IMG/VR virus record: IMGVR_UViG_3300034374_009547 | DNA length: 64,000 bases | Source: a virus | Taxonomy: Duplodnaviria > Caudoviricetes | Reading direction: 5' to 3' (one strand) | Shown: positions 1 through 64,000 of the stretch, piece by piece | How the letters are laid out: the number at the start of each line of letters is the position of its first letter | Numbering within the stretch: position 1 is the first letter of the stretch | Made by a program: the position numbers and the translations under genes | The notes under the pieces: generated by a model | The model's input: only the letters and a program-made list of their open reading frames with translations | Told to the model about the DNA's origin: nothing | Databases searched by the model: none

Positions 1-1
1 T

Positions 2-1348
2 AGTGTTTTTGCAGACGATTCAACTCTATTGATTGACGGCGTAGGACAATTAGTAAAAGGTGCATTTTTAAATAACGCCATTGATTTACAAGAAGGCGCA
101 TTTAAAATTAATTATCCAACAACAGGTAGTGATCCTTATGTAGACATACAAGTTATAGGTAATAATAACAAACGTGTCGATACAACATTTGTAAGAAAAT
201 TAGTTGGCGGAAATATAGGCGACAGCGATTTACTTTATCAAGAAGTTATAGTACGTGATGATGATATTGGTTTCCAAAGAGAATGGACCACTTTTGTTAA
301 TTCAAATGCATACATCATAAACAAAGGTAATACTTATTCACCAGCAAATTCAGTAGCAATTTTAGATGGACAAGTAGGTATCGGTACTTTTGCTCCTAAT
401 GCTGAACTAGAAGTAAATGGTTCAATTATTGCAACATCAGGTATATTAGGTGATTTAAAAGGTAGTGTTGCAGCAGACGATAGCACAATACTTGTAGATT
501 CTGTAAGTGGTTCAATAAACATTGCAAATACAAACATAGGTGCTTTTAATGTAACTTCTCCACAAGCAGGTCAAGTTTTAAAATGGAACGGTAGTGAATG
601 GACTAACGCTGCTGATAATTCAGGCGGCGGCGGTGCTGGCGGTAGTGCATTTACAAATATTGGAATTGGTGCAGATGATAGTGTACTTAGACTAATTGAA
701 GAAGGTGAAAGTTTCTTAATTTTAGGTGGTGCAGGTATTTCAACTGCTAGTGACACAGAAGGCAACATTACTATCACAGGATTTGATGGTGCATTTAGTT
801 CATTAACTGGCAAACCAACAACTATAGCAGGTTATGGAATTACAGATGCATTTGATGGTGCGTTTGGTAGTTTAACAGGAACACCTACTACTCTTGCAGG
901 TTATGGAATAACAGATGCAGCAACCTCAGCTCAAGGTGCTTTAGCAGATACTGCTATACAACCTGCAGATTTAGGGTCACTTACATTTACAGCAAGCGTA
1001 CTTGATACTTCAGATTCTAGTGAAATTACATTTACACCAGCAGTAAGATTTAGTAGCGACATTAACGTAGAAAACGATTTAGTAGTAACTAATAAAATTA
1101 TTGCAAATACAATAGAAGTAGAAAATATTATTACCAATGCAAGCGGTACACCTGAGATAGCATCTGACACGGATATCATTCTTGCAGCAGGAACAAGAGT
1201 TGAAGTATCGTCAAGTCCTTTGAAAATGGCTAGTTACACAACAAGCGACAGAGGAAACATTTCAGCAGAAAATGGCGATGTAATTTACAACACAACAGCA
1301 GGTAAATTTCAAGGATATGCAAACGGCGTTTGGGTAGACTTACACTAA
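2..1348 (+). CDS. Tail-fibre-like virion protein, 5'-truncated (frame open from position 2)
   Basis: Frame reads SVFADDSTLL upstream of the listed TTG at 29, with no stop. Gly/Thr/Ser-rich; PTT(I/L)AGYGITDA fibre repeats; C-terminus KFQGYANGVWVDLH shared with 41096..42523. Confidence 0.75.
   Translation, partial: SVFADDSTLLIDGVGQLVKGAFLNNAIDLQEGAFKINYPTTGSDPYVDIQVIGNNNKRVDTTFVRKLVGGNIGDSDLLYQEVIVRDDDIGFQREWTTFVNSNAYIINKGNTYSPANSVAILDGQVGIGTFAPNAELEVNGSIIATSGILGDLKGSVAADDSTILVDSVSGSINIANTNIGAFNVTSPQAGQVLKWNGSEWTNAADNSGGGGAGGSAFTNIGIGADDSVLRLIEEGESFLILGGAGISTASDTEGNITITGFDGAFSSLTGKPTTIAGYGITDAFDGAFGSLTGTPTTLAGYGITDAATSAQGALADTAIQPADLGSLTFTASVLDTSDSSEITFTPAVRFSSDINVENDLVVTNKIIANTIEVENIITNASGTPEIASDTDIILAAGTRVEVSSSPLKMASYTTSDRGNISAENGDVIYNTTAGKFQGYANGVWVDLH
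782..919 (+). repeat. Tandem 69-nt (23-aa) repeat x2: FDGAF(S/G)SLTG(K/T)PTT(I/L)AGYGITDA
   Basis: Copies at 782-850 and 851-919. Protein nearly identical, DNA differs at many third positions. PTTLAGYGITDA is a familiar phage tail-fibre motif. Confidence 0.95.
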
Positions 1349-1358
1349 GGGGGCATAA

Positions 1359-4358
1359 ATGACCGAATCACATTACTCGTTAGGTACTTATACAGCAGAG
1401 CAGTATACCGCACTACACAACGAGCTTACAAGCTCTACGGACATAGCAAATGTACCAGATAGGGTTTGCAGTTGCTCAGACGAAAAAGAACATAGTCCAA
1501 CAAGAGGATGTTTTCTTTTAACAGAAGATGAAGCAACAGCACTTAAAAACGATCCTAGGGTATTGTTTATAAACATAGATTACTTATCATATCCTGAAAC
1601 ATACGCACCGCCGCCAGACGAACTACATGCATCAGTAAGTCCATCACTATTAAACAGATGGGGCGGAAATGTAAAAGTTTACAAAGAATTTGAAGATAGT
1701 AACACTCTACCATCAACTCCAACTTCGGCAGATTGGAACAGAACTGGTTATCAAATACTAAGAGGAATGTATGAAGTAGATCCTTGGATAAATGATGGCG
1801 TTGCAGATGATACCGTAAAGTTTGAAAATATTACACAATTAGGCGACGGTATAGATGTCGATGTTATTGTTGCAGATGACGGAGCAGGATGGATAGGTCA
1901 TCCAGAGTTTCAAAACAATTGTGAGGCACCTAAACCAGATGGATACACAGGTGGCAATCTCTTGCCTGGTGAAGGTACATGCGATGTTTTAGATTTAGTT
2001 CTTGATGCGCCTTATTATTTAGATCCGGATTACTTTAATGCAGATCCTGATAATAGACTCACTACACGCTGGGACGGAACAATAGTACCTGTAGAAACTC
2101 ATTCACGTAACTGGTGGTCTAGTTCACTTTATAGGAGCAGTGCCTTTAAAGCAAAACATCCAGGTGCTGGTTATACAAGTAGTATAACAACTAGTTACAC
2201 AAGAAGTAATTGTAATGGTAGTAACACAGCACAGAGCGCTGTAGGACAGCACTGCACGCCCTGTATGGCGCTTACATACGGTAGAACACAAGGTTGGGCA
2301 TACAATGCTAACAAATGGGTTTTAAACTTGTATGGTACATATGGCTCAGATATCGAGCGTGGATTTGACATTCAAAAAATATTTCATAATACAAAACCTG
2401 TGAATAGAAAATATGGTACGCAGGATCCAACGGTGAGCTCAAATAGTTGGGGTTATCGTGCAAGCAAAGGTGATAACCCAGGATGGTATCATTTTAGAGA
2501 AGATTCACCTGTAACATATGCAGGAACAGGTGCAGAACCTACATTTATCTCGCACATGGGATCACAAGGGGATAGCGGTCGCTGGAAAAGTGAAATGAAA
2601 ACCAACTCACTTACAACTGCATTAGACGAACTTATCGACAGCGGAGTAATATTTGTGTGTGCTGCTGGTAATAGTAACCAAAAACAAACCAACTGGGGGC
2701 ATCCTGATTTTGACAACTATATCAGTGCCAACAGCGATGACACTATCGAAGAAAGCAGTTATTTTGAATTTAGCGTAGAAACCACTGGTACAACCAATAG
2801 ACGTGGATTTCCGCAACAAGGTGGCAAACATGATTTAAGTGACGGTCTCGGTAGCGATTTCTTTAAGCGTGAACTTACGGTTAATGGTGTACGTATTGTA
2901 GGAGCCGGTAGCGTTGGTGGGCAGGTAGCAGTGCCAGATGCGTGGTTAGAAAAAGTTGGACGTATGTTTGAACTTTTCTTAGACAAAAATGCCGCAGGTA
3001 TTAACGAAGAATACCAAAGAAACTTAATCAAAACACTAAGTGGCGACACAGGAACTTATCACGCAGGCTTACCAACACTTCAAAGAGTAGCAAGAGGCGC
3101 CGGTGGAGACTATAGCACAAACTTCTTAACAGATGATGGTATTACTTTTTGGAATCTATCACCACTATTTGATAGCCATGTAGCAAACGATATGGTTTGG
3201 TATTTGAATTCAACCGGTGATGGGTATGGCGATGGTGACAACGATGCACAAGAAGTTATTGAACACGTATTCCACACACTACACATGCACGGGTTACCTG
3301 CAGATGATATAAAACTATATCAGTTCTTGGCCCCTGATTGGCAGTCAGGTGATTTGTATGCGGCAATGGAAGAAGCCTATGATGCAGGCAAGTGGGATAG
3401 TTCGGGATATGGCGGAAATGCTTGGAAGACTGATGCAGATGCATTTGAAGTAGCAGCAAAAGAATATTTGTATCTGCTAAACTTTTGTATGTTTGAATAC
3501 ACAGAATTATGGGACGGCGGAAGTCTTGCTCCTGAATGGACAGACGATATGCGTACCCAAGCAGGCATTCAAGCAAATAATCCATTGGGTTATGCTTTCC
3601 ATAATACTTGGATTGCTCCGGTTATTAGTAAGCCATCGCTTGCTACTATTAGAAGCATATTCCAAGATGGCAACACACCAGAACAAGACGATCCAAGTCT
3701 AGCAGGTGTATCAGGATATGTTGTAAGTAACGGAAGTACGCAGGACCCTGAATACAACAATGGACCGCTTATTAGCAATGGAGAAGTTGCATATAAAACA
3801 ATCAACATTGGTGCACTAAATGATCAACATGCTACAGGTCCTAAAGAAAGAAAAGTTGGCTATAGTGATAGAGGAAATGCCATAGACGTATATGCACCTG
3901 CTGATGGTACACTAGCAGCAAATAGAAGTTATACTCCAGAAGGTAGATACCCTGACACGTATCCTGGATTCACAGCAAACAGCGGATCAGGTGCAGGTGT
4001 TCCTGAAGAAACTGGATTTAGTGGTACTAGTGCTGCATGTCCTGTCGCAGCTGGTTTTATTTCTACACTTGTAGGTTTAAATAGAAACTGGGGTTGGCGT
4101 GAAGTCAAAGATTATTTTGAAAGTTTGAACGAACAAAGTGATGCTAATTTTTACAAAGGTAGCGTGTCGACTAGTGCAACTGATGCTAACTGGCTAGACT
4201 ATGATGGTTTAGAAGGTGGAAGAGCAACCGTTATGTACCAAGATGCTAATTTGATTAATCAAACTACATTTCCTAAACGTCAAAGTAAAATTTCAAACGG
4301 GTTGCAAACAAGTGGAATAACTATAAACTATATTAACAAGTTTGATAGAGGACGTTAA
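1359..4358 (+). CDS. Subtilisin-like (S8) serine protease with a large internal inserted domain
   Basis: Asp motif DVIVADDG (D173), His motif GQHCTPC (H298), oxyanion AAGN (N438) and Ser motif FSGTSAACP (S891), in subtilase order. AAGGGGG SD-like site before ATG 1359. Confidence 0.85.
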   Translation: MTESHYSLGTYTAEQYTALHNELTSSTDIANVPDRVCSCSDEKEHSPTRGCFLLTEDEATALKNDPRVLFINIDYLSYPETYAPPPDELHASVSPSLLNRWGGNVKVYKEFEDSNTLPSTPTSADWNRTGYQILRGMYEVDPWINDGVADDTVKFENITQLGDGIDVDVIVADDGAGWIGHPEFQNNCEAPKPDGYTGGNLLPGEGTCDVLDLVLDAPYYLDPDYFNADPDNRLTTRWDGTIVPVETHSRNWWSSSLYRSSAFKAKHPGAGYTSSITTSYTRSNCNGSNTAQSAVGQHCTPCMALTYGRTQGWAYNANKWVLNLYGTYGSDIERGFDIQKIFHNTKPVNRKYGTQDPTVSSNSWGYRASKGDNPGWYHFREDSPVTYAGTGAEPTFISHMGSQGDSGRWKSEMKTNSLTTALDELIDSGVIFVCAAGNSNQKQTNWGHPDFDNYISANSDDTIEESSYFEFSVETTGTTNRRGFPQQGGKHDLSDGLGSDFFKRELTVNGVRIVGAGSVGGQVAVPDAWLEKVGRMFELFLDKNAAGINEEYQRNLIKTLSGDTGTYHAGLPTLQRVARGAGGDYSTNFLTDDGITFWNLSPLFDSHVANDMVWYLNSTGDGYGDGDNDAQEVIEHVFHTLHMHGLPADDIKLYQFLAPDWQSGDLYAAMEEAYDAGKWDSSGYGGNAWKTDADAFEVAAKEYLYLLNFCMFEYTELWDGGSLAPEWTDDMRTQAGIQANNPLGYAFHNTWIAPVISKPSLATIRSIFQDGNTPEQDDPSLAGVSGYVVSNGSTQDPEYNNGPLISNGEVAYKTINIGALNDQHATGPKERKVGYSDRGNAIDVYAPADGTLAANRSYTPEGRYPDTYPGFTANSGSGAGVPEETGFSGTSAACPVAAGFISTLVGLNRNWGWREVKDYFESLNEQSDANFYKGSVSTSATDANWLDYDGLEGGRATVMYQDANLINQTTFPKRQSKISNGLQTSGITINYINKFDRGR

Positions 4359-5197
4359 AAAGGAATAGGTTTAAGATTATAATTGTCTTCTAACAAAGCA
4401 TAATTTAAACCTACTCTATTTACATACCCTTCTCTTGAATATTTTTTACCAAATGTTTTGTTTGTAAAGCTGTATCCTAAAAATACCGTATCACTTGGTT
4501 CAAAATCTATTTCATTGCATATCTTTATTTGTTTACTTCTGTATTTGTTATACACATAGTCTGCTGAAAAATTTTTAAGCAAGTTTGTATGCATTCCTAA
4601 ACTTACATGATTTACATAATAGTATTCATTAATTAATTTCATTGCAATATTTTGTTCATTGGTAAAACATATTCCTGTTCTACAAAATCCAGTAACAAAT
4701 GTTTTGCTTAAACTAAACGCAACAAATTTAATACAAGGTTGATGTACATTTATATTTACATTAGCACAAGTTCCAAAAAAGGCCATATCTAAAAAGACAG
4801 GAATATCACACAAATTACAATAATCGATTATGTCATCAAAATGTTCGTGTTTGTTTCCATGGGCAGAAAATGGATAACTTATAATCAATTTATTTTGTTT
4901 AGATAACTCTTTTAAGTTATCGATTGATTTTATTCCTAAAGTATGATGATAAGGATATTCACCTCTAAATACACATGTTTCTAAATGTTTATAGCTTTTT
5001 TCAAAATCGCTAAATGCACTTGTAACTCCATCAGTGACATATGCACTAAAATTATTTAATCCAGTTACACAATTATTTTTGCTTGTTATAATCCAGTTTT
5101 TATATGTTACAATAAAAGTTTCAATATTATGCCATTTTGCAACTAAATCATATTCAAAATTTGGATCTTTTATTCCTTCAGCTCTATACGTTATCAT
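4355..5197 (-). CDS. PLP-dependent aminotransferase-like protein (fold type I)
   Basis: GEYPYH, ISYPFSAHGN, VFLDMAFFG (Asp contacting PLP) and FSLSKTF (Schiff-base Lys). Start placed at ATG 5197, overlapping the upstream stop, rather than at 5236. Confidence 0.7.
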   Translation of the reverse strand: MITYRAEGIKDPNFEYDLVAKWHNIETFIVTYKNWIITSKNNCVTGLNNFSAYVTDGVTSAFSDFEKSYKHLETCVFRGEYPYHHTLGIKSIDNLKELSKQNKLIISYPFSAHGNKHEHFDDIIDYCNLCDIPVFLDMAFFGTCANVNINVHQPCIKFVAFSLSKTFVTGFCRTGICFTNEQNIAMKLINEYYYVNHVSLGMHTNLLKNFSADYVYNKYRSKQIKICNEIDFEPSDTVFLGYSFTNKTFGKKYSREGYVNRVGLNYALLEDNYNLKPIPF

Positions 5198-6305
5198 ATT
5201 TTCTTTTGGGAATTTTACTATCTGCTGAACTAACACAACTTTCAGTCATACAAGGCATCGGTTTATCAAACAATTTAAATCCTGTTTCTATATTGCCAAG
5301 TGGAACGTCATGACAGCTATAACTACGCTTAATACTACCGTCTGGTTCTCTAATAATAATTCCTTGATATCCTGCATTGCAATTCCACCCTTTAAATTTA
5401 TTAAAGTTAAACGCATTAAAACGTTCTGCTTGATCCATATACCATGCTTTACCAGTACTATCTCTAAATTCAACTTGCATATGCCAAGGTACACTTGCAT
5501 CATGCTTGTACATAATGTCAGTAGGTATTTCAAACTTTGGTTTTGGCCTATCTACAAATTTTCTTTTTGATTCTGTGTAGGCTCTTTGTGGCATACCGTT
5601 CCAGAGTCTTTTAAGCATTTCGTCACTATACCCATCCACAACACGGGAGGCCGTTGGATCGGACTGGGGCTTAAGAGTAACATTAATTCCTTGTTCATGG
5701 AAGAATAAGGCGTTTTCCCAATCTCGCTCAAACCATTCAGGAACCATAACCATATTAATTGTAACTTGTACATCGTGTTCTTGACACAGGATTAGTTTAT
5801 CTGCAAAATCCTGCATTTTCTCCTTTGTGTCTAAATGCTCTGTATGAAGACTTGCTGTAATACTTGCTCTATGAAACGGCTTAACACGTTCTACATAATC
5901 CTCAAACCACTTCATTGGGCGTGAGCAGTTTGATGTCATATGGACAGAAGTATAATTAGTATTATCGACATCATCAGCCAAGTGACCAAGTATGTCCAAG
6001 TACCCTGGATGAAAGGTAGGCTCGCCCCCAGACAAACTAAAATGAAAGCTATTAAATCCGTTATCACGTGCTTGCCTCTTTATTTCATCAATTGTTTTAA
6101 GACAGAGTTCAGTCGGTCTGTGGTCTTTTCGGTCACTCCTGGCATAAGGCCAACAATAACTGCAACGATAATTGCAAAATCTACCTAGTAACCAAGATAC
6201 CGTAAAGATATCTCTGTAGAGCAGCGTTCGTTGTCCCACTTGGACAATGTCGTTAAAAGGTATTTTAGTAAAGTCATAGTTTGACCATTTTAAATCTTCT
6301 GTCAT
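5184..6305 (-). CDS. Radical SAM protein, MoaA/viperin-like N-terminus with C-terminal Cys cluster
   Basis: SWLLGRFCNYRCSYC, SGGEPTF, HMTSN, ASLH; C-terminal CNAG..SC..CMTESC. Confidence 0.9.
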   Translation of the reverse strand: MTEDLKWSNYDFTKIPFNDIVQVGQRTLLYRDIFTVSWLLGRFCNYRCSYCWPYARSDRKDHRPTELCLKTIDEIKRQARDNGFNSFHFSLSGGEPTFHPGYLDILGHLADDVDNTNYTSVHMTSNCSRPMKWFEDYVERVKPFHRASITASLHTEHLDTKEKMQDFADKLILCQEHDVQVTINMVMVPEWFERDWENALFFHEQGINVTLKPQSDPTASRVVDGYSDEMLKRLWNGMPQRAYTESKRKFVDRPKPKFEIPTDIMYKHDASVPWHMQVEFRDSTGKAWYMDQAERFNAFNFNKFKGWNCNAGYQGIIIREPDGSIKRSYSCHDVPLGNIETGFKLFDKPMPCMTESCVSSADSKIPKRKYDNV

Positions 6306-6311
6306 ATTAGT

Positions 6312-6340
6312 ATTATATACTCATTTATTGTTTTTGTCAA
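6312..6340 (-). promoter_or_regulatory. Consensus sigma70 promoter TTGACA-N17-TATAAT, -10 box 6 nt before ATG 6305 (leaderless)
   Basis: Forward strand has TGTCAA at 6335-6340 and ATTATA at 6312-6317. No SD between the -10 box and the start codon. Confidence 0.9.
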
Positions 6341-6999
6341 TTATGATATTTTATAAATTTTCCTACTTCCGGTCTAGGCTGATTTGAATGCACACCACGT
6401 TTGTATACAATACCATCAACCGGGCATCTCCAATATCCTTCGGCTTCAGGATTATGATCAAAATTTGGTTTTGTTCCAATACCCAAGCAAACCCATGTTT
6501 GATGATTGTCATAACCAATTTTTTTAGCAAAATAACTAGGGTCAGGAATACAACCACAAAATCCTGCTTGGTATCCTAAATCATATGCAGCATGTACTAG
6601 GTGCATTGCAGCCATTCCTACTTCCATATGTGATTGTGCAACATTGTCTATCATAACTCCAATAGGCCAATCTGTTTCAGGAACTGGTAAGTCTGTAATA
6701 GGTGTAGTAGGAACGGTAAAAGTTATAAGCAATGGTGCTGCCATTTGGGGTTGTTTGTTAAATGGTTTATGATTAGAACTATCTTGATCAATCCAAGTAC
6801 AATATTCATACATCCATAATCTTAAATCTTTATTGCTCCAATTGAAAACATCTATAAAGTATGGATATCTTCCTTGCTTACTAGGCAATGTTGCACATAA
6901 ATCATTCATTAGTTTTTCAACATGTTCTTCGGGTATAACTTCATTCATATTAAAATTGTTAAAGCTGTGCCGTGAATAAATTAATTCATTCCAGTCCAT
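6337..6999 (-). CDS. Nitroreductase-family (FMN-binding) protein
   Basis: N-terminal RHSF, PSKQ, and EVGMAAMHLVHAAYDLGYQAGFCGC, which matches the nitroreductase 'D/E.G.a...l.laA..lGl.t' block. Confidence 0.75.
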   Translation of the reverse strand: MDWNELIYSRHSFNNFNMNEVIPEEHVEKLMNDLCATLPSKQGRYPYFIDVFNWSNKDLRLWMYEYCTWIDQDSSNHKPFNKQPQMAAPLLITFTVPTTPITDLPVPETDWPIGVMIDNVAQSHMEVGMAAMHLVHAAYDLGYQAGFCGCIPDPSYFAKKIGYDNHQTWVCLGIGTKPNFDHNPEAEGYWRCPVDGIVYKRGVHSNQPRPEVGKFIKYHN

Positions 7000-8203
7000 T
7001 TAATACTTCTCCTAACCAAGGAAATTCAACAAAATAATCTTTTTGCTTCATTCCTCCTTGTAAAATATACCAATCTTTAGCTTTTTGTAATTGGTCTAAT
7101 TTCCTGTTTGTTCCTAGCATTGCTGCAACATTTTTACATAAATTTATATGATGTATGTTATGCTTTATGTTCAAACTTTCTAAGTAATCTATTGTCTTGT
7201 TGATTTCTGTTTTATATTTTAGCGGCAAAATACGAGGACTCATTGCAGCAGGTTCATTAACATAATTATGTCCTAGTTCCCATTTATCATTACCTCTATT
7301 TTTAATTGAAATATCTGTAATAGTTTTTATCATATTATAATGATAAGGCACACTTAATGCACTTATAGTAGGAAGCCAGCTAACACTTGTTACAGAACTA
7401 TCTTGCAAAATAGTTTCTGCATTTTTCCAAAATCTTTCCCATATCAATCCTTCACGTATTGTACTTCCTTCGTTACCCATGGCATCTATACTAGGACAAA
7501 TACGTAGATTTTTTAATCCACTATCTTTCCACATATCTAAAAAGTTTTCTAAAACCTTTGGTTTTACATTTAGGTTTGTTGTTAAACTTATTCCACCAAA
7601 TTTAGCATTTGAATTTTTATGTGCATCGATGATATTTTTAAAAACATCTGTAAACATAGGATCAAGTAAAGGTTCTCCACCAATAAAATTATAATCTAAC
7701 CATTGTTCAGATTTTCTAATATATTTGTACAAGTTGTCTAAGATTTTTGTTTTCCAAATATCTTCATCTGTATTATTGTTTTTTAATCCATCAATATCTG
7801 ACCACATACTACTTACATAACCATTACAATACATACATGTCATATTGCAAGTATTACTAAGCATTATTTCAATATGTCTTCCAGTATCATAATTAGGATT
7901 TTGCAGTTTTATTAAATCACTTTGTGTAAAATTATAATTTTTCCATGTATTCCAAACGCTCCACAAACTATCAGGATGATTTAAAGCACATTCTTTACAT
8001 CCATCAGGAAAATTATTTTGTTTTACAAAAAACTTTTTTTCTTTTTGTTCTTTTTTTCTATGTAAAAAAACTTGAGTGCCTTTTTCATCAATTTCATCTA
8101 TGGTTACTTTTTGATTAGTTTTTTTACAACAATTGACTATAGACTGCTGTGGCACACGAATGTTAATATCTGTCCACATTTTACTACAAACCATATGTTT
8201 CAT
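6986..8203 (-). CDS. Radical SAM protein with N-terminal Twitch-like Cys cluster
   Basis: VCSKMW..NCCK..GCKEC, then SNTCNMTCMYC and FIGGEPLL. Confidence 0.88.
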   Translation of the reverse strand: MKHMVCSKMWTDINIRVPQQSIVNCCKKTNQKVTIDEIDEKGTQVFLHRKKEQKEKKFFVKQNNFPDGCKECALNHPDSLWSVWNTWKNYNFTQSDLIKLQNPNYDTGRHIEIMLSNTCNMTCMYCNGYVSSMWSDIDGLKNNNTDEDIWKTKILDNLYKYIRKSEQWLDYNFIGGEPLLDPMFTDVFKNIIDAHKNSNAKFGGISLTTNLNVKPKVLENFLDMWKDSGLKNLRICPSIDAMGNEGSTIREGLIWERFWKNAETILQDSSVTSVSWLPTISALSVPYHYNMIKTITDISIKNRGNDKWELGHNYVNEPAAMSPRILPLKYKTEINKTIDYLESLNIKHNIHHINLCKNVAAMLGTNRKLDQLQKAKDWYILQGGMKQKDYFVEFPWLGEVLNGLE

Positions 8204-8910
8204 TTATAGGATCCTATAACGAGTTCATCTGCATCTGGCGGACCATACTCTTTTAAATTTATATCAAATTCACGTATATCATCAAAATGTTCTAAAATAC
8301 GTTTGGCAAATTGTATGTTATTTTTTTGATTCATATGACATGCTCTTAAATCAGCAAAATCGTCTTTCATAACATTTACCTTAAAAATTTCATGATCTAT
8401 ATCTGCTATCCGTGTCATAGAAGCTTTAATAGGTTCGTTTGCTGTTCTTGTCATAGCAGGAATACACAACTCAACATTTGGCATATTCCTAATTTCTTCA
8501 ACCAACAATTTCCAGTACAAGTTTTGTTCACGTTCGTCACAAATATATTGATAATAAAATTTCAATCCTGGTGCCATCTTTTTTGCTAGTATTGATTTTG
8601 GATCCCAATCTGATCTGTTTTCTCTGCGCATTATATAATGATATCCATAACAATGTTCAATATTGTAGTCAGTTAATTTTGGTAACCATAAACGATTAGG
8701 ATTAGTATAAATTACTATCAATTTATCGTACGCAGCTTCGTGTTGTCTAATTTGGTTGTATGTCCAATACAAACTGCTACCTGCAAATCCATGGTTGCCA
8801 ATATACCAATCTGGACGCATTTCTTGTAAATGCTCTGTCCAACGTTTTTGTTTCGCTTCCAAATCGCCAGTATGTCCTGCAAAGCTATCTCCAAAAACAC
8901 CGATCTTCAT
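8200..8910 (-). CDS. SGNH/GDSL-like hydrolase or acyltransferase
   Basis: KIGVFGDSF (block I), NHGFAGSS (block II), C-terminal RACH. ATG 8910 forms an ATGA overlap with the upstream stop. Confidence 0.65.
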   Translation of the reverse strand: MKIGVFGDSFAGHTGDLEAKQKRWTEHLQEMRPDWYIGNHGFAGSSLYWTYNQIRQHEAAYDKLIVIYTNPNRLWLPKLTDYNIEHCYGYHYIMRRENRSDWDPKSILAKKMAPGLKFYYQYICDEREQNLYWKLLVEEIRNMPNVELCIPAMTRTANEPIKASMTRIADIDHEIFKVNVMKDDFADLRACHMNQKNNIQFAKRILEHFDDIREFDINLKEYGPPDADELVIGSYK

Positions 8911-9626
8911 GTAATCAACTCTCCTGGTATAAACCAATAATCTACAGGACCGTGTGTCCTAGTAATAGCACTTTTAAATTGTACACTATAGTAATTATTC
9001 TCACGGAGCAAAGGAACCACTATATTCTGAGGACATTCAATTTGTATTATAGGTTTATATTTACTTACCGTCCATTCTGCTCCTAAAATAATCTTAGCAT
9101 CTGCACCTTCTGCATCAACTTTTATAAAGTCTATGTTTTTTATATTTTTTATTCTAACAAATTTGTCTATTGTGTTGGTTTGTACATTTAAGACTTTTGG
9201 TTCAAAATCTTCTTTCCATCTAAATCTGTCTAGGGTGTTACCTCCCATTTTTTCTGGATTTTTAGCTCTATATTCTTCAGGAACAACATAAAATTCTGTA
9301 AGTTTTCTGTGAGAGTATAAGGGTTGTTGTACTAAGGTAAAATTTTCGTATCCTTGTTGTACACACCATTTTTTAATTTCATTAATTGTGAAATCAGGTT
9401 CAAAACCATAAACATAATCATGCCACGAACATACACCCATAGACGTCGGATAATGTAAACCAACATTTATATATGTTCCTAGTTTTTTATAATGTTTTGC
9501 AATTGCATAACCTATATGATAGTTATCGTATTGCTTTTTTCCTAGTATAAATTCATCTCTTGTAATATTTCTAACTAGTTCTATATGGTTAAGGTGAATA
9601 ACTGGCAAACTCGGGAATAATTTCAA
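8907..9626 (-). CDS. FkbM-like SAM-dependent methyltransferase
   Basis: YINVGL, YGFEPD, IDFIKVDAEGAD and PIIQIE are FkbM-type motifs. Start codon uncertain. Confidence 0.7.
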   Translation of the reverse strand: MKLFPSLPVIHLNHIELVRNITRDEFILGKKQYDNYHIGYAIAKHYKKLGTYINVGLHYPTSMGVCSWHDYVYGFEPDFTINEIKKWCVQQGYENFTLVQQPLYSHRKLTEFYVVPEEYRAKNPEKMGGNTLDRFRWKEDFEPKVLNVQTNTIDKFVRIKNIKNIDFIKVDAEGADAKIILGAEWTVSKYKPIIQIECPQNIVVPLLRENNYYSVQFKSAITRTHGPVDYWFIPGELIT

Positions 9627-10752
9627 TTAAATTTTCTTTCCTACTAATATCTAAATTTTTTGTATAATCAACAAACTTATTATATTTATTTGACCAATCT
9701 TCTGCATACATATAATCAATTATACCTTGCACTTTAGGTAACCAAGTATATGGTTCTAAACGTTTTGCTGCAAGATCTTTTAATTCTTTTGGTAGAACTC
9801 TAATGTTAAGTTCTTCAGGATGATTAAGAATATTAAAGTAAATCTTGTAGTCATAAGGCAATGCCCATTCTATAAAGTCATTTAGTTTTAATATATTGTA
9901 CATTTGTACCGTACAATGAATTTCTACAAATGCATTTTCAAGTTTAGTTATTGCCTCAAAGTTTTCTACAATTTTATCCCAGTTGCTTGGATATCTAATA
10001 TATCTATCTAACTCACCTGTAGCATCAATACTGCAATTTAGCTGTACACGTTTGAAATGACTCCATTTTTGCATCAATTCTGCAGGCACATTTGTAAGAT
10101 TAGTATTGTATTTTAATTTAATTTTTTTTGCTTTACCGCTATCAATATAATAATCTAATAATCTATGTTGTTCTTTGATAATAGTTGGCTCGCCACCAGT
10201 TAAATATATTTCCTCTACCGTATCTGCAATTTTAAAAAGATTATCCCATACCGTTTCGTGTTCTGGCCAATCCATATTTTTTAATCTATTGTATTCACTT
10301 TCTTCTAGTGCATCACTTACTAAATGCCATTCTTTTACCCATTGATTACTTGCATACGGATTGCACATACGGCATTTTAAGTTACATAGATTACCTAAAC
10401 GTATATCAACATAACGTATTGTAAAAGGTGCTTCAACTGGATAATCTCTATCTTGAGCCCATTTTTCATTCCAGTTTTGTCTAGTACTTGTTATACCAGC
10501 ATCTTCTTCTCTAAAGCAACGTGTACACATTTCAGGACGTTCGCCGTTGAGCATTTCTTGTCTAATTTTTTTGTAGGTTTCGCTATTCCATGCTTCTTCT
10601 ATATTGTCTTTGTTGACACGGTAAGCATTGCCATCATCTTTCATAATAAAATTCTTACCCGGTGTACTATTACAGCATACTCTCATAATGCCACTTGCAC
10701 TTGTAGCTAAACTCATCCATGGTAATACGCAAAATGTTTTAGATTGAGTCAT
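9589..10752 (-). CDS. N-terminal Twitch radical SAM protein
   Basis: FCVLPW..RVCC..CTRC; LGNLCNLKCRMC; LTGGEPT; YNTN; C-terminal LDISRKENLIEIIP. Confidence 0.92.
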   Translation of the reverse strand: MTQSKTFCVLPWMSLATSASGIMRVCCNSTPGKNFIMKDDGNAYRVNKDNIEEAWNSETYKKIRQEMLNGERPEMCTRCFREEDAGITSTRQNWNEKWAQDRDYPVEAPFTIRYVDIRLGNLCNLKCRMCNPYASNQWVKEWHLVSDALEESEYNRLKNMDWPEHETVWDNLFKIADTVEEIYLTGGEPTIIKEQHRLLDYYIDSGKAKKIKLKYNTNLTNVPAELMQKWSHFKRVQLNCSIDATGELDRYIRYPSNWDKIVENFEAITKLENAFVEIHCTVQMYNILKLNDFIEWALPYDYKIYFNILNHPEELNIRVLPKELKDLAAKRLEPYTWLPKVQGIIDYMYAEDWSNKYNKFVDYTKNLDISRKENLIEIIPEFASYSP

Positions 10753-11836
10753 AAATTTCTATTCCCTTTTCATCTAATAAATGAGGCAAAACTTGTTTTA
10801 AAGATTGATTTCTTATTTTATCTAATCTAGCAGTACTAACTATAAAGTTATTATACATTTTGAGATCAGTAGGTTGCTGCAACAAAGTTTTTATACCGTG
10901 TAATTTTGTAGGATCATTGTTGTATATATCTTCAATTTTTTCAATATCTGATATAATCGACTTTTTACTTTTTTCTGGCATCAAATTACATACCAAATAT
11001 TTTGGATTATCTAATATTATCCAATTAATTCTATGGTTAACAATTTTAGTAAATTCGTACATATTGTGTATGGTTAAATTTTGAACAACATAGTTATAAC
11101 TAAAACTTGTAAAGTTTAATTCTTCAATTTGTTTGATTCTTTCCAAACATTGTTTCCAACTAAATGTATTATCACCTCTCACATATTCGTATGTATTGCC
11201 TACTCCGTCTATACTTAGCTGGTAATCAATTTCAATATGCGAGGATAAATCAATAAACCATTGAGGAAGTTTGGTACCATTAGAAATAACTACAAGTTTC
11301 ACAGGAATGTTTAACTTGCTTATTTTTTCTAAAAAGTATTGTGCATTGGGATTAATTAAGGGCTCGCCGCCTTTGAGTTCAACTACAATACGTTTTTGAT
11401 TTTTTATATAATTTAAAATTTTATCAATTTCTTCTTTGGTAATTTGCCATTGAACCTGTTTCTTTCTTCCTAACTTTATTGCGTCTGCAAACCAGCTAGT
11501 GCTTAAATGTTCATTACACATCCTGCATTTTAAATTACAAAAATTACCTAAACTTATGTCTAATAAAAAATCACCATACTCAAATCTATAGTCATAACTT
11601 TGTCTACGACTTAGCAAATTATTTTCTTCAGCAAATTTACAACTACTGCATCCGTCAGGCCAATATCCGTTTTGTAATAATTTTTTTGTTTTTTTCCATT
11701 GTTTGCTAGAAAAAATATTGTCCACACTTTTATAATCCATAAGCATATCAAAAGTGTCTCTAAACTTACAACAAGGTCTTACATAACCATTAGGATCAAT
11801 AGAAATACTATGATGTAAACTATAACAATCATTCAT
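10739..11836 (-). CDS. N-terminal Twitch radical SAM protein
   Basis: DCYSLHH..RPCC..CSSC; LGNFCNLKCRMC; LKGGEPL; LDKIRNQSL. Confidence 0.9.
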   Translation of the reverse strand: MNDCYSLHHSISIDPNGYVRPCCKFRDTFDMLMDYKSVDNIFSSKQWKKTKKLLQNGYWPDGCSSCKFAEENNLLSRRQSYDYRFEYGDFLLDISLGNFCNLKCRMCNEHLSTSWFADAIKLGRKKQVQWQITKEEIDKILNYIKNQKRIVVELKGGEPLINPNAQYFLEKISKLNIPVKLVVISNGTKLPQWFIDLSSHIEIDYQLSIDGVGNTYEYVRGDNTFSWKQCLERIKQIEELNFTSFSYNYVVQNLTIHNMYEFTKIVNHRINWIILDNPKYLVCNLMPEKSKKSIISDIEKIEDIYNNDPTKLHGIKTLLQQPTDLKMYNNFIVSTARLDKIRNQSLKQVLPHLLDEKGIEIYDSI

Positions 11837-13013
11837 AGTACTTGTATACCTTTTGCTTTGTAAAATCTTGGTCTCTATAAGGATCTCTTATTTTTGTGTA
11901 AAGTAAAAATTTGTTTTTTTGTTGTAACTCGTCTTCAGGTTTTTGTTTAATTTTATTTTTTATATCGTTTATGAATGTTTTTTCGTTATTATTTAAAACT
12001 TTAATTTTTTGTATTTCATTTAATGCATCATTTTTTAAACTTATTGGCGCATTTTTCACATCTAAGTATAACGGATTATCCAAAGGTATACAATTAATTT
12101 TACTTTTTAAATTACGTGTTAAATGTAACATATTTTTTATTTCTAACATGTTGTAAATTTGTAAAGTAAAAGTTAAATTACATACTATGTTTTGATAACC
12201 TGAATTATGAGAAATTTTCAATCTATTATAAGTATCTTTCCAATCTGTAGGATATCTAATGTACTCATAAGTTTCTTTTGTACCATCAATACTAAAACTT
12301 AAAATACATAATTTAAACTTGCTTAATAAATCAATCCATTCTTGTGTAATCAAAGTACCATTTGTTATCAATTGTATTGTAATTTCTTTTGCTCTATCTG
12401 TTTTAATACAATAATCTATAACTTCCTTCACTCCTGGAACCATCATAGGTTCGCCGCCAGTAAACTTTAATTCTAATAATCCTTTGTCTATGTAATGTTT
12501 TACTCTTGCAACAAAAACAGGATCTAAATACCATTTATCTTGTTTATAATTAAGTTCATTATCTTGCTTACTTGCTAAATTAATACCTGTTTCGTTATAT
12601 ATTTTAACATTTTCTGCATGTACTTTGCTGCTGCTGTAACTATTACACATCCTACAACTTAAATTGCAGTAATTACCTAGTTTTAAATCTAATTCTAAAG
12701 GTGTTTCAACGGTAGTATGCAAATTATCAATATAATCTTGCCAACGTCCACTTTTTTTGTATTTGTGTATTAACCCTTGCCGTAAACTTTGTATACCTAA
12801 ATCTTCTTTATTCCAACAAGATTGACATATTTCTGGTCTTTCATCGTTGAGCATTTGCTGCTTGACTTCTGATCGCAAGCCATGCCAGTGATTTTTAAAA
12901 TTAGTTAGATACCAATCCTCATTCTGAGTTACTGCATTACAACATAATCTATTTGATCCTCGTGTGTTAATACACAAATGATGCCATACAGCAGGACAAA
13001 TAGTTTTAGACAT
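11829..13013 (-). CDS. N-terminal Twitch radical SAM protein
   Basis: ICPAVW..RLCC..CQSCW; LGNYCNLSCRMC; FTGGEPM; ITNGT. Confidence 0.92.
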   Translation of the reverse strand: MSKTICPAVWHHLCINTRGSNRLCCNAVTQNEDWYLTNFKNHWHGLRSEVKQQMLNDERPEICQSCWNKEDLGIQSLRQGLIHKYKKSGRWQDYIDNLHTTVETPLELDLKLGNYCNLSCRMCNSYSSSKVHAENVKIYNETGINLASKQDNELNYKQDKWYLDPVFVARVKHYIDKGLLELKFTGGEPMMVPGVKEVIDYCIKTDRAKEITIQLITNGTLITQEWIDLLSKFKLCILSFSIDGTKETYEYIRYPTDWKDTYNRLKISHNSGYQNIVCNLTFTLQIYNMLEIKNMLHLTRNLKSKINCIPLDNPLYLDVKNAPISLKNDALNEIQKIKVLNNNEKTFINDIKNKIKQKPEDELQQKNKFLLYTKIRDPYRDQDFTKQKVYKYYE

Positions 13014-13887
13014 TTACCTCTCTTAGAAACGTTAGCAATAAGCCCATTTTGTTACTCCAATGGTTGTCTGTAAATCCTTTATTAGTAGCGTGTAATTGTA
13101 CTGCATCAAAAACAATAGGACAACCAGGCTTCCATTCACAAGTAGTTTCAGGTGCAAGTCCTGTTAAACGTCTATAAGGCGTATAATATAAGTATTTTTC
13201 GTGATGTTCTTTATCATACGGAGTTAGGTTATCATCTCTGTTTTGCTTGGTTCCGTCTAGTAAATGGAAATCAATATCTCCATGATTTTCAACAATAGGA
13301 TAGGTAGTAGCTATTTTTTGTTCCGGTTTTTTACCATGATGATAAACGTGTGCAAAATCAACATGTCTTTGTTTAAAGAATACACCATGACTTTCTACAC
13401 CTACAGGATTTGTCCAAAGTGGTATAATTATATTTCTCCAAGGAACCCATTTACGTCCTTCTGCTAATAAAGGAGTACGTTCTAAACTATTTTGCCAATC
13501 ACTTTCACGTGTGCTGTCGTTATGCAAACCATATTGATCAGGAGTAATAAAAAAGTTACCGCCAACAACAGGTGAATTTTCTGCTCCTGGAATCATTTCA
13601 TCAATTTTATCTTTGAACTTACGATATACACCTTCTAAATTACCACTTATAAAAATAGTACCGTTAGGATTATGACGAACACATCCGCAATTTGCAAATG
13701 CATAACCATACATCCATTTTAATTCTTCTTCAGTAAATTGATTATCAAAAACACCAACAGGTTGAAAATTTTGAGCCATATCTGCAATAACTTTTTCATT
13801 GCTTAAATCCATCAGATGGTGTTCGTATTCTAACCTGTACTTTTTATATTCTTGTAATTCTTCAATTTGATCCATGTTTACTAACAT
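13006..13887 (-). CDS. 2-oxoglutarate/Fe(II)-dependent oxygenase-like protein
   Basis: GLHND (HxD) and distal FDAVQLHAT (His) form the facial-triad pattern. Confidence 0.6.
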   Translation of the reverse strand: MLVNMDQIEELQEYKKYRLEYEHHLMDLSNEKVIADMAQNFQPVGVFDNQFTEEELKWMYGYAFANCGCVRHNPNGTIFISGNLEGVYRKFKDKIDEMIPGAENSPVVGGNFFITPDQYGLHNDSTRESDWQNSLERTPLLAEGRKWVPWRNIIIPLWTNPVGVESHGVFFKQRHVDFAHVYHHGKKPEQKIATTYPIVENHGDIDFHLLDGTKQNRDDNLTPYDKEHHEKYLYYTPYRRLTGLAPETTCEWKPGCPIVFDAVQLHATNKGFTDNHWSNKMGLLLTFLREVNV

Positions 13888-14645
13888 AGTGTCTCCTTTA
13901 AATATTCTGCAAATGCATCGTGAGCATATTCTTTAAAATGATATTGCGGATATAGATCGTAATATTTTGTTTCTTTTATTATACTATACTTTGCAAAATC
14001 TTGCAATCTTTTTTTGTTAGAAGCAATTTTTGTTAGCTCTTGCCCTGTTACTTTACTATTCATTTTATCTGCAATATTAATTAAATGTACTTTAGGAAAT
14101 ACACTTTTTATATAAAAATATATTCCTGCATTAAAAGCACACCAACTAAAGTCTGTTGGGCCATGCATGTGTGCAAGTTTTATAAATTGCTTTACATCTG
14201 CACTTTTTCCTGCAACATAGTTGAGATTTCTATTACCATCAAATCGTGTTTCATCAAACATAAATCTATGTGCAAATGTATACGATACTAATACAATGTC
14301 AGTATCCCAATTTATTTTATCTGCATATTGATATAACATGTAAAGTGTTCTATCAGCACCGCTTCCTCTAATGCCATGATTTTCTAAATCAAAGTCTAAT
14401 TTATTTGCCAACCTACCCACAAAACTTAATTCACGTTCCTTTTGGGCAATGTCAGTATTTGCTCTTAAGTTTTCTAATATATTATGCCATTCGTCTTGTA
14501 ATTTTTCTCTTGAATTAGTATCCAAATGCATGATATCTGTATGCCCAACACGTTCCTTCATCCATGCATCTGTATCCATATGCTCACTTACACCTAATTC
14601 GGCTCCTTGAACATGACTACATCCAAATCCCCATACCTTAGGCAT
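13881..14645 (-). CDS. SGNH-like protein (block I G-C-S variant)
   Basis: KVWGFGCSHVQG, NHGIRGSG, C-terminal PQYH. Start placed at ATG 14645 rather than 14741. Confidence 0.6.
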   Translation of the reverse strand: MPKVWGFGCSHVQGAELGVSEHMDTDAWMKERVGHTDIMHLDTNSREKLQDEWHNILENLRANTDIAQKERELSFVGRLANKLDFDLENHGIRGSGADRTLYMLYQYADKINWDTDIVLVSYTFAHRFMFDETRFDGNRNLNYVAGKSADVKQFIKLAHMHGPTDFSWCAFNAGIYFYIKSVFPKVHLINIADKMNSKVTGQELTKIASNKKRLQDFAKYSIIKETKYYDLYPQYHFKEYAHDAFAEYLKETLC

Positions 14646-15261
14646 AATGCTTCTCCCAAATTTTTTTTGGTACAAAGTAAAATTTAAAAAAATTAGATGG
14701 TGTTTCAACTTTTTGATATTCAAGTTCTGTAAATACTTCATCCATTGCTGTTTCGTAATGATGAACTTGAATTATAGGAGTATGTTTTTTAATAATTTCT
14801 TTAGCACCTTGTAATACAAAAATATCATTCCATTCTGTATCTATTTTTATATAATCAATTTTAAAATCATATTCAACAAATTCGTTGTCTAACGTGTTGC
14901 ATTCAACTTCATATGTCGTAAAACTATGATTGTCTGGAATGTTATCTAATAAACTTGAACAACCTGCATTTTCCAAGTCCTCATTAAATTTTGCAGTACC
15001 TACAAAATTGCTAATTGCTTTGTTTTCTAAGAAAATATTATTTAAATAATACGTCTGTGTTTCAGTTTGTTTTTGTTTTTCTAAAATTTTATTGAATAGC
15101 GTTTTATTGGGCTCATATGCATACACCATTTCGCACACATCGTTATAACGTTGAGCATAACTATAATCATATAACCCTACATCAATAATAGTATGAGGAT
15201 CTATACCAAATTTATAAAATAAGTAAGTTGAATAATGGTGATGCATCCAATGTCTACGCAT
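14638..15261 (-). CDS. FkbM-like SAM-dependent methyltransferase
   Basis: IIDVGL, VYAYEPN, NKAIS, IDYIKIDTE, PIIQV. Confidence 0.8.
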   Translation of the reverse strand: MRRHWMHHHYSTYLFYKFGIDPHTIIDVGLYDYSYAQRYNDVCEMVYAYEPNKTLFNKILEKQKQTETQTYYLNNIFLENKAISNFVGTAKFNEDLENAGCSSLLDNIPDNHSFTTYEVECNTLDNEFVEYDFKIDYIKIDTEWNDIFVLQGAKEIIKKHTPIIQVHHYETAMDEVFTELEYQKVETPSNFFKFYFVPKKIWEKHYA

Positions 15262-16450
15262 AATATTTTTCCTTTAAATAATCAAAGTCTTCATAGTAAT
15301 CAAACAAGCAAGTTTTGTTAATTTTGTCTTGAATGCGCATCCATGCAACAAATTGATCACTATAATCAATATCAGCAGGTTGTTGCAGCCAATCTATTAC
15401 CTTTTGTAAGTTAGCGCCGTTTTGATTTTCAACCCATTCTTGGTAATAGATGTTATCAAACTTATAGTGATCATAGTGCAAATCAATTTTTGATAATTTA
15501 TTTACAAGCTGCTGTTTTTGCCATTCGGGTAAATTTTTAATATTCATCATTTTAGGATATTGTACAAAACTTACATGAAATCTACTGCCTAAATCAGTAA
15601 ACTCTTGCATAATTTTTGGAATGTTAAAAACGTTTAGTACATTTACGGTGCAAGTAGCATGTAAATCAAGTGTTCTATTTTCTATTCTGTCTTGCATAGC
15701 CGATTCTATAGCAAACCAATTATTTTTTAATTTATTGTAATCACCATTTGTTCTTACATAACTAAAAGTTTTTTCGTCTGCATCTACACTAACTCTACAT
15801 GTAACTTTTTTAAATTTTTTCCAGTAATCGATCACATCATCAATAATATGTAAATTAGTATTATATTCAAGCCATATATTATGTTCATGTCCACGTAAAC
15901 TTTGTAACAAATCTTTATGCTTAGGGTGCATCAGAGGTTCGCCGCCAGTTATCTTTATACGTTTTAGTGTAGGAGCAATTGTTTTAAATTCTTCTATAAT
16001 ATTATCTGGCAATTCTGTAATACTCAATTTTGTACTACTATCATCAAATTTTTTCATTTCTTCAAGCAAATTTTTATTTTGTTTAATTTGCTTCATCCAT
16101 TGACTGCTATATTTAGGAGAACAATGTCTGCATTGTAAATTACACAAATTTCCAAAACGTATTTCTACTTCTTGTATATTTGGATTATCATAATCAACTG
16201 AATATTCTTTTAAGGCTGTTTGTCTAGTGCTTAATACACCATTTTTTTCCGTTTCCCAACAACTACGACATCCTGCTGGTTGTTTATTGTTTCGATGTTG
16301 TTCTCTAAATTTTTGCCAAGCAGAATTATGCCATATTTCAAGCAAACCTTTTTGTGTGTAATCTCCATGGACTTCTAAACAACGCCAACAACTTGTAACA
16401 CTTGTATCTGGCTTGATGTTCATATGCACAAACGGTAATGGACATGTCAT
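15254..16450 (-). CDS. N-terminal Twitch radical SAM protein
   Basis: TCPLPF..SCWRC..GCRSCW; FGNLCNLQCRHC; ITGGEPL; YNTN. Confidence 0.92.
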   Translation of the reverse strand: MTCPLPFVHMNIKPDTSVTSCWRCLEVHGDYTQKGLLEIWHNSAWQKFREQHRNNKQPAGCRSCWETEKNGVLSTRQTALKEYSVDYDNPNIQEVEIRFGNLCNLQCRHCSPKYSSQWMKQIKQNKNLLEEMKKFDDSSTKLSITELPDNIIEEFKTIAPTLKRIKITGGEPLMHPKHKDLLQSLRGHEHNIWLEYNTNLHIIDDVIDYWKKFKKVTCRVSVDADEKTFSYVRTNGDYNKLKNNWFAIESAMQDRIENRTLDLHATCTVNVLNVFNIPKIMQEFTDLGSRFHVSFVQYPKMMNIKNLPEWQKQQLVNKLSKIDLHYDHYKFDNIYYQEWVENQNGANLQKVIDWLQQPADIDYSDQFVAWMRIQDKINKTCLFDYYEDFDYLKEKYYA

Positions 16451-16463
16451 ATAAATACTTATA
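16450..16463. promoter_or_regulatory. Overlapping divergent T4-late-like boxes: TATAAATA (+, 16450-16457) and TATAAGTA (-, 16456-16463)
   Basis: The 32-bp divergent spacer between ATG 16450 (-) and ATG 16483 (+) has an exact T4 late consensus on + and a one-mismatch copy on -. Confidence 0.55.
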
Positions 16464-16482
16464 ATATGCGTAGTTTATTGTT

Positions 16483-17181
16483 ATGAAAATTGGTATCATC
16501 GGAACTAGTCACAGCGAAGGCAATATTCAATATACAGGTAGCGTAAAAAGAACATTACCTTTTGAACAGCATTTAAAAAATGCAATGCCTCAACACGAGT
16601 TTATAAATTTGGCAAAAGCAGGTAGAGGTAGTGAAAGATATTTAGATTGTATTGTAACTGCAAAAGAAAAATATAATGTAGATGCTATACTAATAGAGTA
16701 CGCAGCAGATAGATCAAGTAATCATTATTGGTATAACGAATCTGCAATTGATAAACTAAAAGATGCAAAAACAATTGCTAGTGAACTGATTGAAGATACT
16801 CATTGTTATATACGTAGCCTACAAGGTATTAAAGAAGATAACGAAGGAATATTAAAAGATATTCCTCAAAAGAAATTTGAAATATTTAAAGAAGTAAATT
16901 CAATAATTTTTAGAGAAAGCAAATATGTTATTACTATGGGGATAAAAAATGTTTATCAATCACTACAACTTTGTAAACTATTAGATATAAAATTTATACC
17001 ATGGGAGTACACCTACACAGAAATTCCAATAAAAAGAGAATATGTAAAAACAATGTTGCAGTATATAAAAGAAAATAATTTACAAGCCGAATTATGTGAT
17101 GGTTATCATAGTAATGACAAAGTATATAATCTAGCAGCACACAACTTTTTTAAGCCGTTGGTAGAACAATGTATAAAATAG
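16483..17181 (+). CDS. SGNH-like protein (G-T-S variant)
   Basis: KIGIIGTSHSEG, NLAKAGRGSE, C-terminal CDGYH. Confidence 0.65.
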   Translation: MKIGIIGTSHSEGNIQYTGSVKRTLPFEQHLKNAMPQHEFINLAKAGRGSERYLDCIVTAKEKYNVDAILIEYAADRSSNHYWYNESAIDKLKDAKTIASELIEDTHCYIRSLQGIKEDNEGILKDIPQKKFEIFKEVNSIIFRESKYVITMGIKNVYQSLQLCKLLDIKFIPWEYTYTEIPIKREYVKTMLQYIKENNLQAELCDGYHSNDKVYNLAAHNFFKPLVEQCIK

Positions 17182-17843
17182 GAATAGTCGGTGGTAGTTT
17201 TGCTCAAGGCAAGCAAGAAATAAACAATACAGCAAAATTTACAAAACCATTTGAATGGCATTTGAAAAAAGCAATGCCAAATTATGAATTTATAAATCTT
17301 AGTAGTAGCGGTACTGGCAGTGAAAGATATCTTAGTTGTATTTTAGAACTACATAATAATCATAATATTGATTTGTTGTTGTTAGATATACAAACAGATA
17401 AAAGTAATACACAATATCCTCGAGGCGAGAAATATATGCATAACAAGGATTATAAAGATTACATATATAATCATACAAAATATTCTACATTTTTACGCAC
17501 AAAATGTGATAGTAGTGTACTAGTAGATGTTCCAGATAACAAAATAAAAATTTGGAAAGATGTTGGGTATTTTATAGATTATGAAAGCAAATTTCATGAA
17601 TACAAAGGTAATCTAAATATTATACAAAGTGTTGAATTGTGCAACGTATTAAATTTGCCCTATGCAATTTGGGGAACAAGTGTTTGGGATAATACTTACA
17701 AATATTATCCTATGCATGATTATATTGAAGATAATAATTTACAAACATGCGATGGGCATCATCCAGACGATGCTGCTATGGAACATATGGCACAAAACTA
17801 TTTTAAGGATTTAATAAATGAAAATATTAATAGTAGGAGATAG
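17169..17843 (+). CDS. SGNH-like protein (G-G-S variant), paralogue of 16483
   Basis: KIGIVGGSFAQG, PFEWHLKKAMP..EFINL (cf. PFEQHLKNAMP..EFINL), GSERYL, CDGHH. Confidence 0.65.
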   Translation: MYKIGIVGGSFAQGKQEINNTAKFTKPFEWHLKKAMPNYEFINLSSSGTGSERYLSCILELHNNHNIDLLLLDIQTDKSNTQYPRGEKYMHNKDYKDYIYNHTKYSTFLRTKCDSSVLVDVPDNKIKIWKDVGYFIDYESKFHEYKGNLNIIQSVELCNVLNLPYAIWGTSVWDNTYKYYPMHDYIEDNNLQTCDGHHPDDAAMEHMAQNYFKDLINENINSRR

Positions 17844-18372
17844 TTTTAGTGCAGACTGGACTATAAAACACAAAGGCAGAGGATGGCCTAATTTATTAGC
17901 AAGCAAATATAATGTTACAAACTTATCACAAGCAGGTGTAAGTGAATACAAAATTTACAAACAAATAAAAAGTGTAGATACAGATTCCTATGATAAAATT
18001 ATAATATCACACACTAATCCTTTTAGGATATACACAAAAGTAAATCCATTTACTAGAAAAGATCCTCTTAGATATAATAGTGACATTGTGTTAAATGATT
18101 TATATTCAAAACATAATTTTAGTGCGTTTATAATTAAGAAATTTTTAAAATATCATTTTGACGAAACTTATTATTTAGATATGTATCAATGTTGGTTTGA
18201 AAAACTTAAATCTTTTAATAATTGTGTACACATAAAACATTTAAATATACCTATTGATGTAGATATAGACTTTCATAAGTATTGGCTAAGTAATCGAGGA
18301 TTTATAAATCATTACAATAGTCTTGGTAATCAACATATTTTTGAAATACTGGATGAACATTTAAAAGGTTAG
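17818..18372 (+). CDS. SGNH-like protein
   Basis: KILIVGDSF, NLSQAGVS, C-terminal INHYN. Confidence 0.65.
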   Translation: MKILIVGDSFSADWTIKHKGRGWPNLLASKYNVTNLSQAGVSEYKIYKQIKSVDTDSYDKIIISHTNPFRIYTKVNPFTRKDPLRYNSDIVLNDLYSKHNFSAFIIKKFLKYHFDETYYLDMYQCWFEKLKSFNNCVHIKHLNIPIDVDIDFHKYWLSNRGFINHYNSLGNQHIFEILDEHLKG

Positions 18373-19375
18373 TTTTTCTACTTTTATCTAAAATTTTATT
18401 TACTTTAAAAAATTCTTCTAAATTTGTGTATTCATTTGTACATTCAATTTTAATTAATTTTGAAAGCCTATCGTTTGAAATTTGTTTTAAAATTTGCTCT
18501 GCCTCGTATTTACTCCATTGACCTGTGCGTAAATATTTAGGTAAATTAACCGTGTCAAAATGCACATTCCAATTTGGAAAATTATTTTTTATAAAATTTA
18601 ATATTTCTGGCATTCTGTGTAAATTTAATGCATTTAATACAACATGAAATGTCAATATAAAATTATATTCATTTAATTTATTACAGGTGTTTATAACTTG
18701 TTCAAAGTTTCCACCTGTTCTAAAATATTCAAATCCTTCAAATACATCATCTAAACTTACACTTACTATAACATTTTTTGCACGTTTCCAAATATCTAAT
18801 ATTTCTTTTTTTGGCAGCACACTTCCATTTGTTGTATATTCAAATGTAACTTGTTCAACATTTTTTATTCTTAACAATAATTCATCGTGAGATTTATTAA
18901 GTAATGGTTCACCACCTAAAAATTTGTAGTATTTTATATCATCTATGTTATTAATCTTTTCAATATCAAATACAACTAATTTTTTATTAGGCAAAGGTCT
19001 ACCTAACAATTTATCGTCTTCATACCATTTACTACTACTAAAACTATTACAATGTCTACAAGAATAATTACAATGGTTACTAAATGCAAGTTCTATACTT
19101 TGTAATTTTGATTTCCATTTGCCTTTAGACGAAAATTGTTGCCGCATACTTTCTACATTGGCATCTTCATCATGCCAACACTTCCTGCAACCGTCAATCT
19201 TTATACCATCCTGTAACTGAGATCGTATTTCTCCTATCCAAGGTCCATTAAAAATATTATGTAAATTATCATCTGCAATATTAGGACCTTCAGTTTTTTT
19301 GTAACGAGTACAAGGTAATACTCTGCCAGAAGTAGTAACAGCAACGTGATTTTCACTTAGCCAACAGCGTGTCAT
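18302..19375 (-). CDS. N-terminal Twitch radical SAM protein
   Basis: RCWLSENH..PCT..GCRKCW; FSNHCNYSCRHC; LGGEPLL; LDKSRKTNLLNVHP. Confidence 0.9.
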   Translation of the reverse strand: MTRCWLSENHVAVTTSGRVLPCTRYKKTEGPNIADDNLHNIFNGPWIGEIRSQLQDGIKIDGCRKCWHDEDANVESMRQQFSSKGKWKSKLQSIELAFSNHCNYSCRHCNSFSSSKWYEDDKLLGRPLPNKKLVVFDIEKINNIDDIKYYKFLGGEPLLNKSHDELLLRIKNVEQVTFEYTTNGSVLPKKEILDIWKRAKNVIVSVSLDDVFEGFEYFRTGGNFEQVINTCNKLNEYNFILTFHVVLNALNLHRMPEILNFIKNNFPNWNVHFDTVNLPKYLRTGQWSKYEAEQILKQISNDRLSKLIKIECTNEYTNLEEFFKVNKILDKSRKTNLLNVHPVFQKYVDYQDYCNDL

Positions 19376-20517
19376 AGATATCTCTCAAAATAAGGATGAA
19401 CATCAAGTAAATGTGTATTTCTACTTTTGTCTAGTAATTGGTTTGTTTCAAGTAATCTTGTAAAGTTGCATTTATCACTAGTACAAGACGCTTTTAATAA
19501 TTTTACAATTTTACTTATGTTACGTTTTTTATGATCATTTAACAAACTATCTAACGGTATGCTTTTATCTATTTCTTGAAGTTTATATATTTGGTGTCCA
19601 GCATGTTGATGACTCCACTGCGAAATATCTAAGTATGCAGGATGTATAATTTTATCAAATGTAAAATGCCAATTAGGAAAATTGTCTAACATAAACTGCA
19701 CAATTTCATCTAGGTTATACAAATTTAATACATTAATACAACAATGTATATTACACCACATGTAATGGTGCTGTTGACGTAGTTCTTCAAACTTATGCAT
19801 AGTATCTTGTATTGTGTTAAAGTTGCTATCTGTTCTAAAATAATCGCTTCTATCAAATATGTCATCAAGGCTTACAATTATGTGTAAACTTTTTGCACGT
19901 TTCCATAATTCTACAATTTCGTCGTCTGGCCATATACTACCGTTTGTAACATATTCTAAATTTATATTTTCAATGTCTATACTTTGTAATAATTTTTTAT
20001 GTTGTTTACTAAGCAGAGGTTCGCCTCCAAGCATTTTTATGTGTTCTAAGTTTACAAGTTTATCTAATTCTAAACTTTCTACATCTGGTTCAAGCAGTAA
20101 TCGTTCTGGTACAGGATTACCCAGCATTATATCATCTTCTTTCCAACGACTACTATTAAAAGTATTGCAATGTCTACATTTGTAATTGCAATGATTACTA
20201 AATGCAATTTCTAAACTATGTATTTTTTCATATGTTGAATAATTTTCTAATAAAGAAAAGTCACGTTCTTTATTATACTGAACACGCATACTTAAAATGT
20301 TGTTTTCTTCCTGCATCCAACATTTACTACAACGTTTGTGTTTATTACCATTACGTAAACTATTTCTTAGTTCTTCAAGTTCTTCATTTTGGAATATATT
20401 TTTTATTTTATCATCAAAATTAACATTCCATTTGTTCTGCTTGAATCTACAGCAAGGTAAAACTTTGCCTACAGGAGTAATTGCTAAGTGTGTTTCGCTT
20501 AACCAACATCTACTCAA
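19372..20517 (-). CDS. N-terminal Twitch radical SAM protein, tandem paralogue of 18302
   Basis: RCWLSETH..PCC..RCSKCW; FSNHCNYKCRHC; LGGEPLL; LDKSRNTHLLDVHP. Confidence 0.9.
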   Translation of the reverse strand: MSRCWLSETHLAITPVGKVLPCCRFKQNKWNVNFDDKIKNIFQNEELEELRNSLRNGNKHKRCSKCWMQEENNILSMRVQYNKERDFSLLENYSTYEKIHSLEIAFSNHCNYKCRHCNTFNSSRWKEDDIMLGNPVPERLLLEPDVESLELDKLVNLEHIKMLGGEPLLSKQHKKLLQSIDIENINLEYVTNGSIWPDDEIVELWKRAKSLHIIVSLDDIFDRSDYFRTDSNFNTIQDTMHKFEELRQQHHYMWCNIHCCINVLNLYNLDEIVQFMLDNFPNWHFTFDKIIHPAYLDISQWSHQHAGHQIYKLQEIDKSIPLDSLLNDHKKRNISKIVKLLKASCTSDKCNFTRLLETNQLLDKSRNTHLLDVHPYFERYL

Positions 20518-21502
20518 TTTTGTTATATCCTTGACAACTTACACATCGAACAATTTCTTTATCTTTCCATTTTTTTGGTAATATATCTGTATAATATGTA
20601 TTATTAAGAATTTCTTGTAATTTATTTTTGTTAATAGAATTAAATTTCCATAAATCTGTAAGTCTTTCTTTGCGTTCCATATTACCAAAGATATCTAATG
20701 TAAAGTAACAGCAAGGATATATTCTTCCATACATGTCTATTTGTACTCTATTATCTTGTGCCCACGGACAAACACTTTTGCTTTTTATAAAATCTACTTG
20801 TACGTCAGGTTGAAAGTTAAAACGATCTGACAAATCTTTAACAACATTTTTTTCTGGTGCAGTTATAGTTTGTGCAGGAAAATCTTTATATAGTTTCATT
20901 TCAATTGTTTTTGAAATACTACGATTTAATTTAAATTCTTTAAAACCATATTCTTTTGCTAGTTTTGCTGCCTGCTCTACTTGATCTATATTATGATCAA
21001 AAACAATGTAACGCCATACAGCATACCCGCCGGCATCAATAAAACTTTTTGCATTGCTAATTACATTATTAAAATTTACACCTCTGCGATATTGCGGTGC
21101 AGTATCCTCTAAACCATCTACTCCAAAAGTTATATTGTGCAAAGCAAACTTGTTTAAAACTTTGCTAAGTTGTTTATAAAATTCTGGAGTTCTCGCACCG
21201 CCATTAGTGTGTATACTTACAAACATTTTATCTTTAACTTGTGCTAAGTGTTCTAAAAATTCTAGCAATAATGGATGCATTGTTGCATCACCGTAATTTC
21301 CATTAAAAATAATTTGTTTAATATTTCTTAAATTATCTTCTGTAGCTAGTTTAAACCATGTAGCTGGTTGCATATGATGTAGTTCCAACCGTGGATGATT
21401 TTCGCCACCTTGAACATTTCTACTGCATTCGCCGCAAAAGCTGTTGCAATAGCTAGTAACATCAATAGCCAAAGATGTTGTTGTTTCAAAAGAAAAACTC
21501 AT
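20510..21502 (-). CDS. Radical SAM protein with C-terminal Twitch-like Cys cluster
   Basis: DVTSYCNSFCGECSR; FNGNYGD; HTNGG; DGLEDT..YR; C-terminal CPW..GRIYPCC..CVSC. Confidence 0.88.
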   Translation of the reverse strand: MSFSFETTTSLAIDVTSYCNSFCGECSRNVQGGENHPRLELHHMQPATWFKLATEDNLRNIKQIIFNGNYGDATMHPLLLEFLEHLAQVKDKMFVSIHTNGGARTPEFYKQLSKVLNKFALHNITFGVDGLEDTAPQYRRGVNFNNVISNAKSFIDAGGYAVWRYIVFDHNIDQVEQAAKLAKEYGFKEFKLNRSISKTIEMKLYKDFPAQTITAPEKNVVKDLSDRFNFQPDVQVDFIKSKSVCPWAQDNRVQIDMYGRIYPCCYFTLDIFGNMERKERLTDLWKFNSINKNKLQEILNNTYYTDILPKKWKDKEIVRCVSCQGYNKIE

Positions 21503-22815
21503 AGATATTTTCCAAGACTTGGCACTACTTCTATTATACTTTCGTTTCTAATTTTGTCAAGTGAGTAGGTATAATTTAAAAATTCATCCCATTGTTCATT
21601 ATACGACTCGCTATTCATATAATTACAAACACCATTTTTAACACTCTCTGCAGCAATAACATATTTCCTATCATAATTTTTTTCTGCAACCCAAAGAACA
21701 AAATCTTCAAATTTTTGTGTTATTTCTTGTTTGTATTCGTCTGGTAATACTCTTATGTTCAAATGGGGAGGGTTGTGTGCTACATGATATGTAATAATAG
21801 GCTTAATAGCACTACTATTAATTTTTACAAAATTACTTTTTTCTAATTTCCATTTCATAAAATCAATCATATGTTCTACATTATATGCAGTAACGGTAAA
21901 CGCTATCCATGCTTTAATATTTTTTGGAAGTTCGTCAATGGTTTTTAAATTTTTTAAAACTTTTGTCCATTTTACTGGATGCCTTTGATATTCTAATACA
22001 GAACCCATGCCGTCGATACTAACACCTAATCTAACTTCCTTAAATTGTGTCCATAGTTTTACAACTCTAGGTGGCAAGGTTGTTCCATTAGTATTATATT
22101 CTAACATAATTTTTTCTGCGTAGCCGCTATCAATACATTTTTGTAAAAATTCGTAATGACGCTCAATCAACATTGGTTCGCCACCTGCAAAATAAACATG
22201 CTCCATGTATTCAATGTTGTTTTCTAGTTGTGTCCAAAACATTTCGCTACTTGGCCAATCAAAATCAGCAGCGCAAAGTTTGCCATTTACTTCTTCTATA
22301 GTAATTTCGCCGCTAGTATCTCTAAAAGTATTTTTTCCAGTTAATTTAAGCCAATCTTCAAACCATGCATTACTATCACTAGGTCCGCACATTCTACATT
22401 TCAAATTACAAAAGTTGCCAAAACGTAAATCATAGTAACGTGTAGGAGATTTATTTACATCAATACTTCCATCTGGTTTTGTACTTTTAAGTGCGTCTAC
22501 GATACTAAATTTCCACTGAACACGTTCGTATTGTCTTCTACTTGTAAGTTTATTTTCTTCTTCTTGCCTACATCTGCCACACTCATCGCTCCATTTACTG
22601 CTTAACATGTTCTTGCGTATGTCTTTCATTAATTGAGCATTACGTGCTTCGCTTAGGTCGTCTACGCCGGCATTGTAAGCTGTGCCGTCTTCTTTCCGTA
22701 CAACACCTCTATTTTTTGTTACATTTGCTTGACAACAAACACGTATATCACCGTTGCTGCGCACAGCTTGAAATATCCAAGGTATAGGGCAAAATGTTTT
22801 TTCACCTTTTATCAT
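21499..22815 (-). CDS. N-terminal Twitch radical SAM protein
   Basis: FCPIPW..RVCC..CGRC; FGNFCNLKCRMC; FAGGEPM; YNTNGT; LDKIRNESIIEVVP. Confidence 0.92.
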   Translation of the reverse strand: MIKGEKTFCPIPWIFQAVRSNGDIRVCCQANVTKNRGVVRKEDGTAYNAGVDDLSEARNAQLMKDIRKNMLSSKWSDECGRCRQEEENKLTSRRQYERVQWKFSIVDALKSTKPDGSIDVNKSPTRYYDLRFGNFCNLKCRMCGPSDSNAWFEDWLKLTGKNTFRDTSGEITIEEVNGKLCAADFDWPSSEMFWTQLENNIEYMEHVYFAGGEPMLIERHYEFLQKCIDSGYAEKIMLEYNTNGTTLPPRVVKLWTQFKEVRLGVSIDGMGSVLEYQRHPVKWTKVLKNLKTIDELPKNIKAWIAFTVTAYNVEHMIDFMKWKLEKSNFVKINSSAIKPIITYHVAHNPPHLNIRVLPDEYKQEITQKFEDFVLWVAEKNYDRKYVIAAESVKNGVCNYMNSESYNEQWDEFLNYTYSLDKIRNESIIEVVPSLGKYL

Positions 22816-23963
22816 TAAAATATCTCCGGTACAATATACGGTTCAATCATATTCCATAGTTCTGTATTGTGTGTAAGCCAATGTTCTTTTCTTATCTTAT
22901 TAAATTCAGCATCATTGCGCACAAACATGCCAAAATCACCGGGCTGTTCCAATTCATTTAACAACTTTTTCCATATACTTAAATTTCTATATTCATACTT
23001 TTGTTGTTGCATAGTAATTATATCATAAATTTTTGGTTTTACTTTATCTGGTAAATTTTTTACAGCCATCCAAGTAGGACCGTCTAGCATGTCTATTTTT
23101 AAATCTGCTTCTACACTATCTGCATAATCAATTAATTTATCAAGCACATTAACATTATAAAAACTACACACACTATCTATGCCAAATGGCTTATCAATTT
23201 TACTTACTAAGTTTTCTTTATACCAAAGAAGATTAGAATTTACATTTTTCCATACACTATCTTTACGTAAAAATTCATTTAATGAACCATATGCATCAAT
23301 ACTTAAATGTAAACTTACATTTTCACATTGTAGTAACAAATCTAAAAGTTCTTTATTAGGAACTAAACTACCATTTGTAACTAATAAAATACCTAATTTA
23401 GGAAGATTACATTTCTTAAGTATTTTTATAAATTGTTCTTGCTCCATCAAAGGCTCGCCGCCGATTAGTTTTATGAAACGTAAATCGGTTAAATCATAAT
23501 TTTCAATAATACTATTTTTTGCTACAACACCTCTTGGTATTTGATATCCTAATTTTTTAGCATCACTATACCAATGTGTGCTGAGATCAGGACCGCACAT
23601 TCTACATTTGTTGTTGCATTTGTTACTAAATGCTAAATCTATGTTTGTAAGTTTTTCCGTATTACCACGTTCAGGAGGAAATGGTAATCCAAATTCCCAA
23701 CTTTGATTCATACGTGTACGCATACTGCTACCACTTAATTCTTCATCTTTGTAACAGCCTACACATCCATCTACATAAGCGTCTTCACGCATTTGTTGTC
23801 TTATATATTTTAGGTAAGGATGATTAAATGGATCTGGATGACTAATGTTTAAATCTTTAGGAACAACTTCTTGCCTAAAATAACAACACGGAAATATTTG
23901 TCCATCAGGACGTATTGCCATATGATGAAATGGCAAATCACATCCATGTTTACGAAGCGTCAT
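22815..23963 (-). CDS. N-terminal Twitch radical SAM protein
   Basis: GCDLPF..PCC..GCVGC; FSNKCNNKCRMC; LIGGEPL. Start placed at ATG 23963. Confidence 0.9.
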   Translation of the reverse strand: MTLRKHGCDLPFHHMAIRPDGQIFPCCYFRQEVVPKDLNISHPDPFNHPYLKYIRQQMREDAYVDGCVGCYKDEELSGSSMRTRMNQSWEFGLPFPPERGNTEKLTNIDLAFSNKCNNKCRMCGPDLSTHWYSDAKKLGYQIPRGVVAKNSIIENYDLTDLRFIKLIGGEPLMEQEQFIKILKKCNLPKLGILLVTNGSLVPNKELLDLLLQCENVSLHLSIDAYGSLNEFLRKDSVWKNVNSNLLWYKENLVSKIDKPFGIDSVCSFYNVNVLDKLIDYADSVEADLKIDMLDGPTWMAVKNLPDKVKPKIYDIITMQQQKYEYRNLSIWKKLLNELEQPGDFGMFVRNDAEFNKIRKEHWLTHNTELWNMIEPYIVPEIF

Positions 23964-24510
23964 ACCAAATCTCCGGTTGCATAGGATCAATACTAAGTTC
24001 ATTTATATTCAAATGTTTAGGTTGATCAACTATCCATTTAATGTATTCAGCAGCAACATCAATATCCATACACTTTCTGTCAGGGTGCTTTTCTTGATTA
24101 TTACTAAGTGTACCAAAACTAATGTAAGTTACTTTTGGACCACTTGCCCAAACACCAGTTAACCCTAATGTATTTGAATAATCACGCAACGCTTTCTTTT
24201 CCGCATTGTACAACCACGCTCCGCCTTTTTTTACACGATCAGTTGTACTACCAATATTAATAATATGACAATTATGTTTTTCTAAAATGCATTTTTTGTA
24301 AACAATATCTAATAAACTTGTTTGTGTAAATCTAAATAATGCACTACAATTAACAAAAACATCATGACGTAACACAGCTTCAGCACAACGTTCCATGTCA
24401 AGTTTTTTACCAAAGTCGTAACCTGTATCTCTACTAATAAATTCAGCGTCTGGATATAGTTTAGCAAGTGCTCCTGCTACTCCTACGTCTTTATTACCTG
24501 TTATAATCAT
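23950..24510 (-). CDS. Short-chain dehydrogenase/reductase-like protein (compact)
   Basis: IITG Rossmann start, FVNCSA, INIGS, catalytic YNAEK (YxxxK). Confidence 0.8.
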   Translation of the reverse strand: MIITGNKDVGVAGALAKLYPDAEFISRDTGYDFGKKLDMERCAEAVLRHDVFVNCSALFRFTQTSLLDIVYKKCILEKHNCHIINIGSTTDRVKKGGAWLYNAEKKALRDYSNTLGLTGVWASGPKVTYISFGTLSNNQEKHPDRKCMDIDVAAEYIKWIVDQPKHLNINELSIDPMQPEIWYDAS

Positions 24511-25648
24511 TCATTACCCCTAACTCAATATGATTGCCTAGTACATCAAAAAATCTATCTTGTTGCATACTTTTTGGCGCACACAATCCGCAGCCACAAG
24601 TTTGTTTAGGACAAACAATTGTAGGCAATGAGTTGCTTTCCATTTGTTTTTTTAAGTCAGCAATTAATTTTTTTCCTTCACTGATACGTCCTATAGATCC
24701 ACGCTTACCGTCAAAACGTGCTTGACATGTTTGATGATGATATATTTGATCTGTTTGTTGTTCTAAATGCAAAAAGAACCAGTTCACACTGCAATTCCAA
24801 CCTTTGAATTCTCTAAAGTCTACAAAGTTGCTTTTGCGTGACTCACTGCCGTTGTGTAACAACATGTCTCTACTGCCACAACAGGGTCTTCCAATGCTGT
24901 TGCCCAATTTTTTTGCATTTTTTACCACATCACCAGCAGCACTATTAGCATATGTTGCATCATTTTTTTGTTTCCAGTAGTTTTTCATCCATGCTAATTG
25001 TTCTTCGCTATACTTATGTGCAAATGTAGGTTTACTATCTGGCTCTTCACCTATTACTCTTGGTACAAAATCAACATTATGCTTCTGTAAAAACTCAACA
25101 AGTTCAACACATTCATCAAAATATTCAGCATGAAACATAACATTTACACTACAAGTAAAGTCGAGCATATCTCCTTGATAATGAAATTGTAAAATTCTAT
25201 CTTTAACTTGTTCTTTGAGCTTATCATCGCTTTCTGCATGATAACTTACCGTTGCATGACCAAAATTGTTCATTACAGCATAACCCATTTTTTCACTCAT
25301 AGCACCATTTGTTGTCAGTGCAAATCCAGCTTCCCATTTATCTGAGTATTTCTTTTCGTATGTATCTCGTAAATATTGCGCAAATGGTATAAAATTAGGA
25401 TTAACCGTTGGTTCGCCTCCTGTAAATCCAAAATTTGCTTCTTTAAAATTCCTATACGTCATATACAAGTCAACATATTCAAACAAAAAGTCAACATTGT
25501 TTTTTAATTCTTCTAAAGTTGCATGTTTGCTAAAATTATCGTGTCTATGCGCTGGACAATATGTGCAATCATAATTGCATCTACGTCCAGTATCCCATGT
25601 AACTTGAAAAACTTTGCCTGTTAACAGGTCAATTGTATCAAAACTCAT
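24494..25648 (-). CDS. Radical SAM protein, MoaA/viperin-like, related to 5184
   Basis: TWDTGRRCNYDCTYC; FTGGEPT; LTTNG; SYH; C-terminal WNC..TC..CPKQTCGCGLC. Confidence 0.9.
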   Translation of the reverse strand: MSFDTIDLLTGKVFQVTWDTGRRCNYDCTYCPAHRHDNFSKHATLEELKNNVDFLFEYVDLYMTYRNFKEANFGFTGGEPTVNPNFIPFAQYLRDTYEKKYSDKWEAGFALTTNGAMSEKMGYAVMNNFGHATVSYHAESDDKLKEQVKDRILQFHYQGDMLDFTCSVNVMFHAEYFDECVELVEFLQKHNVDFVPRVIGEEPDSKPTFAHKYSEEQLAWMKNYWKQKNDATYANSAAGDVVKNAKKLGNSIGRPCCGSRDMLLHNGSESRKSNFVDFREFKGWNCSVNWFFLHLEQQTDQIYHHQTCQARFDGKRGSIGRISEGKKLIADLKKQMESNSLPTIVCPKQTCGCGLCAPKSMQQDRFFDVLGNHIELGVMNDYNR

Positions 25649-26462
25649 TTATTTCCTTAATTGTTTCTACAACTTTTCTTTCTGCCCATGCTCTTTCCTC
25701 GCACCACCAACATTGTGTACAAATAGGAATAGTCATTCCTTCTTTATAATCCTTAAAATGGCTACATGCCTCTTTAACATTGTCATGATGATTGATATCT
25801 CCTTCACAACTTCTTGTAAGTCTGTATAAATCACCAATATTAAAAATGTAGTATTGAGCAACTATCCAATCTTTTTTTACAAATCTAAAAGGATGCACAA
25901 ATATACTTTCGGCCTTTTTACTTTGCATCCATAAATCAGTAATGTTTCCGTCTTCGGCATCTTTATCTCTATTTGTCATACGATCTTCACGTAAATCATC
26001 AGGATTTTTACTAGTAGCATTGTATACAGCATCTAAGTTATACTGCCATGCAGCAAACTTATTGTAACTTCCTACAATAATTTGATCACCACTACGTCCG
26101 TCAACAATTGGTCCTATAACTCCATGCTCTAATTCGGGTGGAATATAACATAAATGTCTTTCTTGTATAATATTAGGAAATCTATTTGCTAACCATGTGT
26201 AAACTTGATGTGCTATGTATCCTTGCCAAGGTCTAGTTTCCCAACAACGTTGATATGTAATAATATCAATTTTTGTATCAAGTTCGTTAGTATCAATAAT
26301 TGTGCATAACAAAAAGGTAAGCAATGCACTATCAGCACCACCACTTAGATTGACGCCAATTTTATTCCAATTTTTATCAAAAGGAATAATTAAATTTGAA
26401 AATTCAGATAATAAAATATCTTTAGGCACATTTTGATACATGCTATTGTTAACTTTAAACAT
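25638..26462 (-). CDS. QueC-like PP-loop (adenine nucleotide alpha-hydrolase) enzyme
   Basis: VNLSGGADS PP-loop; C-terminal LTRSCE..CTQCWWCEER, like the QueC Zn motif. Confidence 0.65.
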   Translation of the reverse strand: MFKVNNSMYQNVPKDILLSEFSNLIIPFDKNWNKIGVNLSGGADSALLTFLLCTIIDTNELDTKIDIITYQRCWETRPWQGYIAHQVYTWLANRFPNIIQERHLCYIPPELEHGVIGPIVDGRSGDQIIVGSYNKFAAWQYNLDAVYNATSKNPDDLREDRMTNRDKDAEDGNITDLWMQSKKAESIFVHPFRFVKKDWIVAQYYIFNIGDLYRLTRSCEGDINHHDNVKEACSHFKDYKEGMTIPICTQCWWCEERAWAERKVVETIKEINEF

Positions 26463-27783
26463 TTGCTACAATATCTCCATTTAAAAATTTATAATTTTCA
26501 AAATAATTATTAAAATCTTGTTTCCATATCACGTCAGTTTTTTCTATATACTTACAAAAACTTTTCCAATGACTACGTTTAGCCGAATAATTGAGAATAT
26601 ACTTACGTATATCTTCTAATGCACGAATAGCACTTAATATATCTTGCCATACGTGTATATTTAAAACATCATCCCAATAATATGATTCTAACTTTTTAGT
26701 ATTTTCTAAATCTAATTCTCTCTGCTTTTGCAAATCAAAAATTGAATTACGTGTATTTTCAATGTCATTTAGAACTTTACTTCTAAATTTTAGCATCATA
26801 ACAGCAGGATTAAGATAGAAGGGTGTGTATATAATACTTGCATCTATAAAATTACAATTTAAATCCAAGAAATTTAAAAAAGCATCTTTTATTTCCATTA
26901 ATTGATATGTACCTGTAGTACACACAACATTCATTTCTGTGTGTCCTTGATTGACTTCTCTAAATTTATCAATATTGCGTTTTAATACGTCCCAATCACC
27001 GTCTCTAAAATACGAATAGATACGTGGCCCTGCATCAATACTCATCATAATATGTGCATATCCAAACTTTCTCAAAGCATCACTTAATTTTACAGGATCA
27101 AAATCAGCATTAAAGTTACTATGAAAAATAATTTTAATATTTTTTGCATTAGGGTGTTGAGCTAATCTTTCTAATGTTGGAAAAAATTGTTTTTGATACA
27201 ATACTTCGCCGCCTGCAAAATCAACACGTTCTAAATTAGGAAAATTAGCATTCAAGTCATCGACAATTTCTAACGCTCTAGGCAAAGATAGTTGCATAGT
27301 CAGATCATCATTTGTATCTTGTCTATGCATCTTACCGGCTAATTGTAATAAATCATATTTTTCAACTTCTTCGTCAGGTGTATATCTTTTGAGTTTACTT
27401 AACCAGCCACTGCTAAACACTTGACTGCAATGCAAACAAGCCATATTACAACTATGACTGAAACGTATTTCTACGGTTTTTAAACCTTCAAAACTACTTT
27501 CTCCAGTTTCTTTGTTATAAAAAGAAGTGTCAGCATCTAACTGCTGTCTCATACTTTTACCAGCATTTACATGTTCAACATGCTCACACATATCACAGCC
27601 TTTACTCCATTTTCCTGACATCATTTCAAGTCTGTGTTTTTTAAAATACTCGTTATTAAATATTTCAGACGGTAAATAGGCTTCATCCATAATTTGCATT
27701 TTTTCATGCTGTTGTGGACAACTTGTTACAAATCCATTTTTATAATTTAAACCACCTAATGTGTAATAGCAATCGAGACTCAT
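26455..27783 (-). CDS. Radical SAM protein with divergent N-terminal Twitch cluster
   Basis: DCYY..SCPQ..GCDMC; FSHSCNMACLHC; FAGGEVL; HSN. Confidence 0.88.
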   Translation of the reverse strand: MSLDCYYTLGGLNYKNGFVTSCPQQHEKMQIMDEAYLPSEIFNNEYFKKHRLEMMSGKWSKGCDMCEHVEHVNAGKSMRQQLDADTSFYNKETGESSFEGLKTVEIRFSHSCNMACLHCSQVFSSGWLSKLKRYTPDEEVEKYDLLQLAGKMHRQDTNDDLTMQLSLPRALEIVDDLNANFPNLERVDFAGGEVLYQKQFFPTLERLAQHPNAKNIKIIFHSNFNADFDPVKLSDALRKFGYAHIMMSIDAGPRIYSYFRDGDWDVLKRNIDKFREVNQGHTEMNVVCTTGTYQLMEIKDAFLNFLDLNCNFIDASIIYTPFYLNPAVMMLKFRSKVLNDIENTRNSIFDLQKQRELDLENTKKLESYYWDDVLNIHVWQDILSAIRALEDIRKYILNYSAKRSHWKSFCKYIEKTDVIWKQDFNNYFENYKFLNGDIVANV

Positions 27784-28634
27784 AAATTCTCCAATAAAAA
27801 TCCTTCACTATTGTCAATACCCCACTGACGCTCTTGACAAAAGAAACAATCTCCACAAACAGGCGGCATTAAGCCATTCTTAATCCACATGTTACCTAGT
27901 TTTACAACATCTGCTTCGCAACTTCTTGTAAGACTTAATAAGTCATCTAAATCGTAATTTTTGTATTGAGCCATTGTAAAACTTTTTCTTACAAGGCCAA
28001 ACGGATTACAATTATTTAAAGACAATACCCATTCAAGGTTGTCTTTTATTAATTCTTCGTCTCTAAACTTGGGCTGATCTTCAGTGTTTAAAGGTGGATT
28101 CATTGTAGTTCCTGTATACATAAAATCTATTTTGTGTTTTTTCATTAAAAAATGCTCATACTCATTAACACAAATAGTATCACACTTTGAATACTTAGGA
28201 TATATTTTTTCTAAAAAAGGTTTGTTAAGTTGTGAAACATAAACATCTTCTAACTCCGTCGGAACAAATCCCCAATGATGTTCTTCAATTATATCTCCAA
28301 ACTTTTCTTTTAAATAACTTGCTACTTCTTGTGCATTGCGTTCTAACCATGGCTTTGAATTCCAAAATCTTACTGCACTAAAAAAATGTACTTTGGTAGC
28401 AATCTTATTTGTTTTTATATAATCTAACAACATGTATGCTAATATAGCACTATCAGCACCACCACTTAAACTAATAAGTATTTTATCAAAACTGCTATCA
28501 AAATGGATAGGTAATCCGTTGATATAAATCAAGTCAGGATATTTTCTCCTGTACAAAAGTTCATATTTTGCAATTTCTTTTTTATTTTTGTAAAGATTAT
28601 CTAAGTGCTTTAAATAATTTTTATCGTCCATCAA
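27780..28634 (-). CDS. QueC-like PP-loop enzyme, paralogue of 25638
   Basis: ISLSGGADS; LTRSCE..CGDCFFCQER. Confidence 0.65.
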   Translation of the reverse strand: MMDDKNYLKHLDNLYKNKKEIAKYELLYRRKYPDLIYINGLPIHFDSSFDKILISLSGGADSAILAYMLLDYIKTNKIATKVHFFSAVRFWNSKPWLERNAQEVASYLKEKFGDIIEEHHWGFVPTELEDVYVSQLNKPFLEKIYPKYSKCDTICVNEYEHFLMKKHKIDFMYTGTTMNPPLNTEDQPKFRDEELIKDNLEWVLSLNNCNPFGLVRKSFTMAQYKNYDLDDLLSLTRSCEADVVKLGNMWIKNGLMPPVCGDCFFCQERQWGIDNSEGFLLENL

Positions 28635-30021
28635 ATATGTCCTTCATTTCAGGAAATACTTCTGCAAAACTATTACCACGCTGAGCATCACATCTTTGTA
28701 AAAATTCTTGCATCTCTGGTAAACGTCTACTCCAGTCTTCACTTTCCATAAATGATAACATACCTTCTAAACGTTTTAAGCCGTAAGGTGCGTTATCGAA
28801 CATTTCTTTTGTGACTTTACCTTTGTGCCAACTGGGCACACCAAGTTCCCAGTTTTCCTCCCACCAAGGATAAAACTCCTCATACTTTTTACGCACTTCT
28901 GCTTTAAACCATTCTGGTAACACTTTTACATTAAGGTGTGGCGGATGATACACAAAGTGATAGTTAATACCTCCTGCGCCAAATGGCCACATGTTTATTT
29001 TGTTAAACTTTTGTGTTAACTTCCATTTGATAAAATCAGGCAAATAATAGATGTTTAATGCTTGTACTGCACAAGCAACCGTAACTTCTACATTATTGCT
29101 TGTTTCTTTATCTAAAATATGAAACACTTCTTCTGTGCGTTTCCATTCACTTGGATAACGTATATAGCTGTTCATTTCATGTATACTATCTACCGAATAG
29201 TGAAAACGCACAAGTTTGAATTCTCTCCATAGATCAAATAAATCTTCTCTCCATTCGACTCCATTTGAGTTATAACGTAGTTCAAGGTCTTTTGCAATAC
29301 CTTGTCGAATTGCTTCTTCAAGTATTTCATAATGCTCCTCAATAATAAGACTTTCGCCACCTGCAAAATATATCTGTTGCATATTTGGCATTTGTTCGTA
29401 AAACTGCTTCCAAAACACATCATTTTGTTTGTGCCAGTTGTAACTACTGCCATTTGTACTTCCTTTATCTTGCCATTGCATAGTTTCTTTAAGAGATTCA
29501 TTTTGAACAGCAGGAAAAATCTTTTTATAATCTTTAATCCAGCCACTACTATCATGCGGACTACACATAACACAAGCAAGTTGACATTTTGTTCCAAAAC
29601 GTAAATCAATGTATGCTAGTTGAGGAGGTACTTCTCCATCTTCTGTTGTATTTGCAATTAAGTCATTTACATTAACACGCTGACTCCAGTATGCTGTTTC
29701 CCACATACGTTTTGAATTGTGTCCTGCTGCTTCTTCTTTATAACACTTTAAACAACTAGGAGGCTTTTCGCCATTCATCATTTGCTTGCGCACATTCTTC
29801 ATATAATCACTATTCCAAGCAGTCTGGAAATCAGTAACATTCAAATTGTTGGGTTTACCATCATCTGTTTTTAAGATGCCAACTTGTCCACCATGTTCTT
29901 TGTCATTTGTTGGACCAACACTTGATGCATTGGCTGTGCAACATACTCTCATGCTGCCATCTGGTCTTGTGCTTAGATGCACCCATGGTAGGATGCAGAA
30001 TGTATCGGAAACTTTGCTCAT
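28621..30021 (-). CDS. N-terminal Twitch radical SAM protein
   Basis: FCILPW..RVCC..SCLKC; FGTKCQLACVMC; FAGGES; YNSNG; CDAQRGNSFAEVFPE. Confidence 0.92.
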   Translation of the reverse strand: MSKVSDTFCILPWVHLSTRPDGSMRVCCTANASSVGPTNDKEHGGQVGILKTDDGKPNNLNVTDFQTAWNSDYMKNVRKQMMNGEKPPSCLKCYKEEAAGHNSKRMWETAYWSQRVNVNDLIANTTEDGEVPPQLAYIDLRFGTKCQLACVMCSPHDSSGWIKDYKKIFPAVQNESLKETMQWQDKGSTNGSSYNWHKQNDVFWKQFYEQMPNMQQIYFAGGESLIIEEHYEILEEAIRQGIAKDLELRYNSNGVEWREDLFDLWREFKLVRFHYSVDSIHEMNSYIRYPSEWKRTEEVFHILDKETSNNVEVTVACAVQALNIYYLPDFIKWKLTQKFNKINMWPFGAGGINYHFVYHPPHLNVKVLPEWFKAEVRKKYEEFYPWWEENWELGVPSWHKGKVTKEMFDNAPYGLKRLEGMLSFMESEDWSRRLPEMQEFLQRCDAQRGNSFAEVFPEMKDIFDGR

Positions 30022-30032
30022 ATTGTACTTAC

Positions 30033-31307
30033 CTAATTATCTGCGTATTTAATTAATGTTTGAAAACATGCGTCTTTCCAACTCGATGTTTTACCATATT
30101 CGTCAGGAAATCCAGCAAATCCTTGTTTAGGAGCTGGTGTTTTTTTATACATGAATTTATAATAGTCTTTTAACGTTTGCTTGTCTGCTTCTGCTAAGTA
30201 TTGCTTGCTATTCATAAACCTTCTATCTAGAAATGGTGCTCTTGATTCAATAGTAAAACATCCTAATGCTAAATTTGCACCCATACATGCAGCTGGAATA
30301 AAATACTTTTGATCACTTAACTTATTATTAACTAAAAAGTTAGATTTGTCAATCTCAAAATAATCAGAATAAGGAGTTCTTTGTTTTAAACTATACCCAG
30401 GATAACCGCCAAATATTTCATCCGCACCTTCACCTGTGTAAAGTATGTTAATTTTTCCTTGTAATTTTTTACCTAAAATATAGTACCCTATCCAACTCCA
30501 TGTATATGGAAACAAATATGTTGCTTCAATAAATTCATCTGTATAATTACACCATTCTTCTTCTGTGATATTATATGCAAAATCTAAGTCATTACTAACA
30601 AAATCTTTTCCAATATGATTGAGTGCCACTTGAAATTCACCAAACCATTTACTTACTAAACCGCTATCAACTCCACCGCTGTTTATACTTGCACTTTTAA
30701 GTTTACTAGAATAATCAATTATCATGTTATGGAACGTTGTATACACAGGCACATCTTCATAACATGGTTCAACACTATAAGGTTCTACACTATAAATATC
30801 TTGCCACGGTGTTTCATTAAAAATATAATGTTTAGATTGTTTCCATAAATGTAAAGCATTTTTATTAATACATGTATTTGTAGTTTTTACTATACTTTTA
30901 ATTGTATTAGATATAACAAAATGTCCGTCTTTGTTATATACAAATAAAGGTATTTGTCCAGTTTTATCTCTACCATACTTTATTTCTTTAGTTTTTTTAT
31001 TATAAAATACATAGGCATACATTCCGTTATAATGAGATATAGAATTACCATTTACTAAATCATGGAAAAACATTTCTGTATCGCAGGTAAACTTTCTATT
31101 GTAATTGTAAATTTCACCTGTGTACAAAAATAAAAAATTATCATTTTCATATAAATCAAAATTTATATCATTTACACAAGGTAGCACACTTTGAATAGCA
31201 AAATAATCTTTGTCTATAAAAACCCTATCATCTATTCCACGTTGCAAAACATCTTTAAAATCATAATCAAATTTTGGATGCTGGTTACTAAAATAAAATC
31301 CGCACAT
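30033..31307 (-). CDS. Asparagine-synthase-like glutamine amidotransferase (shortened)
   Basis: N-terminal MCGF (Ntn Cys2), GEIYN, YNGMYA, RDKTG, SGGVDS, TGEGADEIFGGY, ESRAPFLD. Confidence 0.88.
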   Translation of the reverse strand: MCGFYFSNQHPKFDYDFKDVLQRGIDDRVFIDKDYFAIQSVLPCVNDINFDLYENDNFLFLYTGEIYNYNRKFTCDTEMFFHDLVNGNSISHYNGMYAYVFYNKKTKEIKYGRDKTGQIPLFVYNKDGHFVISNTIKSIVKTTNTCINKNALHLWKQSKHYIFNETPWQDIYSVEPYSVEPCYEDVPVYTTFHNMIIDYSSKLKSASINSGGVDSGLVSKWFGEFQVALNHIGKDFVSNDLDFAYNITEEEWCNYTDEFIEATYLFPYTWSWIGYYILGKKLQGKINILYTGEGADEIFGGYPGYSLKQRTPYSDYFEIDKSNFLVNNKLSDQKYFIPAACMGANLALGCFTIESRAPFLDRRFMNSKQYLAEADKQTLKDYYKFMYKKTPAPKQGFAGFPDEYGKTSSWKDACFQTLIKYADN

Positions 31308-32131
31308 TACAAATTGTTACTACCCCATTCAAACATTTCAAACATTATTTTATTTTCAACTTCTTTACTATTAGGAATAGTAATTTCAAATTTTTGAAAT
31401 TGATATTTGACGTTTAAAGGTATGCTAACTTTTTCTCCATCTAAATCTTGTGTGTGTTTTTGTAACCTTTCTAAAAATAAATCGATCCTAAAGCGGTCTT
31501 CTGGTACATCACTATTCCATCTTAAATATCCGTTAGGATCCCATCTATTAAAGTTACCATGTTTTACCATACATTGTAGTCCATGATGTTTTTCTTTTCC
31601 AACAAAAAATGCATATAATTTTTTATCTGCATATATGTCCTGTATGTCTTGTAAACTTTTTATTGTTTTTAAAACTTTGCCATTATCATTAAAAAATTGT
31701 GGAACTACTCTAATTACACAACAAGGCTTGTTAAGCCAAATTAATGAGTTCATAAGTGTGTTACCAGGATGAACTCTACTAGGCCAAATGTATACTGGAT
31801 AAACATTTACAGAATTCTTATACAAATCACAGCATAATTCAATTATTTGGGTTGCACGCCGTTGACATTCGTCAGCTACAAAACATTTAAATAATTTCAT
31901 GTCTGTATAACCTAAATACTTGTGTGGCGGATCGAGCCATTCTTTTCCTTTTACATACTTGTGCTGATCATACCATTCATGTGTTTTATAATATACAAAT
32001 TCTACTTTAGATTGCTCAAACATAAATTTGTATTGCTTCTTTGTAGATTTTTTTACTTTTGCAGAATCTATTCCATTTTCTACATTGTAAGGATGAATAA
32101 ATTTTTCAAAGTCAATGTCAAACTGGTTCAT
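31307..32131 (-). CDS. Hypothetical protein
   Basis: Fills the gap between coupled genes; start placed at ATG 32131; no family recognised. Confidence 0.7.
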   Translation of the reverse strand: MNQFDIDFEKFIHPYNVENGIDSAKVKKSTKKQYKFMFEQSKVEFVYYKTHEWYDQHKYVKGKEWLDPPHKYLGYTDMKLFKCFVADECQRRATQIIELCCDLYKNSVNVYPVYIWPSRVHPGNTLMNSLIWLNKPCCVIRVVPQFFNDNGKVLKTIKSLQDIQDIYADKKLYAFFVGKEKHHGLQCMVKHGNFNRWDPNGYLRWNSDVPEDRFRIDLFLERLQKHTQDLDGEKVSIPLNVKYQFQKFEITIPNSKEVENKIMFEMFEWGSNNL

Positions 32132-33176
32132 AATTAATCTCGTTATGATATGCTTTGTTTTTAGCACAAGTACGAATACATCTTGTAAAATGCAACGGGT
32201 GTGTTGGTTGCCAACTTGCTTCTAAAAGGTGTTCAAACCATTTGTGTTTTTGTATTTGTTCAATAGTATGATGTTTCAAACTATTCCAATTTGGTTCAAA
32301 TTGATTTAGTTTATATAAAATATCTTCTTTATTTTTAAATGCGCTATCCCACAAAAAACAACAAGGCCACATGGTCTGATCACTTGCAATAAAAATTTCT
32401 TGCTCATGTATATATTTACAAACAATGCTGTTTACAATGTTTTGTGTTTTTTCCTTGTCTACAACATTAGATTTATATTCAGTAATAAATTTATCTAGAT
32501 CTTTTACAATATCTTTTTTGCTATGTTCTTTTTTACCTGTAGTTGTAATTTTTTGTTCAACTTTTTTATTTTTTTTGCCTAGTTGAGATATCCATTGATG
32601 ATAACTATTTCTCATACCTGTACGTGTTGCAAATTCAAAACCTAAAATATTAGCGTGTGCTTTGGCTTTTGCTAATTCATATTCGTTATGATCAAATACA
32701 ATAAAAATCCAAGTAGCATGTTTATCAGGTGCAGTTTGCGCAAAGGCATTAATATTACGTTCAATAGTTTTCCACTTGGTGTTAACTCTATAAATATGAT
32801 TTGTTTCTTCATATCCATCTATACAAAAATGAATATGCAATTTTCCTGGGTGCTTTGTTGCTATTGAGCCTAATTCGTTCCACCATTTACCTGTGTTGTA
32901 TCCGCCATTGGTGCTAACTTCACAATAACCACCTAAATCGGTAAGATACTTAACCATATCTAAAAAATCTTGATTTACAATAGGATCTCCTAAAACACCG
33001 CAAAACTTAAATTCTACTCCTGTATAATCATCAACAGGAAAAATACGTTGCAAATCTTGCAACGTAAATGAATTTATTTGCAACAATTCTTTGTTAAGTG
33101 TTCTAGCACAACCTGGACATGCTGCATTACAATCACTGGTAATTTCTAGTTCAACTTTTTTGATAGAAGTATTCAT
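32118..33176 (-). CDS. Radical SAM protein with C-terminal Twitch-like Cys cluster
   Basis: EITSDCNAACPGCAR; FCGVLGDP; STNGG; DGYEETNHIYR; CKY..WPCC..CIRTC. Confidence 0.9.
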   Translation of the reverse strand: MNTSIKKVELEITSDCNAACPGCARTLNKELLQINSFTLQDLQRIFPVDDYTGVEFKFCGVLGDPIVNQDFLDMVKYLTDLGGYCEVSTNGGYNTGKWWNELGSIATKHPGKLHIHFCIDGYEETNHIYRVNTKWKTIERNINAFAQTAPDKHATWIFIVFDHNEYELAKAKAHANILGFEFATRTGMRNSYHQWISQLGKKNKKVEQKITTTGKKEHSKKDIVKDLDKFITEYKSNVVDKEKTQNIVNSIVCKYIHEQEIFIASDQTMWPCCFLWDSAFKNKEDILYKLNQFEPNWNSLKHHTIEQIQKHKWFEHLLEASWQPTHPLHFTRCIRTCAKNKAYHNEINYEPV

Positions 33177-34251
33177 ATATTTCTTTGTTTAAATCTTTCA
33201 ATTGTTCTTTTTGGAATTTGTCTAAAGAATTATTAAATTCTATAAACTTATTTTTTAATGATGTATTATCTTCTTCTTGTAATATAATTATTTTATTTGC
33301 TTGTTGTGAAATTACATCATTTGATTTAAGCATCCAATTTTTTCTTGTATCAATATCAATCATATCAATTGATAAATGCTTAGGATATCTAACTTTATTA
33401 AAATTTAACCATAGTTTGTTTTCATTACAATAGGTTATTAAATCAGATAATTTGTTTATGTTGTACACACTTACAGAACAATGAACACTATTAATTACAT
33501 CTTTTGTAGCAGCCCATTGTTTTAAATTTGTGTCTATTATATTCCAATTTACGCCCCATCTACATAATTTAGAAAGATCGCCTACAGCATCAATACTAAA
33601 TTCTATATGTAATTTTTTACAAGCAAGTAATTTTTCTAATAATTTTTTATTAGGAAATACACTACCATTTGTTGTTATATAAATTTGTAAATTTTTGTAA
33701 TCAGTTTTTTGTTGTAAGTATTCTATAAACCATTCTAGTTTTTTACTATAAAATGGTTCGCCTCCTAAAATTTTTATTCTTTCTAATTTACTAATATCGC
33801 TATTTGTTATGATTTGTTTAACATCATACTTGGGATATGCAACACTATAGTCGTCTATGTGATTTATTTCTTTTTTTAATTGATGTGCTGAATTCCATTT
33901 ACTGCTTAACATAGGAGTGCAAATTCTACACATCATATTACATGTGTAATCAAGAGCAATTTTTAAACTGCGTAATTCTATAGTTTCTCTATCTTTACGT
34001 ATATGATTTTCAATTTGCCTATCACTTACGCCATTGATGTTTTCAATATTCCAACACACATCACAAATAGAATCTTTTTTATTTTCAAGCATAGTATTTC
34101 TTACCCGTTGGTATGTTTTACTATGCAACAAATCGTTTAAATTTATAATATTTTTTATGTGTAAATTTTCTTCATCTGGCATTATGTGGCAACATGGACT
34201 TGCAAAAGGTCTTGAAAAATCAATTTCTTCATATGCTAATATGCATTTCAC
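33151..34251 (-). CDS. N-terminal Twitch radical SAM protein
   Basis: KCILAY..SPCC..CDVCW; LDYTCNMMCRIC; LGGEPF; TTNGS. GTG start overlaps the upstream stop. Confidence 0.88.
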   Translation of the reverse strand: MKCILAYEEIDFSRPFASPCCHIMPDEENLHIKNIINLNDLLHSKTYQRVRNTMLENKKDSICDVCWNIENINGVSDRQIENHIRKDRETIELRSLKIALDYTCNMMCRICTPMLSSKWNSAHQLKKEINHIDDYSVAYPKYDVKQIITNSDISKLERIKILGGEPFYSKKLEWFIEYLQQKTDYKNLQIYITTNGSVFPNKKLLEKLLACKKLHIEFSIDAVGDLSKLCRWGVNWNIIDTNLKQWAATKDVINSVHCSVSVYNINKLSDLITYCNENKLWLNFNKVRYPKHLSIDMIDIDTRKNWMLKSNDVISQQANKIIILQEEDNTSLKNKFIEFNNSLDKFQKEQLKDLNKEIYEYFYQKS

Positions 34252-35330
34252 TTAAATTGCTCCGCAAATGGATCAAATTCTGAACCACACTTTTGAGCAC
34301 AAACTCCTAGTTTACCATCTTTGACGCTAGGAAGATTCCAACTATCTGTAATACCTTTTAACAACTTTCCGTTGACAACGTCCTTAATATCATTTTCAAT
34401 TATGTCAATGCCTTCTTTTCCTCCAGCATTGTCAATATGATCCCAAATTTGTTCAACTCTAGGATCAGGATGCCACCATTTATACATACGTCCAGCAGTC
34501 CAGCAGCATGGCATTAATAGTCCTTCAGCAGTGATAAACACACTACCTTCTTCTGCTACTTTACATTTGATACTGCACTTATCAAAGTATTCTTTCATGC
34601 TTCCGTATGATTTCTCAATTTCTTTTTGTTTTAACAATGCTAAATTGTTATTTTTTTCGTCTTTAGGTTTTTCAAGTTTAGCAGTTTCATTGCCTTTTCT
34701 ATCAACTGCTTGATGAGATTCTTTTGGTACAATATTGCTAGTAACAAATCTTCCGCTTTTCTTTTTAATAAATCGTTCACAACCCCACGCATTTGCTAAT
34801 GCTTCTGCTTCTTCTACTTGATGTTCGTTATGTTGAAAAATAAGAAAATCCCAACGTGCTCTGCCGCCTGCATCAATAAACGCCCGCATATTGCGTTCTA
34901 CATTGTTCCAGACAACATTCTGCCTGTATAAATGATTAGTGTCACTAAGACCGTCCACACTAAAAATAACAGCACCCATTCTACCAAAGACTTGGGCAAG
35001 TTCACGCCACCATGTTTCATCTTTTGCTCCTGCGTTTGTGTTCATCGAGAGCCAAATGTCTGCATTATGTTCTCTAAAGTAACGGAATATTTCTAAAGTA
35101 TCTCGTGCTACAATAGGATCACCTAAGTTACCACACATGAACATTGTGTTAAGTTGTGCAATAAATTTTGGTTTGAAGATACGTTTGCAATCTTCTAAAC
35201 TTAGTTCAGCATTTGTAATGTGTGGATTATCAGCACCACCGTTCATATTACGATCGCACATAGGACATGCTGCTTGACAACGCTGTGTAACTTCTAAATG
35301 AACTACTTTTATATCTTCATACTTGTACAT
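34248..35330 (-). CDS. Radical SAM protein with C-terminal Twitch-like Cys cluster
   Basis: EVTQRCQAACPMCDR; MCGNLGDP; NTNAG; DGLSDTNHLYR; CKV..MPCCW..CAQKC. Confidence 0.9.
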   Translation of the reverse strand: MYKYEDIKVVHLEVTQRCQAACPMCDRNMNGGADNPHITNAELSLEDCKRIFKPKFIAQLNTMFMCGNLGDPIVARDTLEIFRYFREHNADIWLSMNTNAGAKDETWWRELAQVFGRMGAVIFSVDGLSDTNHLYRQNVVWNNVERNMRAFIDAGGRARWDFLIFQHNEHQVEEAEALANAWGCERFIKKKSGRFVTSNIVPKESHQAVDRKGNETAKLEKPKDEKNNNLALLKQKEIEKSYGSMKEYFDKCSIKCKVAEEGSVFITAEGLLMPCCWTAGRMYKWWHPDPRVEQIWDHIDNAGGKEGIDIIENDIKDVVNGKLLKGITDSWNLPSVKDGKLGVCAQKCGSEFDPFAEQFK

Positions 35331-35336
35331 TGTTTT

Positions 35337-35364
35337 ATTATAACACCTTTTTAGTTTTTGTCAA
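35337..35364 (-). promoter_or_regulatory. sigma70 promoter TTGACA-N16-TATAAT, -10 box 6 nt before ATG 35330 (leaderless)
   Basis: Forward TGTCAA at 35359-35364 (inside the last codons of the upstream gene) and ATTATA at 35337-35342. Confidence 0.8.
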
Positions 35365-35917
35365 TAATCCAAAAATCATTATCAACAAATAATTTTTTAT
35401 CAACAGAAAATAAGTCAACATCTTTTTTATTATGTTCATTAGTATAGCCAGTTCCACAAATAACACTATCTGCAAAAAATTCTAGTTGTTTTAACAAAAC
35501 TGGCAGATGTTTTTGATTATCTAAAAATACAAAATCAAAAGTGTTTTTTTCATTTTCTATAAAATCCCATATATCTTGTTTAATTACAAAACAAGGGTTT
35601 TGATGTTGATCAATCAACCAGCAAAATATATTGTAATGTTCATATGCATCATTAACAATTTGTTTATCTTGTTTTGCTTTTTCATAATAAAATTTATGTT
35701 CTTTAATTTTTTCTATTCTATATGGTTCTGTATTAAATTCAAATTTATCTAAAGCATAAACTATAGTGTTGGATACACTATCAAGTATATTCCAAGTACT
35801 ACTACCTAATCCAACTCCTACTTCAAGTATTTTTTTTGGATTATATTTTTTAATTGCGTTAGAAAGATTAAAGTCAATTGACGGATCTTTAAAACTAGGA
35901 ATATCATTATGCTTCAT
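35351..35917 (-). CDS. Class I SAM-dependent methyltransferase-like protein
   Basis: ILEVGVGLGSS (motif I), YALDKF, FDFVFLD. Confidence 0.75.
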   Translation of the reverse strand: MKHNDIPSFKDPSIDFNLSNAIKKYNPKKILEVGVGLGSSTWNILDSVSNTIVYALDKFEFNTEPYRIEKIKEHKFYYEKAKQDKQIVNDAYEHYNIFCWLIDQHQNPCFVIKQDIWDFIENEKNTFDFVFLDNQKHLPVLLKQLEFFADSVICGTGYTNEHNKKDVDLFSVDKKLFVDNDFWIIDKN

Positions 35918-36734
35918 TATACTTCCTGTCTATAAATTGAGATTCATATGGTTTGTAATATATGCTACATTTTCTTTTACAAACTTCTAACGGATTATCT
36001 ATTATATCTGAGAACCTTTTTGCATCAAAATTCTTATCCCAATCTTGCCATTCTTTTTTATATCTTGTACTGCCTATCCAACAACAAGGCATAACTTTGC
36101 CTTCGGCGCTAACATATATACTGCGTTCTTTTTGTACTTTACATTCTACACCTTTAGGAACTTTTGGTAAAGATTTACCCCTAGTTGTTTCTTTGGTTAC
36201 AAACTCTTTAAATCCTAACATGTCTGCCAATGCTTCGGCGTCCTTGACTTGATGCTTGTTATGATCAAATATTAAATAATCCCATCTTGCATATCCACCA
36301 TTGGTAATATAAGTTCGTGCATTTTCAATAACTTTGTTCCAAACTACATTTTTTCTATACAAATGATTTGTATCATTAAGTCCATCTATACTGAATGTAA
36401 CTACATCAACAACTTTTGCTATTTTCTCCCACCATGCTGTATCTCTTGCACCGCCGTTGGTTACCATGCGTAAATGTATATTAGGATTTATACTTTTAAA
36501 ATATTCAAATATTTCCAACGTATCATGAGCAATAATAGGATCTCCAAAATTGCCACACATGTACATAACTTCTAATTGTTTAATAAAACTTTGAGAAAAT
36601 AATTTTTTGCAGTCTTCTAAATTTAATTCTGCTTGCATGATATTTATACCTGTCCTTCCACACTGAGGACAGGCTGCTTGACAACGTTCAGTAACTTCTA
36701 AATGTAATGTTTGGATTTCGTTAATTTTGTACAT
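35907..36734 (-). CDS. Radical SAM protein, compact paralogue of 34248
   Basis: EVTERCQAACPQCGR; MCGNFGDP; VTNGG; DGLNDTNHLYR; CKV..MPCCW..CKRKC. Confidence 0.9.
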   Translation of the reverse strand: MYKINEIQTLHLEVTERCQAACPQCGRTGINIMQAELNLEDCKKLFSQSFIKQLEVMYMCGNFGDPIIAHDTLEIFEYFKSINPNIHLRMVTNGGARDTAWWEKIAKVVDVVTFSIDGLNDTNHLYRKNVVWNKVIENARTYITNGGYARWDYLIFDHNKHQVKDAEALADMLGFKEFVTKETTRGKSLPKVPKGVECKVQKERSIYVSAEGKVMPCCWIGSTRYKKEWQDWDKNFDAKRFSDIIDNPLEVCKRKCSIYYKPYESQFIDRKYNEA

Positions 36735-37794
36735 TCCAGAAATTTTGTTTTCTTAATTTATCTCTTATTTTTGTTTGCTCAACAAACATATCATACAAAT
36801 GTTGGTCAAACGGTTTTTTTGTAGCAATAACACTAGGCATATCTTTGTGCTTATTTGGATCTAAGTTGTAATTTTTACCTTGCACAAAAGGATACATGTA
36901 ATTAGGTGTAATTAAAGGTGTCATATGAAACTCTGTATCGGCAAAATAATCAATTATGTTATTTAACTTAAAAATATTATATGCACTAACAACACAAACA
37001 ACATTCATGTTACTATTATCTTTTATAGTATTATATGCTTTTTCAAAGTTTTTCCATTTACCTGGCCATCTGATATAATCGTAAACATCTTCAATTCCGT
37101 CGCAACTTATACTAATGTGTAAATCTTTAAACTTGTTTAACAACTTAAAATGCTTTTGTTTTAATAACAAGCCGTTGGTAATAAATTTTAAACTTATTTC
37201 TTTTTTATTTTTTAATGATTCTAAAAATTCAAAAATTTTAGGATTTGCAAAAGGTTCGCCGCCTGTAAATTTTAATTCTTTTACATTTTGCTTTTGAATT
37301 TGATCAAAAGCATTTTGTTCCCATGTGCCAACATTTGCAGGAAATCTATATTCTTCTCTAAGCCAATTTTCATTAGGATTATTTTTAACTTCTGCTTCTA
37401 AAACACTGCTTATTCCAGGTGCACACATACGGCAGCCTAAATTACACAAACTACTCATTTTCATATCAAAGTAAAATGGAGTAATTTTTGTTGAACCAGT
37501 TTTTGTAGTATTAGTTTTTATTTCTTCAATGTAATCTTGAAATTTGTAATTGACACTTTGACGTCTGCTAAATTTTCCTAAATCTTCATGGTTCCAGCAT
37601 GTAGTGCATTCTTTTCTACGAACTCCATTTAACAAATCTTTTCGTAAATCATCAAATTTACTATTGTTGTTTTCTATTGTATCAGACCAGTGAGCATCGT
37701 TACTAGGATTGTATACGCAACAAGGTCGATAAGCGCCAGTACCTGTAATACTACTGGCACCTATCCAAGGTAAGACACAGAATGTGTCAGACAT
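36721..37794 (-). CDS. N-terminal Twitch radical SAM protein
   Basis: FCVLPW..RPCC..CTTCW; MSSLCNLGCRMC; FTGGEPF; ITNG. Confidence 0.92.
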   Translation of the reverse strand: MSDTFCVLPWIGASSITGTGAYRPCCVYNPSNDAHWSDTIENNNSKFDDLRKDLLNGVRRKECTTCWNHEDLGKFSRRQSVNYKFQDYIEEIKTNTTKTGSTKITPFYFDMKMSSLCNLGCRMCAPGISSVLEAEVKNNPNENWLREEYRFPANVGTWEQNAFDQIQKQNVKELKFTGGEPFANPKIFEFLESLKNKKEISLKFITNGLLLKQKHFKLLNKFKDLHISISCDGIEDVYDYIRWPGKWKNFEKAYNTIKDNSNMNVVCVVSAYNIFKLNNIIDYFADTEFHMTPLITPNYMYPFVQGKNYNLDPNKHKDMPSVIATKKPFDQHLYDMFVEQTKIRDKLRKQNFWNVQN

Positions 37795-38725
37795 AACTTA
37801 CATATGCATCCAAATCTGGTTTTGTGTCGTGATCACTTCTTGGAATTGGAACCATTTTTTGATAATACGGACAGAAATATTCTTCTGCTGGATCTTTGTA
37901 ACCTATACCGATTGTCATTTCTGGAAAAAAGCCAATTGCTTCCTTTATTAGATCAGGATAATTTACACACCGACATAATCCAGTATATAAACCTTTATCT
38001 GCTGCACTATAAATTATAGTAGCAGTTGCAATTCCTACATCCATATAAAAATCCGTCATGCTATAATCATCACTAATTACTCTAGGTTTAAAGAATAATA
38101 AGTATGGAGCAAGCATTTGAGGGTTGTGTCTAGCCGTTTCACTTTTACTTGCAGCGCCGGCTCTATAAATTTTGTTACGTTTTTCTTCATTGTCGTTTCT
38201 GTATATCTCAATACTATAACGTGTGACACGCTGCTTGCTAGGTGAAAAATTATGCACATCACTAATAATATCTTTTATCATATCAATTGGCGGAACTGCG
38301 TCTGTCCAATTATAAGTGTTAACTCTTTGTTGTGCTGCACGATGCCATGTATTAGGCTGTTCAATCGGTCCTCTTTCAATAATAGTTTTTAAAGTATTTT
38401 TCAAATCACTAATTTGATTAGAAAAATCTTCTGAGCACATTAGTTGATTTTGTATAAAATCTACTATCCAATCGTATACTGCAAATTCAACTTCGGTACT
38501 AACAATTTGTCTTTTGCCTCTTACCCAAAATTTGTTACCAATGTATATTGTATTAGTATTAGTGTTGTTTTCAACATCATGAATAAATGCATCAATAATG
38601 TATCCTAAATCTCTAAAACATTTTTCTGGTTCTTGCGTTCGCTCAGGATGATGTTGTTTCATATAAGATACAGCATTGTTTAATAAACGCTTTTTATTTT
38701 CTATTAGGATACTTAGATCACTCAT
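37787..38725 (-). CDS. Nitroreductase-family protein with an N-terminal phycobiliprotein-like helical module
   Basis: C-terminal half has PSKQ and DVGIATATIIYSAADKGLYTGLC. N-terminal ~120 aa contain KCFRDLGYII. Confidence 0.65.
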   Translation of the reverse strand: MSDLSILIENKKRLLNNAVSYMKQHHPERTQEPEKCFRDLGYIIDAFIHDVENNTNTNTIYIGNKFWVRGKRQIVSTEVEFAVYDWIVDFIQNQLMCSEDFSNQISDLKNTLKTIIERGPIEQPNTWHRAAQQRVNTYNWTDAVPPIDMIKDIISDVHNFSPSKQRVTRYSIEIYRNDNEEKRNKIYRAGAASKSETARHNPQMLAPYLLFFKPRVISDDYSMTDFYMDVGIATATIIYSAADKGLYTGLCRCVNYPDLIKEAIGFFPEMTIGIGYKDPAEEYFCPYYQKMVPIPRSDHDTKPDLDAYVSYV

Positions 38726-38726
38726 T

Positions 38727-38951
38727 TTAATTCTCCATTACCAATTTAACATCTTTACCAGGGCCTACTTTGCTTGGCAAATCTCCGTATTGTTCTACAT
38801 ACCATTCAATAACAGCTTTATACCAATTTTGACTATTATGGTGAGCTTTTTTATTAAACTGCCATATGTTATTGTTTGTTGCTTGCATTGTACTCAATGC
38901 TCTTGCACTTTCCGTTTGTAATTGTCTTACACTTAGATCATCTAATTCCAA
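38727..38951 (-). CDS. Small hypothetical protein (74 aa)
   Basis: Fills the gap between 38938 and 38725 exactly, overlapping the upstream stop; ATG start. Confidence 0.75.
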   Translation of the reverse strand: MELDDLSVRQLQTESARALSTMQATNNNIWQFNKKAHHNSQNWYKAVIEWYVEQYGDLPSKVGPGKDVKLVMEN

Positions 38952-39984
38952 TTTTCATAAACCTTGTATATTTTCCTAAATTTAATTCGCCTTCATATAA
39001 AGTTTGTGCCATAGGCGAATACTTGCTAAACTCTTCTAGTGTGTTGCAGCAATTAACATGCTCTGGTATTTCAAAATAATTATTACCTTGCAAAATACAA
39101 ATTGTTCCTTCTGGAATTTTATGATACCATACATGATAATTTTCAATGTGCTCGGTGCTTGTGTTTATAACGGTGTTAGGTGTTTCCCAGATTGTTTCTT
39201 GGGTTCCGTCAAATTTATTTACATCGTAAATATGTCCATCAAATCTAATATCATGTATATCTTGTATGCAATGTTTATATGTCCAATTGTTTAAAATATA
39301 AGGCTTGTTAATAATGTTTGCAATTTTTTCGCAAGACTCATCTACATCAAATGTTGTAATTTTATCAATTTTTAATTTTGCATCTAACATCATAGTTGCT
39401 AAAATACCATACCAGCCTGCACATAAAAAAACTATTCCTAAATCTAAATTTAATTTTTTAAGTTCATCTATAAGCCAGAGTTTACTTTGTAATTGACCTC
39501 TACTTAAACAATCTTTATCAAACTCTATATCGTTTGTAATTAAATTTTTTAGTGCATTTACAAGAGTTGAATCTGAATATTCTGCAAGTAATCTAAACAA
39601 ACTAAAAAGATTATCGTCTAAAACAAGTTTACGTATATCATCATTACCAGCACATTTAAAAATTGAATTTTCATCTTTTTCTATAATAGCAAGTTTTAAA
39701 CTATCGTTTCCTGCTAGTAATCTAAACAAACTATGAATATTTTGCTCAAGAATTGCTTTCCTTAAATCTTCAATATCGCCAATAATTCTTTTGTTAGTTA
39801 CAAGCCTAAATATACTATGCCAATTTTCTTCTAAAATAGCACGCCGTAACTCATCCTTTTCAACTAACTCAAATAAACTAGTGTAATCTTTATCTATGTA
39901 TAATCTACGTAATTTACTAAAGCGAGAATCGTCAGCATGAATTAATTCAAATCTATCTAATATTTCAAAAATTTCCAGCATCAA
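38938..39984 (-). CDS. Methyltransferase-like protein with N-terminal helical repeats
   Basis: FLCAGWYG (Gly-rich motif I-like), TFDVD, INTSTEH; five ~21-aa repeats at the N-terminus. Confidence 0.6.
   Translation of the reverse strand: MMLEIFEILDRFELIHADDSRFSKLRRLYIDKDYTSLFELVEKDELRRAILEENWHSIFRLVTNKRIIGDIEDLRKAILEQNIHSLFRLLAGNDSLKLAIIEKDENSIFKCAGNDDIRKLVLDDNLFSLFRLLAEYSDSTLVNALKNLITNDIEFDKDCLSRGQLQSKLWLIDELKKLNLDLGIVFLCAGWYGILATMMLDAKLKIDKITTFDVDESCEKIANIINKPYILNNWTYKHCIQDIHDIRFDGHIYDVNKFDGTQETIWETPNTVINTSTEHIENYHVWYHKIPEGTICILQGNNYFEIPEHVNCCNTLEEFSKYSPMAQTLYEGELNLGKYTRFMKIGIR
39586..39918 (-). repeat. Five degenerate ~21-aa helical repeats, roughly (D/E)-L-R-x-A-I-L-E-x-N-x-x-S-(L/I)-F-R-L
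   Basis: KLRRLYIDKDYTSLFEL / ELRRAILEENWHSIFRL / DLRKAILEQNIHSLFRL / SLKLAIIEKDENSIFKC / DIRKLVLDDNLFSLFRL. Confidence 0.85.
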
Positions 39985-41023
39985 ATTTTTCTTTCAACCA
40001 ATCAAAATCATTTATCTTTTTAAGCTCGTCTGGTTTACCTTGATTTCTAGCACCATATGCTGCACCTGCTTTAGCACCAATAATTGCATACTCTGCAAAT
40101 TCTGCATCATCTTCTGTGTATGTGCACCAAGTTCTTAATCTACGATTTGTTTCTTGATCCTTTTGCCTATCAATTACTTTACTACTTAATTTAGCACATT
40201 CTCTAAATGCACCTTTCCATGTTTCAAATGGACTAGTGTTAAATGCAGTAATGTTTGAAATTTTTTGCACAGCAACAAATTTATTACTAATGCTTGTTGT
40301 CATATCAGGCTTGTTTACATCCATATCAAGCGTTTGTTGCCTTGGCAACAACTTAACACCGCCGTAACCATAAACTAATCCATTTACTGGATTTTGTGAT
40401 CTCCATACGTGAACTGCATCTTTATTATGTGTTTCAGGAACAAAGGTGTCAAATTTAAAATAGTCTGTAAGTTGGGCATCGCCGTCGACAACAAAAAACA
40501 TCTTAGATTGACACAATTTTGCTGCTTCAATATGCGCTTGGTGAATACCTTTTACTCCATGTACACGTTTTGCATGAGGTGCTTTTTCGAGAAGTTTTTC
40601 AAAATTTTCATCTGCATTAGGTTCTTTATAGCTAATAAACACAACATCATACTGATCAATTTTTGGCCTGCTTGCAACAACAGGAACAAACTTTTTATTA
40701 ATGTAATATCTTGCTTGTAATTCGCCTGGCCCGTGATGACTATCTTTCGGCATTAAACACACGCCATCATAATATTCTTCTTTATAATATAATCTTTCAT
40801 TCAAAAATACATGTGTGTATTCTTTACTATACTCATCTACTTTGTAATCAAATTTCCAATCATCAACCAAATCAACGTCATTATACACAATCCATAAATG
40901 TTTTGTAAGTGCTTTTTGTTTTGCTTCTGGCACCGTTTCTACACAGCGAGCCATAGGAAATCTTTCTTTTAAGGCTTTGTAGCCACTCCAATGTTTTTGA
41001 CCTATAAAAAATATATCATACAT
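39965..41023 (-). CDS. GT-A-fold glycosyltransferase-like protein with a degenerate N-terminal duplicate domain
   Basis: YDVVFISY.EPN, RVHGVKG, FFVVDGD (DxD), YGYGGVKL, WKGAFRE. The N-terminal part repeats YDIFF..LWIVYND. True start is ATG 41023, not 41179. Confidence 0.65.
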   Translation of the reverse strand: MYDIFFIGQKHWSGYKALKERFPMARCVETVPEAKQKALTKHLWIVYNDVDLVDDWKFDYKVDEYSKEYTHVFLNERLYYKEEYYDGVCLMPKDSHHGPGELQARYYINKKFVPVVASRPKIDQYDVVFISYKEPNADENFEKLLEKAPHAKRVHGVKGIHQAHIEAAKLCQSKMFFVVDGDAQLTDYFKFDTFVPETHNKDAVHVWRSQNPVNGLVYGYGGVKLLPRQQTLDMDVNKPDMTTSISNKFVAVQKISNITAFNTSPFETWKGAFRECAKLSSKVIDRQKDQETNRRLRTWCTYTEDDAEFAEYAIIGAKAGAAYGARNQGKPDELKKINDFDWLKEKFDAGNF

Positions 41024-41029
41024 ACTATA

Positions 41030-41058
41030 ATTATATGATAATATAACTAGCTTGTCAA
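41030..41058 (-). promoter_or_regulatory. Consensus sigma70 promoter TTGACA-N17-TATAAT, -10 box 6 nt before ATG 41023 (leaderless)
   Basis: Forward TGTCAA at 41053-41058 and ATTATA at 41030-41035. Heads the ~22.7-kb minus-strand run ending at 18302. Confidence 0.9.
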
Positions 41059-41068
41059 GTTTAGAATT

Positions 41069-41090
41069 GATAAATAGTTTGTACGGAGGA
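41069..41090 (+). promoter_or_regulatory. T4-late-like GATAAATA box plus GGAGG Shine-Dalgarno for the fibre gene
   Basis: GATAAATA at 41069-41076; GGAGG at 41085-41089; ATG at 41096. Confidence 0.65.
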
Positions 41091-41095
41091 TTACC

Positions 41096-42523
41096 ATGAC
41101 AATTATACCAGGTGACGCATATAGAATTGATGTTGTAGGCGCTGATGAACAAGTTATCGTTGACAGCTGGACAAGCCAAGTTAAAGGCAATGTTGTAACA
41201 CGTGACGGTGTTTTACAAGTTGACACAACAAACGGAAAAATATATGGTCCATTAGTAGGAGATATTGAAGATATTTCCGGTAACACTATCTTTAATAACG
41301 ATCTACGTTTATTTACTACTGATATTAAAGGTGATGTACGTAACACAAATGGTAATATTGTTTTAAACAGCGAACAAGCACTACTGGTAGGCAACATGCA
41401 AGGTAATATGTATGACAGCGAAGGTGTTGTCATGATTAACCATACTACAAAATCAATAGATGCAACAACAATTGTAGCTGATAGTATTACTGGTACGTTT
41501 TACGGAACTCTTAACACAACAGGTACAATTAGAGGTAACTTAATTGGTAATGTTGTTGGCGATGTTACTGGAGAAGTTACTGGAAATACAACCGGACATC
41601 ACTTTGGTAATGTAGACGGTAATGTTACGGGTGATGTTACTGGTAACGTTACCGGAGATTTGTACGGACAAATTATGGCTGTACAAAGAGATGAAACAGA
41701 TCCAACCGTACTGATTGCTTACAACGAACATGCAGCTCATAGACAATGGGAAATGAGAGGCGGTATTTCTCATATTGATAATGCTGGAAAGGGACCTATT
41801 TTAGGAATTGGTGCTACACGCACAGATGCATATTTAAAAGCCGATATAGTTGCATATGATGGCACTCCACAGCTAACTTTAACACCAACAGAAGACTACG
41901 GTCTAGAAGCAGACATTGTAAAAAGTAATTACTTTGGTGCTGTACAAGGCAGGCTAATGGATGGAACAACTGACATTATGACATGGGTTGGTAGCACAAC
42001 TTCGATATATGCTAATAACGGTGTACTACAACTTGGTATGGATTACACAAGTGATATTGAGTTTAATGCAGAAAGTATTGTTAAAAACTTCAATATATCT
42101 GACGGAGATGCAACTGAATTAGTCAACGCTTTTAGAGGAACACCAGAAGCAAAAACAGCATTACAAACATCAGATCCAATGCTTATGGTTGCAGCTCTTG
42201 GTTATAATGGTGCAGGATTTGTTGATGCAGGACATTTTGGATTCTTTGTTGACAGAAACACTGCTCCTACTTCAACTGATAGTAGTGTAAAAACAGGGTT
42301 TAGTGTTGCACTAGGAACAGGATCTGCAACTCCTATAGCAAATCAAAGCATGAATTTAGAATTTAATAGTGCAGGTGTTTTAGAAGTTCCTGTTTTTAAA
42401 GCCCGTGGTACAAATTTTGCAGCAAGAGATAGTATGACTGCTGAAGCAGGAATGATTATTTTCAATACAAGTAATAATAAATTCCAAGGATACACAGGTT
42501 CTGCGTGGGTTGACTTACACTAA
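41096..42523 (+). CDS. Tail-fibre-like virion protein with G-x-V-T repeats
   Basis: Tetrapeptide-periodic Gly segment; C-terminus AGMIIFNTSNNKFQGYTGSAWVDLH, homologous to the 2..1348 product. Confidence 0.75.
   Translation: MTIIPGDAYRIDVVGADEQVIVDSWTSQVKGNVVTRDGVLQVDTTNGKIYGPLVGDIEDISGNTIFNNDLRLFTTDIKGDVRNTNGNIVLNSEQALLVGNMQGNMYDSEGVVMINHTTKSIDATTIVADSITGTFYGTLNTTGTIRGNLIGNVVGDVTGEVTGNTTGHHFGNVDGNVTGDVTGNVTGDLYGQIMAVQRDETDPTVLIAYNEHAAHRQWEMRGGISHIDNAGKGPILGIGATRTDAYLKADIVAYDGTPQLTLTPTEDYGLEADIVKSNYFGAVQGRLMDGTTDIMTWVGSTTSIYANNGVLQLGMDYTSDIEFNAESIVKNFNISDGDATELVNAFRGTPEAKTALQTSDPMLMVAALGYNGAGFVDAGHFGFFVDRNTAPTSTDSSVKTGFSVALGTGSATPIANQSMNLEFNSAGVLEVPVFKARGTNFAARDSMTAEAGMIIFNTSNNKFQGYTGSAWVDLH
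41492..41673 (+). repeat. ~15 tandem G-x-(V/L/I/T)-x tetrapeptide units (12-nt period)
   Basis: GTFYGTLNTTGTIRGNLIGNVVGDVTGEVTGNTTGHHFGNVDGNVTGDVTGNVTGDLYGQI. A shorter copy (GNLTGDVTGNVSG) lies near 55470-55510 on the minus strand. Confidence 0.9.
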
Positions 42524-42537
42524 AATTGTGTTATAAT
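42510..42537 (+). promoter_or_regulatory. sigma70 promoter TTGACT-N16-TATAAT with extended -10 (TGn), 5 nt before ATG 42543 (leaderless)
   Basis: TTGACT at 42510-42515 inside the V-D-L codons of the fibre gene; TG at 42529-42530; TATAAT at 42532-42537. Confidence 0.75.
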
Positions 42538-42542
42538 AAAGC

Positions 42543-43604
42543 ATGAAAATTTACATAGATGGTGAACAAATCTCTGAACAATGGATTAGCGATTATACAC
42601 TGAGCAATCCTGTAGATTGTTTTAGTGATAAGCCTGACTGGGAACAGAATGTATTAAAACTACTACACAACTGGTACTGGCAAAGTGGATATAGTTATGG
42701 CTATAGAGGCGATAAATTTTTAAATCTAAGTACAAGTGGCACTACAGGATTTCCACAACATATCGGTCATAGTAAAGAAACTATTGAGCAAGCAGTAAAT
42801 GCAAATATAAAAATTTTAAATTTAGAAAAAAATAGTAAAATACTTAGTTACTATTCACCTCGTGGTATTGCATTCAGTGTATTAAGTGTATATCTCGCTC
42901 TTAAATTAAATTGTGAACTTTACATTGAAACTTTTAAAGGAATTGATTATGTAAATCGTATACATGATATCCGTCCTACACATACGCTGTTGTTACCTAA
43001 TGTTTGGAAAACTTTATACAAACACAAAAAATGGCAGACATTAGATTACAGCAGTGTAAACACACTTATTACAGGAAGTGATTTTACACCAATAGGAATG
43101 CTAGACGAATTACGTGAACATGGCCCAAATAAAGTTTACAATGTGTATGGTAGCACAGAAGTACCTCCTATTGTTTTATACAGCGAAGAAGAAAATACTT
43201 ATACAGCAGAAAGTATTGCACCAGGTGCAGAACTAGATATTGTAAATAATCAAATATGCTGTAAATGGAGTAGTCAACCTAATATATGGGTAAGTGGTGA
43301 TTGTGTACAAGGTGATAGAAATCGTTTTACACTTAACGGACGAATGCCAAATATGTTTAAGCAAGATACAATTAGAGTGTATCCAGAACAAATAGAAAAA
43401 GCAGCAGTAGCAGCAGGCGCAGAACTTGCATTATGTCGGCAAGTAGGAAATCAATGCGTGGTCCATTACACCGGACATATAAAATATATGGCGGAATTTG
43501 TAGAAGAATTTAGATATATTCCTCGCTTTAGATTGCGAGCAGTAAATGAAATAAAAATTGACGATAACTTGAAAAAGATTATAAGGACACAAACTTTTGT
43601 ATAG
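42543..43604 (+). CDS. Short ANL-family adenylating enzyme (acyl-CoA-ligase-like)
   Basis: STSGTTGFP (A3 P-loop), NVYGSTE (A5), SGD (A7), NGR (A8), VYPEQIE. At 353 aa it is well short of typical ANL enzymes. Confidence 0.75.
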   Translation: MKIYIDGEQISEQWISDYTLSNPVDCFSDKPDWEQNVLKLLHNWYWQSGYSYGYRGDKFLNLSTSGTTGFPQHIGHSKETIEQAVNANIKILNLEKNSKILSYYSPRGIAFSVLSVYLALKLNCELYIETFKGIDYVNRIHDIRPTHTLLLPNVWKTLYKHKKWQTLDYSSVNTLITGSDFTPIGMLDELREHGPNKVYNVYGSTEVPPIVLYSEEENTYTAESIAPGAELDIVNNQICCKWSSQPNIWVSGDCVQGDRNRFTLNGRMPNMFKQDTIRVYPEQIEKAAVAAGAELALCRQVGNQCVVHYTGHIKYMAEFVEEFRYIPRFRLRAVNEIKIDDNLKKIIRTQTFV

Positions 43605-44211
43605 ACTAGAAATATACAACGGCACACAGGATTTGACAGAGTTTTATGCTGGCGCAGAAGCAAAAGGTTTTTACAATAATCATAATAAAACGGTACTTAT
43701 TGACTACATTGACAAACACGAAGATGCTACACTATTTTTAATGTATTACAAAGATAAAGTAGTTGGAACAAGTATAAGTCATAGTCTACGACAATTGGGT
43801 ATATTAGGAAAAAACGCACATCGTATTAGTGCAAGGACCTGCGTATTAAATGATTTAATCGATGGCAATCGTGCTCATGCTGTGCATAACTATCGACACT
43901 CGCCAATGAATCATTGGACTAGTCAAATGCTGACTCCAGTTTGTATGCATTACGTAGGATTAGAAAAACCTATGTATATTAGCACAAACACAAACGAAGT
44001 TGGAAGCCAAAACAAAGTACATCGCATTTGGGCTAAAATAATGCACAATCAAGGATATTTAAAAGACCCTATTGAACTAGAATACAAAGGCACTTTCCAA
44101 ACATTTTGGCGTGTAGATGTAGATTTTTATATTAAAAAACTAAAAGAAAATATGTGGCCTGAAACAGAACTTGCACTAAACGTATTTCTTGCAGAGTTCA
44201 AAAAAGTCTGA
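43597..44211 (+). CDS. Hypothetical protein, possibly GNAT-like acyltransferase
   Basis: Coupled to the adenylating enzyme; FLMYYKDKVVG..RISARTC beta-strand pattern. Fold call is weak. Confidence 0.4.
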   Translation: MYRLEIYNGTQDLTEFYAGAEAKGFYNNHNKTVLIDYIDKHEDATLFLMYYKDKVVGTSISHSLRQLGILGKNAHRISARTCVLNDLIDGNRAHAVHNYRHSPMNHWTSQMLTPVCMHYVGLEKPMYISTNTNEVGSQNKVHRIWAKIMHNQGYLKDPIELEYKGTFQTFWRVDVDFYIKKLKENMWPETELALNVFLAEFKKV

Positions 44212-45549
44212 CATTTCTGGAAACACTTCTTCGTGATTGACTCCACGTCTACGACCTTGTTCTGCAAAAAAGTTGTGAAAGTCTTTACGTCCTTGAATAA
44301 TTTTATCTAATGGATATTCAGTTGTTTCCATATAGTCAACAACACGTCTAAACTTTTCATACTCAATTGTACTAAATGCATCTTTACGATTATCATCTAC
44401 ATTTTCTTTTATAAATTGCAAATGATCACGCATATAACTCATGTAGTTATTAGGCAAAATGTTAATATCATATTGTAACGGCTCTTTAAGATGTGGTGTA
44501 TCAAAACCTAACCGCTGCCATCTGTGTGTTTCTACATCATTATATTTTTTACGCCATTCTAATATTTTTTCTAGTAGTGTGCGAAATGTTGTTACACTGA
44601 AAATGTTGAACGTAATCATTAGTACCATTGGTGCTTGACAATTACGCATAAAATAATCCAAGTTACGTTCAAACACTTCAATGTCTAATCCGTCTCGTAT
44701 GTATTCTGCACGTTTGCCCCAAGTGTCAATACTAGTAAACATTTTAAAGCGTCTAATCTTGTTGTTTGTTAACAAATCATTTACACGGTTTGTAAACTTT
44801 TCTAACTGCTTTGGTTTTCCACCTAAATTGCTGTTGCAATTAAGCTCTAAGTCAGGCTTAGGATCAGCATCAAGCATATCAAACAACCGGTATGTGCTTT
44901 GTTGTATAGTAGGTTCTCCACCAGTAATACGCAGTATGTGCAGTTCTTTACTAAGCTCGGGCCACCATCGCCAAAATGCATCTAAATAAGGATTGTTTTC
45001 TTCTTCAAATATTTGAAACCAATCAATATCACATCTGTGATTTTTTACATTTGTGTACGGGCCATGTTGTTTAATTTCTTGATAGTATCTGCTGCTGGCT
45101 TTAGGATGACAATAACCGCAACGGAAGTTACACTCGTTGCCAAATGATACTTCTAAGTATTCTGGATTTACGTCAAACTCTGCACCGCCTTCTTTTACTG
45201 CTGCTAATCTATGTTTGAAGAAAATAGTTTGGTTACGCTGTTTCCTATCACTAACATAATCTTTGCCAAGTGCTTCAATTTTCCAGCAATAGTTGCAACC
45301 ACTAGGCTGTTCGCCACGCATCATAGCAGCACGTTCTTGTTTCTTTTGTGCTGTGTTGTGTATTGCACTTGGATTTTCTAATAATGGTGCTGTGTCAATT
45401 TTATGGGGAGCAGGATGATAACAACTATGTGTTTCACCTGTTTGAAAATATATGTTGGCATGATACCATTTTGCAAAACAAAACGTTGGTGATATTTCTT
45501 GTGTTATACCATCGATGCGTTTAATTTCTTCGCTTTCGCTACGCTCCAT
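44176..45549 (-). CDS. N-terminal Twitch radical SAM protein
   Basis: FCFAKW..HSCYH..GCNYCW; FGNECNFRCGYC; ITGGEPT; NSN; RRGVNHEEVFPE. Confidence 0.92.
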   Translation of the reverse strand: MERSESEEIKRIDGITQEISPTFCFAKWYHANIYFQTGETHSCYHPAPHKIDTAPLLENPSAIHNTAQKKQERAAMMRGEQPSGCNYCWKIEALGKDYVSDRKQRNQTIFFKHRLAAVKEGGAEFDVNPEYLEVSFGNECNFRCGYCHPKASSRYYQEIKQHGPYTNVKNHRCDIDWFQIFEEENNPYLDAFWRWWPELSKELHILRITGGEPTIQQSTYRLFDMLDADPKPDLELNCNSNLGGKPKQLEKFTNRVNDLLTNNKIRRFKMFTSIDTWGKRAEYIRDGLDIEVFERNLDYFMRNCQAPMVLMITFNIFSVTTFRTLLEKILEWRKKYNDVETHRWQRLGFDTPHLKEPLQYDINILPNNYMSYMRDHLQFIKENVDDNRKDAFSTIEYEKFRRVVDYMETTEYPLDKIIQGRKDFHNFFAEQGRRRGVNHEEVFPEMSDFFELCKKYV

Positions 45550-46475
45550 TATTGCTCTCTATCTAAAAAGTTTTGACCTTTTGATCTATCTGGATTAATA
45601 TATACCGTTTTGAAGAAACGACTTTGATTACCATTTAATGGCTCAGCTGCAATTGGCAAATCAAGTTCTTCAATCAAACTATAACCAAGCGATAATGTAT
45701 TATCTTCCATTTCGTCTTCGTTGAGATCTTTGCTATTCCAATATTCATTTAACCATTCAAAGTCACGTACATTAACAAAATCCCAATCAGTACACATTGT
45801 TTTGTACAATCCTTCACGTGCGCCGTAGATAGCCCAATCGCCGTTTTCTACATCAGCACCAACCATTAACCACACATACAGACGATGTAAATTTTTCCAA
45901 TGATTTAATCTAAAATTTTCTAGTGTTGGACGTATACCTCTGTCCAATGCCATTTTTACACCTTCGCGGAAACCTGCCCGCCACGCTTGTTGGGGTGTAG
46001 CGTTATTATAAATTGTGCTAAATGCACCTTCCATTTGTACATATTCTGTATCCCAACAAAAGTCAACTTGTGCATGTGGATTATCAGGATCTGCATTTTC
46101 GTGTGTACGCATATTTAAAACATGCATTTTAGGCCAACATTTAAGTCCGCCGTTTCCATACATTAATCCATTAATTTTGTTTTTTGCTTTCCAACTAATA
46201 ACTTTGTTACTTAAATCAGCATTAACATCAAAATTAATAACTTGTTGTAAAAACTCATCATTAATTTTATTGTCACCATCGACGGTTATAAATCTATCAG
46301 TTTCGCTTAATTCTGCACATGCTTTATGTGCAGCATCACTACCTTTTACACCGTGAACACGTTTTGCCCACGGAACTTTTCTACATAAATCAGAATAATT
46401 TTCTTCTGCATTAGGTTCATCATAACTTAAATAAATGATATCATAATCAACAACTCTAAAAACATTATCCATCAA
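45549..46475 (-). CDS. GT-A-fold glycosyltransferase-like protein, paralogue of 39965
   Basis: YDIIYLSYDEPN, RVHGVKG, FITVDGD, YGNGGLK, WRAGFRE. Confidence 0.65.
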   Translation of the reverse strand: MMDNVFRVVDYDIIYLSYDEPNAEENYSDLCRKVPWAKRVHGVKGSDAAHKACAELSETDRFITVDGDNKINDEFLQQVINFDVNADLSNKVISWKAKNKINGLMYGNGGLKCWPKMHVLNMRTHENADPDNPHAQVDFCWDTEYVQMEGAFSTIYNNATPQQAWRAGFREGVKMALDRGIRPTLENFRLNHWKNLHRLYVWLMVGADVENGDWAIYGAREGLYKTMCTDWDFVNVRDFEWLNEYWNSKDLNEDEMEDNTLSLGYSLIEELDLPIAAEPLNGNQSRFFKTVYINPDRSKGQNFLDREQ

Positions 46476-47019
46476 CTACCTCATATCCATAAGAATGAAA
46501 CTTTTTAGTAGTATAGATTGAAAATGGGTTATCGTCAAGTTCAAAATCGTATGCAAACGGAATAGTTTTTGTTTCAAATTGTATCATTCTATATAGAATA
46601 TTAGGATCACCTTTTTTTGTTATACTATAAAAGTGTTTACTTGTATCAACAGGTATATTTTTTTCAAGCATTTGTGTTTCAAATTCTTTATCAATCTCTA
46701 ATACCCATTGATAATTTGATTTATCTTGAATAATTTTTATTTGAGGATTTTCGACATTTGTTTCAATTTCAAACAAAAAAGAATTAACATGACTTTCTTC
46801 TTGTAATTGTGTTTGATTTTTTAACACAAACTTTTTTTCTAAAAAATCATATTGTACTTTATGACTTGCAAATGAATATTTTCCTGAAAGTAAATCTTTT
46901 ACGTCATCAATGTTTACTTCTATAGTATTTGAATCTTGCACAATTTTTTTACCAATTGATAAAATATTGCCATCGTTATCAAAAGATATCATTCTAGTTT
47001 TTTTAACTTTTAAGTCCAT
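46465..47019 (-). CDS. Hypothetical protein
   Basis: Coupled ORF within the glycosyltransferase operon; no family recognised. Confidence 0.7.
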   Translation of the reverse strand: MDLKVKKTRMISFDNDGNILSIGKKIVQDSNTIEVNIDDVKDLLSGKYSFASHKVQYDFLEKKFVLKNQTQLQEESHVNSFLFEIETNVENPQIKIIQDKSNYQWVLEIDKEFETQMLEKNIPVDTSKHFYSITKKGDPNILYRMIQFETKTIPFAYDFELDDNPFSIYTTKKFHSYGYEVVDG

Positions 47020-47020
47020 G

Positions 47021-47866
47021 TTAGATTCCTAATAGTTTTTCGTACTTTTTTATAATATCGTCTGTTACAAAATCATCTTCAGTATAATGAAACACACCAC
47101 TTTGACGATAGTTACCAATTGTTAATTTACAATTTTCATCTAAATACACACCTACACGAGATTGCCAGTTGTCTGAAAAATTCTTGTTCCAATTTTGCAC
47201 TTTAGGTTTCATGTGTGTAAAGCTAGGATATTGTGTTTTGCTGTTGGTAATAATATTTTCTACATCCATAATTTTTGCAGCAATAGATGCATTCAAATCC
47301 ATACTGCACCATCTTTGTATTTTTTTACCATTTGCTACTGATTTATAAAATGTCATCCAATTATTATTAATCATTTCTAACCATGTATAAAACTCATGTG
47401 CTAAGTCTGACTTTTTAAAGTAATGTAATCCACAATACAAATTAGGCAAATTATATGTATCCCAACTACGTCTGTAATAATTACTTGTTACTTTATCTCC
47501 TCTGTATGTATAAACATTACTAGTAAAAAATAAATCATAATTGTTTAAAAAATCAAACCAATCGCTCATATCTTCTAATACAAGCATATCAGTATCCATT
47601 ACTATAGTTTCAGTATAAGGAATAGCATGATATATTTTCCATCTATTGCTGATTTTCCAATCTTCATCCGCAGCATGATCTCCCCAAGGTATTTCAACTA
47701 CGTGATCAAAAAGATCTTTGTATTTGTTTGGTACTTGATCATTTGTAATAAGACAGATACTTGCGTTACTATTTGTAGTTTTAATACTCATAGCAGCAAG
47801 ACATGCTTGTTGAACATAATCTGTTGTAGAATTTTGTGCCAACATTGTAAAGTTATTCGTTGTCAA
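47021..47866 (-). CDS. GT8-like glycosyltransferase
   Basis: ICLITN, TIVMDTDML (DxD), NLYCGLHYFKK, FTHMK, VFHY. Confidence 0.6.
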   Translation of the reverse strand: MTTNNFTMLAQNSTTDYVQQACLAAMSIKTTNSNASICLITNDQVPNKYKDLFDHVVEIPWGDHAADEDWKISNRWKIYHAIPYTETIVMDTDMLVLEDMSDWFDFLNNYDLFFTSNVYTYRGDKVTSNYYRRSWDTYNLPNLYCGLHYFKKSDLAHEFYTWLEMINNNWMTFYKSVANGKKIQRWCSMDLNASIAAKIMDVENIITNSKTQYPSFTHMKPKVQNWNKNFSDNWQSRVGVYLDENCKLTIGNYRQSGVFHYTEDDFVTDDIIKKYEKLLGI

Positions 47867-48692
47867 TGATTCTCTCCAAACTAAATTTGTTCATAATATG
47901 CACGTTTGATCCTTTCATCCGCACTCCTGTGTACTCGCCAAACCGATTTGTTTTTTGAACTAATACTTTAATTTCGTCATCTTTAATATCAAGTGCAACA
48001 TCTTTACCAATTGTATAATATTTTTTGCCTGGTAACTTTCCTACAAAATTGCCTGCTTGATATCCGTTCATAATATGTGCTGCAATACTAAATGCAAAAT
48101 CATTTCTAAACACACTACTAGTAAACTGATATACATTTCTATAGTGCCAGTAATTTTCTTCTATGTGTTTAACTAGATCAAAAAATATTTTTGTTTCTTT
48201 GGTTTTTCTAAAAAAGCAAACCGTTGCCCAATAAAAATCTACACTTGTGTCACTGATGTGTTGAAACTCTGGAGTTTTATCATGAATACCTAAATGTGTT
48301 GCATCTTTATACAACATTAGATCTTTGTGTTGTGTAAAACAATTATTCAAAATATCGTTTGATATAATGTAGTCAGTATCCATAATAATTGTTTGATCAT
48401 ATGGAGTTAAATCATATGCAGATGCTCGGTGTTTATTATGAAATGGTAAAACTTGATTATGTAAGTCTCCGTCATAATGTCTACGACTAGAGCTGTTTTG
48501 CTTTAGCATTGCAAAAACAATGTTATCAAAATTTTCTACATATTCGGGATATTTTTCTTTTACTTTTACATCTGTAACTAAAGTTACTGGTAAATCCATA
48601 TATTTTTTTATTCGTTTGGCAAGAAAATTTGCTTGTTTAACATAGTTCATAGACTGGTTATTACTTGCAAATAATAGTACACCTTTTGTCAT
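47853..48692 (-). CDS. GT8-like glycosyltransferase, paralogue of 47021
   Basis: VTLVTD, TPYDQTIIMDTDYII (DxD), ATVCFFRK, RNDFAFS, HIMNK. Confidence 0.6.
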   Translation of the reverse strand: MTKGVLLFASNNQSMNYVKQANFLAKRIKKYMDLPVTLVTDVKVKEKYPEYVENFDNIVFAMLKQNSSSRRHYDGDLHNQVLPFHNKHRASAYDLTPYDQTIIMDTDYIISNDILNNCFTQHKDLMLYKDATHLGIHDKTPEFQHISDTSVDFYWATVCFFRKTKETKIFFDLVKHIEENYWHYRNVYQFTSSVFRNDFAFSIAAHIMNGYQAGNFVGKLPGKKYYTIGKDVALDIKDDEIKVLVQKTNRFGEYTGVRMKGSNVHIMNKFSLERIIDNE

Positions 48693-49036
48693 AGATTCAT
48701 AATACTTTCTACTGATCTATTATTTTTTAGTTCGTTATATCCAAACAAGTATTCATTTGATGCTTCAAAGTATTTTGAATATACTTCAGTATTAAATTTT
48801 TCTAAATCTTCAACAACAATAGGAATATCGTTGTCATCTACTAAAATAGTGGTATCAACATTCATTGCTGTTAAACTTTGGCAAAAACTAATCAAATCAT
48901 GTGTGATAGAAAATTGTCCGCCATTGTAGTAATATACTAAATTTTCTTTATACTTTTCATTTAGTAATCTTTTTTGATTGTTTAATGTAACCATATAGTT
49001 ACTGATATCGAGTGCTTTTTCGAGACGTTCGTCCAT
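48689..49036 (-). CDS. Hypothetical protein (115 aa)
   Basis: AGGAGG SD before ATG 49036; first gene behind the promoter at 49059-49087. Confidence 0.8.
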   Translation of the reverse strand: MDERLEKALDISNYMVTLNNQKRLLNEKYKENLVYYYNGGQFSITHDLISFCQSLTAMNVDTTILVDDNDIPIVVEDLEKFNTEVYSKYFEASNEYLFGYNELKNNRSVESIMNL

Positions 49037-49058
49037 AGAATCCTCCTACTATGGTTAA

Positions 49059-49087
49059 ATTATAACTAATTTTTATGTTGTTGTCAA
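49059..49087 (-). promoter_or_regulatory. Consensus sigma70 promoter TTGACA-N17-TATAAT with leader and AGGAGG SD
   Basis: Forward TGTCAA at 49082-49087 and ATTATA at 49059-49064. Heads the operon 49036 to 44176. Confidence 0.9.
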
Positions 49088-49088
49088 C

Positions 49089-50132
49089 TTATAAATTACT
49101 TACAACGGTGCCTGTAGGTGGTGATTGAGTAATAGCATCATATGTTATGCTATTGTAACTAAAATCACTATCAGGTGTGTATGTATATAAATTGCTTGTA
49201 ATTGATGCTGTTACTGATTCGTCGATTGGATCAATGCCTGATGTACCTGTATCTCCGTCATCAAATTCTATTTCAAAATTTAATTGTGTAGTGCTACTAA
49301 ATGCACCATTTGTCCATGCATAAATTCTTGTATAGTTGTCGTTATAGATAGAACCGCCGCCTTGTTTTTCAAATATCAAAGTTTTACTGGCTTTTGCATC
49401 TGCTATATTAGCACCGCTAAATCCGGTTCCAGTGCCGCCAACTGATTCACTTCTCCATGTTGTATTTGCTATTCTACCAAATCTAATTGTGCCCATGTCT
49501 GTATACATTTGTGCCCAGTTATAATCTTTTGTACCAGCTGTACCAGTAGTACCACCTGTTGCACTTGCGTCAAATCTAATTTCTCCGCCTGCTGCAAGAA
49601 AATACAAAAGAGCATTGTGACTAGAAAAGTTTACAGAAACTTCATGTCGAATAATTTTAACTGCATCACTTGCACCTCCCCAACTGGTGCTTCTAGTAGA
49701 AGATGTACTTGCGGCGCCTGTTGTTAATAAGCCTGCTGTTGTAAAACTTGTTGAACTAAAATCAGTAGTAGCATGATTAAATCCTAAAATAGCAGTACCA
49801 ATAGTGTTAAAATCTGTTATTTCTTGAATATCAACAGGATCTACGCCTTGTTCAAATGCTGTTGGATCAATAGTAGCGTTTACACTTCCAAAAATATGTA
49901 CATGAGCTGCTTGTAAATCTTTCCATAAATCAAAGTATTGTTGTTCAGTTACGGTATCACTTACACCAGGGGTGTTACCACCAACAACTAGTCCACTTGT
50001 AAAATTTCTTCCATAACCACTAGATGTGGTACTTGTTGCAATACTATGATCGGCCCATACACCAAAATTGCCTACTCTTTGAGCAATTGATTGTCTAACA
50101 TTATTGTATTCACTAGCAGCTATTAGTGGCAT
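49089..50132 (-). CDS. Putative virion structural protein
   Basis: Thr/Gly/Ser-rich. Shares IAA..YN, F..AGG.I.F, W....M..I.FG, Y..N...I.A and FEIEF.D.D.GT..DE with 50186. Confidence 0.65.
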   Translation of the reverse strand: MPLIAASEYNNVRQSIAQRVGNFGVWADHSIATSTTSSGYGRNFTSGLVVGGNTPGVSDTVTEQQYFDLWKDLQAAHVHIFGSVNATIDPTAFEQGVDPVDIQEITDFNTIGTAILGFNHATTDFSSTSFTTAGLLTTGAASTSSTRSTSWGGASDAVKIIRHEVSVNFSSHNALLYFLAAGGEIRFDASATGGTTGTAGTKDYNWAQMYTDMGTIRFGRIANTTWRSESVGGTGTGFSGANIADAKASKTLIFEKQGGGSIYNDNYTRIYAWTNGAFSSTTQLNFEIEFDDGDTGTSGIDPIDESVTASITSNLYTYTPDSDFSYNSITYDAITQSPPTGTVVSNL

Positions 50133-50152
50133 AAAATACTCCCTTTTAATCT

Positions 50153-50181
50153 ACTATAATATATAGTTTTCCATTTGTCAA
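50153..50181 (-). promoter_or_regulatory. sigma70 promoter TTGACA-N17-TATAGT with GGGAG SD
   Basis: Forward TGTCAA at 50176-50181 and ACTATA at 50153-50158; ATG at 50132. Confidence 0.75.
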
Positions 50182-50185
50182 GCCT

Positions 50186-51100
50186 TTATAAATCTTGAGT
50201 TTTTTGGAAGTTAGGAGCAGGGTTATTTACATATAATCCGTCTGCATCATATGGTCTATAATGTAGAACTTCACTTACTAGTTCTCCATCTACGTATTCG
50301 TCGCCGCCGCCTGTTCCTACATCAGCGTCACTAAATTCAATCTCAAAATCAATTGTAGAATCATTAGGCGCTTTTGCTCTAATGATATATTCATTTTCTG
50401 TATAATCAGCCGTACCCTGTTTTGTGAATACAACTTGATAACTTGTTGTCAAGTCTTCATTACCAATTGCAGAACCGGTACCACTTCCTGGATTAGTATT
50501 AGTTGTTTCTGTTCTGCCAAAATCAATTCTTTGCATGTTTGTAAGAATTGTTTCCCAGTTTTGGTTTTTCAAAACAATAACAGGATCTGTATTCGAAACA
50601 TCTCTTGCAAAAGTTGCATTAAATTGTATCAATCCGCCTGCATTAAAAAATCCTCTACGTGCATTTGGAGATGTAAACCCTGCGCTAAAACGATGATATA
50701 TACTTTGTGGTAATGCTGTACCACCCCAATTATTTGTGCGAGTGCTGTTTATGCCGGCATTAGTTTGTAACATGGCATCTGGGTCAGCAACAAATCTATT
50801 TGTTTCAAGATCGGTAATCAGTAATTCGTATGCTGCATGTAATGCTTCTGTAATTTCTGCTGTTGTAGTTACTTGTGTAATTGTTGTGGCAAGATCAGGA
50901 GCGTTTTGATGAAAATAAACTTTTTGAAAATCTGTATACAATGCATTCATATGTGATGCTTGTACCGTTTCTCCAATAGGAACAGAACTACTAGACACAA
51001 CGTTATTGTATCCTTTGTCACCTGCTCCTGTACCTAATAATGCTGCTATTTTTCCTTGTAACTGATTGTACCTTGCTGCTGAAATGATTTGGTTAACCAT
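50186..51100 (-). CDS. Putative virion structural protein, paralogue of 49089
   Basis: Same conserved blocks as 49089; AAGGA SD upstream. Confidence 0.65.
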   Translation of the reverse strand: MVNQIISAARYNQLQGKIAALLGTGAGDKGYNNVVSSSSVPIGETVQASHMNALYTDFQKVYFHQNAPDLATTITQVTTTAEITEALHAAYELLITDLETNRFVADPDAMLQTNAGINSTRTNNWGGTALPQSIYHRFSAGFTSPNARRGFFNAGGLIQFNATFARDVSNTDPVIVLKNQNWETILTNMQRIDFGRTETTNTNPGSGTGSAIGNEDLTTSYQVVFTKQGTADYTENEYIIRAKAPNDSTIDFEIEFSDADVGTGGGDEYVDGELVSEVLHYRPYDADGLYVNNPAPNFQKTQDL

Positions 51101-51123
51101 AAAACTATCCTTTTATTTACTTA

Positions 51124-52650
51124 TCATTTAAGCACACACTCTACTAGTTTTTCATCATTGCTATCATTTGATTCAAGCGCCACTCCTACTAGTCCTGTGG
51201 TTGCTGTAGTTGTGCATACGCCCTCTTCCCATGCATAAACGGCTTGACCTTTTTTAACAGGTCCTTTTACACGTACTGGTACACGACCTTTAAGTGCAAT
51301 GTATTGTCCTTCTGCTTCGCTGTTCATCATAAATGCTGGATCAGTGCTTACAACACCAATACACATCGAACTGCTTTTTGCTGGAACAACTTCACAGCAA
51401 TCATCATCACCAACTGCTACTGCTGTTCCTGGTTCTAAATCAGTATCACCTGTAGTATACTTTTCAGCTAGGTCTGCATAACGAGCTTTTGTAGCTGTAC
51501 CATTAAATTCAACTGCTGTAATATCACCTGTGCTGTCTCTCGAAACAATAGATGTTTTATCAGAAGTTCCTGGTACTGCAATACTAGCTGCATATGTTAT
51601 ACCAGAAATAACTAAACCATTTGCTGCATCAGCAGTACCTTTAAATGCTGTAGCATGAATTTGAGCAAACTTTTTAGTTGTACTACCAATGTTGTATAAA
51701 TCATTAGTAACTGGGAATAACCCTGTATTAGAAGCATCAGTATTTTGGACTGCTAAAATTTTTGTTGCTGTTCCTGATGGTCTAGTTGCACCTAAGTATA
51801 GTTTATCACCGGCTGTTGTATTTTTATTCCAAATAATTGGACTTGTACCATCTGTATCAATTTTAACTTCTAAATCATTGCTATCACCTAACGTAAATCC
51901 AGCATCGTTAAAGTTAACAGATTCTGATGTAAGTCTATAATCAGCTGCTGGTCTTCCGCCTAAATTTAATGCATCATTTGCTGTACCCCAGATAATAGGT
52001 TCATTAGTATCACCTGAAACTGGGTTGCCGAGGTTGTTTTGTGTTTGACCGCTAGAACTATTTACTAGTGTAACACCTCTTTTAACAAGAGTAAATCCTG
52101 TTAATGTTGGAACACCTTCTGGCTGTTCTGATTTTAATGTAAATTCAACATTAGATGTAATATATAAAGGAACGTCATTGATTAGAGCAATAATAATATT
52201 TCTTTCAGTGTCAGTGTTATCTAGGACGGTAGCACTTAACATTTGTGTTGTGCCTGTACCTGCTGATTGCGGTCCTACAAGCACAAATTCTCCTGACCCT
52301 GTTTTTCCGTACAATTGGTTGTTTACGGTACTCCACCATAAATCACCTTCATTTAATCCTGCTGGCTCACTTGATGCAACTTCTGCACCGCCTGCATTTT
52401 TCCATGCTGTACCAGTATAAAACTTTAATTTAGTAGTTCCTGCATCATACCAAACTTGCCCTGTAATTTTATTACTAGGTGCAGTTGTTCCTGCAAAACT
52501 TTCTAAAAGATGCACAAAGTTTTCGTTTTGTGCTTCACCATACCCACTATAGTTTTTACCAACTAATTTTAGGTCAGTGCTTTGATCAATTGTACCGTCT
52601 TCAACTACGGTAAGTTGTGTTCCGTTAAATAAATTAACAATATAAGCCAT
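51124..52650 (-). CDS. Tail fibre/baseplate-associated protein with a C-terminal intramolecular-chaperone (peptidase G2-like) domain
   Basis: N-terminal MAY..GKNY.GYGE..NENF.HLLE.F..GQ.WYD module; C-terminal ADLAEKY..GVVSTDP..IALKGRVPV.V.G.V.KG. Confidence 0.7.
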   Translation of the reverse strand: MAYIVNLFNGTQLTVVEDGTIDQSTDLKLVGKNYSGYGEAQNENFVHLLESFAGTTAPSNKITGQVWYDAGTTKLKFYTGTAWKNAGGAEVASSEPAGLNEGDLWWSTVNNQLYGKTGSGEFVLVGPQSAGTGTTQMLSATVLDNTDTERNIIIALINDVPLYITSNVEFTLKSEQPEGVPTLTGFTLVKRGVTLVNSSSGQTQNNLGNPVSGDTNEPIIWGTANDALNLGGRPAADYRLTSESVNFNDAGFTLGDSNDLEVKIDTDGTSPIIWNKNTTAGDKLYLGATRPSGTATKILAVQNTDASNTGLFPVTNDLYNIGSTTKKFAQIHATAFKGTADAANGLVISGITYAASIAVPGTSDKTSIVSRDSTGDITAVEFNGTATKARYADLAEKYTTGDTDLEPGTAVAVGDDDCCEVVPAKSSSMCIGVVSTDPAFMMNSEAEGQYIALKGRVPVRVKGPVKKGQAVYAWEEGVCTTTATTGLVGVALESNDSNDEKLVECVLK

Positions 52651-52666
52651 TTTTGCTCCTCGTCCT

Positions 52667-52680
52667 TATTGTATTTATCG
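52667..52680 (-). promoter_or_regulatory. T4-late-like promoter CGATAAATACAATA (copy 1)
   Basis: Intergenic; followed by AGGA/GAGGAG and ATG 52650; identical 14-mer at 57311-57324. Confidence 0.75.
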
Positions 52681-54657
52681 TTATACCGCAGATGCAGCGA
52701 TCTCCCCAGATGATGCAGTCCACAAACCTGCTGAAACTTGCATCGTGATTGTCAATCTTGTAATAGTAAAATCAATGTTTGCAGTTGTATCACCAATTGT
52801 AAAATCACTAACAACATTAACGTTTTGTACACCAGCACTATCAACAGCAGTAAGTGTTTTAGAAACACCAGTGTTAGTGTCAATAGTTTGTGTTACAGCT
52901 TGATATCTATAAGCATGAATACTTGCTTGTGTACCAGACGGTCTGTCAGCAGCAGGTGCAATTTCATTTAAGATAGTTGCAACATTTGCAAGCAATGTCT
53001 GGTCGCCGCCGCCTGCATATGTACCAGTAGCATATGTTGTTCCTAGGCCAGTAACATCCAAACCTGTAACCAGTGGTGACGCTAATATTTCGTCGTCTAC
53101 ATATTTTTTAGGTGCTACATCATAATCGTCGCCTTCAGTTAAAAGTGGATTAATTGCAACTTCTCTTGCACTATATGGTTTTTCAACATTTGTAATTTTT
53201 TGTCTGTTAATTAAATTAATGCTACCAACAGATTGAAGTTCTAAATTATTAGTTGTAGAAATCCTGTCTTCTGTTAAAGTCATTGTGTCACTTTGATTTT
53301 GATCTCCAACAACTAAACTATTCAACTGGCCAATAGTTCTTAAACTACTATTAACAACATTTGCTCCAAGAGTATCTTTTGTTAAAACATCAACACCCTC
53401 AATTTTGTATGAAAAAACATCTCTTTTTAAATTAAAGTTAGTAGAACTAGTCCACGAATCAGTTGCTTGATACCATAGTAGTTCTTTGTCATCACCTGTA
53501 ACTCTTACAACAATACCTGATTCGTTAACTTCTGCATCTGTAGGTAAAGTACTATCATCAGTAATTGCTAGTTCAATTTGTTTATCTTCAATACGTAAGT
53601 TAAACACATCAAGTGCAATACTATCACCTTCGACCATAAGATCTTTAGTAATTCTTACGCTACCGTTTACATCTAATGCATAAGCGGGTGTATCTGTTAA
53701 AATACCAACTGCTGGACCTGCAACAACTTCTACTTGAGGATCTGTTGGATTTACACGTTCTATTCTGTTTTCATTCCATGCATCAAAGTACATTAATGTG
53801 TACTGGTTTCCTGCACCGTTTGTGTAATTTTCTTTCATGCTAATTTTATGATCAGCATTACTAATATTATTTTGCCAAACCGTTGTTTGTCCTTCAACAC
53901 GTAAAGTTATATCACTATCATTACCTACAATTAATCCGCCATCATTTGCAATTGTAATTCTACCTGTAGTAACATCATCTTGTGTTGTTCTCATAAGTGC
54001 ATCAACATCAACATAACCGCCAGCGCCATCATTTAGTTGATCTGCATATAATGCTTTACCAGTAATAGTATAATTAGGAAATGCTCCATTAACATTAAAT
54101 CCTTGTACAAGACTATCAAAACCTACAATTGCAGGAAATGGCGTAAATGCTTCTTTTGCATATATTCCTAGTAATGCACCGTTTATATATTTTTTAATTA
54201 CAACTTTTGTTTGTCCGGCTGTATCTTTTATTGTTTCAACAACATCGCCTGTTTTTTGCTGAGTTTTACTATAAATTGGTCCAACTAAAACTGCTTCTGT
54301 TCCATTCCAAAATTTAAGTTGATCATTTGAACCATCGATCCAAATATCACCTTGTATTAATCCCTCTGGTTGTGAGCTTGAAAAAATTGTACTATCTGTA
54401 CTTCTAAATGTAGATCCATCATAAACTTTAAGCCTGCCTGCTCCGCTATCATACCATAGTTGTCCTTTTATAGGTGCATTTGGAGCAGCACTATTACTAA
54501 AGTTTTCTAAAATTTTAATAAAGTTTTCATTAATACTTTCACCAAAACCTTGATAGTTTTTACCAATTAAATTAATATTAAGTGTTGTTGTATCTAAAAC
54601 ACCATCAACTAATTCAACCAGTATAGAGCCGTCTGTTTTGTTTAACTTATATGCCAT
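52681..54657 (-). CDS. Tail fibre/baseplate-associated protein, paralogous N-terminus
   Basis: MAYKL..IGKNYQGFGE..NENFIKILENF..GQLWYD..GDIWID module. Confidence 0.7.
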   Translation of the reverse strand: MAYKLNKTDGSILVELVDGVLDTTTLNINLIGKNYQGFGESINENFIKILENFSNSAAPNAPIKGQLWYDSGAGRLKVYDGSTFRSTDSTIFSSSQPEGLIQGDIWIDGSNDQLKFWNGTEAVLVGPIYSKTQQKTGDVVETIKDTAGQTKVVIKKYINGALLGIYAKEAFTPFPAIVGFDSLVQGFNVNGAFPNYTITGKALYADQLNDGAGGYVDVDALMRTTQDDVTTGRITIANDGGLIVGNDSDITLRVEGQTTVWQNNISNADHKISMKENYTNGAGNQYTLMYFDAWNENRIERVNPTDPQVEVVAGPAVGILTDTPAYALDVNGSVRITKDLMVEGDSIALDVFNLRIEDKQIELAITDDSTLPTDAEVNESGIVVRVTGDDKELLWYQATDSWTSSTNFNLKRDVFSYKIEGVDVLTKDTLGANVVNSSLRTIGQLNSLVVGDQNQSDTMTLTEDRISTTNNLELQSVGSINLINRQKITNVEKPYSAREVAINPLLTEGDDYDVAPKKYVDDEILASPLVTGLDVTGLGTTYATGTYAGGGDQTLLANVATILNEIAPAADRPSGTQASIHAYRYQAVTQTIDTNTGVSKTLTAVDSAGVQNVNVVSDFTIGDTTANIDFTITRLTITMQVSAGLWTASSGEIAASAV

Positions 54658-56684
54658 TATGATACTCCGGTCCAGATAATAAAGTTAATTGCTAAGTATG
54701 GGTTAGCAACAAGTAGGTCTGTAGGTCCTGCGTAATCTCTTATTCCACCTGTGCTTTCGATTCTTGTACCTGTACCTGATGTGTCACCATCATTTGCAAC
54801 CGTTCCAGTTGCACTATGTGTAGCAGTAGTTGTAGCATAATATGGATTACCTGCTGAATCTACTAAATCATGTTGGTGATCTGGCAAGTTATCTACCGTA
54901 ATAGCACGTCTGTCTGCACCAGCAACTGCACCCATTGTTTCAACACTTCCAACTTCCATACGATTTGCGCCGCCTGGTCTTCCTCTACCAAGTGGAAAAC
55001 GTCCTCTAAGATCAGGTACACAAAAATAAAGGTTTCTGTCGAAGCCAAAATCTGCAGGATCACCAAAATAGTAAGTGTTGGTATCGGTCGCATCGTAACC
55101 AAGTGCATTTTGTAATAACCCATAAGTGTTTATAGGTGCAGGCTGTCCGTCACACCATAACCAACCGGTTGGTAATGAAGCACCGCCATACATAACAACC
55201 GTTCCAACAGGATTGGTTGCTACCGTACTAATTAATTGATTAGGTGTTGCTTTTACTAATGTACCACCTTGATTTATTAATATTTCATCTGTAGCACTAT
55301 TAATACTTGCTGCTGCTGGTTTGCCAGTTACAAAGCTAGGATCAATAGTAGTTGTAAATGTCTTAGATGTGCCGCCAACTTGACCATCAAATGTAAAACT
55401 TGTACCTGACACATCTCCTGTCATATTAAATGTCGTTGCACTATTAAGTTTTGCTGCTCTACCTGCTGCACCACTTACGTTACCTGTTACATCACCAGTT
55501 AAGTTGCCTGTGATACGATTAGCATACAAGCTATCATAAGGCGCAACCGTACTACCAATTGATCTTACATTTGCTGTATCAGGTAAAAGATTTCCAGCAG
55601 TAACACTACCATCAACGGTTGCACTACCACCAACATTTAAATTTTTTGTAATACCTGCGCCGCCTGCAACTCTTAAACTACCTGTTGTTGCACTGGTGCT
55701 TTCAGTTGTACCACCTACAATTACATTACTATCAGTTTGAATATTACCTGTTACATCTAAACTCTCTGTTGGATTTAAATTGTTAATTCCAATATTACCA
55801 TCACTCTTAATCCTAATAGGAGATATTGTACTTCCTGCATTGTTTACACGAATATCAATATTAGCGCCCGAAATACTTTGTTGTATAACACCTGTAGTAC
55901 CTTCGGCAATTAAACTTAATGTTTTTGCTGTACCAATTTCAATACCGCCGTTATTTCTAATTTGTTGTTTTTTTGTAAATTGGTTTGTTAGATTTACTTG
56001 TGCAAATTCTGAAGATGCTATTTCTGCACCACTAATTAACAAATTTTCTGCTGTTTTTGCCAAACCATTAAATTTTATATTTGATAAAGATTTACTAGGA
56101 TTTATTCCAACTCTAATTGGAACCGTTGAGCTATAACCAGCAATTGGAGATTTTGGACTAAATTCTTCGTTACTGATAATTGTAACAGGAATATTGTTAA
56201 TATAATTAATTACTACCGTATAAGCAACGTCATCAGTTCCAGTAATTGTTTCAGGAAGTGCGCCGGCTTTATTACCGTCTGAATATGTAGGACCAACAAG
56301 TAGCCAACCGCTGCCACTATACAAATATAATTGACTATTGGTTGTATCTACCCATAAATCTCCTGTAACACTATTTCCAGCATCGGGCTCTGATTGTCCT
56401 TTTTTAAGGCCGCCAGCAGCCACCCAACTTGTACCATCATATATTTTCAGCTGATCAACGCCATCTGTTGTATCATACCAAAGTTGTCCTTCTACAGGAT
56501 TACTAGGAGGATTAACATTTGCAAAGTTTTCAAGTAAATGTAAAAAATTGCTGTTTAGAATTAATCCGTAATCATTTAAAAGTCTTCCTACAAGTGTTAA
56601 ACTTGTTTCGTTATTTGGTGATTTATCCTCTACGGTAATATTACCTTTATTGGCCTCATCTGTAAATGGTACTGAATATGCCAT
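54657..56684 (-). CDS. Tail fibre protein with C-terminal phage tail-collar domain
   Basis: Same N-terminal module; C-terminal PVGTVVMYGG..PTGWLWCDG..VPDLRGRFP..PYLAINFII. Confidence 0.8.
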   Translation of the reverse strand: MAYSVPFTDEANKGNITVEDKSPNNETSLTLVGRLLNDYGLILNSNFLHLLENFANVNPPSNPVEGQLWYDTTDGVDQLKIYDGTSWVAAGGLKKGQSEPDAGNSVTGDLWVDTTNSQLYLYSGSGWLLVGPTYSDGNKAGALPETITGTDDVAYTVVINYINNIPVTIISNEEFSPKSPIAGYSSTVPIRVGINPSKSLSNIKFNGLAKTAENLLISGAEIASSEFAQVNLTNQFTKKQQIRNNGGIEIGTAKTLSLIAEGTTGVIQQSISGANIDIRVNNAGSTISPIRIKSDGNIGINNLNPTESLDVTGNIQTDSNVIVGGTTESTSATTGSLRVAGGAGITKNLNVGGSATVDGSVTAGNLLPDTANVRSIGSTVAPYDSLYANRITGNLTGDVTGNVSGAAGRAAKLNSATTFNMTGDVSGTSFTFDGQVGGTSKTFTTTIDPSFVTGKPAAASINSATDEILINQGGTLVKATPNQLISTVATNPVGTVVMYGGASLPTGWLWCDGQPAPINTYGLLQNALGYDATDTNTYYFGDPADFGFDRNLYFCVPDLRGRFPLGRGRPGGANRMEVGSVETMGAVAGADRRAITVDNLPDHQHDLVDSAGNPYYATTTATHSATGTVANDGDTSGTGTRIESTGGIRDYAGPTDLLVANPYLAINFIIWTGVS

Positions 56685-57292
56685 TAGCTATTCCCTCCGC
56701 TAAGGCTTTGCACTCTAACGGTGTAATCAACTTGAATTAATCTGTTTAAAGACTTTTGTACAGGATGGAAAATAACATGTGTTAACAATCTGCCACTACC
56801 GTTTGTGTCACTTGAATATGCTTTCAAGCCTAACTCATCAAAAACAAATTGATCTTCAGTATTTGCTGCTGTGTCAAAAGCATCTTGTCCATCTGGTTCA
56901 CCATAATCTAACAAACAACTTACAACTAGGTCGGTGTAATTTGTACCACTAACATGTCTAGTTTCAATTTTATTTCTTGTAGGATCTGAATTATTAACAC
57001 TTCTGTCGTCCACAACTTTAGCATAAGTTTCGTTATATAAACTTGAATTTGTGCCAGTGCTGTTAGGTGTTAGATATGTTATAATACCTGTCGGATCAAC
57101 GCTAGTACCACCGTTGCCAAACGCCATTTGATACACAAATCCTTCACCAGCATTTCCTAAACTTTCAGCTAGTGAAATACTCATGTTTTCATAATGAATA
57201 GCATTACGCTTATTCACAAATACAAAGCCTGATTCAGGATTGTATATTTTTATATGTCCTTCTATGTGTACTCCACTTTGATCATTAATCAT
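56684..57292 (-). CDS. Conserved baseplate/tail-associated protein
   Basis: IEGHIKIY..NAIHYENMS..FGNGG..FDELGL..LLTHVIFHPVQKSLNR pattern; sits in the structural operon. Confidence 0.6.
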   Translation of the reverse strand: MINDQSGVHIEGHIKIYNPESGFVFVNKRNAIHYENMSISLAESLGNAGEGFVYQMAFGNGGTSVDPTGIITYLTPNSTGTNSSLYNETYAKVVDDRSVNNSDPTRNKIETRHVSGTNYTDLVVSCLLDYGEPDGQDAFDTAANTEDQFVFDELGLKAYSSDTNGSGRLLTHVIFHPVQKSLNRLIQVDYTVRVQSLSGGNS

Positions 57293-57310
57293 TTTTATTT
57301 TCCGTTCCTA

Positions 57311-57324
57311 TATTGTATTTATCG
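57311..57324 (-). promoter_or_regulatory. T4-late-like promoter CGATAAATACAATA (copy 2)
   Basis: Overlaps the stop of the giant ORF; followed by TAGGA and ATG 57292. Confidence 0.75.
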
Positions 57325-60300
57325 GGGATACGATATTGTTGATTTCTTTATAAAATTAGCAATTTGATTATTACTATCTACAAGTGATTTATCAGTGTCT
57401 GACCAAACTTTACCAGTTTTTCTTACAATCTGAATGTTTATTCCGTCTGCAGGAATATCTGCAAGTGTTAACACCGTTTGCAATGTGCCATCTACAGATA
57501 CAACTTCGACAGAAAATTCTGCCGGCACCGTTTCGTCTGCGTCAGGCGAATCTTGGTCTAATGTTTGATTAAACACACTAATACTATTTTTTCTTAATCT
57601 ACGTCCGCCAACAAAGACATCAAATGAATTGATTGTATCAGTTACAAAGTCTAAAACAAATTGATGTGTTGAACCGTCGCCTACATACTTTGTTGTGTAT
57701 GTTGCATCTTTGTATGGTATATTTTCTTCTATACCTTGTCCGTAAACGGTTGTACCTTTTGGTATTATATTAGGTGTACCTGTGCCTAATGTACCTCTAC
57801 GAATTTGCCTTAAAACATTACCGGTAACAGAATAGTATTCAATGCGTTCTTTATCTACCCAAATAACTCCAGGCAAGCCAATAGATCTATTTGGTTCTTG
57901 AATACCCGTTGCATCAGTTAACACAATACTATTATCATAGTAATTTAAAGGTTGATTTAATTCATATGAATTTGAATTACTAATACGCTTATAATGAGTT
58001 CTGTTGAGCATATCTTTAAATATTCTATATGCAAACTTAGGTTTACTTACAATTGCTGCAAACTGAATTACTTCAATAGTTTCTGTACCGCCAGGTTTTC
58101 TCATTAATTGCACAGCATCTAAACCAGGAGTTAACTTGTAATCAATATTAGGCGTTTGTAAAATACCATTTCTCAACACCCAAACATATTCAGCAGATAC
58201 TGCTGTTTTTTCAAGTTTAATATAACCTCTCGACAAGCTATTCTTTTCAATATATTCATCTGAACCAACTGGTGCGTGTGTTGTGTAGTATACAACATCG
58301 TAAGTGTTTCTTCTTATATCGTTTATGTCATGATTACTAAACACATAAATGTTTACATCACTTCCAGCAGCAGGAACTTGATCTAATGTCAAGTTGTCAC
58401 TTTCCACACATTCAATTTTGCTAATAACAACTTGTGTACTATCAACAAGCGAACTTGCAATAACTGGAGGTGTATCATCTAAACTTTTAATTTGTATTAG
58501 GTCTCTAAGGTATCCTTGAAGTTTAATTTTTACCTCGCTACCATTTCTTGTAAAAGTTTCAACGGTTGCTACTTGGGTTGTACTATCGTCAGTTGTTGCA
58601 AATTCAACAACATCGCCTTGCTCGTAATTGTTAATTGCATCACCGTTAGTGATTGTAACAACGGTATCTACAAAATAATATTCTGCATCACGTACTACAT
58701 ATATGTCAAGCACTTGACCTGCTAATCCAACGGTGTTACTTAATAATTGTACTCTACCATTAATTGGATCATACAAATAATCTTGTGGTCCTAATTTTTG
58801 ATCGTTTACGTAGGCAAAAACATCGCTGTTTCTAATTTGAGTAGGATCTTCAAATTGCCATAGATCAATTGGATATGCACGTTCTGTTGTTAATGTATGT
58901 CTTGTTTTATAGCCAGGATTCAAAAACTTGTTATCAACTGACACAAGTATTCTATGAGATAAAGGCATTGCTACACCAGGTAGCGGTACCATAGGATCTG
59001 TAGTAAACCTGTGTACTCTGTTTACGCCGTCTGATACAAATGTTTGATCAACAAGTAATTGACTATATTGATTTGTTTCACCTTCATACAATGTATAATT
59101 TACAATATCTCCTGTTTGTAATGGCACAGGAAATTCTATAACACAAAATCCGTCTGCATCTTTTTGTAAACTATAATTTGCAGGATCTGTTGTAAACTGC
59201 AATGTACCATTTAGTGTAACAAATCCGCTCATGTCATTTACAAATTTAACATTTGTAGGAACTAGTCTAGTGGTGTTATCTACAGCAATATATTGATCAG
59301 TGTCAATGATATTTTTACCATTTGCACCAATTGTTAGTATGCTTAGTAATGCATTGGCTTCCCATGCACTACTATCGGCTAATCTAATTGTAGCAGTTTC
59401 CCAATCAATTGTGTAGTCATTACTATCCATAACATAATTGTTTAATTTTACAATCATGCTTGTATCTGCTTGTGGATATTTTACAAAATCATATTCAATT
59501 GTTGAGCCATCTGTTATATGAGTTTTAACACTTATAACACCTTGTCCGTCATTTACAACATTGTAAACTTGCAAATCCATTGTGTCTAAAACTTGTCCGG
59601 GAACTTGTTCTTCGGGACCTTTACTTGTTGTTTCTGTAACAAATCCATCTCCGTCAACAACAATATCTCCAGCATCGATACCGTTAGCAGTAGTATATTC
59701 AAAATTACCGCCTTGTAAACTAACATCATATGCAGTTGTTTCAGGAGTAAAGCTACCATCACTAGTTGATTTACGCACAATTAAAATATCATTTGCAGCA
59801 GTTGTAACATAATCACTATCAAGGAATACGGTATTTGAAATACCGTCACCTGTAATAGTTACCATTTTAGCGTTTGGATTAGCTGTTGCACTACTACCAT
59901 CGAAGTTTGGATCATCTATTCTTACATTATTCAAATATACATTATATTGAACATTTGATTCAAGTACATTGGCAAGCTCTACTACTTGTGTACTTCCATC
60001 TAATGTAATAATTTCATCTTCAAATGTTGTGTCAAAAGTATCAAAATCTAAACCAAATGGAGAAGCTTCAAAACCTCTGTCTGTTCCAAAGTCAACACTA
60101 TCAAGTTGCACACCGCCATAATCAATACCATCCATAAGCTGTGATAAATCTTTTCCCAACATACCAGTTTTAGGATTATAGAAGTAATTAATTCTATCAA
60201 CTGCATGTAACAAGTTTGTTGATTTTTTATACTCAACTACGATTGTACTTGTATCAACAGGTGCATTTGTAAATGTAATTTTACCTAAGTATCTATCGTA

Positions 60301-63300
60301 ACCTTTTGAAGTATCTAAGGTGTTAGAAACTACATAATCATTTGTAAGTAGCTGTTCGTTATTGACAAAGATTTTCGTATCTGCCTTTTTTGTGCTCATT
60401 GGCCACTTAGTTGAAAACTCGGTTTGGCCACCATTTCCTGTAAATGTTTGTGTTTCGTCTAATGTAGAGAACAAGTAATTACCTGTAATTCTATCAAACT
60501 TAACTAACATATGTGTCCTTCTCGAAACACCGTTGCCTATGATAGCGTATGCTTTTGCAGATGAACCGCCTTCTTCAACACTTCCGTTAATTTCAACCGT
60601 AGGTGCTGAGTAATATTTTGCACCTGTTGTATTAACATCTATTAAGGTAATTTTGCCGCCGCCTACTCTAGCATAACCTGTTAATGTAGGACCGCCGCCA
60701 CCTGATACTATTACATTAGCTGTATCCGTATACAAGTTTCCTGCATTAGATATTACAAATTTGGTAATTTCATATCCAGCATTATCTAACCAATGTTTTT
60801 GAGGATATGTTGTAATTTCATTATCATAGAAAACAATTTGATTGTTAATAACTTTAACTAAGTCTGTGATAATTTTACCTTTATCTGCATCATATCTAGG
60901 AGGAACATCAAAATCTGTAATTGTAGTTCTTGTTGGATCAACTTTTTCATAGGAACTAATATATTCTCTAACTTTTGTTGAGAATGGTTTTACTTCATTG
61001 ACGTAATCTTGATAATTTGGCAAGTTATCGTTTTGATAAGTAATTTTTTGTTCTAGTTCTCCAACATTGTGCTTTGCTGTAACTAAACTTGTTTTAAAGA
61101 TCCAATCAATACTTGGTTGCTCTGCAAGTGCATATCTAACACTGCTAAAGAATAGTTTGTTCCATTCCACTTCTAACTGATCTACAAAAATATTATCTCG
61201 TAAAGCGTACATAATAATACGTGTTTCGTTGATCGGTTCTCTATCGTAAAGAACTGCATCATAAACTTGATTATCAAAACCACTTGTCTGATTGTTGTAT
61301 AATAGTTGGCTAATTTGTATTGTTCCGTTTTGTCTACCAATAGTTTTATAATTTACGGTGTAATCTACTTCGGCTTGATTATCAATTTTTTCTAACAATA
61401 ACCAGCCTCCTGAACCAATGTTTTCTATCTTTACAACACTACCAATTCTATTGTTTAATGAAGATAGTGCATATGCACCAGGCACAACTTCATCAATTGC
61501 TGTTGTTGCATTGTAACCTGTAGCATACCAATCTATATATTGCCAGTATCTAGTTACGTCATAACTTTGAATATATTGTCTAAACCAATCACGAGTTGAG
61601 CTATTCCAAGAGTACACACTCCAAAAACCGCTAATTGTGCTGTCGTTTTCAACCAAGACACTGAACGGACGAACTACAAGTGTAGTTGTATCTAAATAAT
61701 TTTTTCCGCCATTTACAACTTCTACACTTGTAATTTGTCCAATTTCATTTATGTAAGTTTGCAGTTCTGCGTTTTCGCCTGTGCCAACTATTTCTACCAC
61801 TGGACCTTTTCTAGCACCAGTGGTATAATTTGGATCGATGTAACCTCTACCTTTATTGGTTATTGTAACTGCTGTTATTACACCATCAACTATAGTAGGT
61901 GTTAGTTTTGCTTGTGTAATTTTTGCAGTACCTACAAATCTCAACAAGTTTTCAGATGCAACTTTTGTATCCCATGCTCCACTAAATTTACTTGGTGCAG
62001 CATCTATTGAAAATAATGGCGAGATATCAAATTCATCAACAATTAAATTGTTTGAAAATACATTGTTAACTCTTTCTACTATTTGTTTTAATGCTTCTGT
62101 TTTGTTTACAAACATAGATTGTAGAGGGCTATCTAAAATACCGTATCTTCTTCCTACACTCACATCGAGTGACGGAATTTGATTTTGTTGTGCATCGTAG
62201 CCTACTAAACTATCAACCCATTTTCTAACGGTATTATCAGATGGTTTGCTTGATGCTAACCCTTCAGTTAGTAATTTATATTCTGTATGAATATTATAAT
62301 CTAACGCATCTTCAATAGCATTGTAGTTAACATGCAAAATTGTATCGGTATCTTTTATTAAACTTCTTACATTGTGTAATGATATTTTATTTTGATCTAA
62401 TAGTAAAGCAAACCTATATCCATTACCTGCTGGATCAGAAATTAATTGAGATACTGATTGAGCACTAATTTTTCTTGATTCAACATCAGGAGTAACTTTT
62501 TTATTTTTAACCCAATAAAAATACTGATTACTAAAAGTTTGACTGACAGGATCATAAACTTTTGTTGTAGTGTATTGACTATCGCTGTATTTAGATTGAC
62601 CGCTTATGTTATTTGCTAATCCTTCAACCGTGTCGGCAATTTCATCCCATTCACTTGGTAAAAGATCTGATTGTATCCATTCATAAACATCAACTTCAAA
62701 CCCCGGTATTACTTTATTCCAAGTGTTTGATTTATATTCAATATTACCTTGATAAGGATTAAACCATTTAACCGTGCTTAAATCCCACCATAACTTTCCA
62801 ACTTGTGTTGAATCCCATATATTTGAATCTGTAATAAGTCCAACGTTATAAGTTGCAGGGTCGTAGTATGTTTTGTAACTTAGTTCTTGTTCTGCAGGTC
62901 CTGCAATTCTACCTTGAATAGGGTCTAATACATCTAAGTATGTGATTAAGTCACTTGTTATTTTATCATACAAATAGACGCCGCGAATTTTATCAATGTT
63001 TACATAATTTTCACCAACACTATTTGTCATCCATGCATTTGCACCTCTTTCACTTCTAAAGTCAGTGACAAAACCACGTTTAGTAGTATTTTCAGCAAAC
63101 GGTGCAGATAGATAATAATGGTTGTCAACAAAGGTAACAAACGGGTTCCTTGCATCTGCAAAATTATTAGCATAACGCATTTTTTCAGCATAGACTAATT
63201 TGTTGTTTAATGGTTCAAAAACATAAATTTGTCCAGTGTCGTATTCTACATCAGTTAATTCTGTTGCCTTGTTATCAAAATATGTTAAATTGCTATCAAA

Positions 63301-63999
63301 CGCAATAGTATATGAAGTATTTCCATTGACACTCATAACTGCAAGTTTGTTGCCAAAGAAATCTACTTTTACACCAAACTCTTCATTTTTCTCACCATCA
63401 GGAGAAAATAACTCTTGATCCAATACAAATTCTGTGTTATTATATTTGTAGACATATACTTTACCATTATTAATACCGGTGTCGTCTGCTTTAATTGCTC
63501 CTATTGCAACTTTTGATCCGTCATCACTAATTGCAATACTTGCTCCAAATAAAATATCATCTAACGGTGCATCTAAGTTTTGTGACCAAACAAATCTATT
63601 ATTAGCATATCTATAAACACTTACACGATATTCTGTAGCAGCAGTAATGTATCCGCCGATTACTAAAACATCTCCGTTTCTACTTACATCAAAATTTCTA
63701 CCAACAGCAGTTGCTAAATCAAACTCACTACTATCTTCATCTAATAAGTCTCCGTCGCCTGCACTAGGAATGTATCCTAAATAATCTATTCCTGCGCTAA
63801 GTAAAGTCCATTGACTAGAATTAAACGGATCACCTGCTAATACCGTTGTGTTTGCTTGATACAAATCACCATCATAATATACAATTTCATTTTCTATATA
63901 TTTTGATATGGTTAACCATTCACCTTTGTAGTTTTTATCTTTTGTGAATTTAATTTTATTATAATCATCTTCTTTGTTTTCTGTAAAATAAACTCTACC
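57319..63999 (-). CDS. Very large virion (baseplate-wedge-like) protein, 5'-truncated; FG-GAP-like propeller blades near the visible N-terminus
   Basis: Frame has no stop from 57322 to the window end (>2,220 aa). FGASIAISDDGSKVAIGA and FGVKVDFFGNKLAV blades; repeated FTGNGGQT/YVGDGST-type beta domains. Confidence 0.75.
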   Translation of the reverse strand, partial: GRVYFTENKEDDYNKIKFTKDKNYKGEWLTISKYIENEIVYYDGDLYQANTTVLAGDPFNSSQWTLLSAGIDYLGYIPSAGDGDLLDEDSSEFDLATAVGRNFDVSRNGDVLVIGGYITAATEYRVSVYRYANNRFVWSQNLDAPLDDILFGASIAISDDGSKVAIGAIKADDTGINNGKVYVYKYNNTEFVLDQELFSPDGEKNEEFGVKVDFFGNKLAVMSVNGNTSYTIAFDSNLTYFDNKATELTDVEYDTGQIYVFEPLNNKLVYAEKMRYANNFADARNPFVTFVDNHYYLSAPFAENTTKRGFVTDFRSERGANAWMTNSVGENYVNIDKIRGVYLYDKITSDLITYLDVLDPIQGRIAGPAEQELSYKTYYDPATYNVGLITDSNIWDSTQVGKLWWDLSTVKWFNPYQGNIEYKSNTWNKVIPGFEVDVYEWIQSDLLPSEWDEIADTVEGLANNISGQSKYSDSQYTTTKVYDPVSQTFSNQYFYWVKNKKVTPDVESRKISAQSVSQLISDPAGNGYRFALLLDQNKISLHNVRSLIKDTDTILHVNYNAIEDALDYNIHTEYKLLTEGLASSKPSDNTVRKWVDSLVGYDAQQNQIPSLDVSVGRRYGILDSPLQSMFVNKTEALKQIVERVNNVFSNNLIVDEFDISPLFSIDAAPSKFSGAWDTKVASENLLRFVGTAKITQAKLTPTIVDGVITAVTITNKGRGYIDPNYTTGARKGPVVEIVGTGENAELQTYINEIGQITSVEVVNGGKNYLDTTTLVVRPFSVLVENDSTISGFWSVYSWNSSTRDWFRQYIQSYDVTRYWQYIDWYATGYNATTAIDEVVPGAYALSSLNNRIGSVVKIENIGSGGWLLLEKIDNQAEVDYTVNYKTIGRQNGTIQISQLLYNNQTSGFDNQVYDAVLYDREPINETRIIMYALRDNIFVDQLEVEWNKLFFSSVRYALAEQPSIDWIFKTSLVTAKHNVGELEQKITYQNDNLPNYQDYVNEVKPFSTKVREYISSYEKVDPTRTTITDFDVPPRYDADKGKIITDLVKVINNQIVFYDNEITTYPQKHWLDNAGYEITKFVISNAGNLYTDTANVIVSGGGGPTLTGYARVGGGKITLIDVNTTGAKYYSAPTVEINGSVEEGGSSAKAYAIIGNGVSRRTHMLVKFDRITGNYLFSTLDETQTFTGNGGQTEFSTKWPMSTKKADTKIFVNNEQLLTNDYVVSNTLDTSKGYDRYLGKITFTNAPVDTSTIVVEYKKSTNLLHAVDRINYFYNPKTGMLGKDLSQLMDGIDYGGVQLDSVDFGTDRGFEASPFGLDFDTFDTTFEDEIITLDGSTQVVELANVLESNVQYNVYLNNVRIDDPNFDGSSATANPNAKMVTITGDGISNTVFLDSDYVTTAANDILIVRKSTSDGSFTPETTAYDVSLQGGNFEYTTANGIDAGDIVVDGDGFVTETTSKGPEEQVPGQVLDTMDLQVYNVVNDGQGVISVKTHITDGSTIEYDFVKYPQADTSMIVKLNNYVMDSNDYTIDWETATIRLADSSAWEANALLSILTIGANGKNIIDTDQYIAVDNTTRLVPTNVKFVNDMSGFVTLNGTLQFTTDPANYSLQKDADGFCVIEFPVPLQTGDIVNYTLYEGETNQYSQLLVDQTFVSDGVNRVHRFTTDPMVPLPGVAMPLSHRILVSVDNKFLNPGYKTRHTLTTERAYPIDLWQFEDPTQIRNSDVFAYVNDQKLGPQDYLYDPINGRVQLLSNTVGLAGQVLDIYVVRDAEYYFVDTVVTITNGDAINNYEQGDVVEFATTDDSTTQVATVETFTRNGSEVKIKLQGYLRDLIQIKSLDDTPPVIASSLVDSTQVVISKIECVESDNLTLDQVPAAGSDVNIYVFSNHDINDIRRNTYDVVYYTTHAPVGSDEYIEKNSLSRGYIKLEKTAVSAEYVWVLRNGILQTPNIDYKLTPGLDAVQLMRKPGGTETIEVIQFAAIVSKPKFAYRIFKDMLNRTHYKRISNSNSYELNQPLNYYDNSIVLTDATGIQEPNRSIGLPGVIWVDKERIEYYSVTGNVLRQIRRGTLGTGTPNIIPKGTTVYGQGIEENIPYKDATYTTKYVGDGSTHQFVLDFVTDTINSFDVFVGGRRLRKNSISVFNQTLDQDSPDADETVPAEFSVEVVSVDGTLQTVLTLADIPADGINIQIVRKTGKVWSDTDKSLVDSNNQIANFIKKSTISYPR

Positions 64000-64000
64000 A

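Follow-up and report, generated by a model that had tools for sequence, protein, structure and literature searches.

Four genes in the window, by which the whole 64,000-nt stretch of DNA analysed is meant, begin 5 or 6 nt past the -10 box of a consensus-type sigma70 promoter. These include a radical SAM gene at 5184..6305 (minus strand, 373 aa), which is predicted to be leaderless, a second radical SAM gene at 34248..35330 (minus strand, 360 aa), whose Pfam domain starts at residue 13, a GT-A glycosyltransferase-like gene at 39965..41023 (minus strand, 352 aa) and an AMP-binding enzyme gene at 42543..43604 (plus strand, 353 aa), each referred to below by the position of its start codon. The four genes belong to a large biosynthetic cluster of an uncultured T4-like water phage. 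Their earlier description as enzyme genes was upheld, with Pfam assignments for the two radical SAM proteins and the AMP-binding protein, and a GT-A glycosyltransferase-like fold with an invariant DxD for the 41023 protein. Neither the 41023 protein nor its longer fused relatives matched a Pfam family, a PDB sequence search with the protein returned no match, and in the Atlas it was placed only in viral hypothetical clusters.

The promoter of the 6305 gene (6312..6340, minus strand) is composed of TTGACA at 6340-6335, a 17-nt spacer and TATAAT at 6317-6312, followed by the six letters ACTAAT and the ATG at 6305-6303. The 41023 promoter (41030..41058, minus strand) has TTGACA at 41058-41053, again a 17-nt spacer, TATAAT at 41035-41030, TATAGT and the ATG at 41023-41021, while the 35330 promoter (35337..35364, minus strand) has TTGACA at 35364-35359, a 16-nt spacer ending in the TG-n of an extended -10, TATAAT at 35342-35337, AAAACA and the ATG at 35330-35328. 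The 42543 promoter (42510..42537, plus strand) carries TTGACT at 42510-42515, a 16-nt spacer likewise ending in TG-n, TATAAT at 42532-42537, only five letters (AAAGC) and the ATG at 42543-42545. The sites were read directly from the letters and then recovered by a pattern search, and all four motifs lie where the earlier note had located them; that note made no mention of strands; only the 42543 site is on the plus strand, the other three being on the minus strand. The promoters match 12/12 or 11/12 positions of an E. coli-type consensus, which may not be the consensus of the host.

With a distance of 6 nt, the A of the ATG is the seventh base after the -10 box, which is the usual start position of E. 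coli-type RNA polymerase, while with 5 nt it is the sixth, a less favoured position. The expected +1 is thus placed on or beside the A of the ATG at all four sites, as had been proposed, and mixed transcript starts may occur where the distance is 5 nt, as at 42543 and in 20 of the 37 relatives of the 6305 gene that have the promoter. The companion claim that a Shine-Dalgarno (SD) motif is missing stands at 6305, 41023 and 42543, where no SD-like 4-mer precedes the ATG, but not at 35330, where the promoter spacer holds an SD-like AAAGGTG, 13 nt from the ATG and upstream of the predicted +1.

The full arrangement TTGACW-N16/17-TATAAT-N5/6-ATG was found four times in the window against 0.00 expected from 100 shuffles, and perfect TTGACA-N16-18-TATAAT promoters were found five times against 0.22 expected, a count reached in 0/100 shuffles. 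TATAAT-N6-ATG by itself was not enriched in the window (5 observed, 3.4 expected), and the signal therefore resides in the combination of promoter and ATG. Loose promoter scans (>=9/12 matches) gave no more than the shuffle level, so weaker promoter sites were disregarded. The 5' folding energy of the four genes, computed over the first 30 or 45 nt, showed no difference from that of other genes.

The ATGs beside the promoters are, judging from homologous sequences and a structure model, the true protein starts. In three of the genes (6305, 35330 and 42543) no other ATG, GTG or TTG lies in frame between the preceding stop and the ATG. The open frame of 41023 extends back to a TTG at 41179, within the divergent gene, and the ATG at 41023 is taken as the real start because the homologues all begin MYDI. 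N-terminal residues are conserved from position 2, with Y2 and D3 invariant in the 41023 family, and the AlphaFold model of the 41023 protein places its first strand at residues 3-7 with a pLDDT of about 95. In annotation these ATGs should accordingly be kept as starts, and gene callers that rely on SD motifs may misplace them. The choice of start codon is also uneven: all four sites use ATG, and across relatives the start codons located 5-6 nt from a -10 box comprise 58 ATG, 0 GTG and 4 TTG, while SD-led homologues of the 42543 and 35330 genes sometimes start with GTG. Leaderless translation depends on a 5'-terminal AUG.

Conservation in IMG/VR relatives, which the earlier note had put forward as a check, differed among the four genes, the layout being kept for the 6305 and 41023 genes and not for the 35330 and 42543 genes. 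In the 6305 family a near-consensus promoter (<=2 mismatches) was detected in 37 of 60 distinct upstream regions, with a -10-to-ATG distance of 5 nt (20), 6 nt (16) or 7 nt (1) and never longer, and the letters of the spacer vary widely despite this fixed distance. The upstream neighbour genes differ among these relatives, indicating that the promoter travels with the gene. In the 41023 family the N5/6 layout was present in 23 distinct units, among them longer proteins (644-969 aa) that share the MYDI/MFDI motif at the N-terminus. The 35330 promoter is common to only one of about 40 distinct relatives (L143). Relatives of the 42543 gene retain the promoter with an additional leader of about 22 nt bearing an SD, and the window is without 19 nt there, which indicates that the leaderless form is recent; the close spacing at 42543 reflects the removal of 19 nt from an SD leader in this lineage and not a conserved design. 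It would provide a natural example of a switch from SD-led to leaderless initiation.

When strong promoters across 1.75 Mb of related DNA were paired with the ATG of the first long ORF, the distances showed a sharp peak at 5-6 nt (58 of 200 sites), with only 8 sites in the next peak. Transcription preferentially starts at a purine (+1) that follows a pyrimidine (-1), and the N5/N6 units fit this rule, with T or C directly before the ATG in 64 of 71 of them versus 26 of 55 for all genes of the window. About half of the N5/N6 units also have the TG of an extended -10; this TG, the pyrimidine at -1 and the choice of start codon played no part in selecting the units. For the 6305 and 41023 genes, these comparisons of related sequences show a layout that appears to be held by selection rather than produced by chance. 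A megablast search of 44000-64000 against cultured phages and a tblastn search with the 6305 protein gave no match.

Leaderless transcription from host-sigma70-type promoters is the best reading of these sites, with a probability of roughly 0.7, the host being assumed to translate leaderless mRNA and to follow the promoter rules used here. Host RNA polymerase would start at the A of the ATG or at a base next to it, giving mRNAs with no leader and no ribosome-binding site, and a 70S ribosome together with initiator tRNA would bind the 5'-terminal AUG. By analogy with T4-type phages, the four promoters would presumably be early promoters. The 41023 promoter lies in a 72-nt divergent intergenic region at the head of a co-directional minus-strand gene run of about 36 kb, a putative operon whose transcription it would launch, while the three internal promoters (6305, 35330 and 42543) would each start a separate leaderless message that covers one gene and the neighbours downstream of it. 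This hints at the timing, with the host polymerase probably expressing at least part of the radical SAM cluster early. Both designs are employed by the phage, as leadered promoters with SDs are present too: the perfect consensus promoter at 49059..49087 (minus strand, -35 box at 49087) has a normal leader and a GGAGG SD before gene 48689-49036, and both it and a second leadered promoter, whose -35 box is at 50181, have clear SDs and serve genes adjoining tail-fibre genes. A further perfect consensus promoter (21533..21560, minus strand) is embedded in the 3' end of gene 21499-22815; 30 nt downstream of it a radical SAM gene starts at the ATG 21502, and no clear SD is present.

The three internal promoters are packed tightly against their upstream genes. 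The -35 box at 6305 includes the TGA stop (6339-6337) of the upstream nitroreductase-like gene 6337-6999, the stop of the gene upstream of 35330 (35353-35351) falls inside the promoter spacer, and the -35 box at 42543 lies within the last codons of gene 41096-42523 (stop 42521-42523), so that in all three cases the -35 box overlaps or adjoins a co-directional stop, with gaps of 19-31 nt. No terminator-like hairpin was found at any of the four sites, the three internally promoted genes are probably also carried on read-through polycistronic RNA, and leaderless messages would probably coexist with it. This arrangement would suit an unlikely alternative, in which the promoters are real but abut the ATG as a side effect of compaction of the genome or of the shuffling of promoter-plus-gene cassettes, and translation proceeds by coupling to the upstream gene or from a weak SD in the spacer; the proteins of the three internal-promoter genes could then come mainly from read-through RNA. 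Many homologues are promoterless and lie inside operons, and the spacer holds an SD-like AGG[AT]G or AAGG at 13-15 nt from the ATG in 11 of the 37 6305-family units and at 35330 in the window, against a background of 5.7%. However, such spacing is long for SD function, the box occurs in none of the 23 units of the 41023 family, and in the window the 41023 gene starts its transcription unit. Compaction alone does not account for the constant distance of 5-7 nt in 37 diverged promoters or for the pyrimidine before the ATG in 90% of the units, and the 41023 promoter, which has room for a leader in its divergent region, nevertheless stands 6 nt from the ATG in the window, a layout kept across relatives.

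A functional extension of the leaderless reading had been offered as well, namely that the phage separates the translation of enzymes from SD-dependent initiation and sustains it under stress. It is improbable, and its premise that enzyme genes are leaderless and structural genes SD-led fails in the window, where about 35 of 55 genes have SD-like motifs, including most of the approximately 20 radical SAM and accessory enzyme genes. The four leaderless-type genes all encode enzymes, the two leadered promoters serve SD-bearing genes beside tail-fibre genes, and conservation of the layout in two gene families hints at some benefit. On the other hand, SD-led or coupled genes make up most of the enzyme genes in the cluster, the leaderless type accounts for only 4 of about 45 enzyme-cluster genes, and the state of 42543 reflects a recent deletion. 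The stress argument relies on the MazF "specialised ribosome" model, which other laboratories failed to reproduce according to a 2022 review (PMC9031893). That the ATGs are not real starts, or that the motifs match by chance, is extremely improbable and refuted as far as sequence allows, since the frequent occurrence of TATAAT-N6-ATG in this AT-rich DNA does not extend to the full promoter-ATG pattern, the ATGs are the first starts of long ORFs, and conserved residues, the first strand and a Pfam domain begin at residues 2, 3 and 13, respectively.

The mechanism of a leaderless promoter-ATG fusion is already known from lambda cI and Deinococcus. In lambda PRM-cI, about 6 nt separate the -10 box from the ATG, and the mRNA begins at the AUG; other leaderless genes of phages and transposons include P2 gene V, 434 cI and Tn1721 tetR. 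The sites described here resemble this group in having a -10 box, about 6 nt and an ATG, no SD and a need for a 5'-terminal AUG. They differ from these single repressor genes with weak regulated promoters in having full-consensus promoters and biosynthetic enzyme genes, with three of the promoters inside operons of a lytic T4-like phage and the layout kept across many uncultured relatives. The leaderless mRNA of lambda cI is treated in PMC9031893. In Deinococcus-Thermus, a -10 region adjacent to the ORF gives leaderless mRNA, and a -35 element, where present, increases expression (Zhong et al. 2025, PMC12340547). The position of the -10 box directly upstream of the ORF is shared with that system, in which about one third of genes are leaderless (PMC12340547), whereas here they amount to a handful and the other phage genes mostly have SDs.

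In the T4-type phages RB49 and phi1, promoter-early stem-loop cassettes (PeSLs) include a terminator in the form of a stem-loop, and an SD closes the cassette ahead of the start codon (Arbiol et al. 2010, PMC2839356). As in PeSLs, a consensus sigma70 promoter is located right after the upstream stop (6337, 35351 and 42521) in a T4-type genome, and the promoter-gene unit of the 6305 family occurs in varied contexts with differing upstream neighbours. Unlike PeSLs, none of the four sites has a stem-loop or terminator, the SD is absent with only 5-6 nt between the -10 box and the ATG, and the genes encode large enzymes rather than small ORFans. Among jumbo phages, phiKZ has no leaderless transcripts and AR9 has only long leaders. 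Searches of one library of papers for leaderless mRNA in cyanophages or bacteriophages found no report of such early messages in aquatic T4-like phages, two apparent cyanophage hits being no more than a software citation.

If the leaderless reading is true, early messages without a leader would be a routine means by which lytic T4-like phages of natural waters express particular biosynthetic enzymes. A more specific and quite doubtful proposal is that a large group of uncultured aquatic T4-like jumbo phages keep two enzymes, the 41023 glycosyltransferase-like protein at the head of the cluster and the 6305 radical SAM protein near its end, under a conserved AUG-fused early promoter, so that their messages would evade SD-directed control such as RegB-type GGAG cleavage or RegA-type repression of initiation, while the SD-like box in the spacer of the internal copies would permit a second, SD-led mode on read-through RNA. 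Such a dual-mode initiation site, if true, has not been described so far. In metatranscriptomes, nine freshwater or aquatic runs contained 7-44% of the words of 34200-43700. In four runs aligned to 30201-50200, the contigs listed were of low depth and 200-900 nt long, and assembled contigs cannot give starts, strand or level, so that they do not bear on the four sites. DNA carry-over is possible in metatranscriptome libraries. The divergent gene 41096-42523, which faces the 41023 promoter, has a GGAGG SD and a match to the T4-type late promoter motif, GATAAATA, at 41069..41076 (plus strand), 19 nt before its ATG. Genes neighbouring the radical SAM cluster also carry T4-type late motifs.

Leaderless transcription, at a probability of roughly seven in ten, is the best reading of four sigma70-type promoters in the window, in which TATAAT stands 5–6 nt before the ATGs at 6305, 35330 and 41023 on the minus strand and at 42543 on the plus strand. 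The four sites, listed in an earlier note, were all recovered exactly by direct sequence reading and a pattern search, with an extended -10 TG at the 35330 and 42543 sites. The ATGs open reading frames of 352–373 aa each, and at three sites the ATG is the earliest possible start. Five perfect TTGACA-N16-18-TATAAT promoters were observed in the window versus 0.22 expected, and TTGACW-N16/17-TATAAT-N5/6-ATG occurs four times versus 0.00 in 100 shuffles. Loose promoter matches in the window show no excess over shuffles, indicating that only sites matching 11–12 of 12 positions carry information. Twelve window sites have at most one mismatch; four of these abut an ATG, and two (-35 boxes at 49087 and 50181) precede normal leaders with strong SDs. 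Another of the twelve, the fifth perfect promoter (21533–21560, minus), lies wholly within the 3' end of gene 21499–22815, 30 nt before the ATG of the radical SAM gene 20510–21502, with no clear SD between them.

The window, with a G+C content of 33%, comes from an uncultured T4-like phage; its PHROGs matches include tail-fibre and virion families, and a 999-aa protein has matches in myoviruses of Synechococcus and Prochlorococcus, S-SSM7 and Syn33 among them. From 41023 to 4355 the minus strand holds about 36 kb of co-directional genes in which radical SAM enzymes predominate, with about 20 radical SAM genes in this single run. In many of them the SPASM domain precedes the radical SAM core, a permuted order, and the run also includes FkbM methyltransferases, an Asn-synthase-like gene and a nitroreductase.

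Differential conservation was observed for the four sites among 259 related IMG/VR loci fetched with the four proteins. Relatives of the 6305 gene (5184–6305) show 84–93% identity, and 37 of 60 distinct upstream regions have a promoter that departs from consensus at no more than two positions; from the end of its -10 box to the ATG there are 5 nt (n = 20), 6 nt (n = 16) or 7 nt (n = 1), with no exceptions among the 37, while spacer and discriminator letters vary freely. The upstream gene varies among these relatives, indicating that the promoter travels with the gene. Promoterless homologues lie inside operons, and many of them show either SD-like stretches rich in purines or a brief extension of the N-terminus. 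Similarly, TTGAC[AT]-N17-TATAAT-N5/6-ATG is kept in relatives of the 41023 gene (39965–41023) at 47–71% identity (loci L001–L012, L028, L032 and L064–L067) and in longer forms of 644–969 aa, giving 23 distinct units. The conservation in relatives that the earlier note had proposed as a check is thus found in these two families; it is lacking for the 35330 gene (34248–35330), whose promoter is shared only with locus L143 and absent from about 40 other distinct relatives. It is also lacking for the 42543 gene (42543–43604), of which eight relatives keep the promoter followed by a ~22-nt leader with TAGGAG or GGGAG and then ATG or GTG; the remaining relatives have no promoter. Judged by these comparisons, the leaderless layout is under selection at two of the four sites.

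At 42538–42542 the window shows, against relatives L081, L095, L102 and L103, a 19-nt gap precisely at the SD leader, indicating that the leaderless spacing arose by recent loss of that leader; the gene is otherwise intact. The site is a natural example of an SD-led gene that has become leaderless. Some SD-led relatives start with GTG, and the window has ATG.

Across a pooled 1.75 Mb, the interval between a strong promoter and the first ATG of a long ORF peaks sharply at 5–6 nt (58 of 200 distinct sites), nearly all from the 6305 and 41023 families. With N6 spacing, the A of ATG is the seventh base past the -10 box, the usual transcription start. Three features that had not been selected for, namely T or C directly before the ATG (64 of 71 N5/N6 units versus 26 of 55 window genes overall), an extended -10 TG in about half of the N5/N6 units, and the start codons found 5–6 nt past the -10 box (ATG 58, GTG 0, TTG 4), are consistent with transcription starting on the A. 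The protein starts are conserved from residue 2, as M-x-E-D-L-K-W in the 6305 family and as M-Y-D-I in the 41023 family, in which Y2 and D3 are invariant and whose 644–969 aa relatives likewise begin with MYDI/MFDI. The first strand of the 41023 model spans residues 3–7 (pLDDT ~95), and the radical SAM domain (Pfam) of the 35330 protein begins at residue 13.

All but the 41023 promoter are internal: the upstream TGA falls within TTGACA at 6340, stops at 35351 and 42521 lie in or beside the promoter, and no terminator was found nearby, so that the genes behind them should also be covered by read-through RNA. Of the 37 internal promoters in the 6305 family, 11 contain an SD-like box, AGG[AT]G or AAGG, within their spacer, 13–15 nt before the ATG (background 5.7%; the units are not phylogenetically independent), and the window 35330 site has the same type of box (35344–35350). 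Where it occurs in the L180–L259 spacers and in the window, the box, AAGGTG or AAGGAG, stands just ahead of the extended -10. The 41023 family has no such box in any of its 23 units; the 41023 gene itself starts its transcription unit in the window. These patterns hint that the box may allow a second, SD-led initiation on read-through RNA, a dual mode; 13–15 nt is a long spacing for SD function.

The mechanism proposed for the window sites is already known from lambda PRM-cI and other leaderless genes, and from Deinococcus-Thermus genes of the '-10 adjacent to ORF' type (PMC12340547). In T4-type phages, PeSL cassettes also place a consensus promoter right after a stop codon, but they have a stem-loop and an SD (PMC2839356), neither of which occurs at the window sites. 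No leaderless transcripts are reported for phiKZ, long leaders are reported for AR9, and our literature search found no report of leaderless genes in cyanophages or relatives.

That the four genes encode enzymes was upheld: two are radical SAM and one AMP-binding (Pfam), and the 41023 protein is modelled with a GT-A glycosyltransferase-like fold. It has no Pfam family, its family is confined to viruses, and its AlphaFold model (mean pLDDT 86.8) matches GT-A glycosyltransferases in Foldseek at probability 1.0 with TM-scores of only ~0.3; D-x-D (D180, D182) is invariant in the family. The supposed contrast between leaderless enzyme genes and SD-led structural genes fails, as SD-like motifs precede about 35 of 55 genes, including most cluster enzyme genes. 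The idea that leaderless messages stay active under stress depends on the MazF specialised-ribosome model, which was not reproduced according to a 2022 review (PMC9031893), and the purpose proposed for such messages is unsupported.

ATAAATA occurs only eight times in the 64 kb of AT-rich DNA, and four copies, at 16450–16457, 41069–41076 and upstream of 52650 and 57292, lie 19–25 nt ahead of gene starts (16483, 41096, 51124 and 56684). TATAAATA is rarer than expected in the window (4 versus 15.6). This placement and depletion fit T4-type late promoters, as in T4 and cyanomyoviruses; the sites look like such promoters, with the motif avoided elsewhere, a pattern which suggests that the sigma70-type sites are the early class. 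On this scheme the 42543 gene would be served by its own early leaderless message and would also lie behind the late gene 41096. Freshwater metatranscriptomes contain pieces of the region only as contigs and are thus silent on the four predicted starts. Contigs of three runs from different studies (X2, X3 and X4) all start at 41097–41100 with no loose end, just inside the divergent late-type gene 41096–42523 (plus) and downstream of its late-type motif, which hints weakly at best that a transcript boundary lies there. In addition, only 32 nt (16451–16482) separate the divergent genes 15254–16450 (minus) and 16483–17181 (plus), both of which lack an SD. The minus-strand ATG is preceded at 10 nt by a weak TTTTCA-N17-TATTAT and the plus-strand ATG at 25 nt by TATAAATA; the leaders of the two genes are probably very short.

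Follow-up and report, generated by a model that had tools for sequence, protein, structure and literature searches.

Known enzymes and viral glycan systems

BtrN (PDB 4M7S/4M7T), which dehydrogenates 2-deoxy-scyllo-inosamine in the biosynthesis of butirosin, converts an alcohol of this sugar-like small molecule to a ketone; its auxiliary cluster is ligated by four cysteines, and PqqE and SuiB also perform two-electron oxidations (PMC9012708, PMC10337720). The SPASM maturases (anSME, SkfB, CteB, SuiB, PqqE and TigE) have peptide substrates, usually a leader-binding domain, and a C-terminal extension that mostly holds two auxiliary clusters, SkfB having one, in its twitch domain. In the N_Twi_rSAM family (NF033640; some 8,700 clusters at the 50% identity level), which exists as a catalogue entry only, a four-cysteine module is followed by CxxxCxxC and a C-terminal helical cap; we found in the literature no characterised or assayed member and no paper naming the family.

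Among viruses, PBCV-1 A64R is a capsid-glycosylating enzyme, and both this system and the capsid and tail glycosylation of mycobacteriophages have virus-encoded GT-A enzymes adjoining structural genes. To our knowledge, no radical SAM enzyme occurs in the known virus-encoded virion glycosylation systems. That phages glycosylate their virions has been documented (Freeman et al. 2023, as cited in PMC12619734). In the cultured Ralstonia phage RsoM2USA (MG752970), a group of genes, ORF353-347, follows the fibre-like ORF355 and the proteins ORF356 and ORF359, both assigned to the virion by mass spectrometry; all of ORF353-347 carry hypothetical annotations and receive no discussion in the genome paper (PMC8504454).

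Fourteen N_Twi paralogs in one phage island

The window (the whole stretch of 64,000 nucleotides analysed here) is a fragment of an uncultured, aquatic jumbo phage of about 350 kb. A preliminary description, made from its letters alone, had proposed fourteen paralogous radical SAM proteins of an uncharacterised, mostly marine family with an N-terminal twitch module. All 14 are intact minus-strand ORFs of 357-466 aa, named below by their low ends, which are the positions originally given. In the model search that this description had suggested as a check, each matches the 398-position NF033640 model over nearly its full length (E 3e-49 to 8e-127), and 13 exceed the cut-off of 170 bits. The remaining one, paralog 1 (6986..8203, 405 aa), is the most divergent; it scores 168.2 bits over model positions 4-397 and has all seven of the cysteines discussed below. 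The highest scores belong to paralogs 11 (28621..30021, 466 aa, 423.6 bits), 2 (9589..10752, 387 aa, 404.8 bits) and 8 (21499..22815, 438 aa, 387.2 bits), followed by paralogs 4 (11829..13013, 394 aa, 282.4 bits), 13 (36721..37794, 357 aa, 254.2 bits), 9 (22815..24002, 395 aa, 232.1 bits) and 7 (19372..20517, 381 aa, 228.6 bits); paralogs 3 (10739..11836, 365 aa) and 12 (33151..34251, 366 aa) both score 204.2 bits. The other four are described with their cysteines.

Pfam SPASM (PF13186) is detected at residues ~4-90 in eight of the 14, seven of them above the gathering score; the Pfam Radical_SAM domain lies C-terminal to this region. Pairwise identity is low (about 18-41%), and a tree places the copies in one family, as had been proposed. 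We conclude that the 14 genes are true N_Twi_rSAM members, in which a permuted twitch domain comes before the radical SAM barrel. The marine association does not hold for this phage, since the runs holding the window DNA are labelled freshwater or aquatic. The count of fourteen highly divergent copies in a single phage island is among the highest for the family; on five large related contigs, 6-11 copies score above the cut-off.

The window has 20 radical SAM genes in total, and the six that the preliminary description overlooked belong to two further families; all six are on the minus strand and retain CxxxCxxC. The second family has the conventional C-terminal twitch pattern, C-x18-CC-x54-CxxC, and consists of 20510..21502 (PF04055, with PF13186 at residues 245-323), 32118..33176 (a radical SAM-like paralog homologous to the other three), 34248..35330 (PF04055; conserved in the clade, 75 of 80 related loci having a copy with at least 60% identity) and 35907..36734 (PF04055; 40% identical to 34248). 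The two members of the third family, 5184..6305 (PF04055, 58.9 bits) and its paralog 24494..25648 (PF04055), have no twitch module.

The N-terminal module and its cysteines

In the 14-copy alignment (numbered by the 9589 protein) the invariant positions are C8, C26, C76, C79, C123/C127/C130, GGE, N218, S241, D243 and R253. Thus the three cysteines of CxxxCxxC and the four N-terminal ones are retained in every copy. Of 122 relatives, all have C76 and C79, 121 have C8 and 120 have C26. When the first 100 residues were made into a profile and searched against the PDB, the twitch domain of BtrN was found (residues 166-237, E 3.9e-6), and the four cysteines align one-to-one with its four auxiliary-cluster ligands. 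In the AF2 model of the 9589 protein (pLDDT 95.2, pTM 0.92), a hairpin separates C8 from C26 and a helix begins at the CxxC, which is the arrangement expected of a twitch module. The proposed inverted layout is thereby borne out: the homologous module, with its cysteines in register and four-cysteine ligation implied, lies before the barrel, whereas that of BtrN lies after it.

The copies without the second cysteine of the CC pair are precisely the four that had been named, paralogs 5 (15254..16450, 398 aa, 278.3 bits; SCW), 6 (18302..19375, 357 aa, 230.7 bits; PCT), 10 (26455..27783, 442 aa, 194.8 bits; SCP) and 14 (44176..45549, 457 aa, 298.6 bits; SCY). This loss had been read as a hint of different cluster ligation, which we do not accept, because it is the invariant first cysteine that aligns with the BtrN ligand and BtrN itself has no second; the second is also missing in 28 of the 122 relatives. 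The C-terminal motif LD-x2-R-x6-(V/I)-x-P, said to end most copies, is found in strict form in five and in relaxed form in two, and most of the others have a weaker D-x2-(R/K/Q) motif, so that "most" is true only loosely.

Catalytic core and inferred chemistry

By sequence profile, the nearest solved structures to the core are the peptide maturases TigE (E 5.6e-18), SkfB and CteB. A structure search ranks anSME (Z 13.8), BlsE, SkfB (Z 13.2) and viperin about equally, at Z 13.1-13.8. BtrN is absent from the top core matches, the two cores being distantly related. With closest relatives that are peptide maturases by sequence and mixed by structure, the core does not point to a sugar.

By analogy, each N_Twi protein would bind two [4Fe-4S] clusters. 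The cluster at CxxxCxxC would cleave SAM to give a 5'-deoxyadenosyl radical that abstracts a hydrogen from the substrate, and the fully cysteine-ligated auxiliary cluster would then accept the electron. The net outcome may be a two-electron oxidation or a cross-link, as in BtrN, PqqE and SuiB. Judged solely by the BtrN-type ligation, the reaction is probably BtrN-like and oxidative.

These core matches, with anSME as the top structural one, would suit enzymes that act directly on virion proteins or peptides, introducing cross-links, epimerisations or formylglycine-like oxidations into tail-fibre or other structural proteins much as RiPP maturases or anSME do. The island is set among fibre-like genes, one of which (41096-42523) is inside it, and in a bacterial locus (G085) a fibre-like S74-chaperone/T9SS protein adjoins the N_Twi genes, both of which agree with such a role. 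PF13186 also recognises the N-terminal module. The N_Twi proteins have a single four-cysteine site, at the N-terminus. However, neither Pfam nor NCBIfam finds an RRE or other leader-binding domain. The operon is tight, without space for a small precursor ORF, its two gaps contain nothing repetitive, and no precursor gene is present. The glycosyltransferase cassette and the bacterial partners described below also argue against peptide substrates, which we therefore consider rather unlikely.

A glycosyltransferase cassette shared with RsoM2USA

Paralog 14 (44176) lies within a cassette, directly behind tail-fibre genes, in the order GT, GT, unknown, GT2-like, N_Twi, GT2-like, unknown; those of its genes located below are all on the minus strand. 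The first two are GT-A-like nucleotide-sugar transferases and paralogs of each other, at 47853..48692 (with a DxD seen by eye; 38% identical to RsoM2USA ORF353) and 47021..47866 (35% to ORF352); the Atlas clusters of the latter bear the name nucleotide-diphospho-sugar transferase, and one of them has PF03407 or GT8. The GT2-like enzyme at 45549..46475 is 48% identical to ORF350 and has Atlas names that are glycosyltransferase names. Nearly all PDB matches that reach significance with its AF2 model (pLDDT 79.5), at E 2e-4 to 1e-3, are enzymes of GT-A fold (SunS, PBCV-1 A64R, WrtF, RmlT and TarP). Its paralog at 39965..41179 (31-34% identity) is 47% identical to ORF348; to judge from a consensus promoter at 41058-41030, the true start is probably near 41023. 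The last gene, 38938..39984, encodes a conserved partner with helical repeats and a C-terminal domain; it has a homolog in 75 of 80 related loci, and the C-terminal part is 29% identical to ORF347. A perfect (12/12) sigma-70 consensus promoter occupies the gap ahead of the cassette (49059..49087, minus strand), in a region where the total of such sites is not above chance.

The cassette is syntenic with ORF353-347 of RsoM2USA at 29-48% identity, and paralog 14 itself is 35% identical to ORF349 over 461 aa (E 2e-98). ORF349 and ORF202 are the only N_Twi genes of RsoM2USA, which is without the 34-kb radical SAM expansion. Among the loci related to the window, 72-73 of 80 have a GT2-like homolog no more than 10 kb from the core N_Twi gene (28621).

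We favour the reading, to which we give a probability of about 0.5, that the 14 proteins are radical tailoring enzymes, probably BtrN-like and oxidative, that act on a phage-made glycan. The substrate would be a sugar structure made by the co-encoded GT-A glycosyltransferases, with a different position or sugar for each paralog, in keeping with the position-specific catalysts on one scaffold that the preliminary description had proposed, and the likeliest structures would be a glycan on virion fibres or one on the infected cell envelope. The arrangement resembles the viral systems described above in having GT-A genes adjoining structural genes; a virion glycan would be a prediction both for this phage and for RsoM2USA. 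For peptide substrates, an N_Twi gene interleaved with three or four glycosyltransferases in a conserved cassette would be harder to explain.

Bacterial contexts

In four of the five bacterial chromosomal loci examined, N_Twi genes adjoin GDSL/SGNH genes, and GT2, GT9, GT-C, sulfotransferase, B12-radical-SAM and PhyH genes are nearby. The recurrence of SGNH proteins, glycosyltransferases and sulfotransferases as partners is a further argument against peptides, and the membrane GT-C, GT9, sulfotransferase and T9SS-cargo neighbours indicate the envelope.

This last point also counts against nucleotide substrates, a reading in which the product would be a nucleotide-derived small molecule or hypermodified base that might, for instance, counter host defence. 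In its favour, the core is similar to those of viperin, MoaA and BlsE, enzymes that use nucleotides or nucleosides, and phage glycosyltransferases can glycosylate DNA (work cited in PMC12619734). Paralog 10 is flanked by two minus-strand PP-loop (QueC / NAD synthase-like) ATP pyrophosphatase genes, 25638..26462 and its paralog 27780..28634, both with weak PF01171 matches; for the second, Atlas features and structure weakly indicate QueC / NAD_synthase / Asn_synthase clusters. Yet the island has no recognisable DpdA/TGT-like or base-hydroxymethylase gene, and in two distant phages the cassette is in the virion module, directly behind fibre genes. Moreover, the auxiliary cluster of MoaA has an open iron site that binds GTP (PMC9012708), unlike the four cysteine ligands here. 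Nucleotide substrates thus appear quite improbable.

Other genes in the island

The island has several further genes. On the minus strand there are two FkbM-family methyltransferases (8907..9626, PF05050, 57.3 bits; 14638..15261, PF05050, 49.6 bits), a weakly assigned SGNH/GDSL-like gene (8200..8937; E 2.8e-4 with an HMM from the bacterial GDSL neighbours, and hhalign 88% over blocks I-II) and an asparagine-synthase-like amidotransferase (30033..31307, PF13537 and PF00733), which is lineage-specific, a homolog being absent from the 80 related loci compared. Three SGNH-like genes, also weak assignments, are on the plus strand (16483-17181, 17169-17843 and 17818-18372; span 16483..18372). Nitroreductase-like genes are present in the extension as well, and no nucleotide-sugar synthesis gene is recognisable within the window, which speaks against a glycan.

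The island also has an AMP-binding ligase and a FeeM/GNAT-like gene, which might suggest that the product is a secondary metabolite or modified lipid that the glycosyltransferases merely decorate. GDGT-MAS and Tes are distant matches, and in G085, where there is no glycosyltransferase, the N_Twi genes occur with five PhyH dioxygenases, a WelO5-like halogenase gene and a methyltransferase that resemble natural-product tailoring; this locus also counts against the glycan reading. We nevertheless find such a product very doubtful, because the searches turned up no core gene for PKS, NRPS, terpene or lipid synthesis, the ligase and GNAT genes occur in just 19-27 of the 80 related loci, and the location within the virion module has been conserved.

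Copy history and variability

For 12 of the 14 N_Twi copies, the nearest relative in the tree is in another phage and not in the same array, and so most copies are old lineages. The tandem paralogs 6 (18302) and 7 (19372), by contrast, are sisters with 41% identity. An ancestral cassette, common to this phage and RsoM2USA, was extended by about 34 kb in the aquatic lineage, with old, shuffled N_Twi lineages plus the other radical SAM, FkbM, SGNH-like, PP-loop, AsnB-like and nitroreductase-like genes.

The single copy conserved clade-wide is paralog 11 (28621), which has an ortholog of at least 60% identity in all 80 related loci, and orthologs at 82-96% identity are present on 201 IMG/VR contigs. 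The rest of the array is strongly variable. Clustering at 65% identity divides the 348 homologs that lie no more than 10 kb from this core gene, across 81 loci, into 113 groups. Such strong variation in content between near relatives suggests diversifying selection on a surface structure.

Fourteen radical SAM proteins with the twitch module in front

The preliminary description placed fourteen paralogous radical SAM genes between positions 6986 and 45549. Its coordinates (6986, 9589, 10739, 11829, 15254, 18302, 19372, 21499, 22815, 26455, 28621, 33151, 36721 and 44176) are the low ends of fourteen intact minus-strand ORFs encoding proteins of 357-466 aa. The window has a G+C content of ~30-33% and is nearly all coding, and most of its genes form a tightly overlapping minus-strand operon. 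The family named for these proteins holds up, as all fourteen give a near-full-length match to the NCBIfam model NF033640 (N_Twi_rSAM; 398 positions). With 194.8-423.6 bits, 13 of them exceed the curated cut-off (170 bits); the most divergent one, 6986-8203, falls just short of it at 168.2 bits, with a full-length alignment in which every Cys is kept. The Pfam domain PF04055 (Radical_SAM) is found mid-protein in all fourteen (12 exceed the gathering score), and the SPASM domain PF13186 lies at the extreme N-terminus, residues ~4-90, in eight of the fourteen, seven of them above the gathering score.

The paralogs share only ~18-41% pairwise identity. In 9589 numbering, C8, C26, C76, C79, C123, C127, C130, GGE, N218, S241, D243 and R253 are invariant in all of them, and such invariance despite this divergence places the observation far beyond chance. 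The Cys-rich auxiliary module (C8, C26 and C76xxC79) precedes the radical SAM motif (C123xxxC127xxC130) in every copy, and the CxxxCxxC motif and the SAM-binding GGE motif are also invariant in 122 relatives. It is virtually certain that the fourteen ORFs are members of the N_Twi family.

This family is very large, with 8,655 clusters at 50% identity (~8,700) at E <= 1e-30. The literature searched gave no assayed member of NF033640 and no paper on it, and nothing relevant on radical SAM enzymes in jumbo marine phages. Fusions are frequent in the wider family: about 30 of the best 150 library matches carry two complete N_Twi units fused in one protein of 750-1400 aa (for example L005, L057 and L071, and library proteins P0243-P0273), which hints that neighbouring paralogs work together.

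Structure of the twitch module and the barrel

SPASM and twitch domains are described as C-terminal extensions (PMC9012708, PMC10337720). When a profile of the N-terminal ~100 residues of the fourteen paralogs was compared with all PDB sequences, the only significant match was the 2-deoxy-scyllo-inosamine dehydrogenase BtrN (4M7S residues 166-237, E 3.9e-6). Each of the four invariant Cys pairs with one of the four that frame the BtrN twitch domain, and the auxiliary cluster of BtrN is ligated by four cysteines (PMC9012708, PMC10337720). An AlphaFold2 model of the 9589 protein, built on a 122-sequence alignment (pLDDT 95.2, pTM 0.92), has a beta-hairpin between C8 and C26 (strands 14-17 and 22-24), helices over residues 51-68, and C76 and C79 at the start of helix 74-84; a partial TIM barrel follows from about residue 112 and then a helical C-terminal cap. 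With the BtrN cysteines in register and the expected hairpin-helix order in the model, the twitch nature of the N-terminal module, as originally proposed, is supported.

The four auxiliary Cys are retained in nearly all of the 122 relatives (C8 in 121, C26 in 120, C76 and C79 in 122). They are the only Cys outside the SAM motif that are conserved in the fourteen copies and these relatives, so that the SPASM signature of seven or eight Cys and two auxiliary clusters is not found. Loss of the second Cys of the 'CC' pair in some copies had been read as a sign of different cluster ligation. That idea finds no support, because BtrN has no Cys at this position and only 94 of the 122 relatives keep it.

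Structural searches of the N_Twi model with Foldseek and VIA-align matched the barrel alone, with anSME, BlsE, SkfB and viperin tied, and therefore the substrate cannot be named from these matches. The structural matches listed did not include BtrN; because the domain order is permuted, its absence says nothing on the twitch domain. In BtrN, the two cluster sites are roughly 16 Å apart.

Other radical SAM genes of the island

Six further radical SAM genes, missed in the preliminary description, bring the total in the island to 20, all of which keep CxxxCxxC. Four of these (20510, 32118, 34248 and 35907) form a second family with a conventional C-terminal C-x18-CC-x54-CxxC pattern; in the 20510 protein, PF13186 is at residues 245-323. 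Because of this C-terminal twitch pattern, both domain orders occur side by side in the island. The other two, 5184 and 24494, form a third family, which does not have a twitch module.

Glycosyltransferases and other neighbours

The gene at 45549 encodes a GT2-like protein whose AlphaFold2 model (pLDDT 79.5) matches almost exclusively GT-A glycosyltransferases in the PDB, with E values of 2e-4 to 1e-3; they include SunS, the capsid-glycosylating PBCV-1 protein A64R, WrtF, RmlT and TarP. It has paralogs in the window, where there are also two more GT-A-like genes. DxD motifs are present in four ORFs, whose neighbours in the Atlas carry the names GT2-like or nucleotide-diphospho-sugar transferase. 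Of 80 related loci, 72-73 contain a GT2-like homolog. The genetic linkage of N_Twi genes with GT-A glycosyltransferases behind tail-fibre genes is thus conserved, and we consider it probable that the N_Twi enzymes act on glycans. Enzymes of nucleotide-sugar synthesis (nucleotidyltransferase, dehydratase or similar) were not recognised in the window.

The glycosyltransferases also bear on a different explanation, namely that the enzymes modify virion proteins directly. The island lies among fibre genes and the closest solved cores are peptide maturases, as such a role would predict. However, the glycosyltransferases are interleaved with the radical SAM genes, no RRE (leader-recognition) family was found by Pfam or NCBIfam, and no precursor peptide gene was found, the operon's only gaps being devoid of a repetitive or Cys-rich small ORF. 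We regard direct protein modification as unlikely, though a protein substrate might be encoded elsewhere.

The island also has two FkbM methyltransferases, an AsnB-like amidotransferase and an AMP-binding ligase. Two minus-strand genes, 6337-6999 and 37787-38725, encode distantly related nitroreductase-like proteins (25% identity) and bracket most of the array; the assignment of the latter is weak, and its product carries an additional ~120-190 aa domain at the N-terminus that matches no family. Pfam searches at E <= 1 on about 20 accessory ORFs gave weak hints only, and PDB sequence searches with the products of 27780, 47021, 45549, 38938 and 13006 gave nothing usable. There is weak evidence for four SGNH-like ORFs and two PP-loop (QueC/NAD-synthase-like) ORFs; for the SGNH-like protein at 8200, the homolog search yielded just two proteins, not enough for a fold.

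The QueC-like neighbours, together with a core that resembles viperin, MoaA and BlsE, would suit enzymes of nucleotide or DNA chemistry. This reading is set against the location of the genes in a virion module, the envelope-type contexts of the bacterial relatives and a Cys4 site that is closed, and it is less probable than direct protein modification.

Two minus-strand sites match the sigma-70 promoter consensus at 12 of 12 positions, one at 49059-49087 in the gap ahead of the core cassette and one at 41030-41058; the region as a whole has no more promoter-like sites than expected by chance. The TTG start at 41179 called for the cassette gene 39965 is probably too early, because homologs of its protein begin at the Met at ~41023 and the second promoter-like site is just upstream.

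A related cassette in the cultured phage RsoM2USA

The core of the island has a counterpart in the cultured Ralstonia phage RsoM2USA (343.8-kb genome). The genes at 47853, 47021, 46465, 45549, 44176 (N_Twi), 39965 and 38938 line up in the same order with ORF353, 352, 351, 350, 349, 348 and 347. The identities are 38% (ORF353), 35% (ORF352), 48% (ORF350), 35% (ORF349), 47% (ORF348) and 29% (ORF347); 46465 has no detectable match to ORF351 and agrees with it in size and position only. The RsoM2USA cassette is directly behind the fibre-like ORF355 and the virion proteins ORF356 and ORF359, the last two of which are confirmed by mass spectrometry (PMC8504454). All of the cassette ORFs are annotated as hypothetical, and the genome paper is silent on them (PMC8504454). 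Among 50,697 phage records, RsoM2USA alone has the GT2-like family of the cassette.

Two additions set the window lineage apart from RsoM2USA: an insertion of three plus-strand genes behind the N_Twi gene and, downstream, a radical SAM array of ~34 kb. A 20-gene radical SAM phage island that has grown from a glycosyltransferase cassette behind tail fibres appears to be undescribed in the literature searched. Since the syntenic cassette is present in a cultured phage, its function can be tested in the laboratory.

Outside the cassette, RsoM2USA carries one more N_Twi gene, ORF202 (126846-128228; L094). Three genes downstream is ORF199 (523 aa), the N-terminus of which, judged by eye, we take to be like a carbamoyltransferase of the NodU/CmcH type, another type of sugar-tailoring enzyme.

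The carrier phage

Orthologs of the N_Twi protein at 28621 with 82-96% identity are encoded on 201 IMG/VR viral contigs. The longest is 256 kb with a CheckV completeness of 72%, which implies a genome of ~350 kb, and homologs are also present on metagenome contigs of 343-347 kb. Three paralogous tail-fibre-like proteins with 30-44% identity are encoded on the minus strand of the right flank (51124-56684), and one of them has a phage tail-collar domain. Over its first ~130 aa, the 54657-56684 protein is 35-42% identical to proteins from several jumbo phages, among them Phosso, Atu_ph07, XacN1 and RsoM2USA. Public runs that contain this DNA carry freshwater or aquatic metagenome labels. The contig sizes, the fibre flank and these labels indicate that the window is part of the genome of an uncultured aquatic jumbo phage. 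No tRNA genes were found in the 64 kb.

Two plus-strand genes, 2-1348 and 41096-42523, encode Gly-rich, repetitive fibre-like proteins; the second is located within the radical SAM island and is oriented opposite to it. Their common, near-identical C-terminal end (53% identity over 32 aa) may be a trimerisation or attachment module. Adjoining the first of them, the plus-strand gene 1359-4358 encodes 999 aa, with a subtilase (S8) domain confined to the C-terminus (residues 785-919); the product may be a fibre whose end is self-cleaving or enzymatic. The minus-strand gene 57319-63864 runs past the window end and encodes at least 2181 aa, with an FG-GAP repeat as the sole recognised feature.

A single-protein scan of genome contigs gave only one MAG contig, probably mis-binned phage DNA. 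The Crocinitomicaceae MAG L081/G006 has several short contigs (C480, C457, C59, C187 and C30) with N_Twi genes of up to 70% identity to the window copies. They are probably mis-binned phage DNA, but might point to a host among the Bacteroidota. Short contigs identical to scattered parts of 20510-38725 are present in four metatranscriptome libraries of separate studies; these contigs fit expression of the island, with the reservation that contigs from RNA libraries are no proof of transcription and that the uncovered parts are meaningless.

Evolution of the array

The array is unevenly conserved. The 28621 ortholog is present at >=60% identity in all 80 related loci and the second-family gene 34248 in 75 of them, and most of the other array copies have no close counterpart there. 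Within 10 kb of the 28621 ortholog, 81 loci contain 348 N_Twi homologs, which form 113 clusters at 65% identity; five large related contigs have 6-11 NF033640 genes each above the cut-off. A tree of 128 family members joins most of the window paralogs (12 of 14) to a nearest relative from another phage contig; only 18302 and 19372, which share 41% identity, are sisters. The tree and the uneven conservation in the 80 loci imply that old lineages were assembled around a conserved core and that the gene content is hypervariable. A recent tandem amplification is ruled out by the 12 paralogs that are nearest to other phage contigs.

Cellular members of the family

N_Twi genes also occur in cells, on chromosomal contigs of Chitinophagales and Flavobacteriales. 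Apart from the MAG that seeded the sample, only two of 300 other sampled Bacteroidota genomes have a match to NF033640 above the cut-off. In four of the five bacterial loci examined, the N_Twi gene is beside GDSL/SGNH genes. Other nearby genes encode an MT-GT2 fusion, a GT-C, a GT2, a GT9, sulfotransferases, B12-binding radical SAM proteins and PhyH dioxygenases. The fifth locus, which has no glycosyltransferase, encodes five PhyH proteins, a WelO5-like halogenase, a methyltransferase and a fibre-like S74/T9SS protein.

This PhyH/halogenase context, and the ligase and GNAT genes in the phage island, might suggest that a small molecule other than a glycan is made. A core synthase gene was not found, however, and we consider this the most improbable of the alternatives, slightly behind nucleotide or DNA chemistry.

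Proposed function

Radical SAM enzymes catalyse some of the hardest reactions in biology. Seven Cys are conserved in every copy. Each N_Twi enzyme would bind two [4Fe-4S] clusters, cleave SAM and then abstract a hydrogen from its substrate. The fully ligated auxiliary cluster could accept an electron, so as to give a two-electron oxidation or a cross-link, as has been proposed for BtrN, PqqE and SuiB (PMC9012708). By analogy, BtrN-like oxidative chemistry is a reasonable guess, at somewhat less than even odds. The substrate would be a sugar structure, with different paralogs taking different positions or sugars, and the product a glycan on virion fibres or on the infected cell surface.

A bolder reading, to which we give a probability of about 0.3, is that the phage N_Twi arrays are combinatorial radical glycan-editing systems. 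The paralogs would then differ in the C-H functionalisation (oxidation, epimerisation, deoxygenation or cross-linking) that they perform on a tail-fibre-attached glycan. If this is true, closely related phages would differ in surface chemistry, a viral counterpart of O-antigen diversity, and glycan editing would rest on radical carbohydrate chemistry that is so far undescribed. About 44 kb of phage DNA is spent on 20 radical SAM enzymes beside host-recognition genes, which points to a large unexplored chemistry at the phage-host interface, and the array may be a source of new carbohydrate-modifying biocatalysts.
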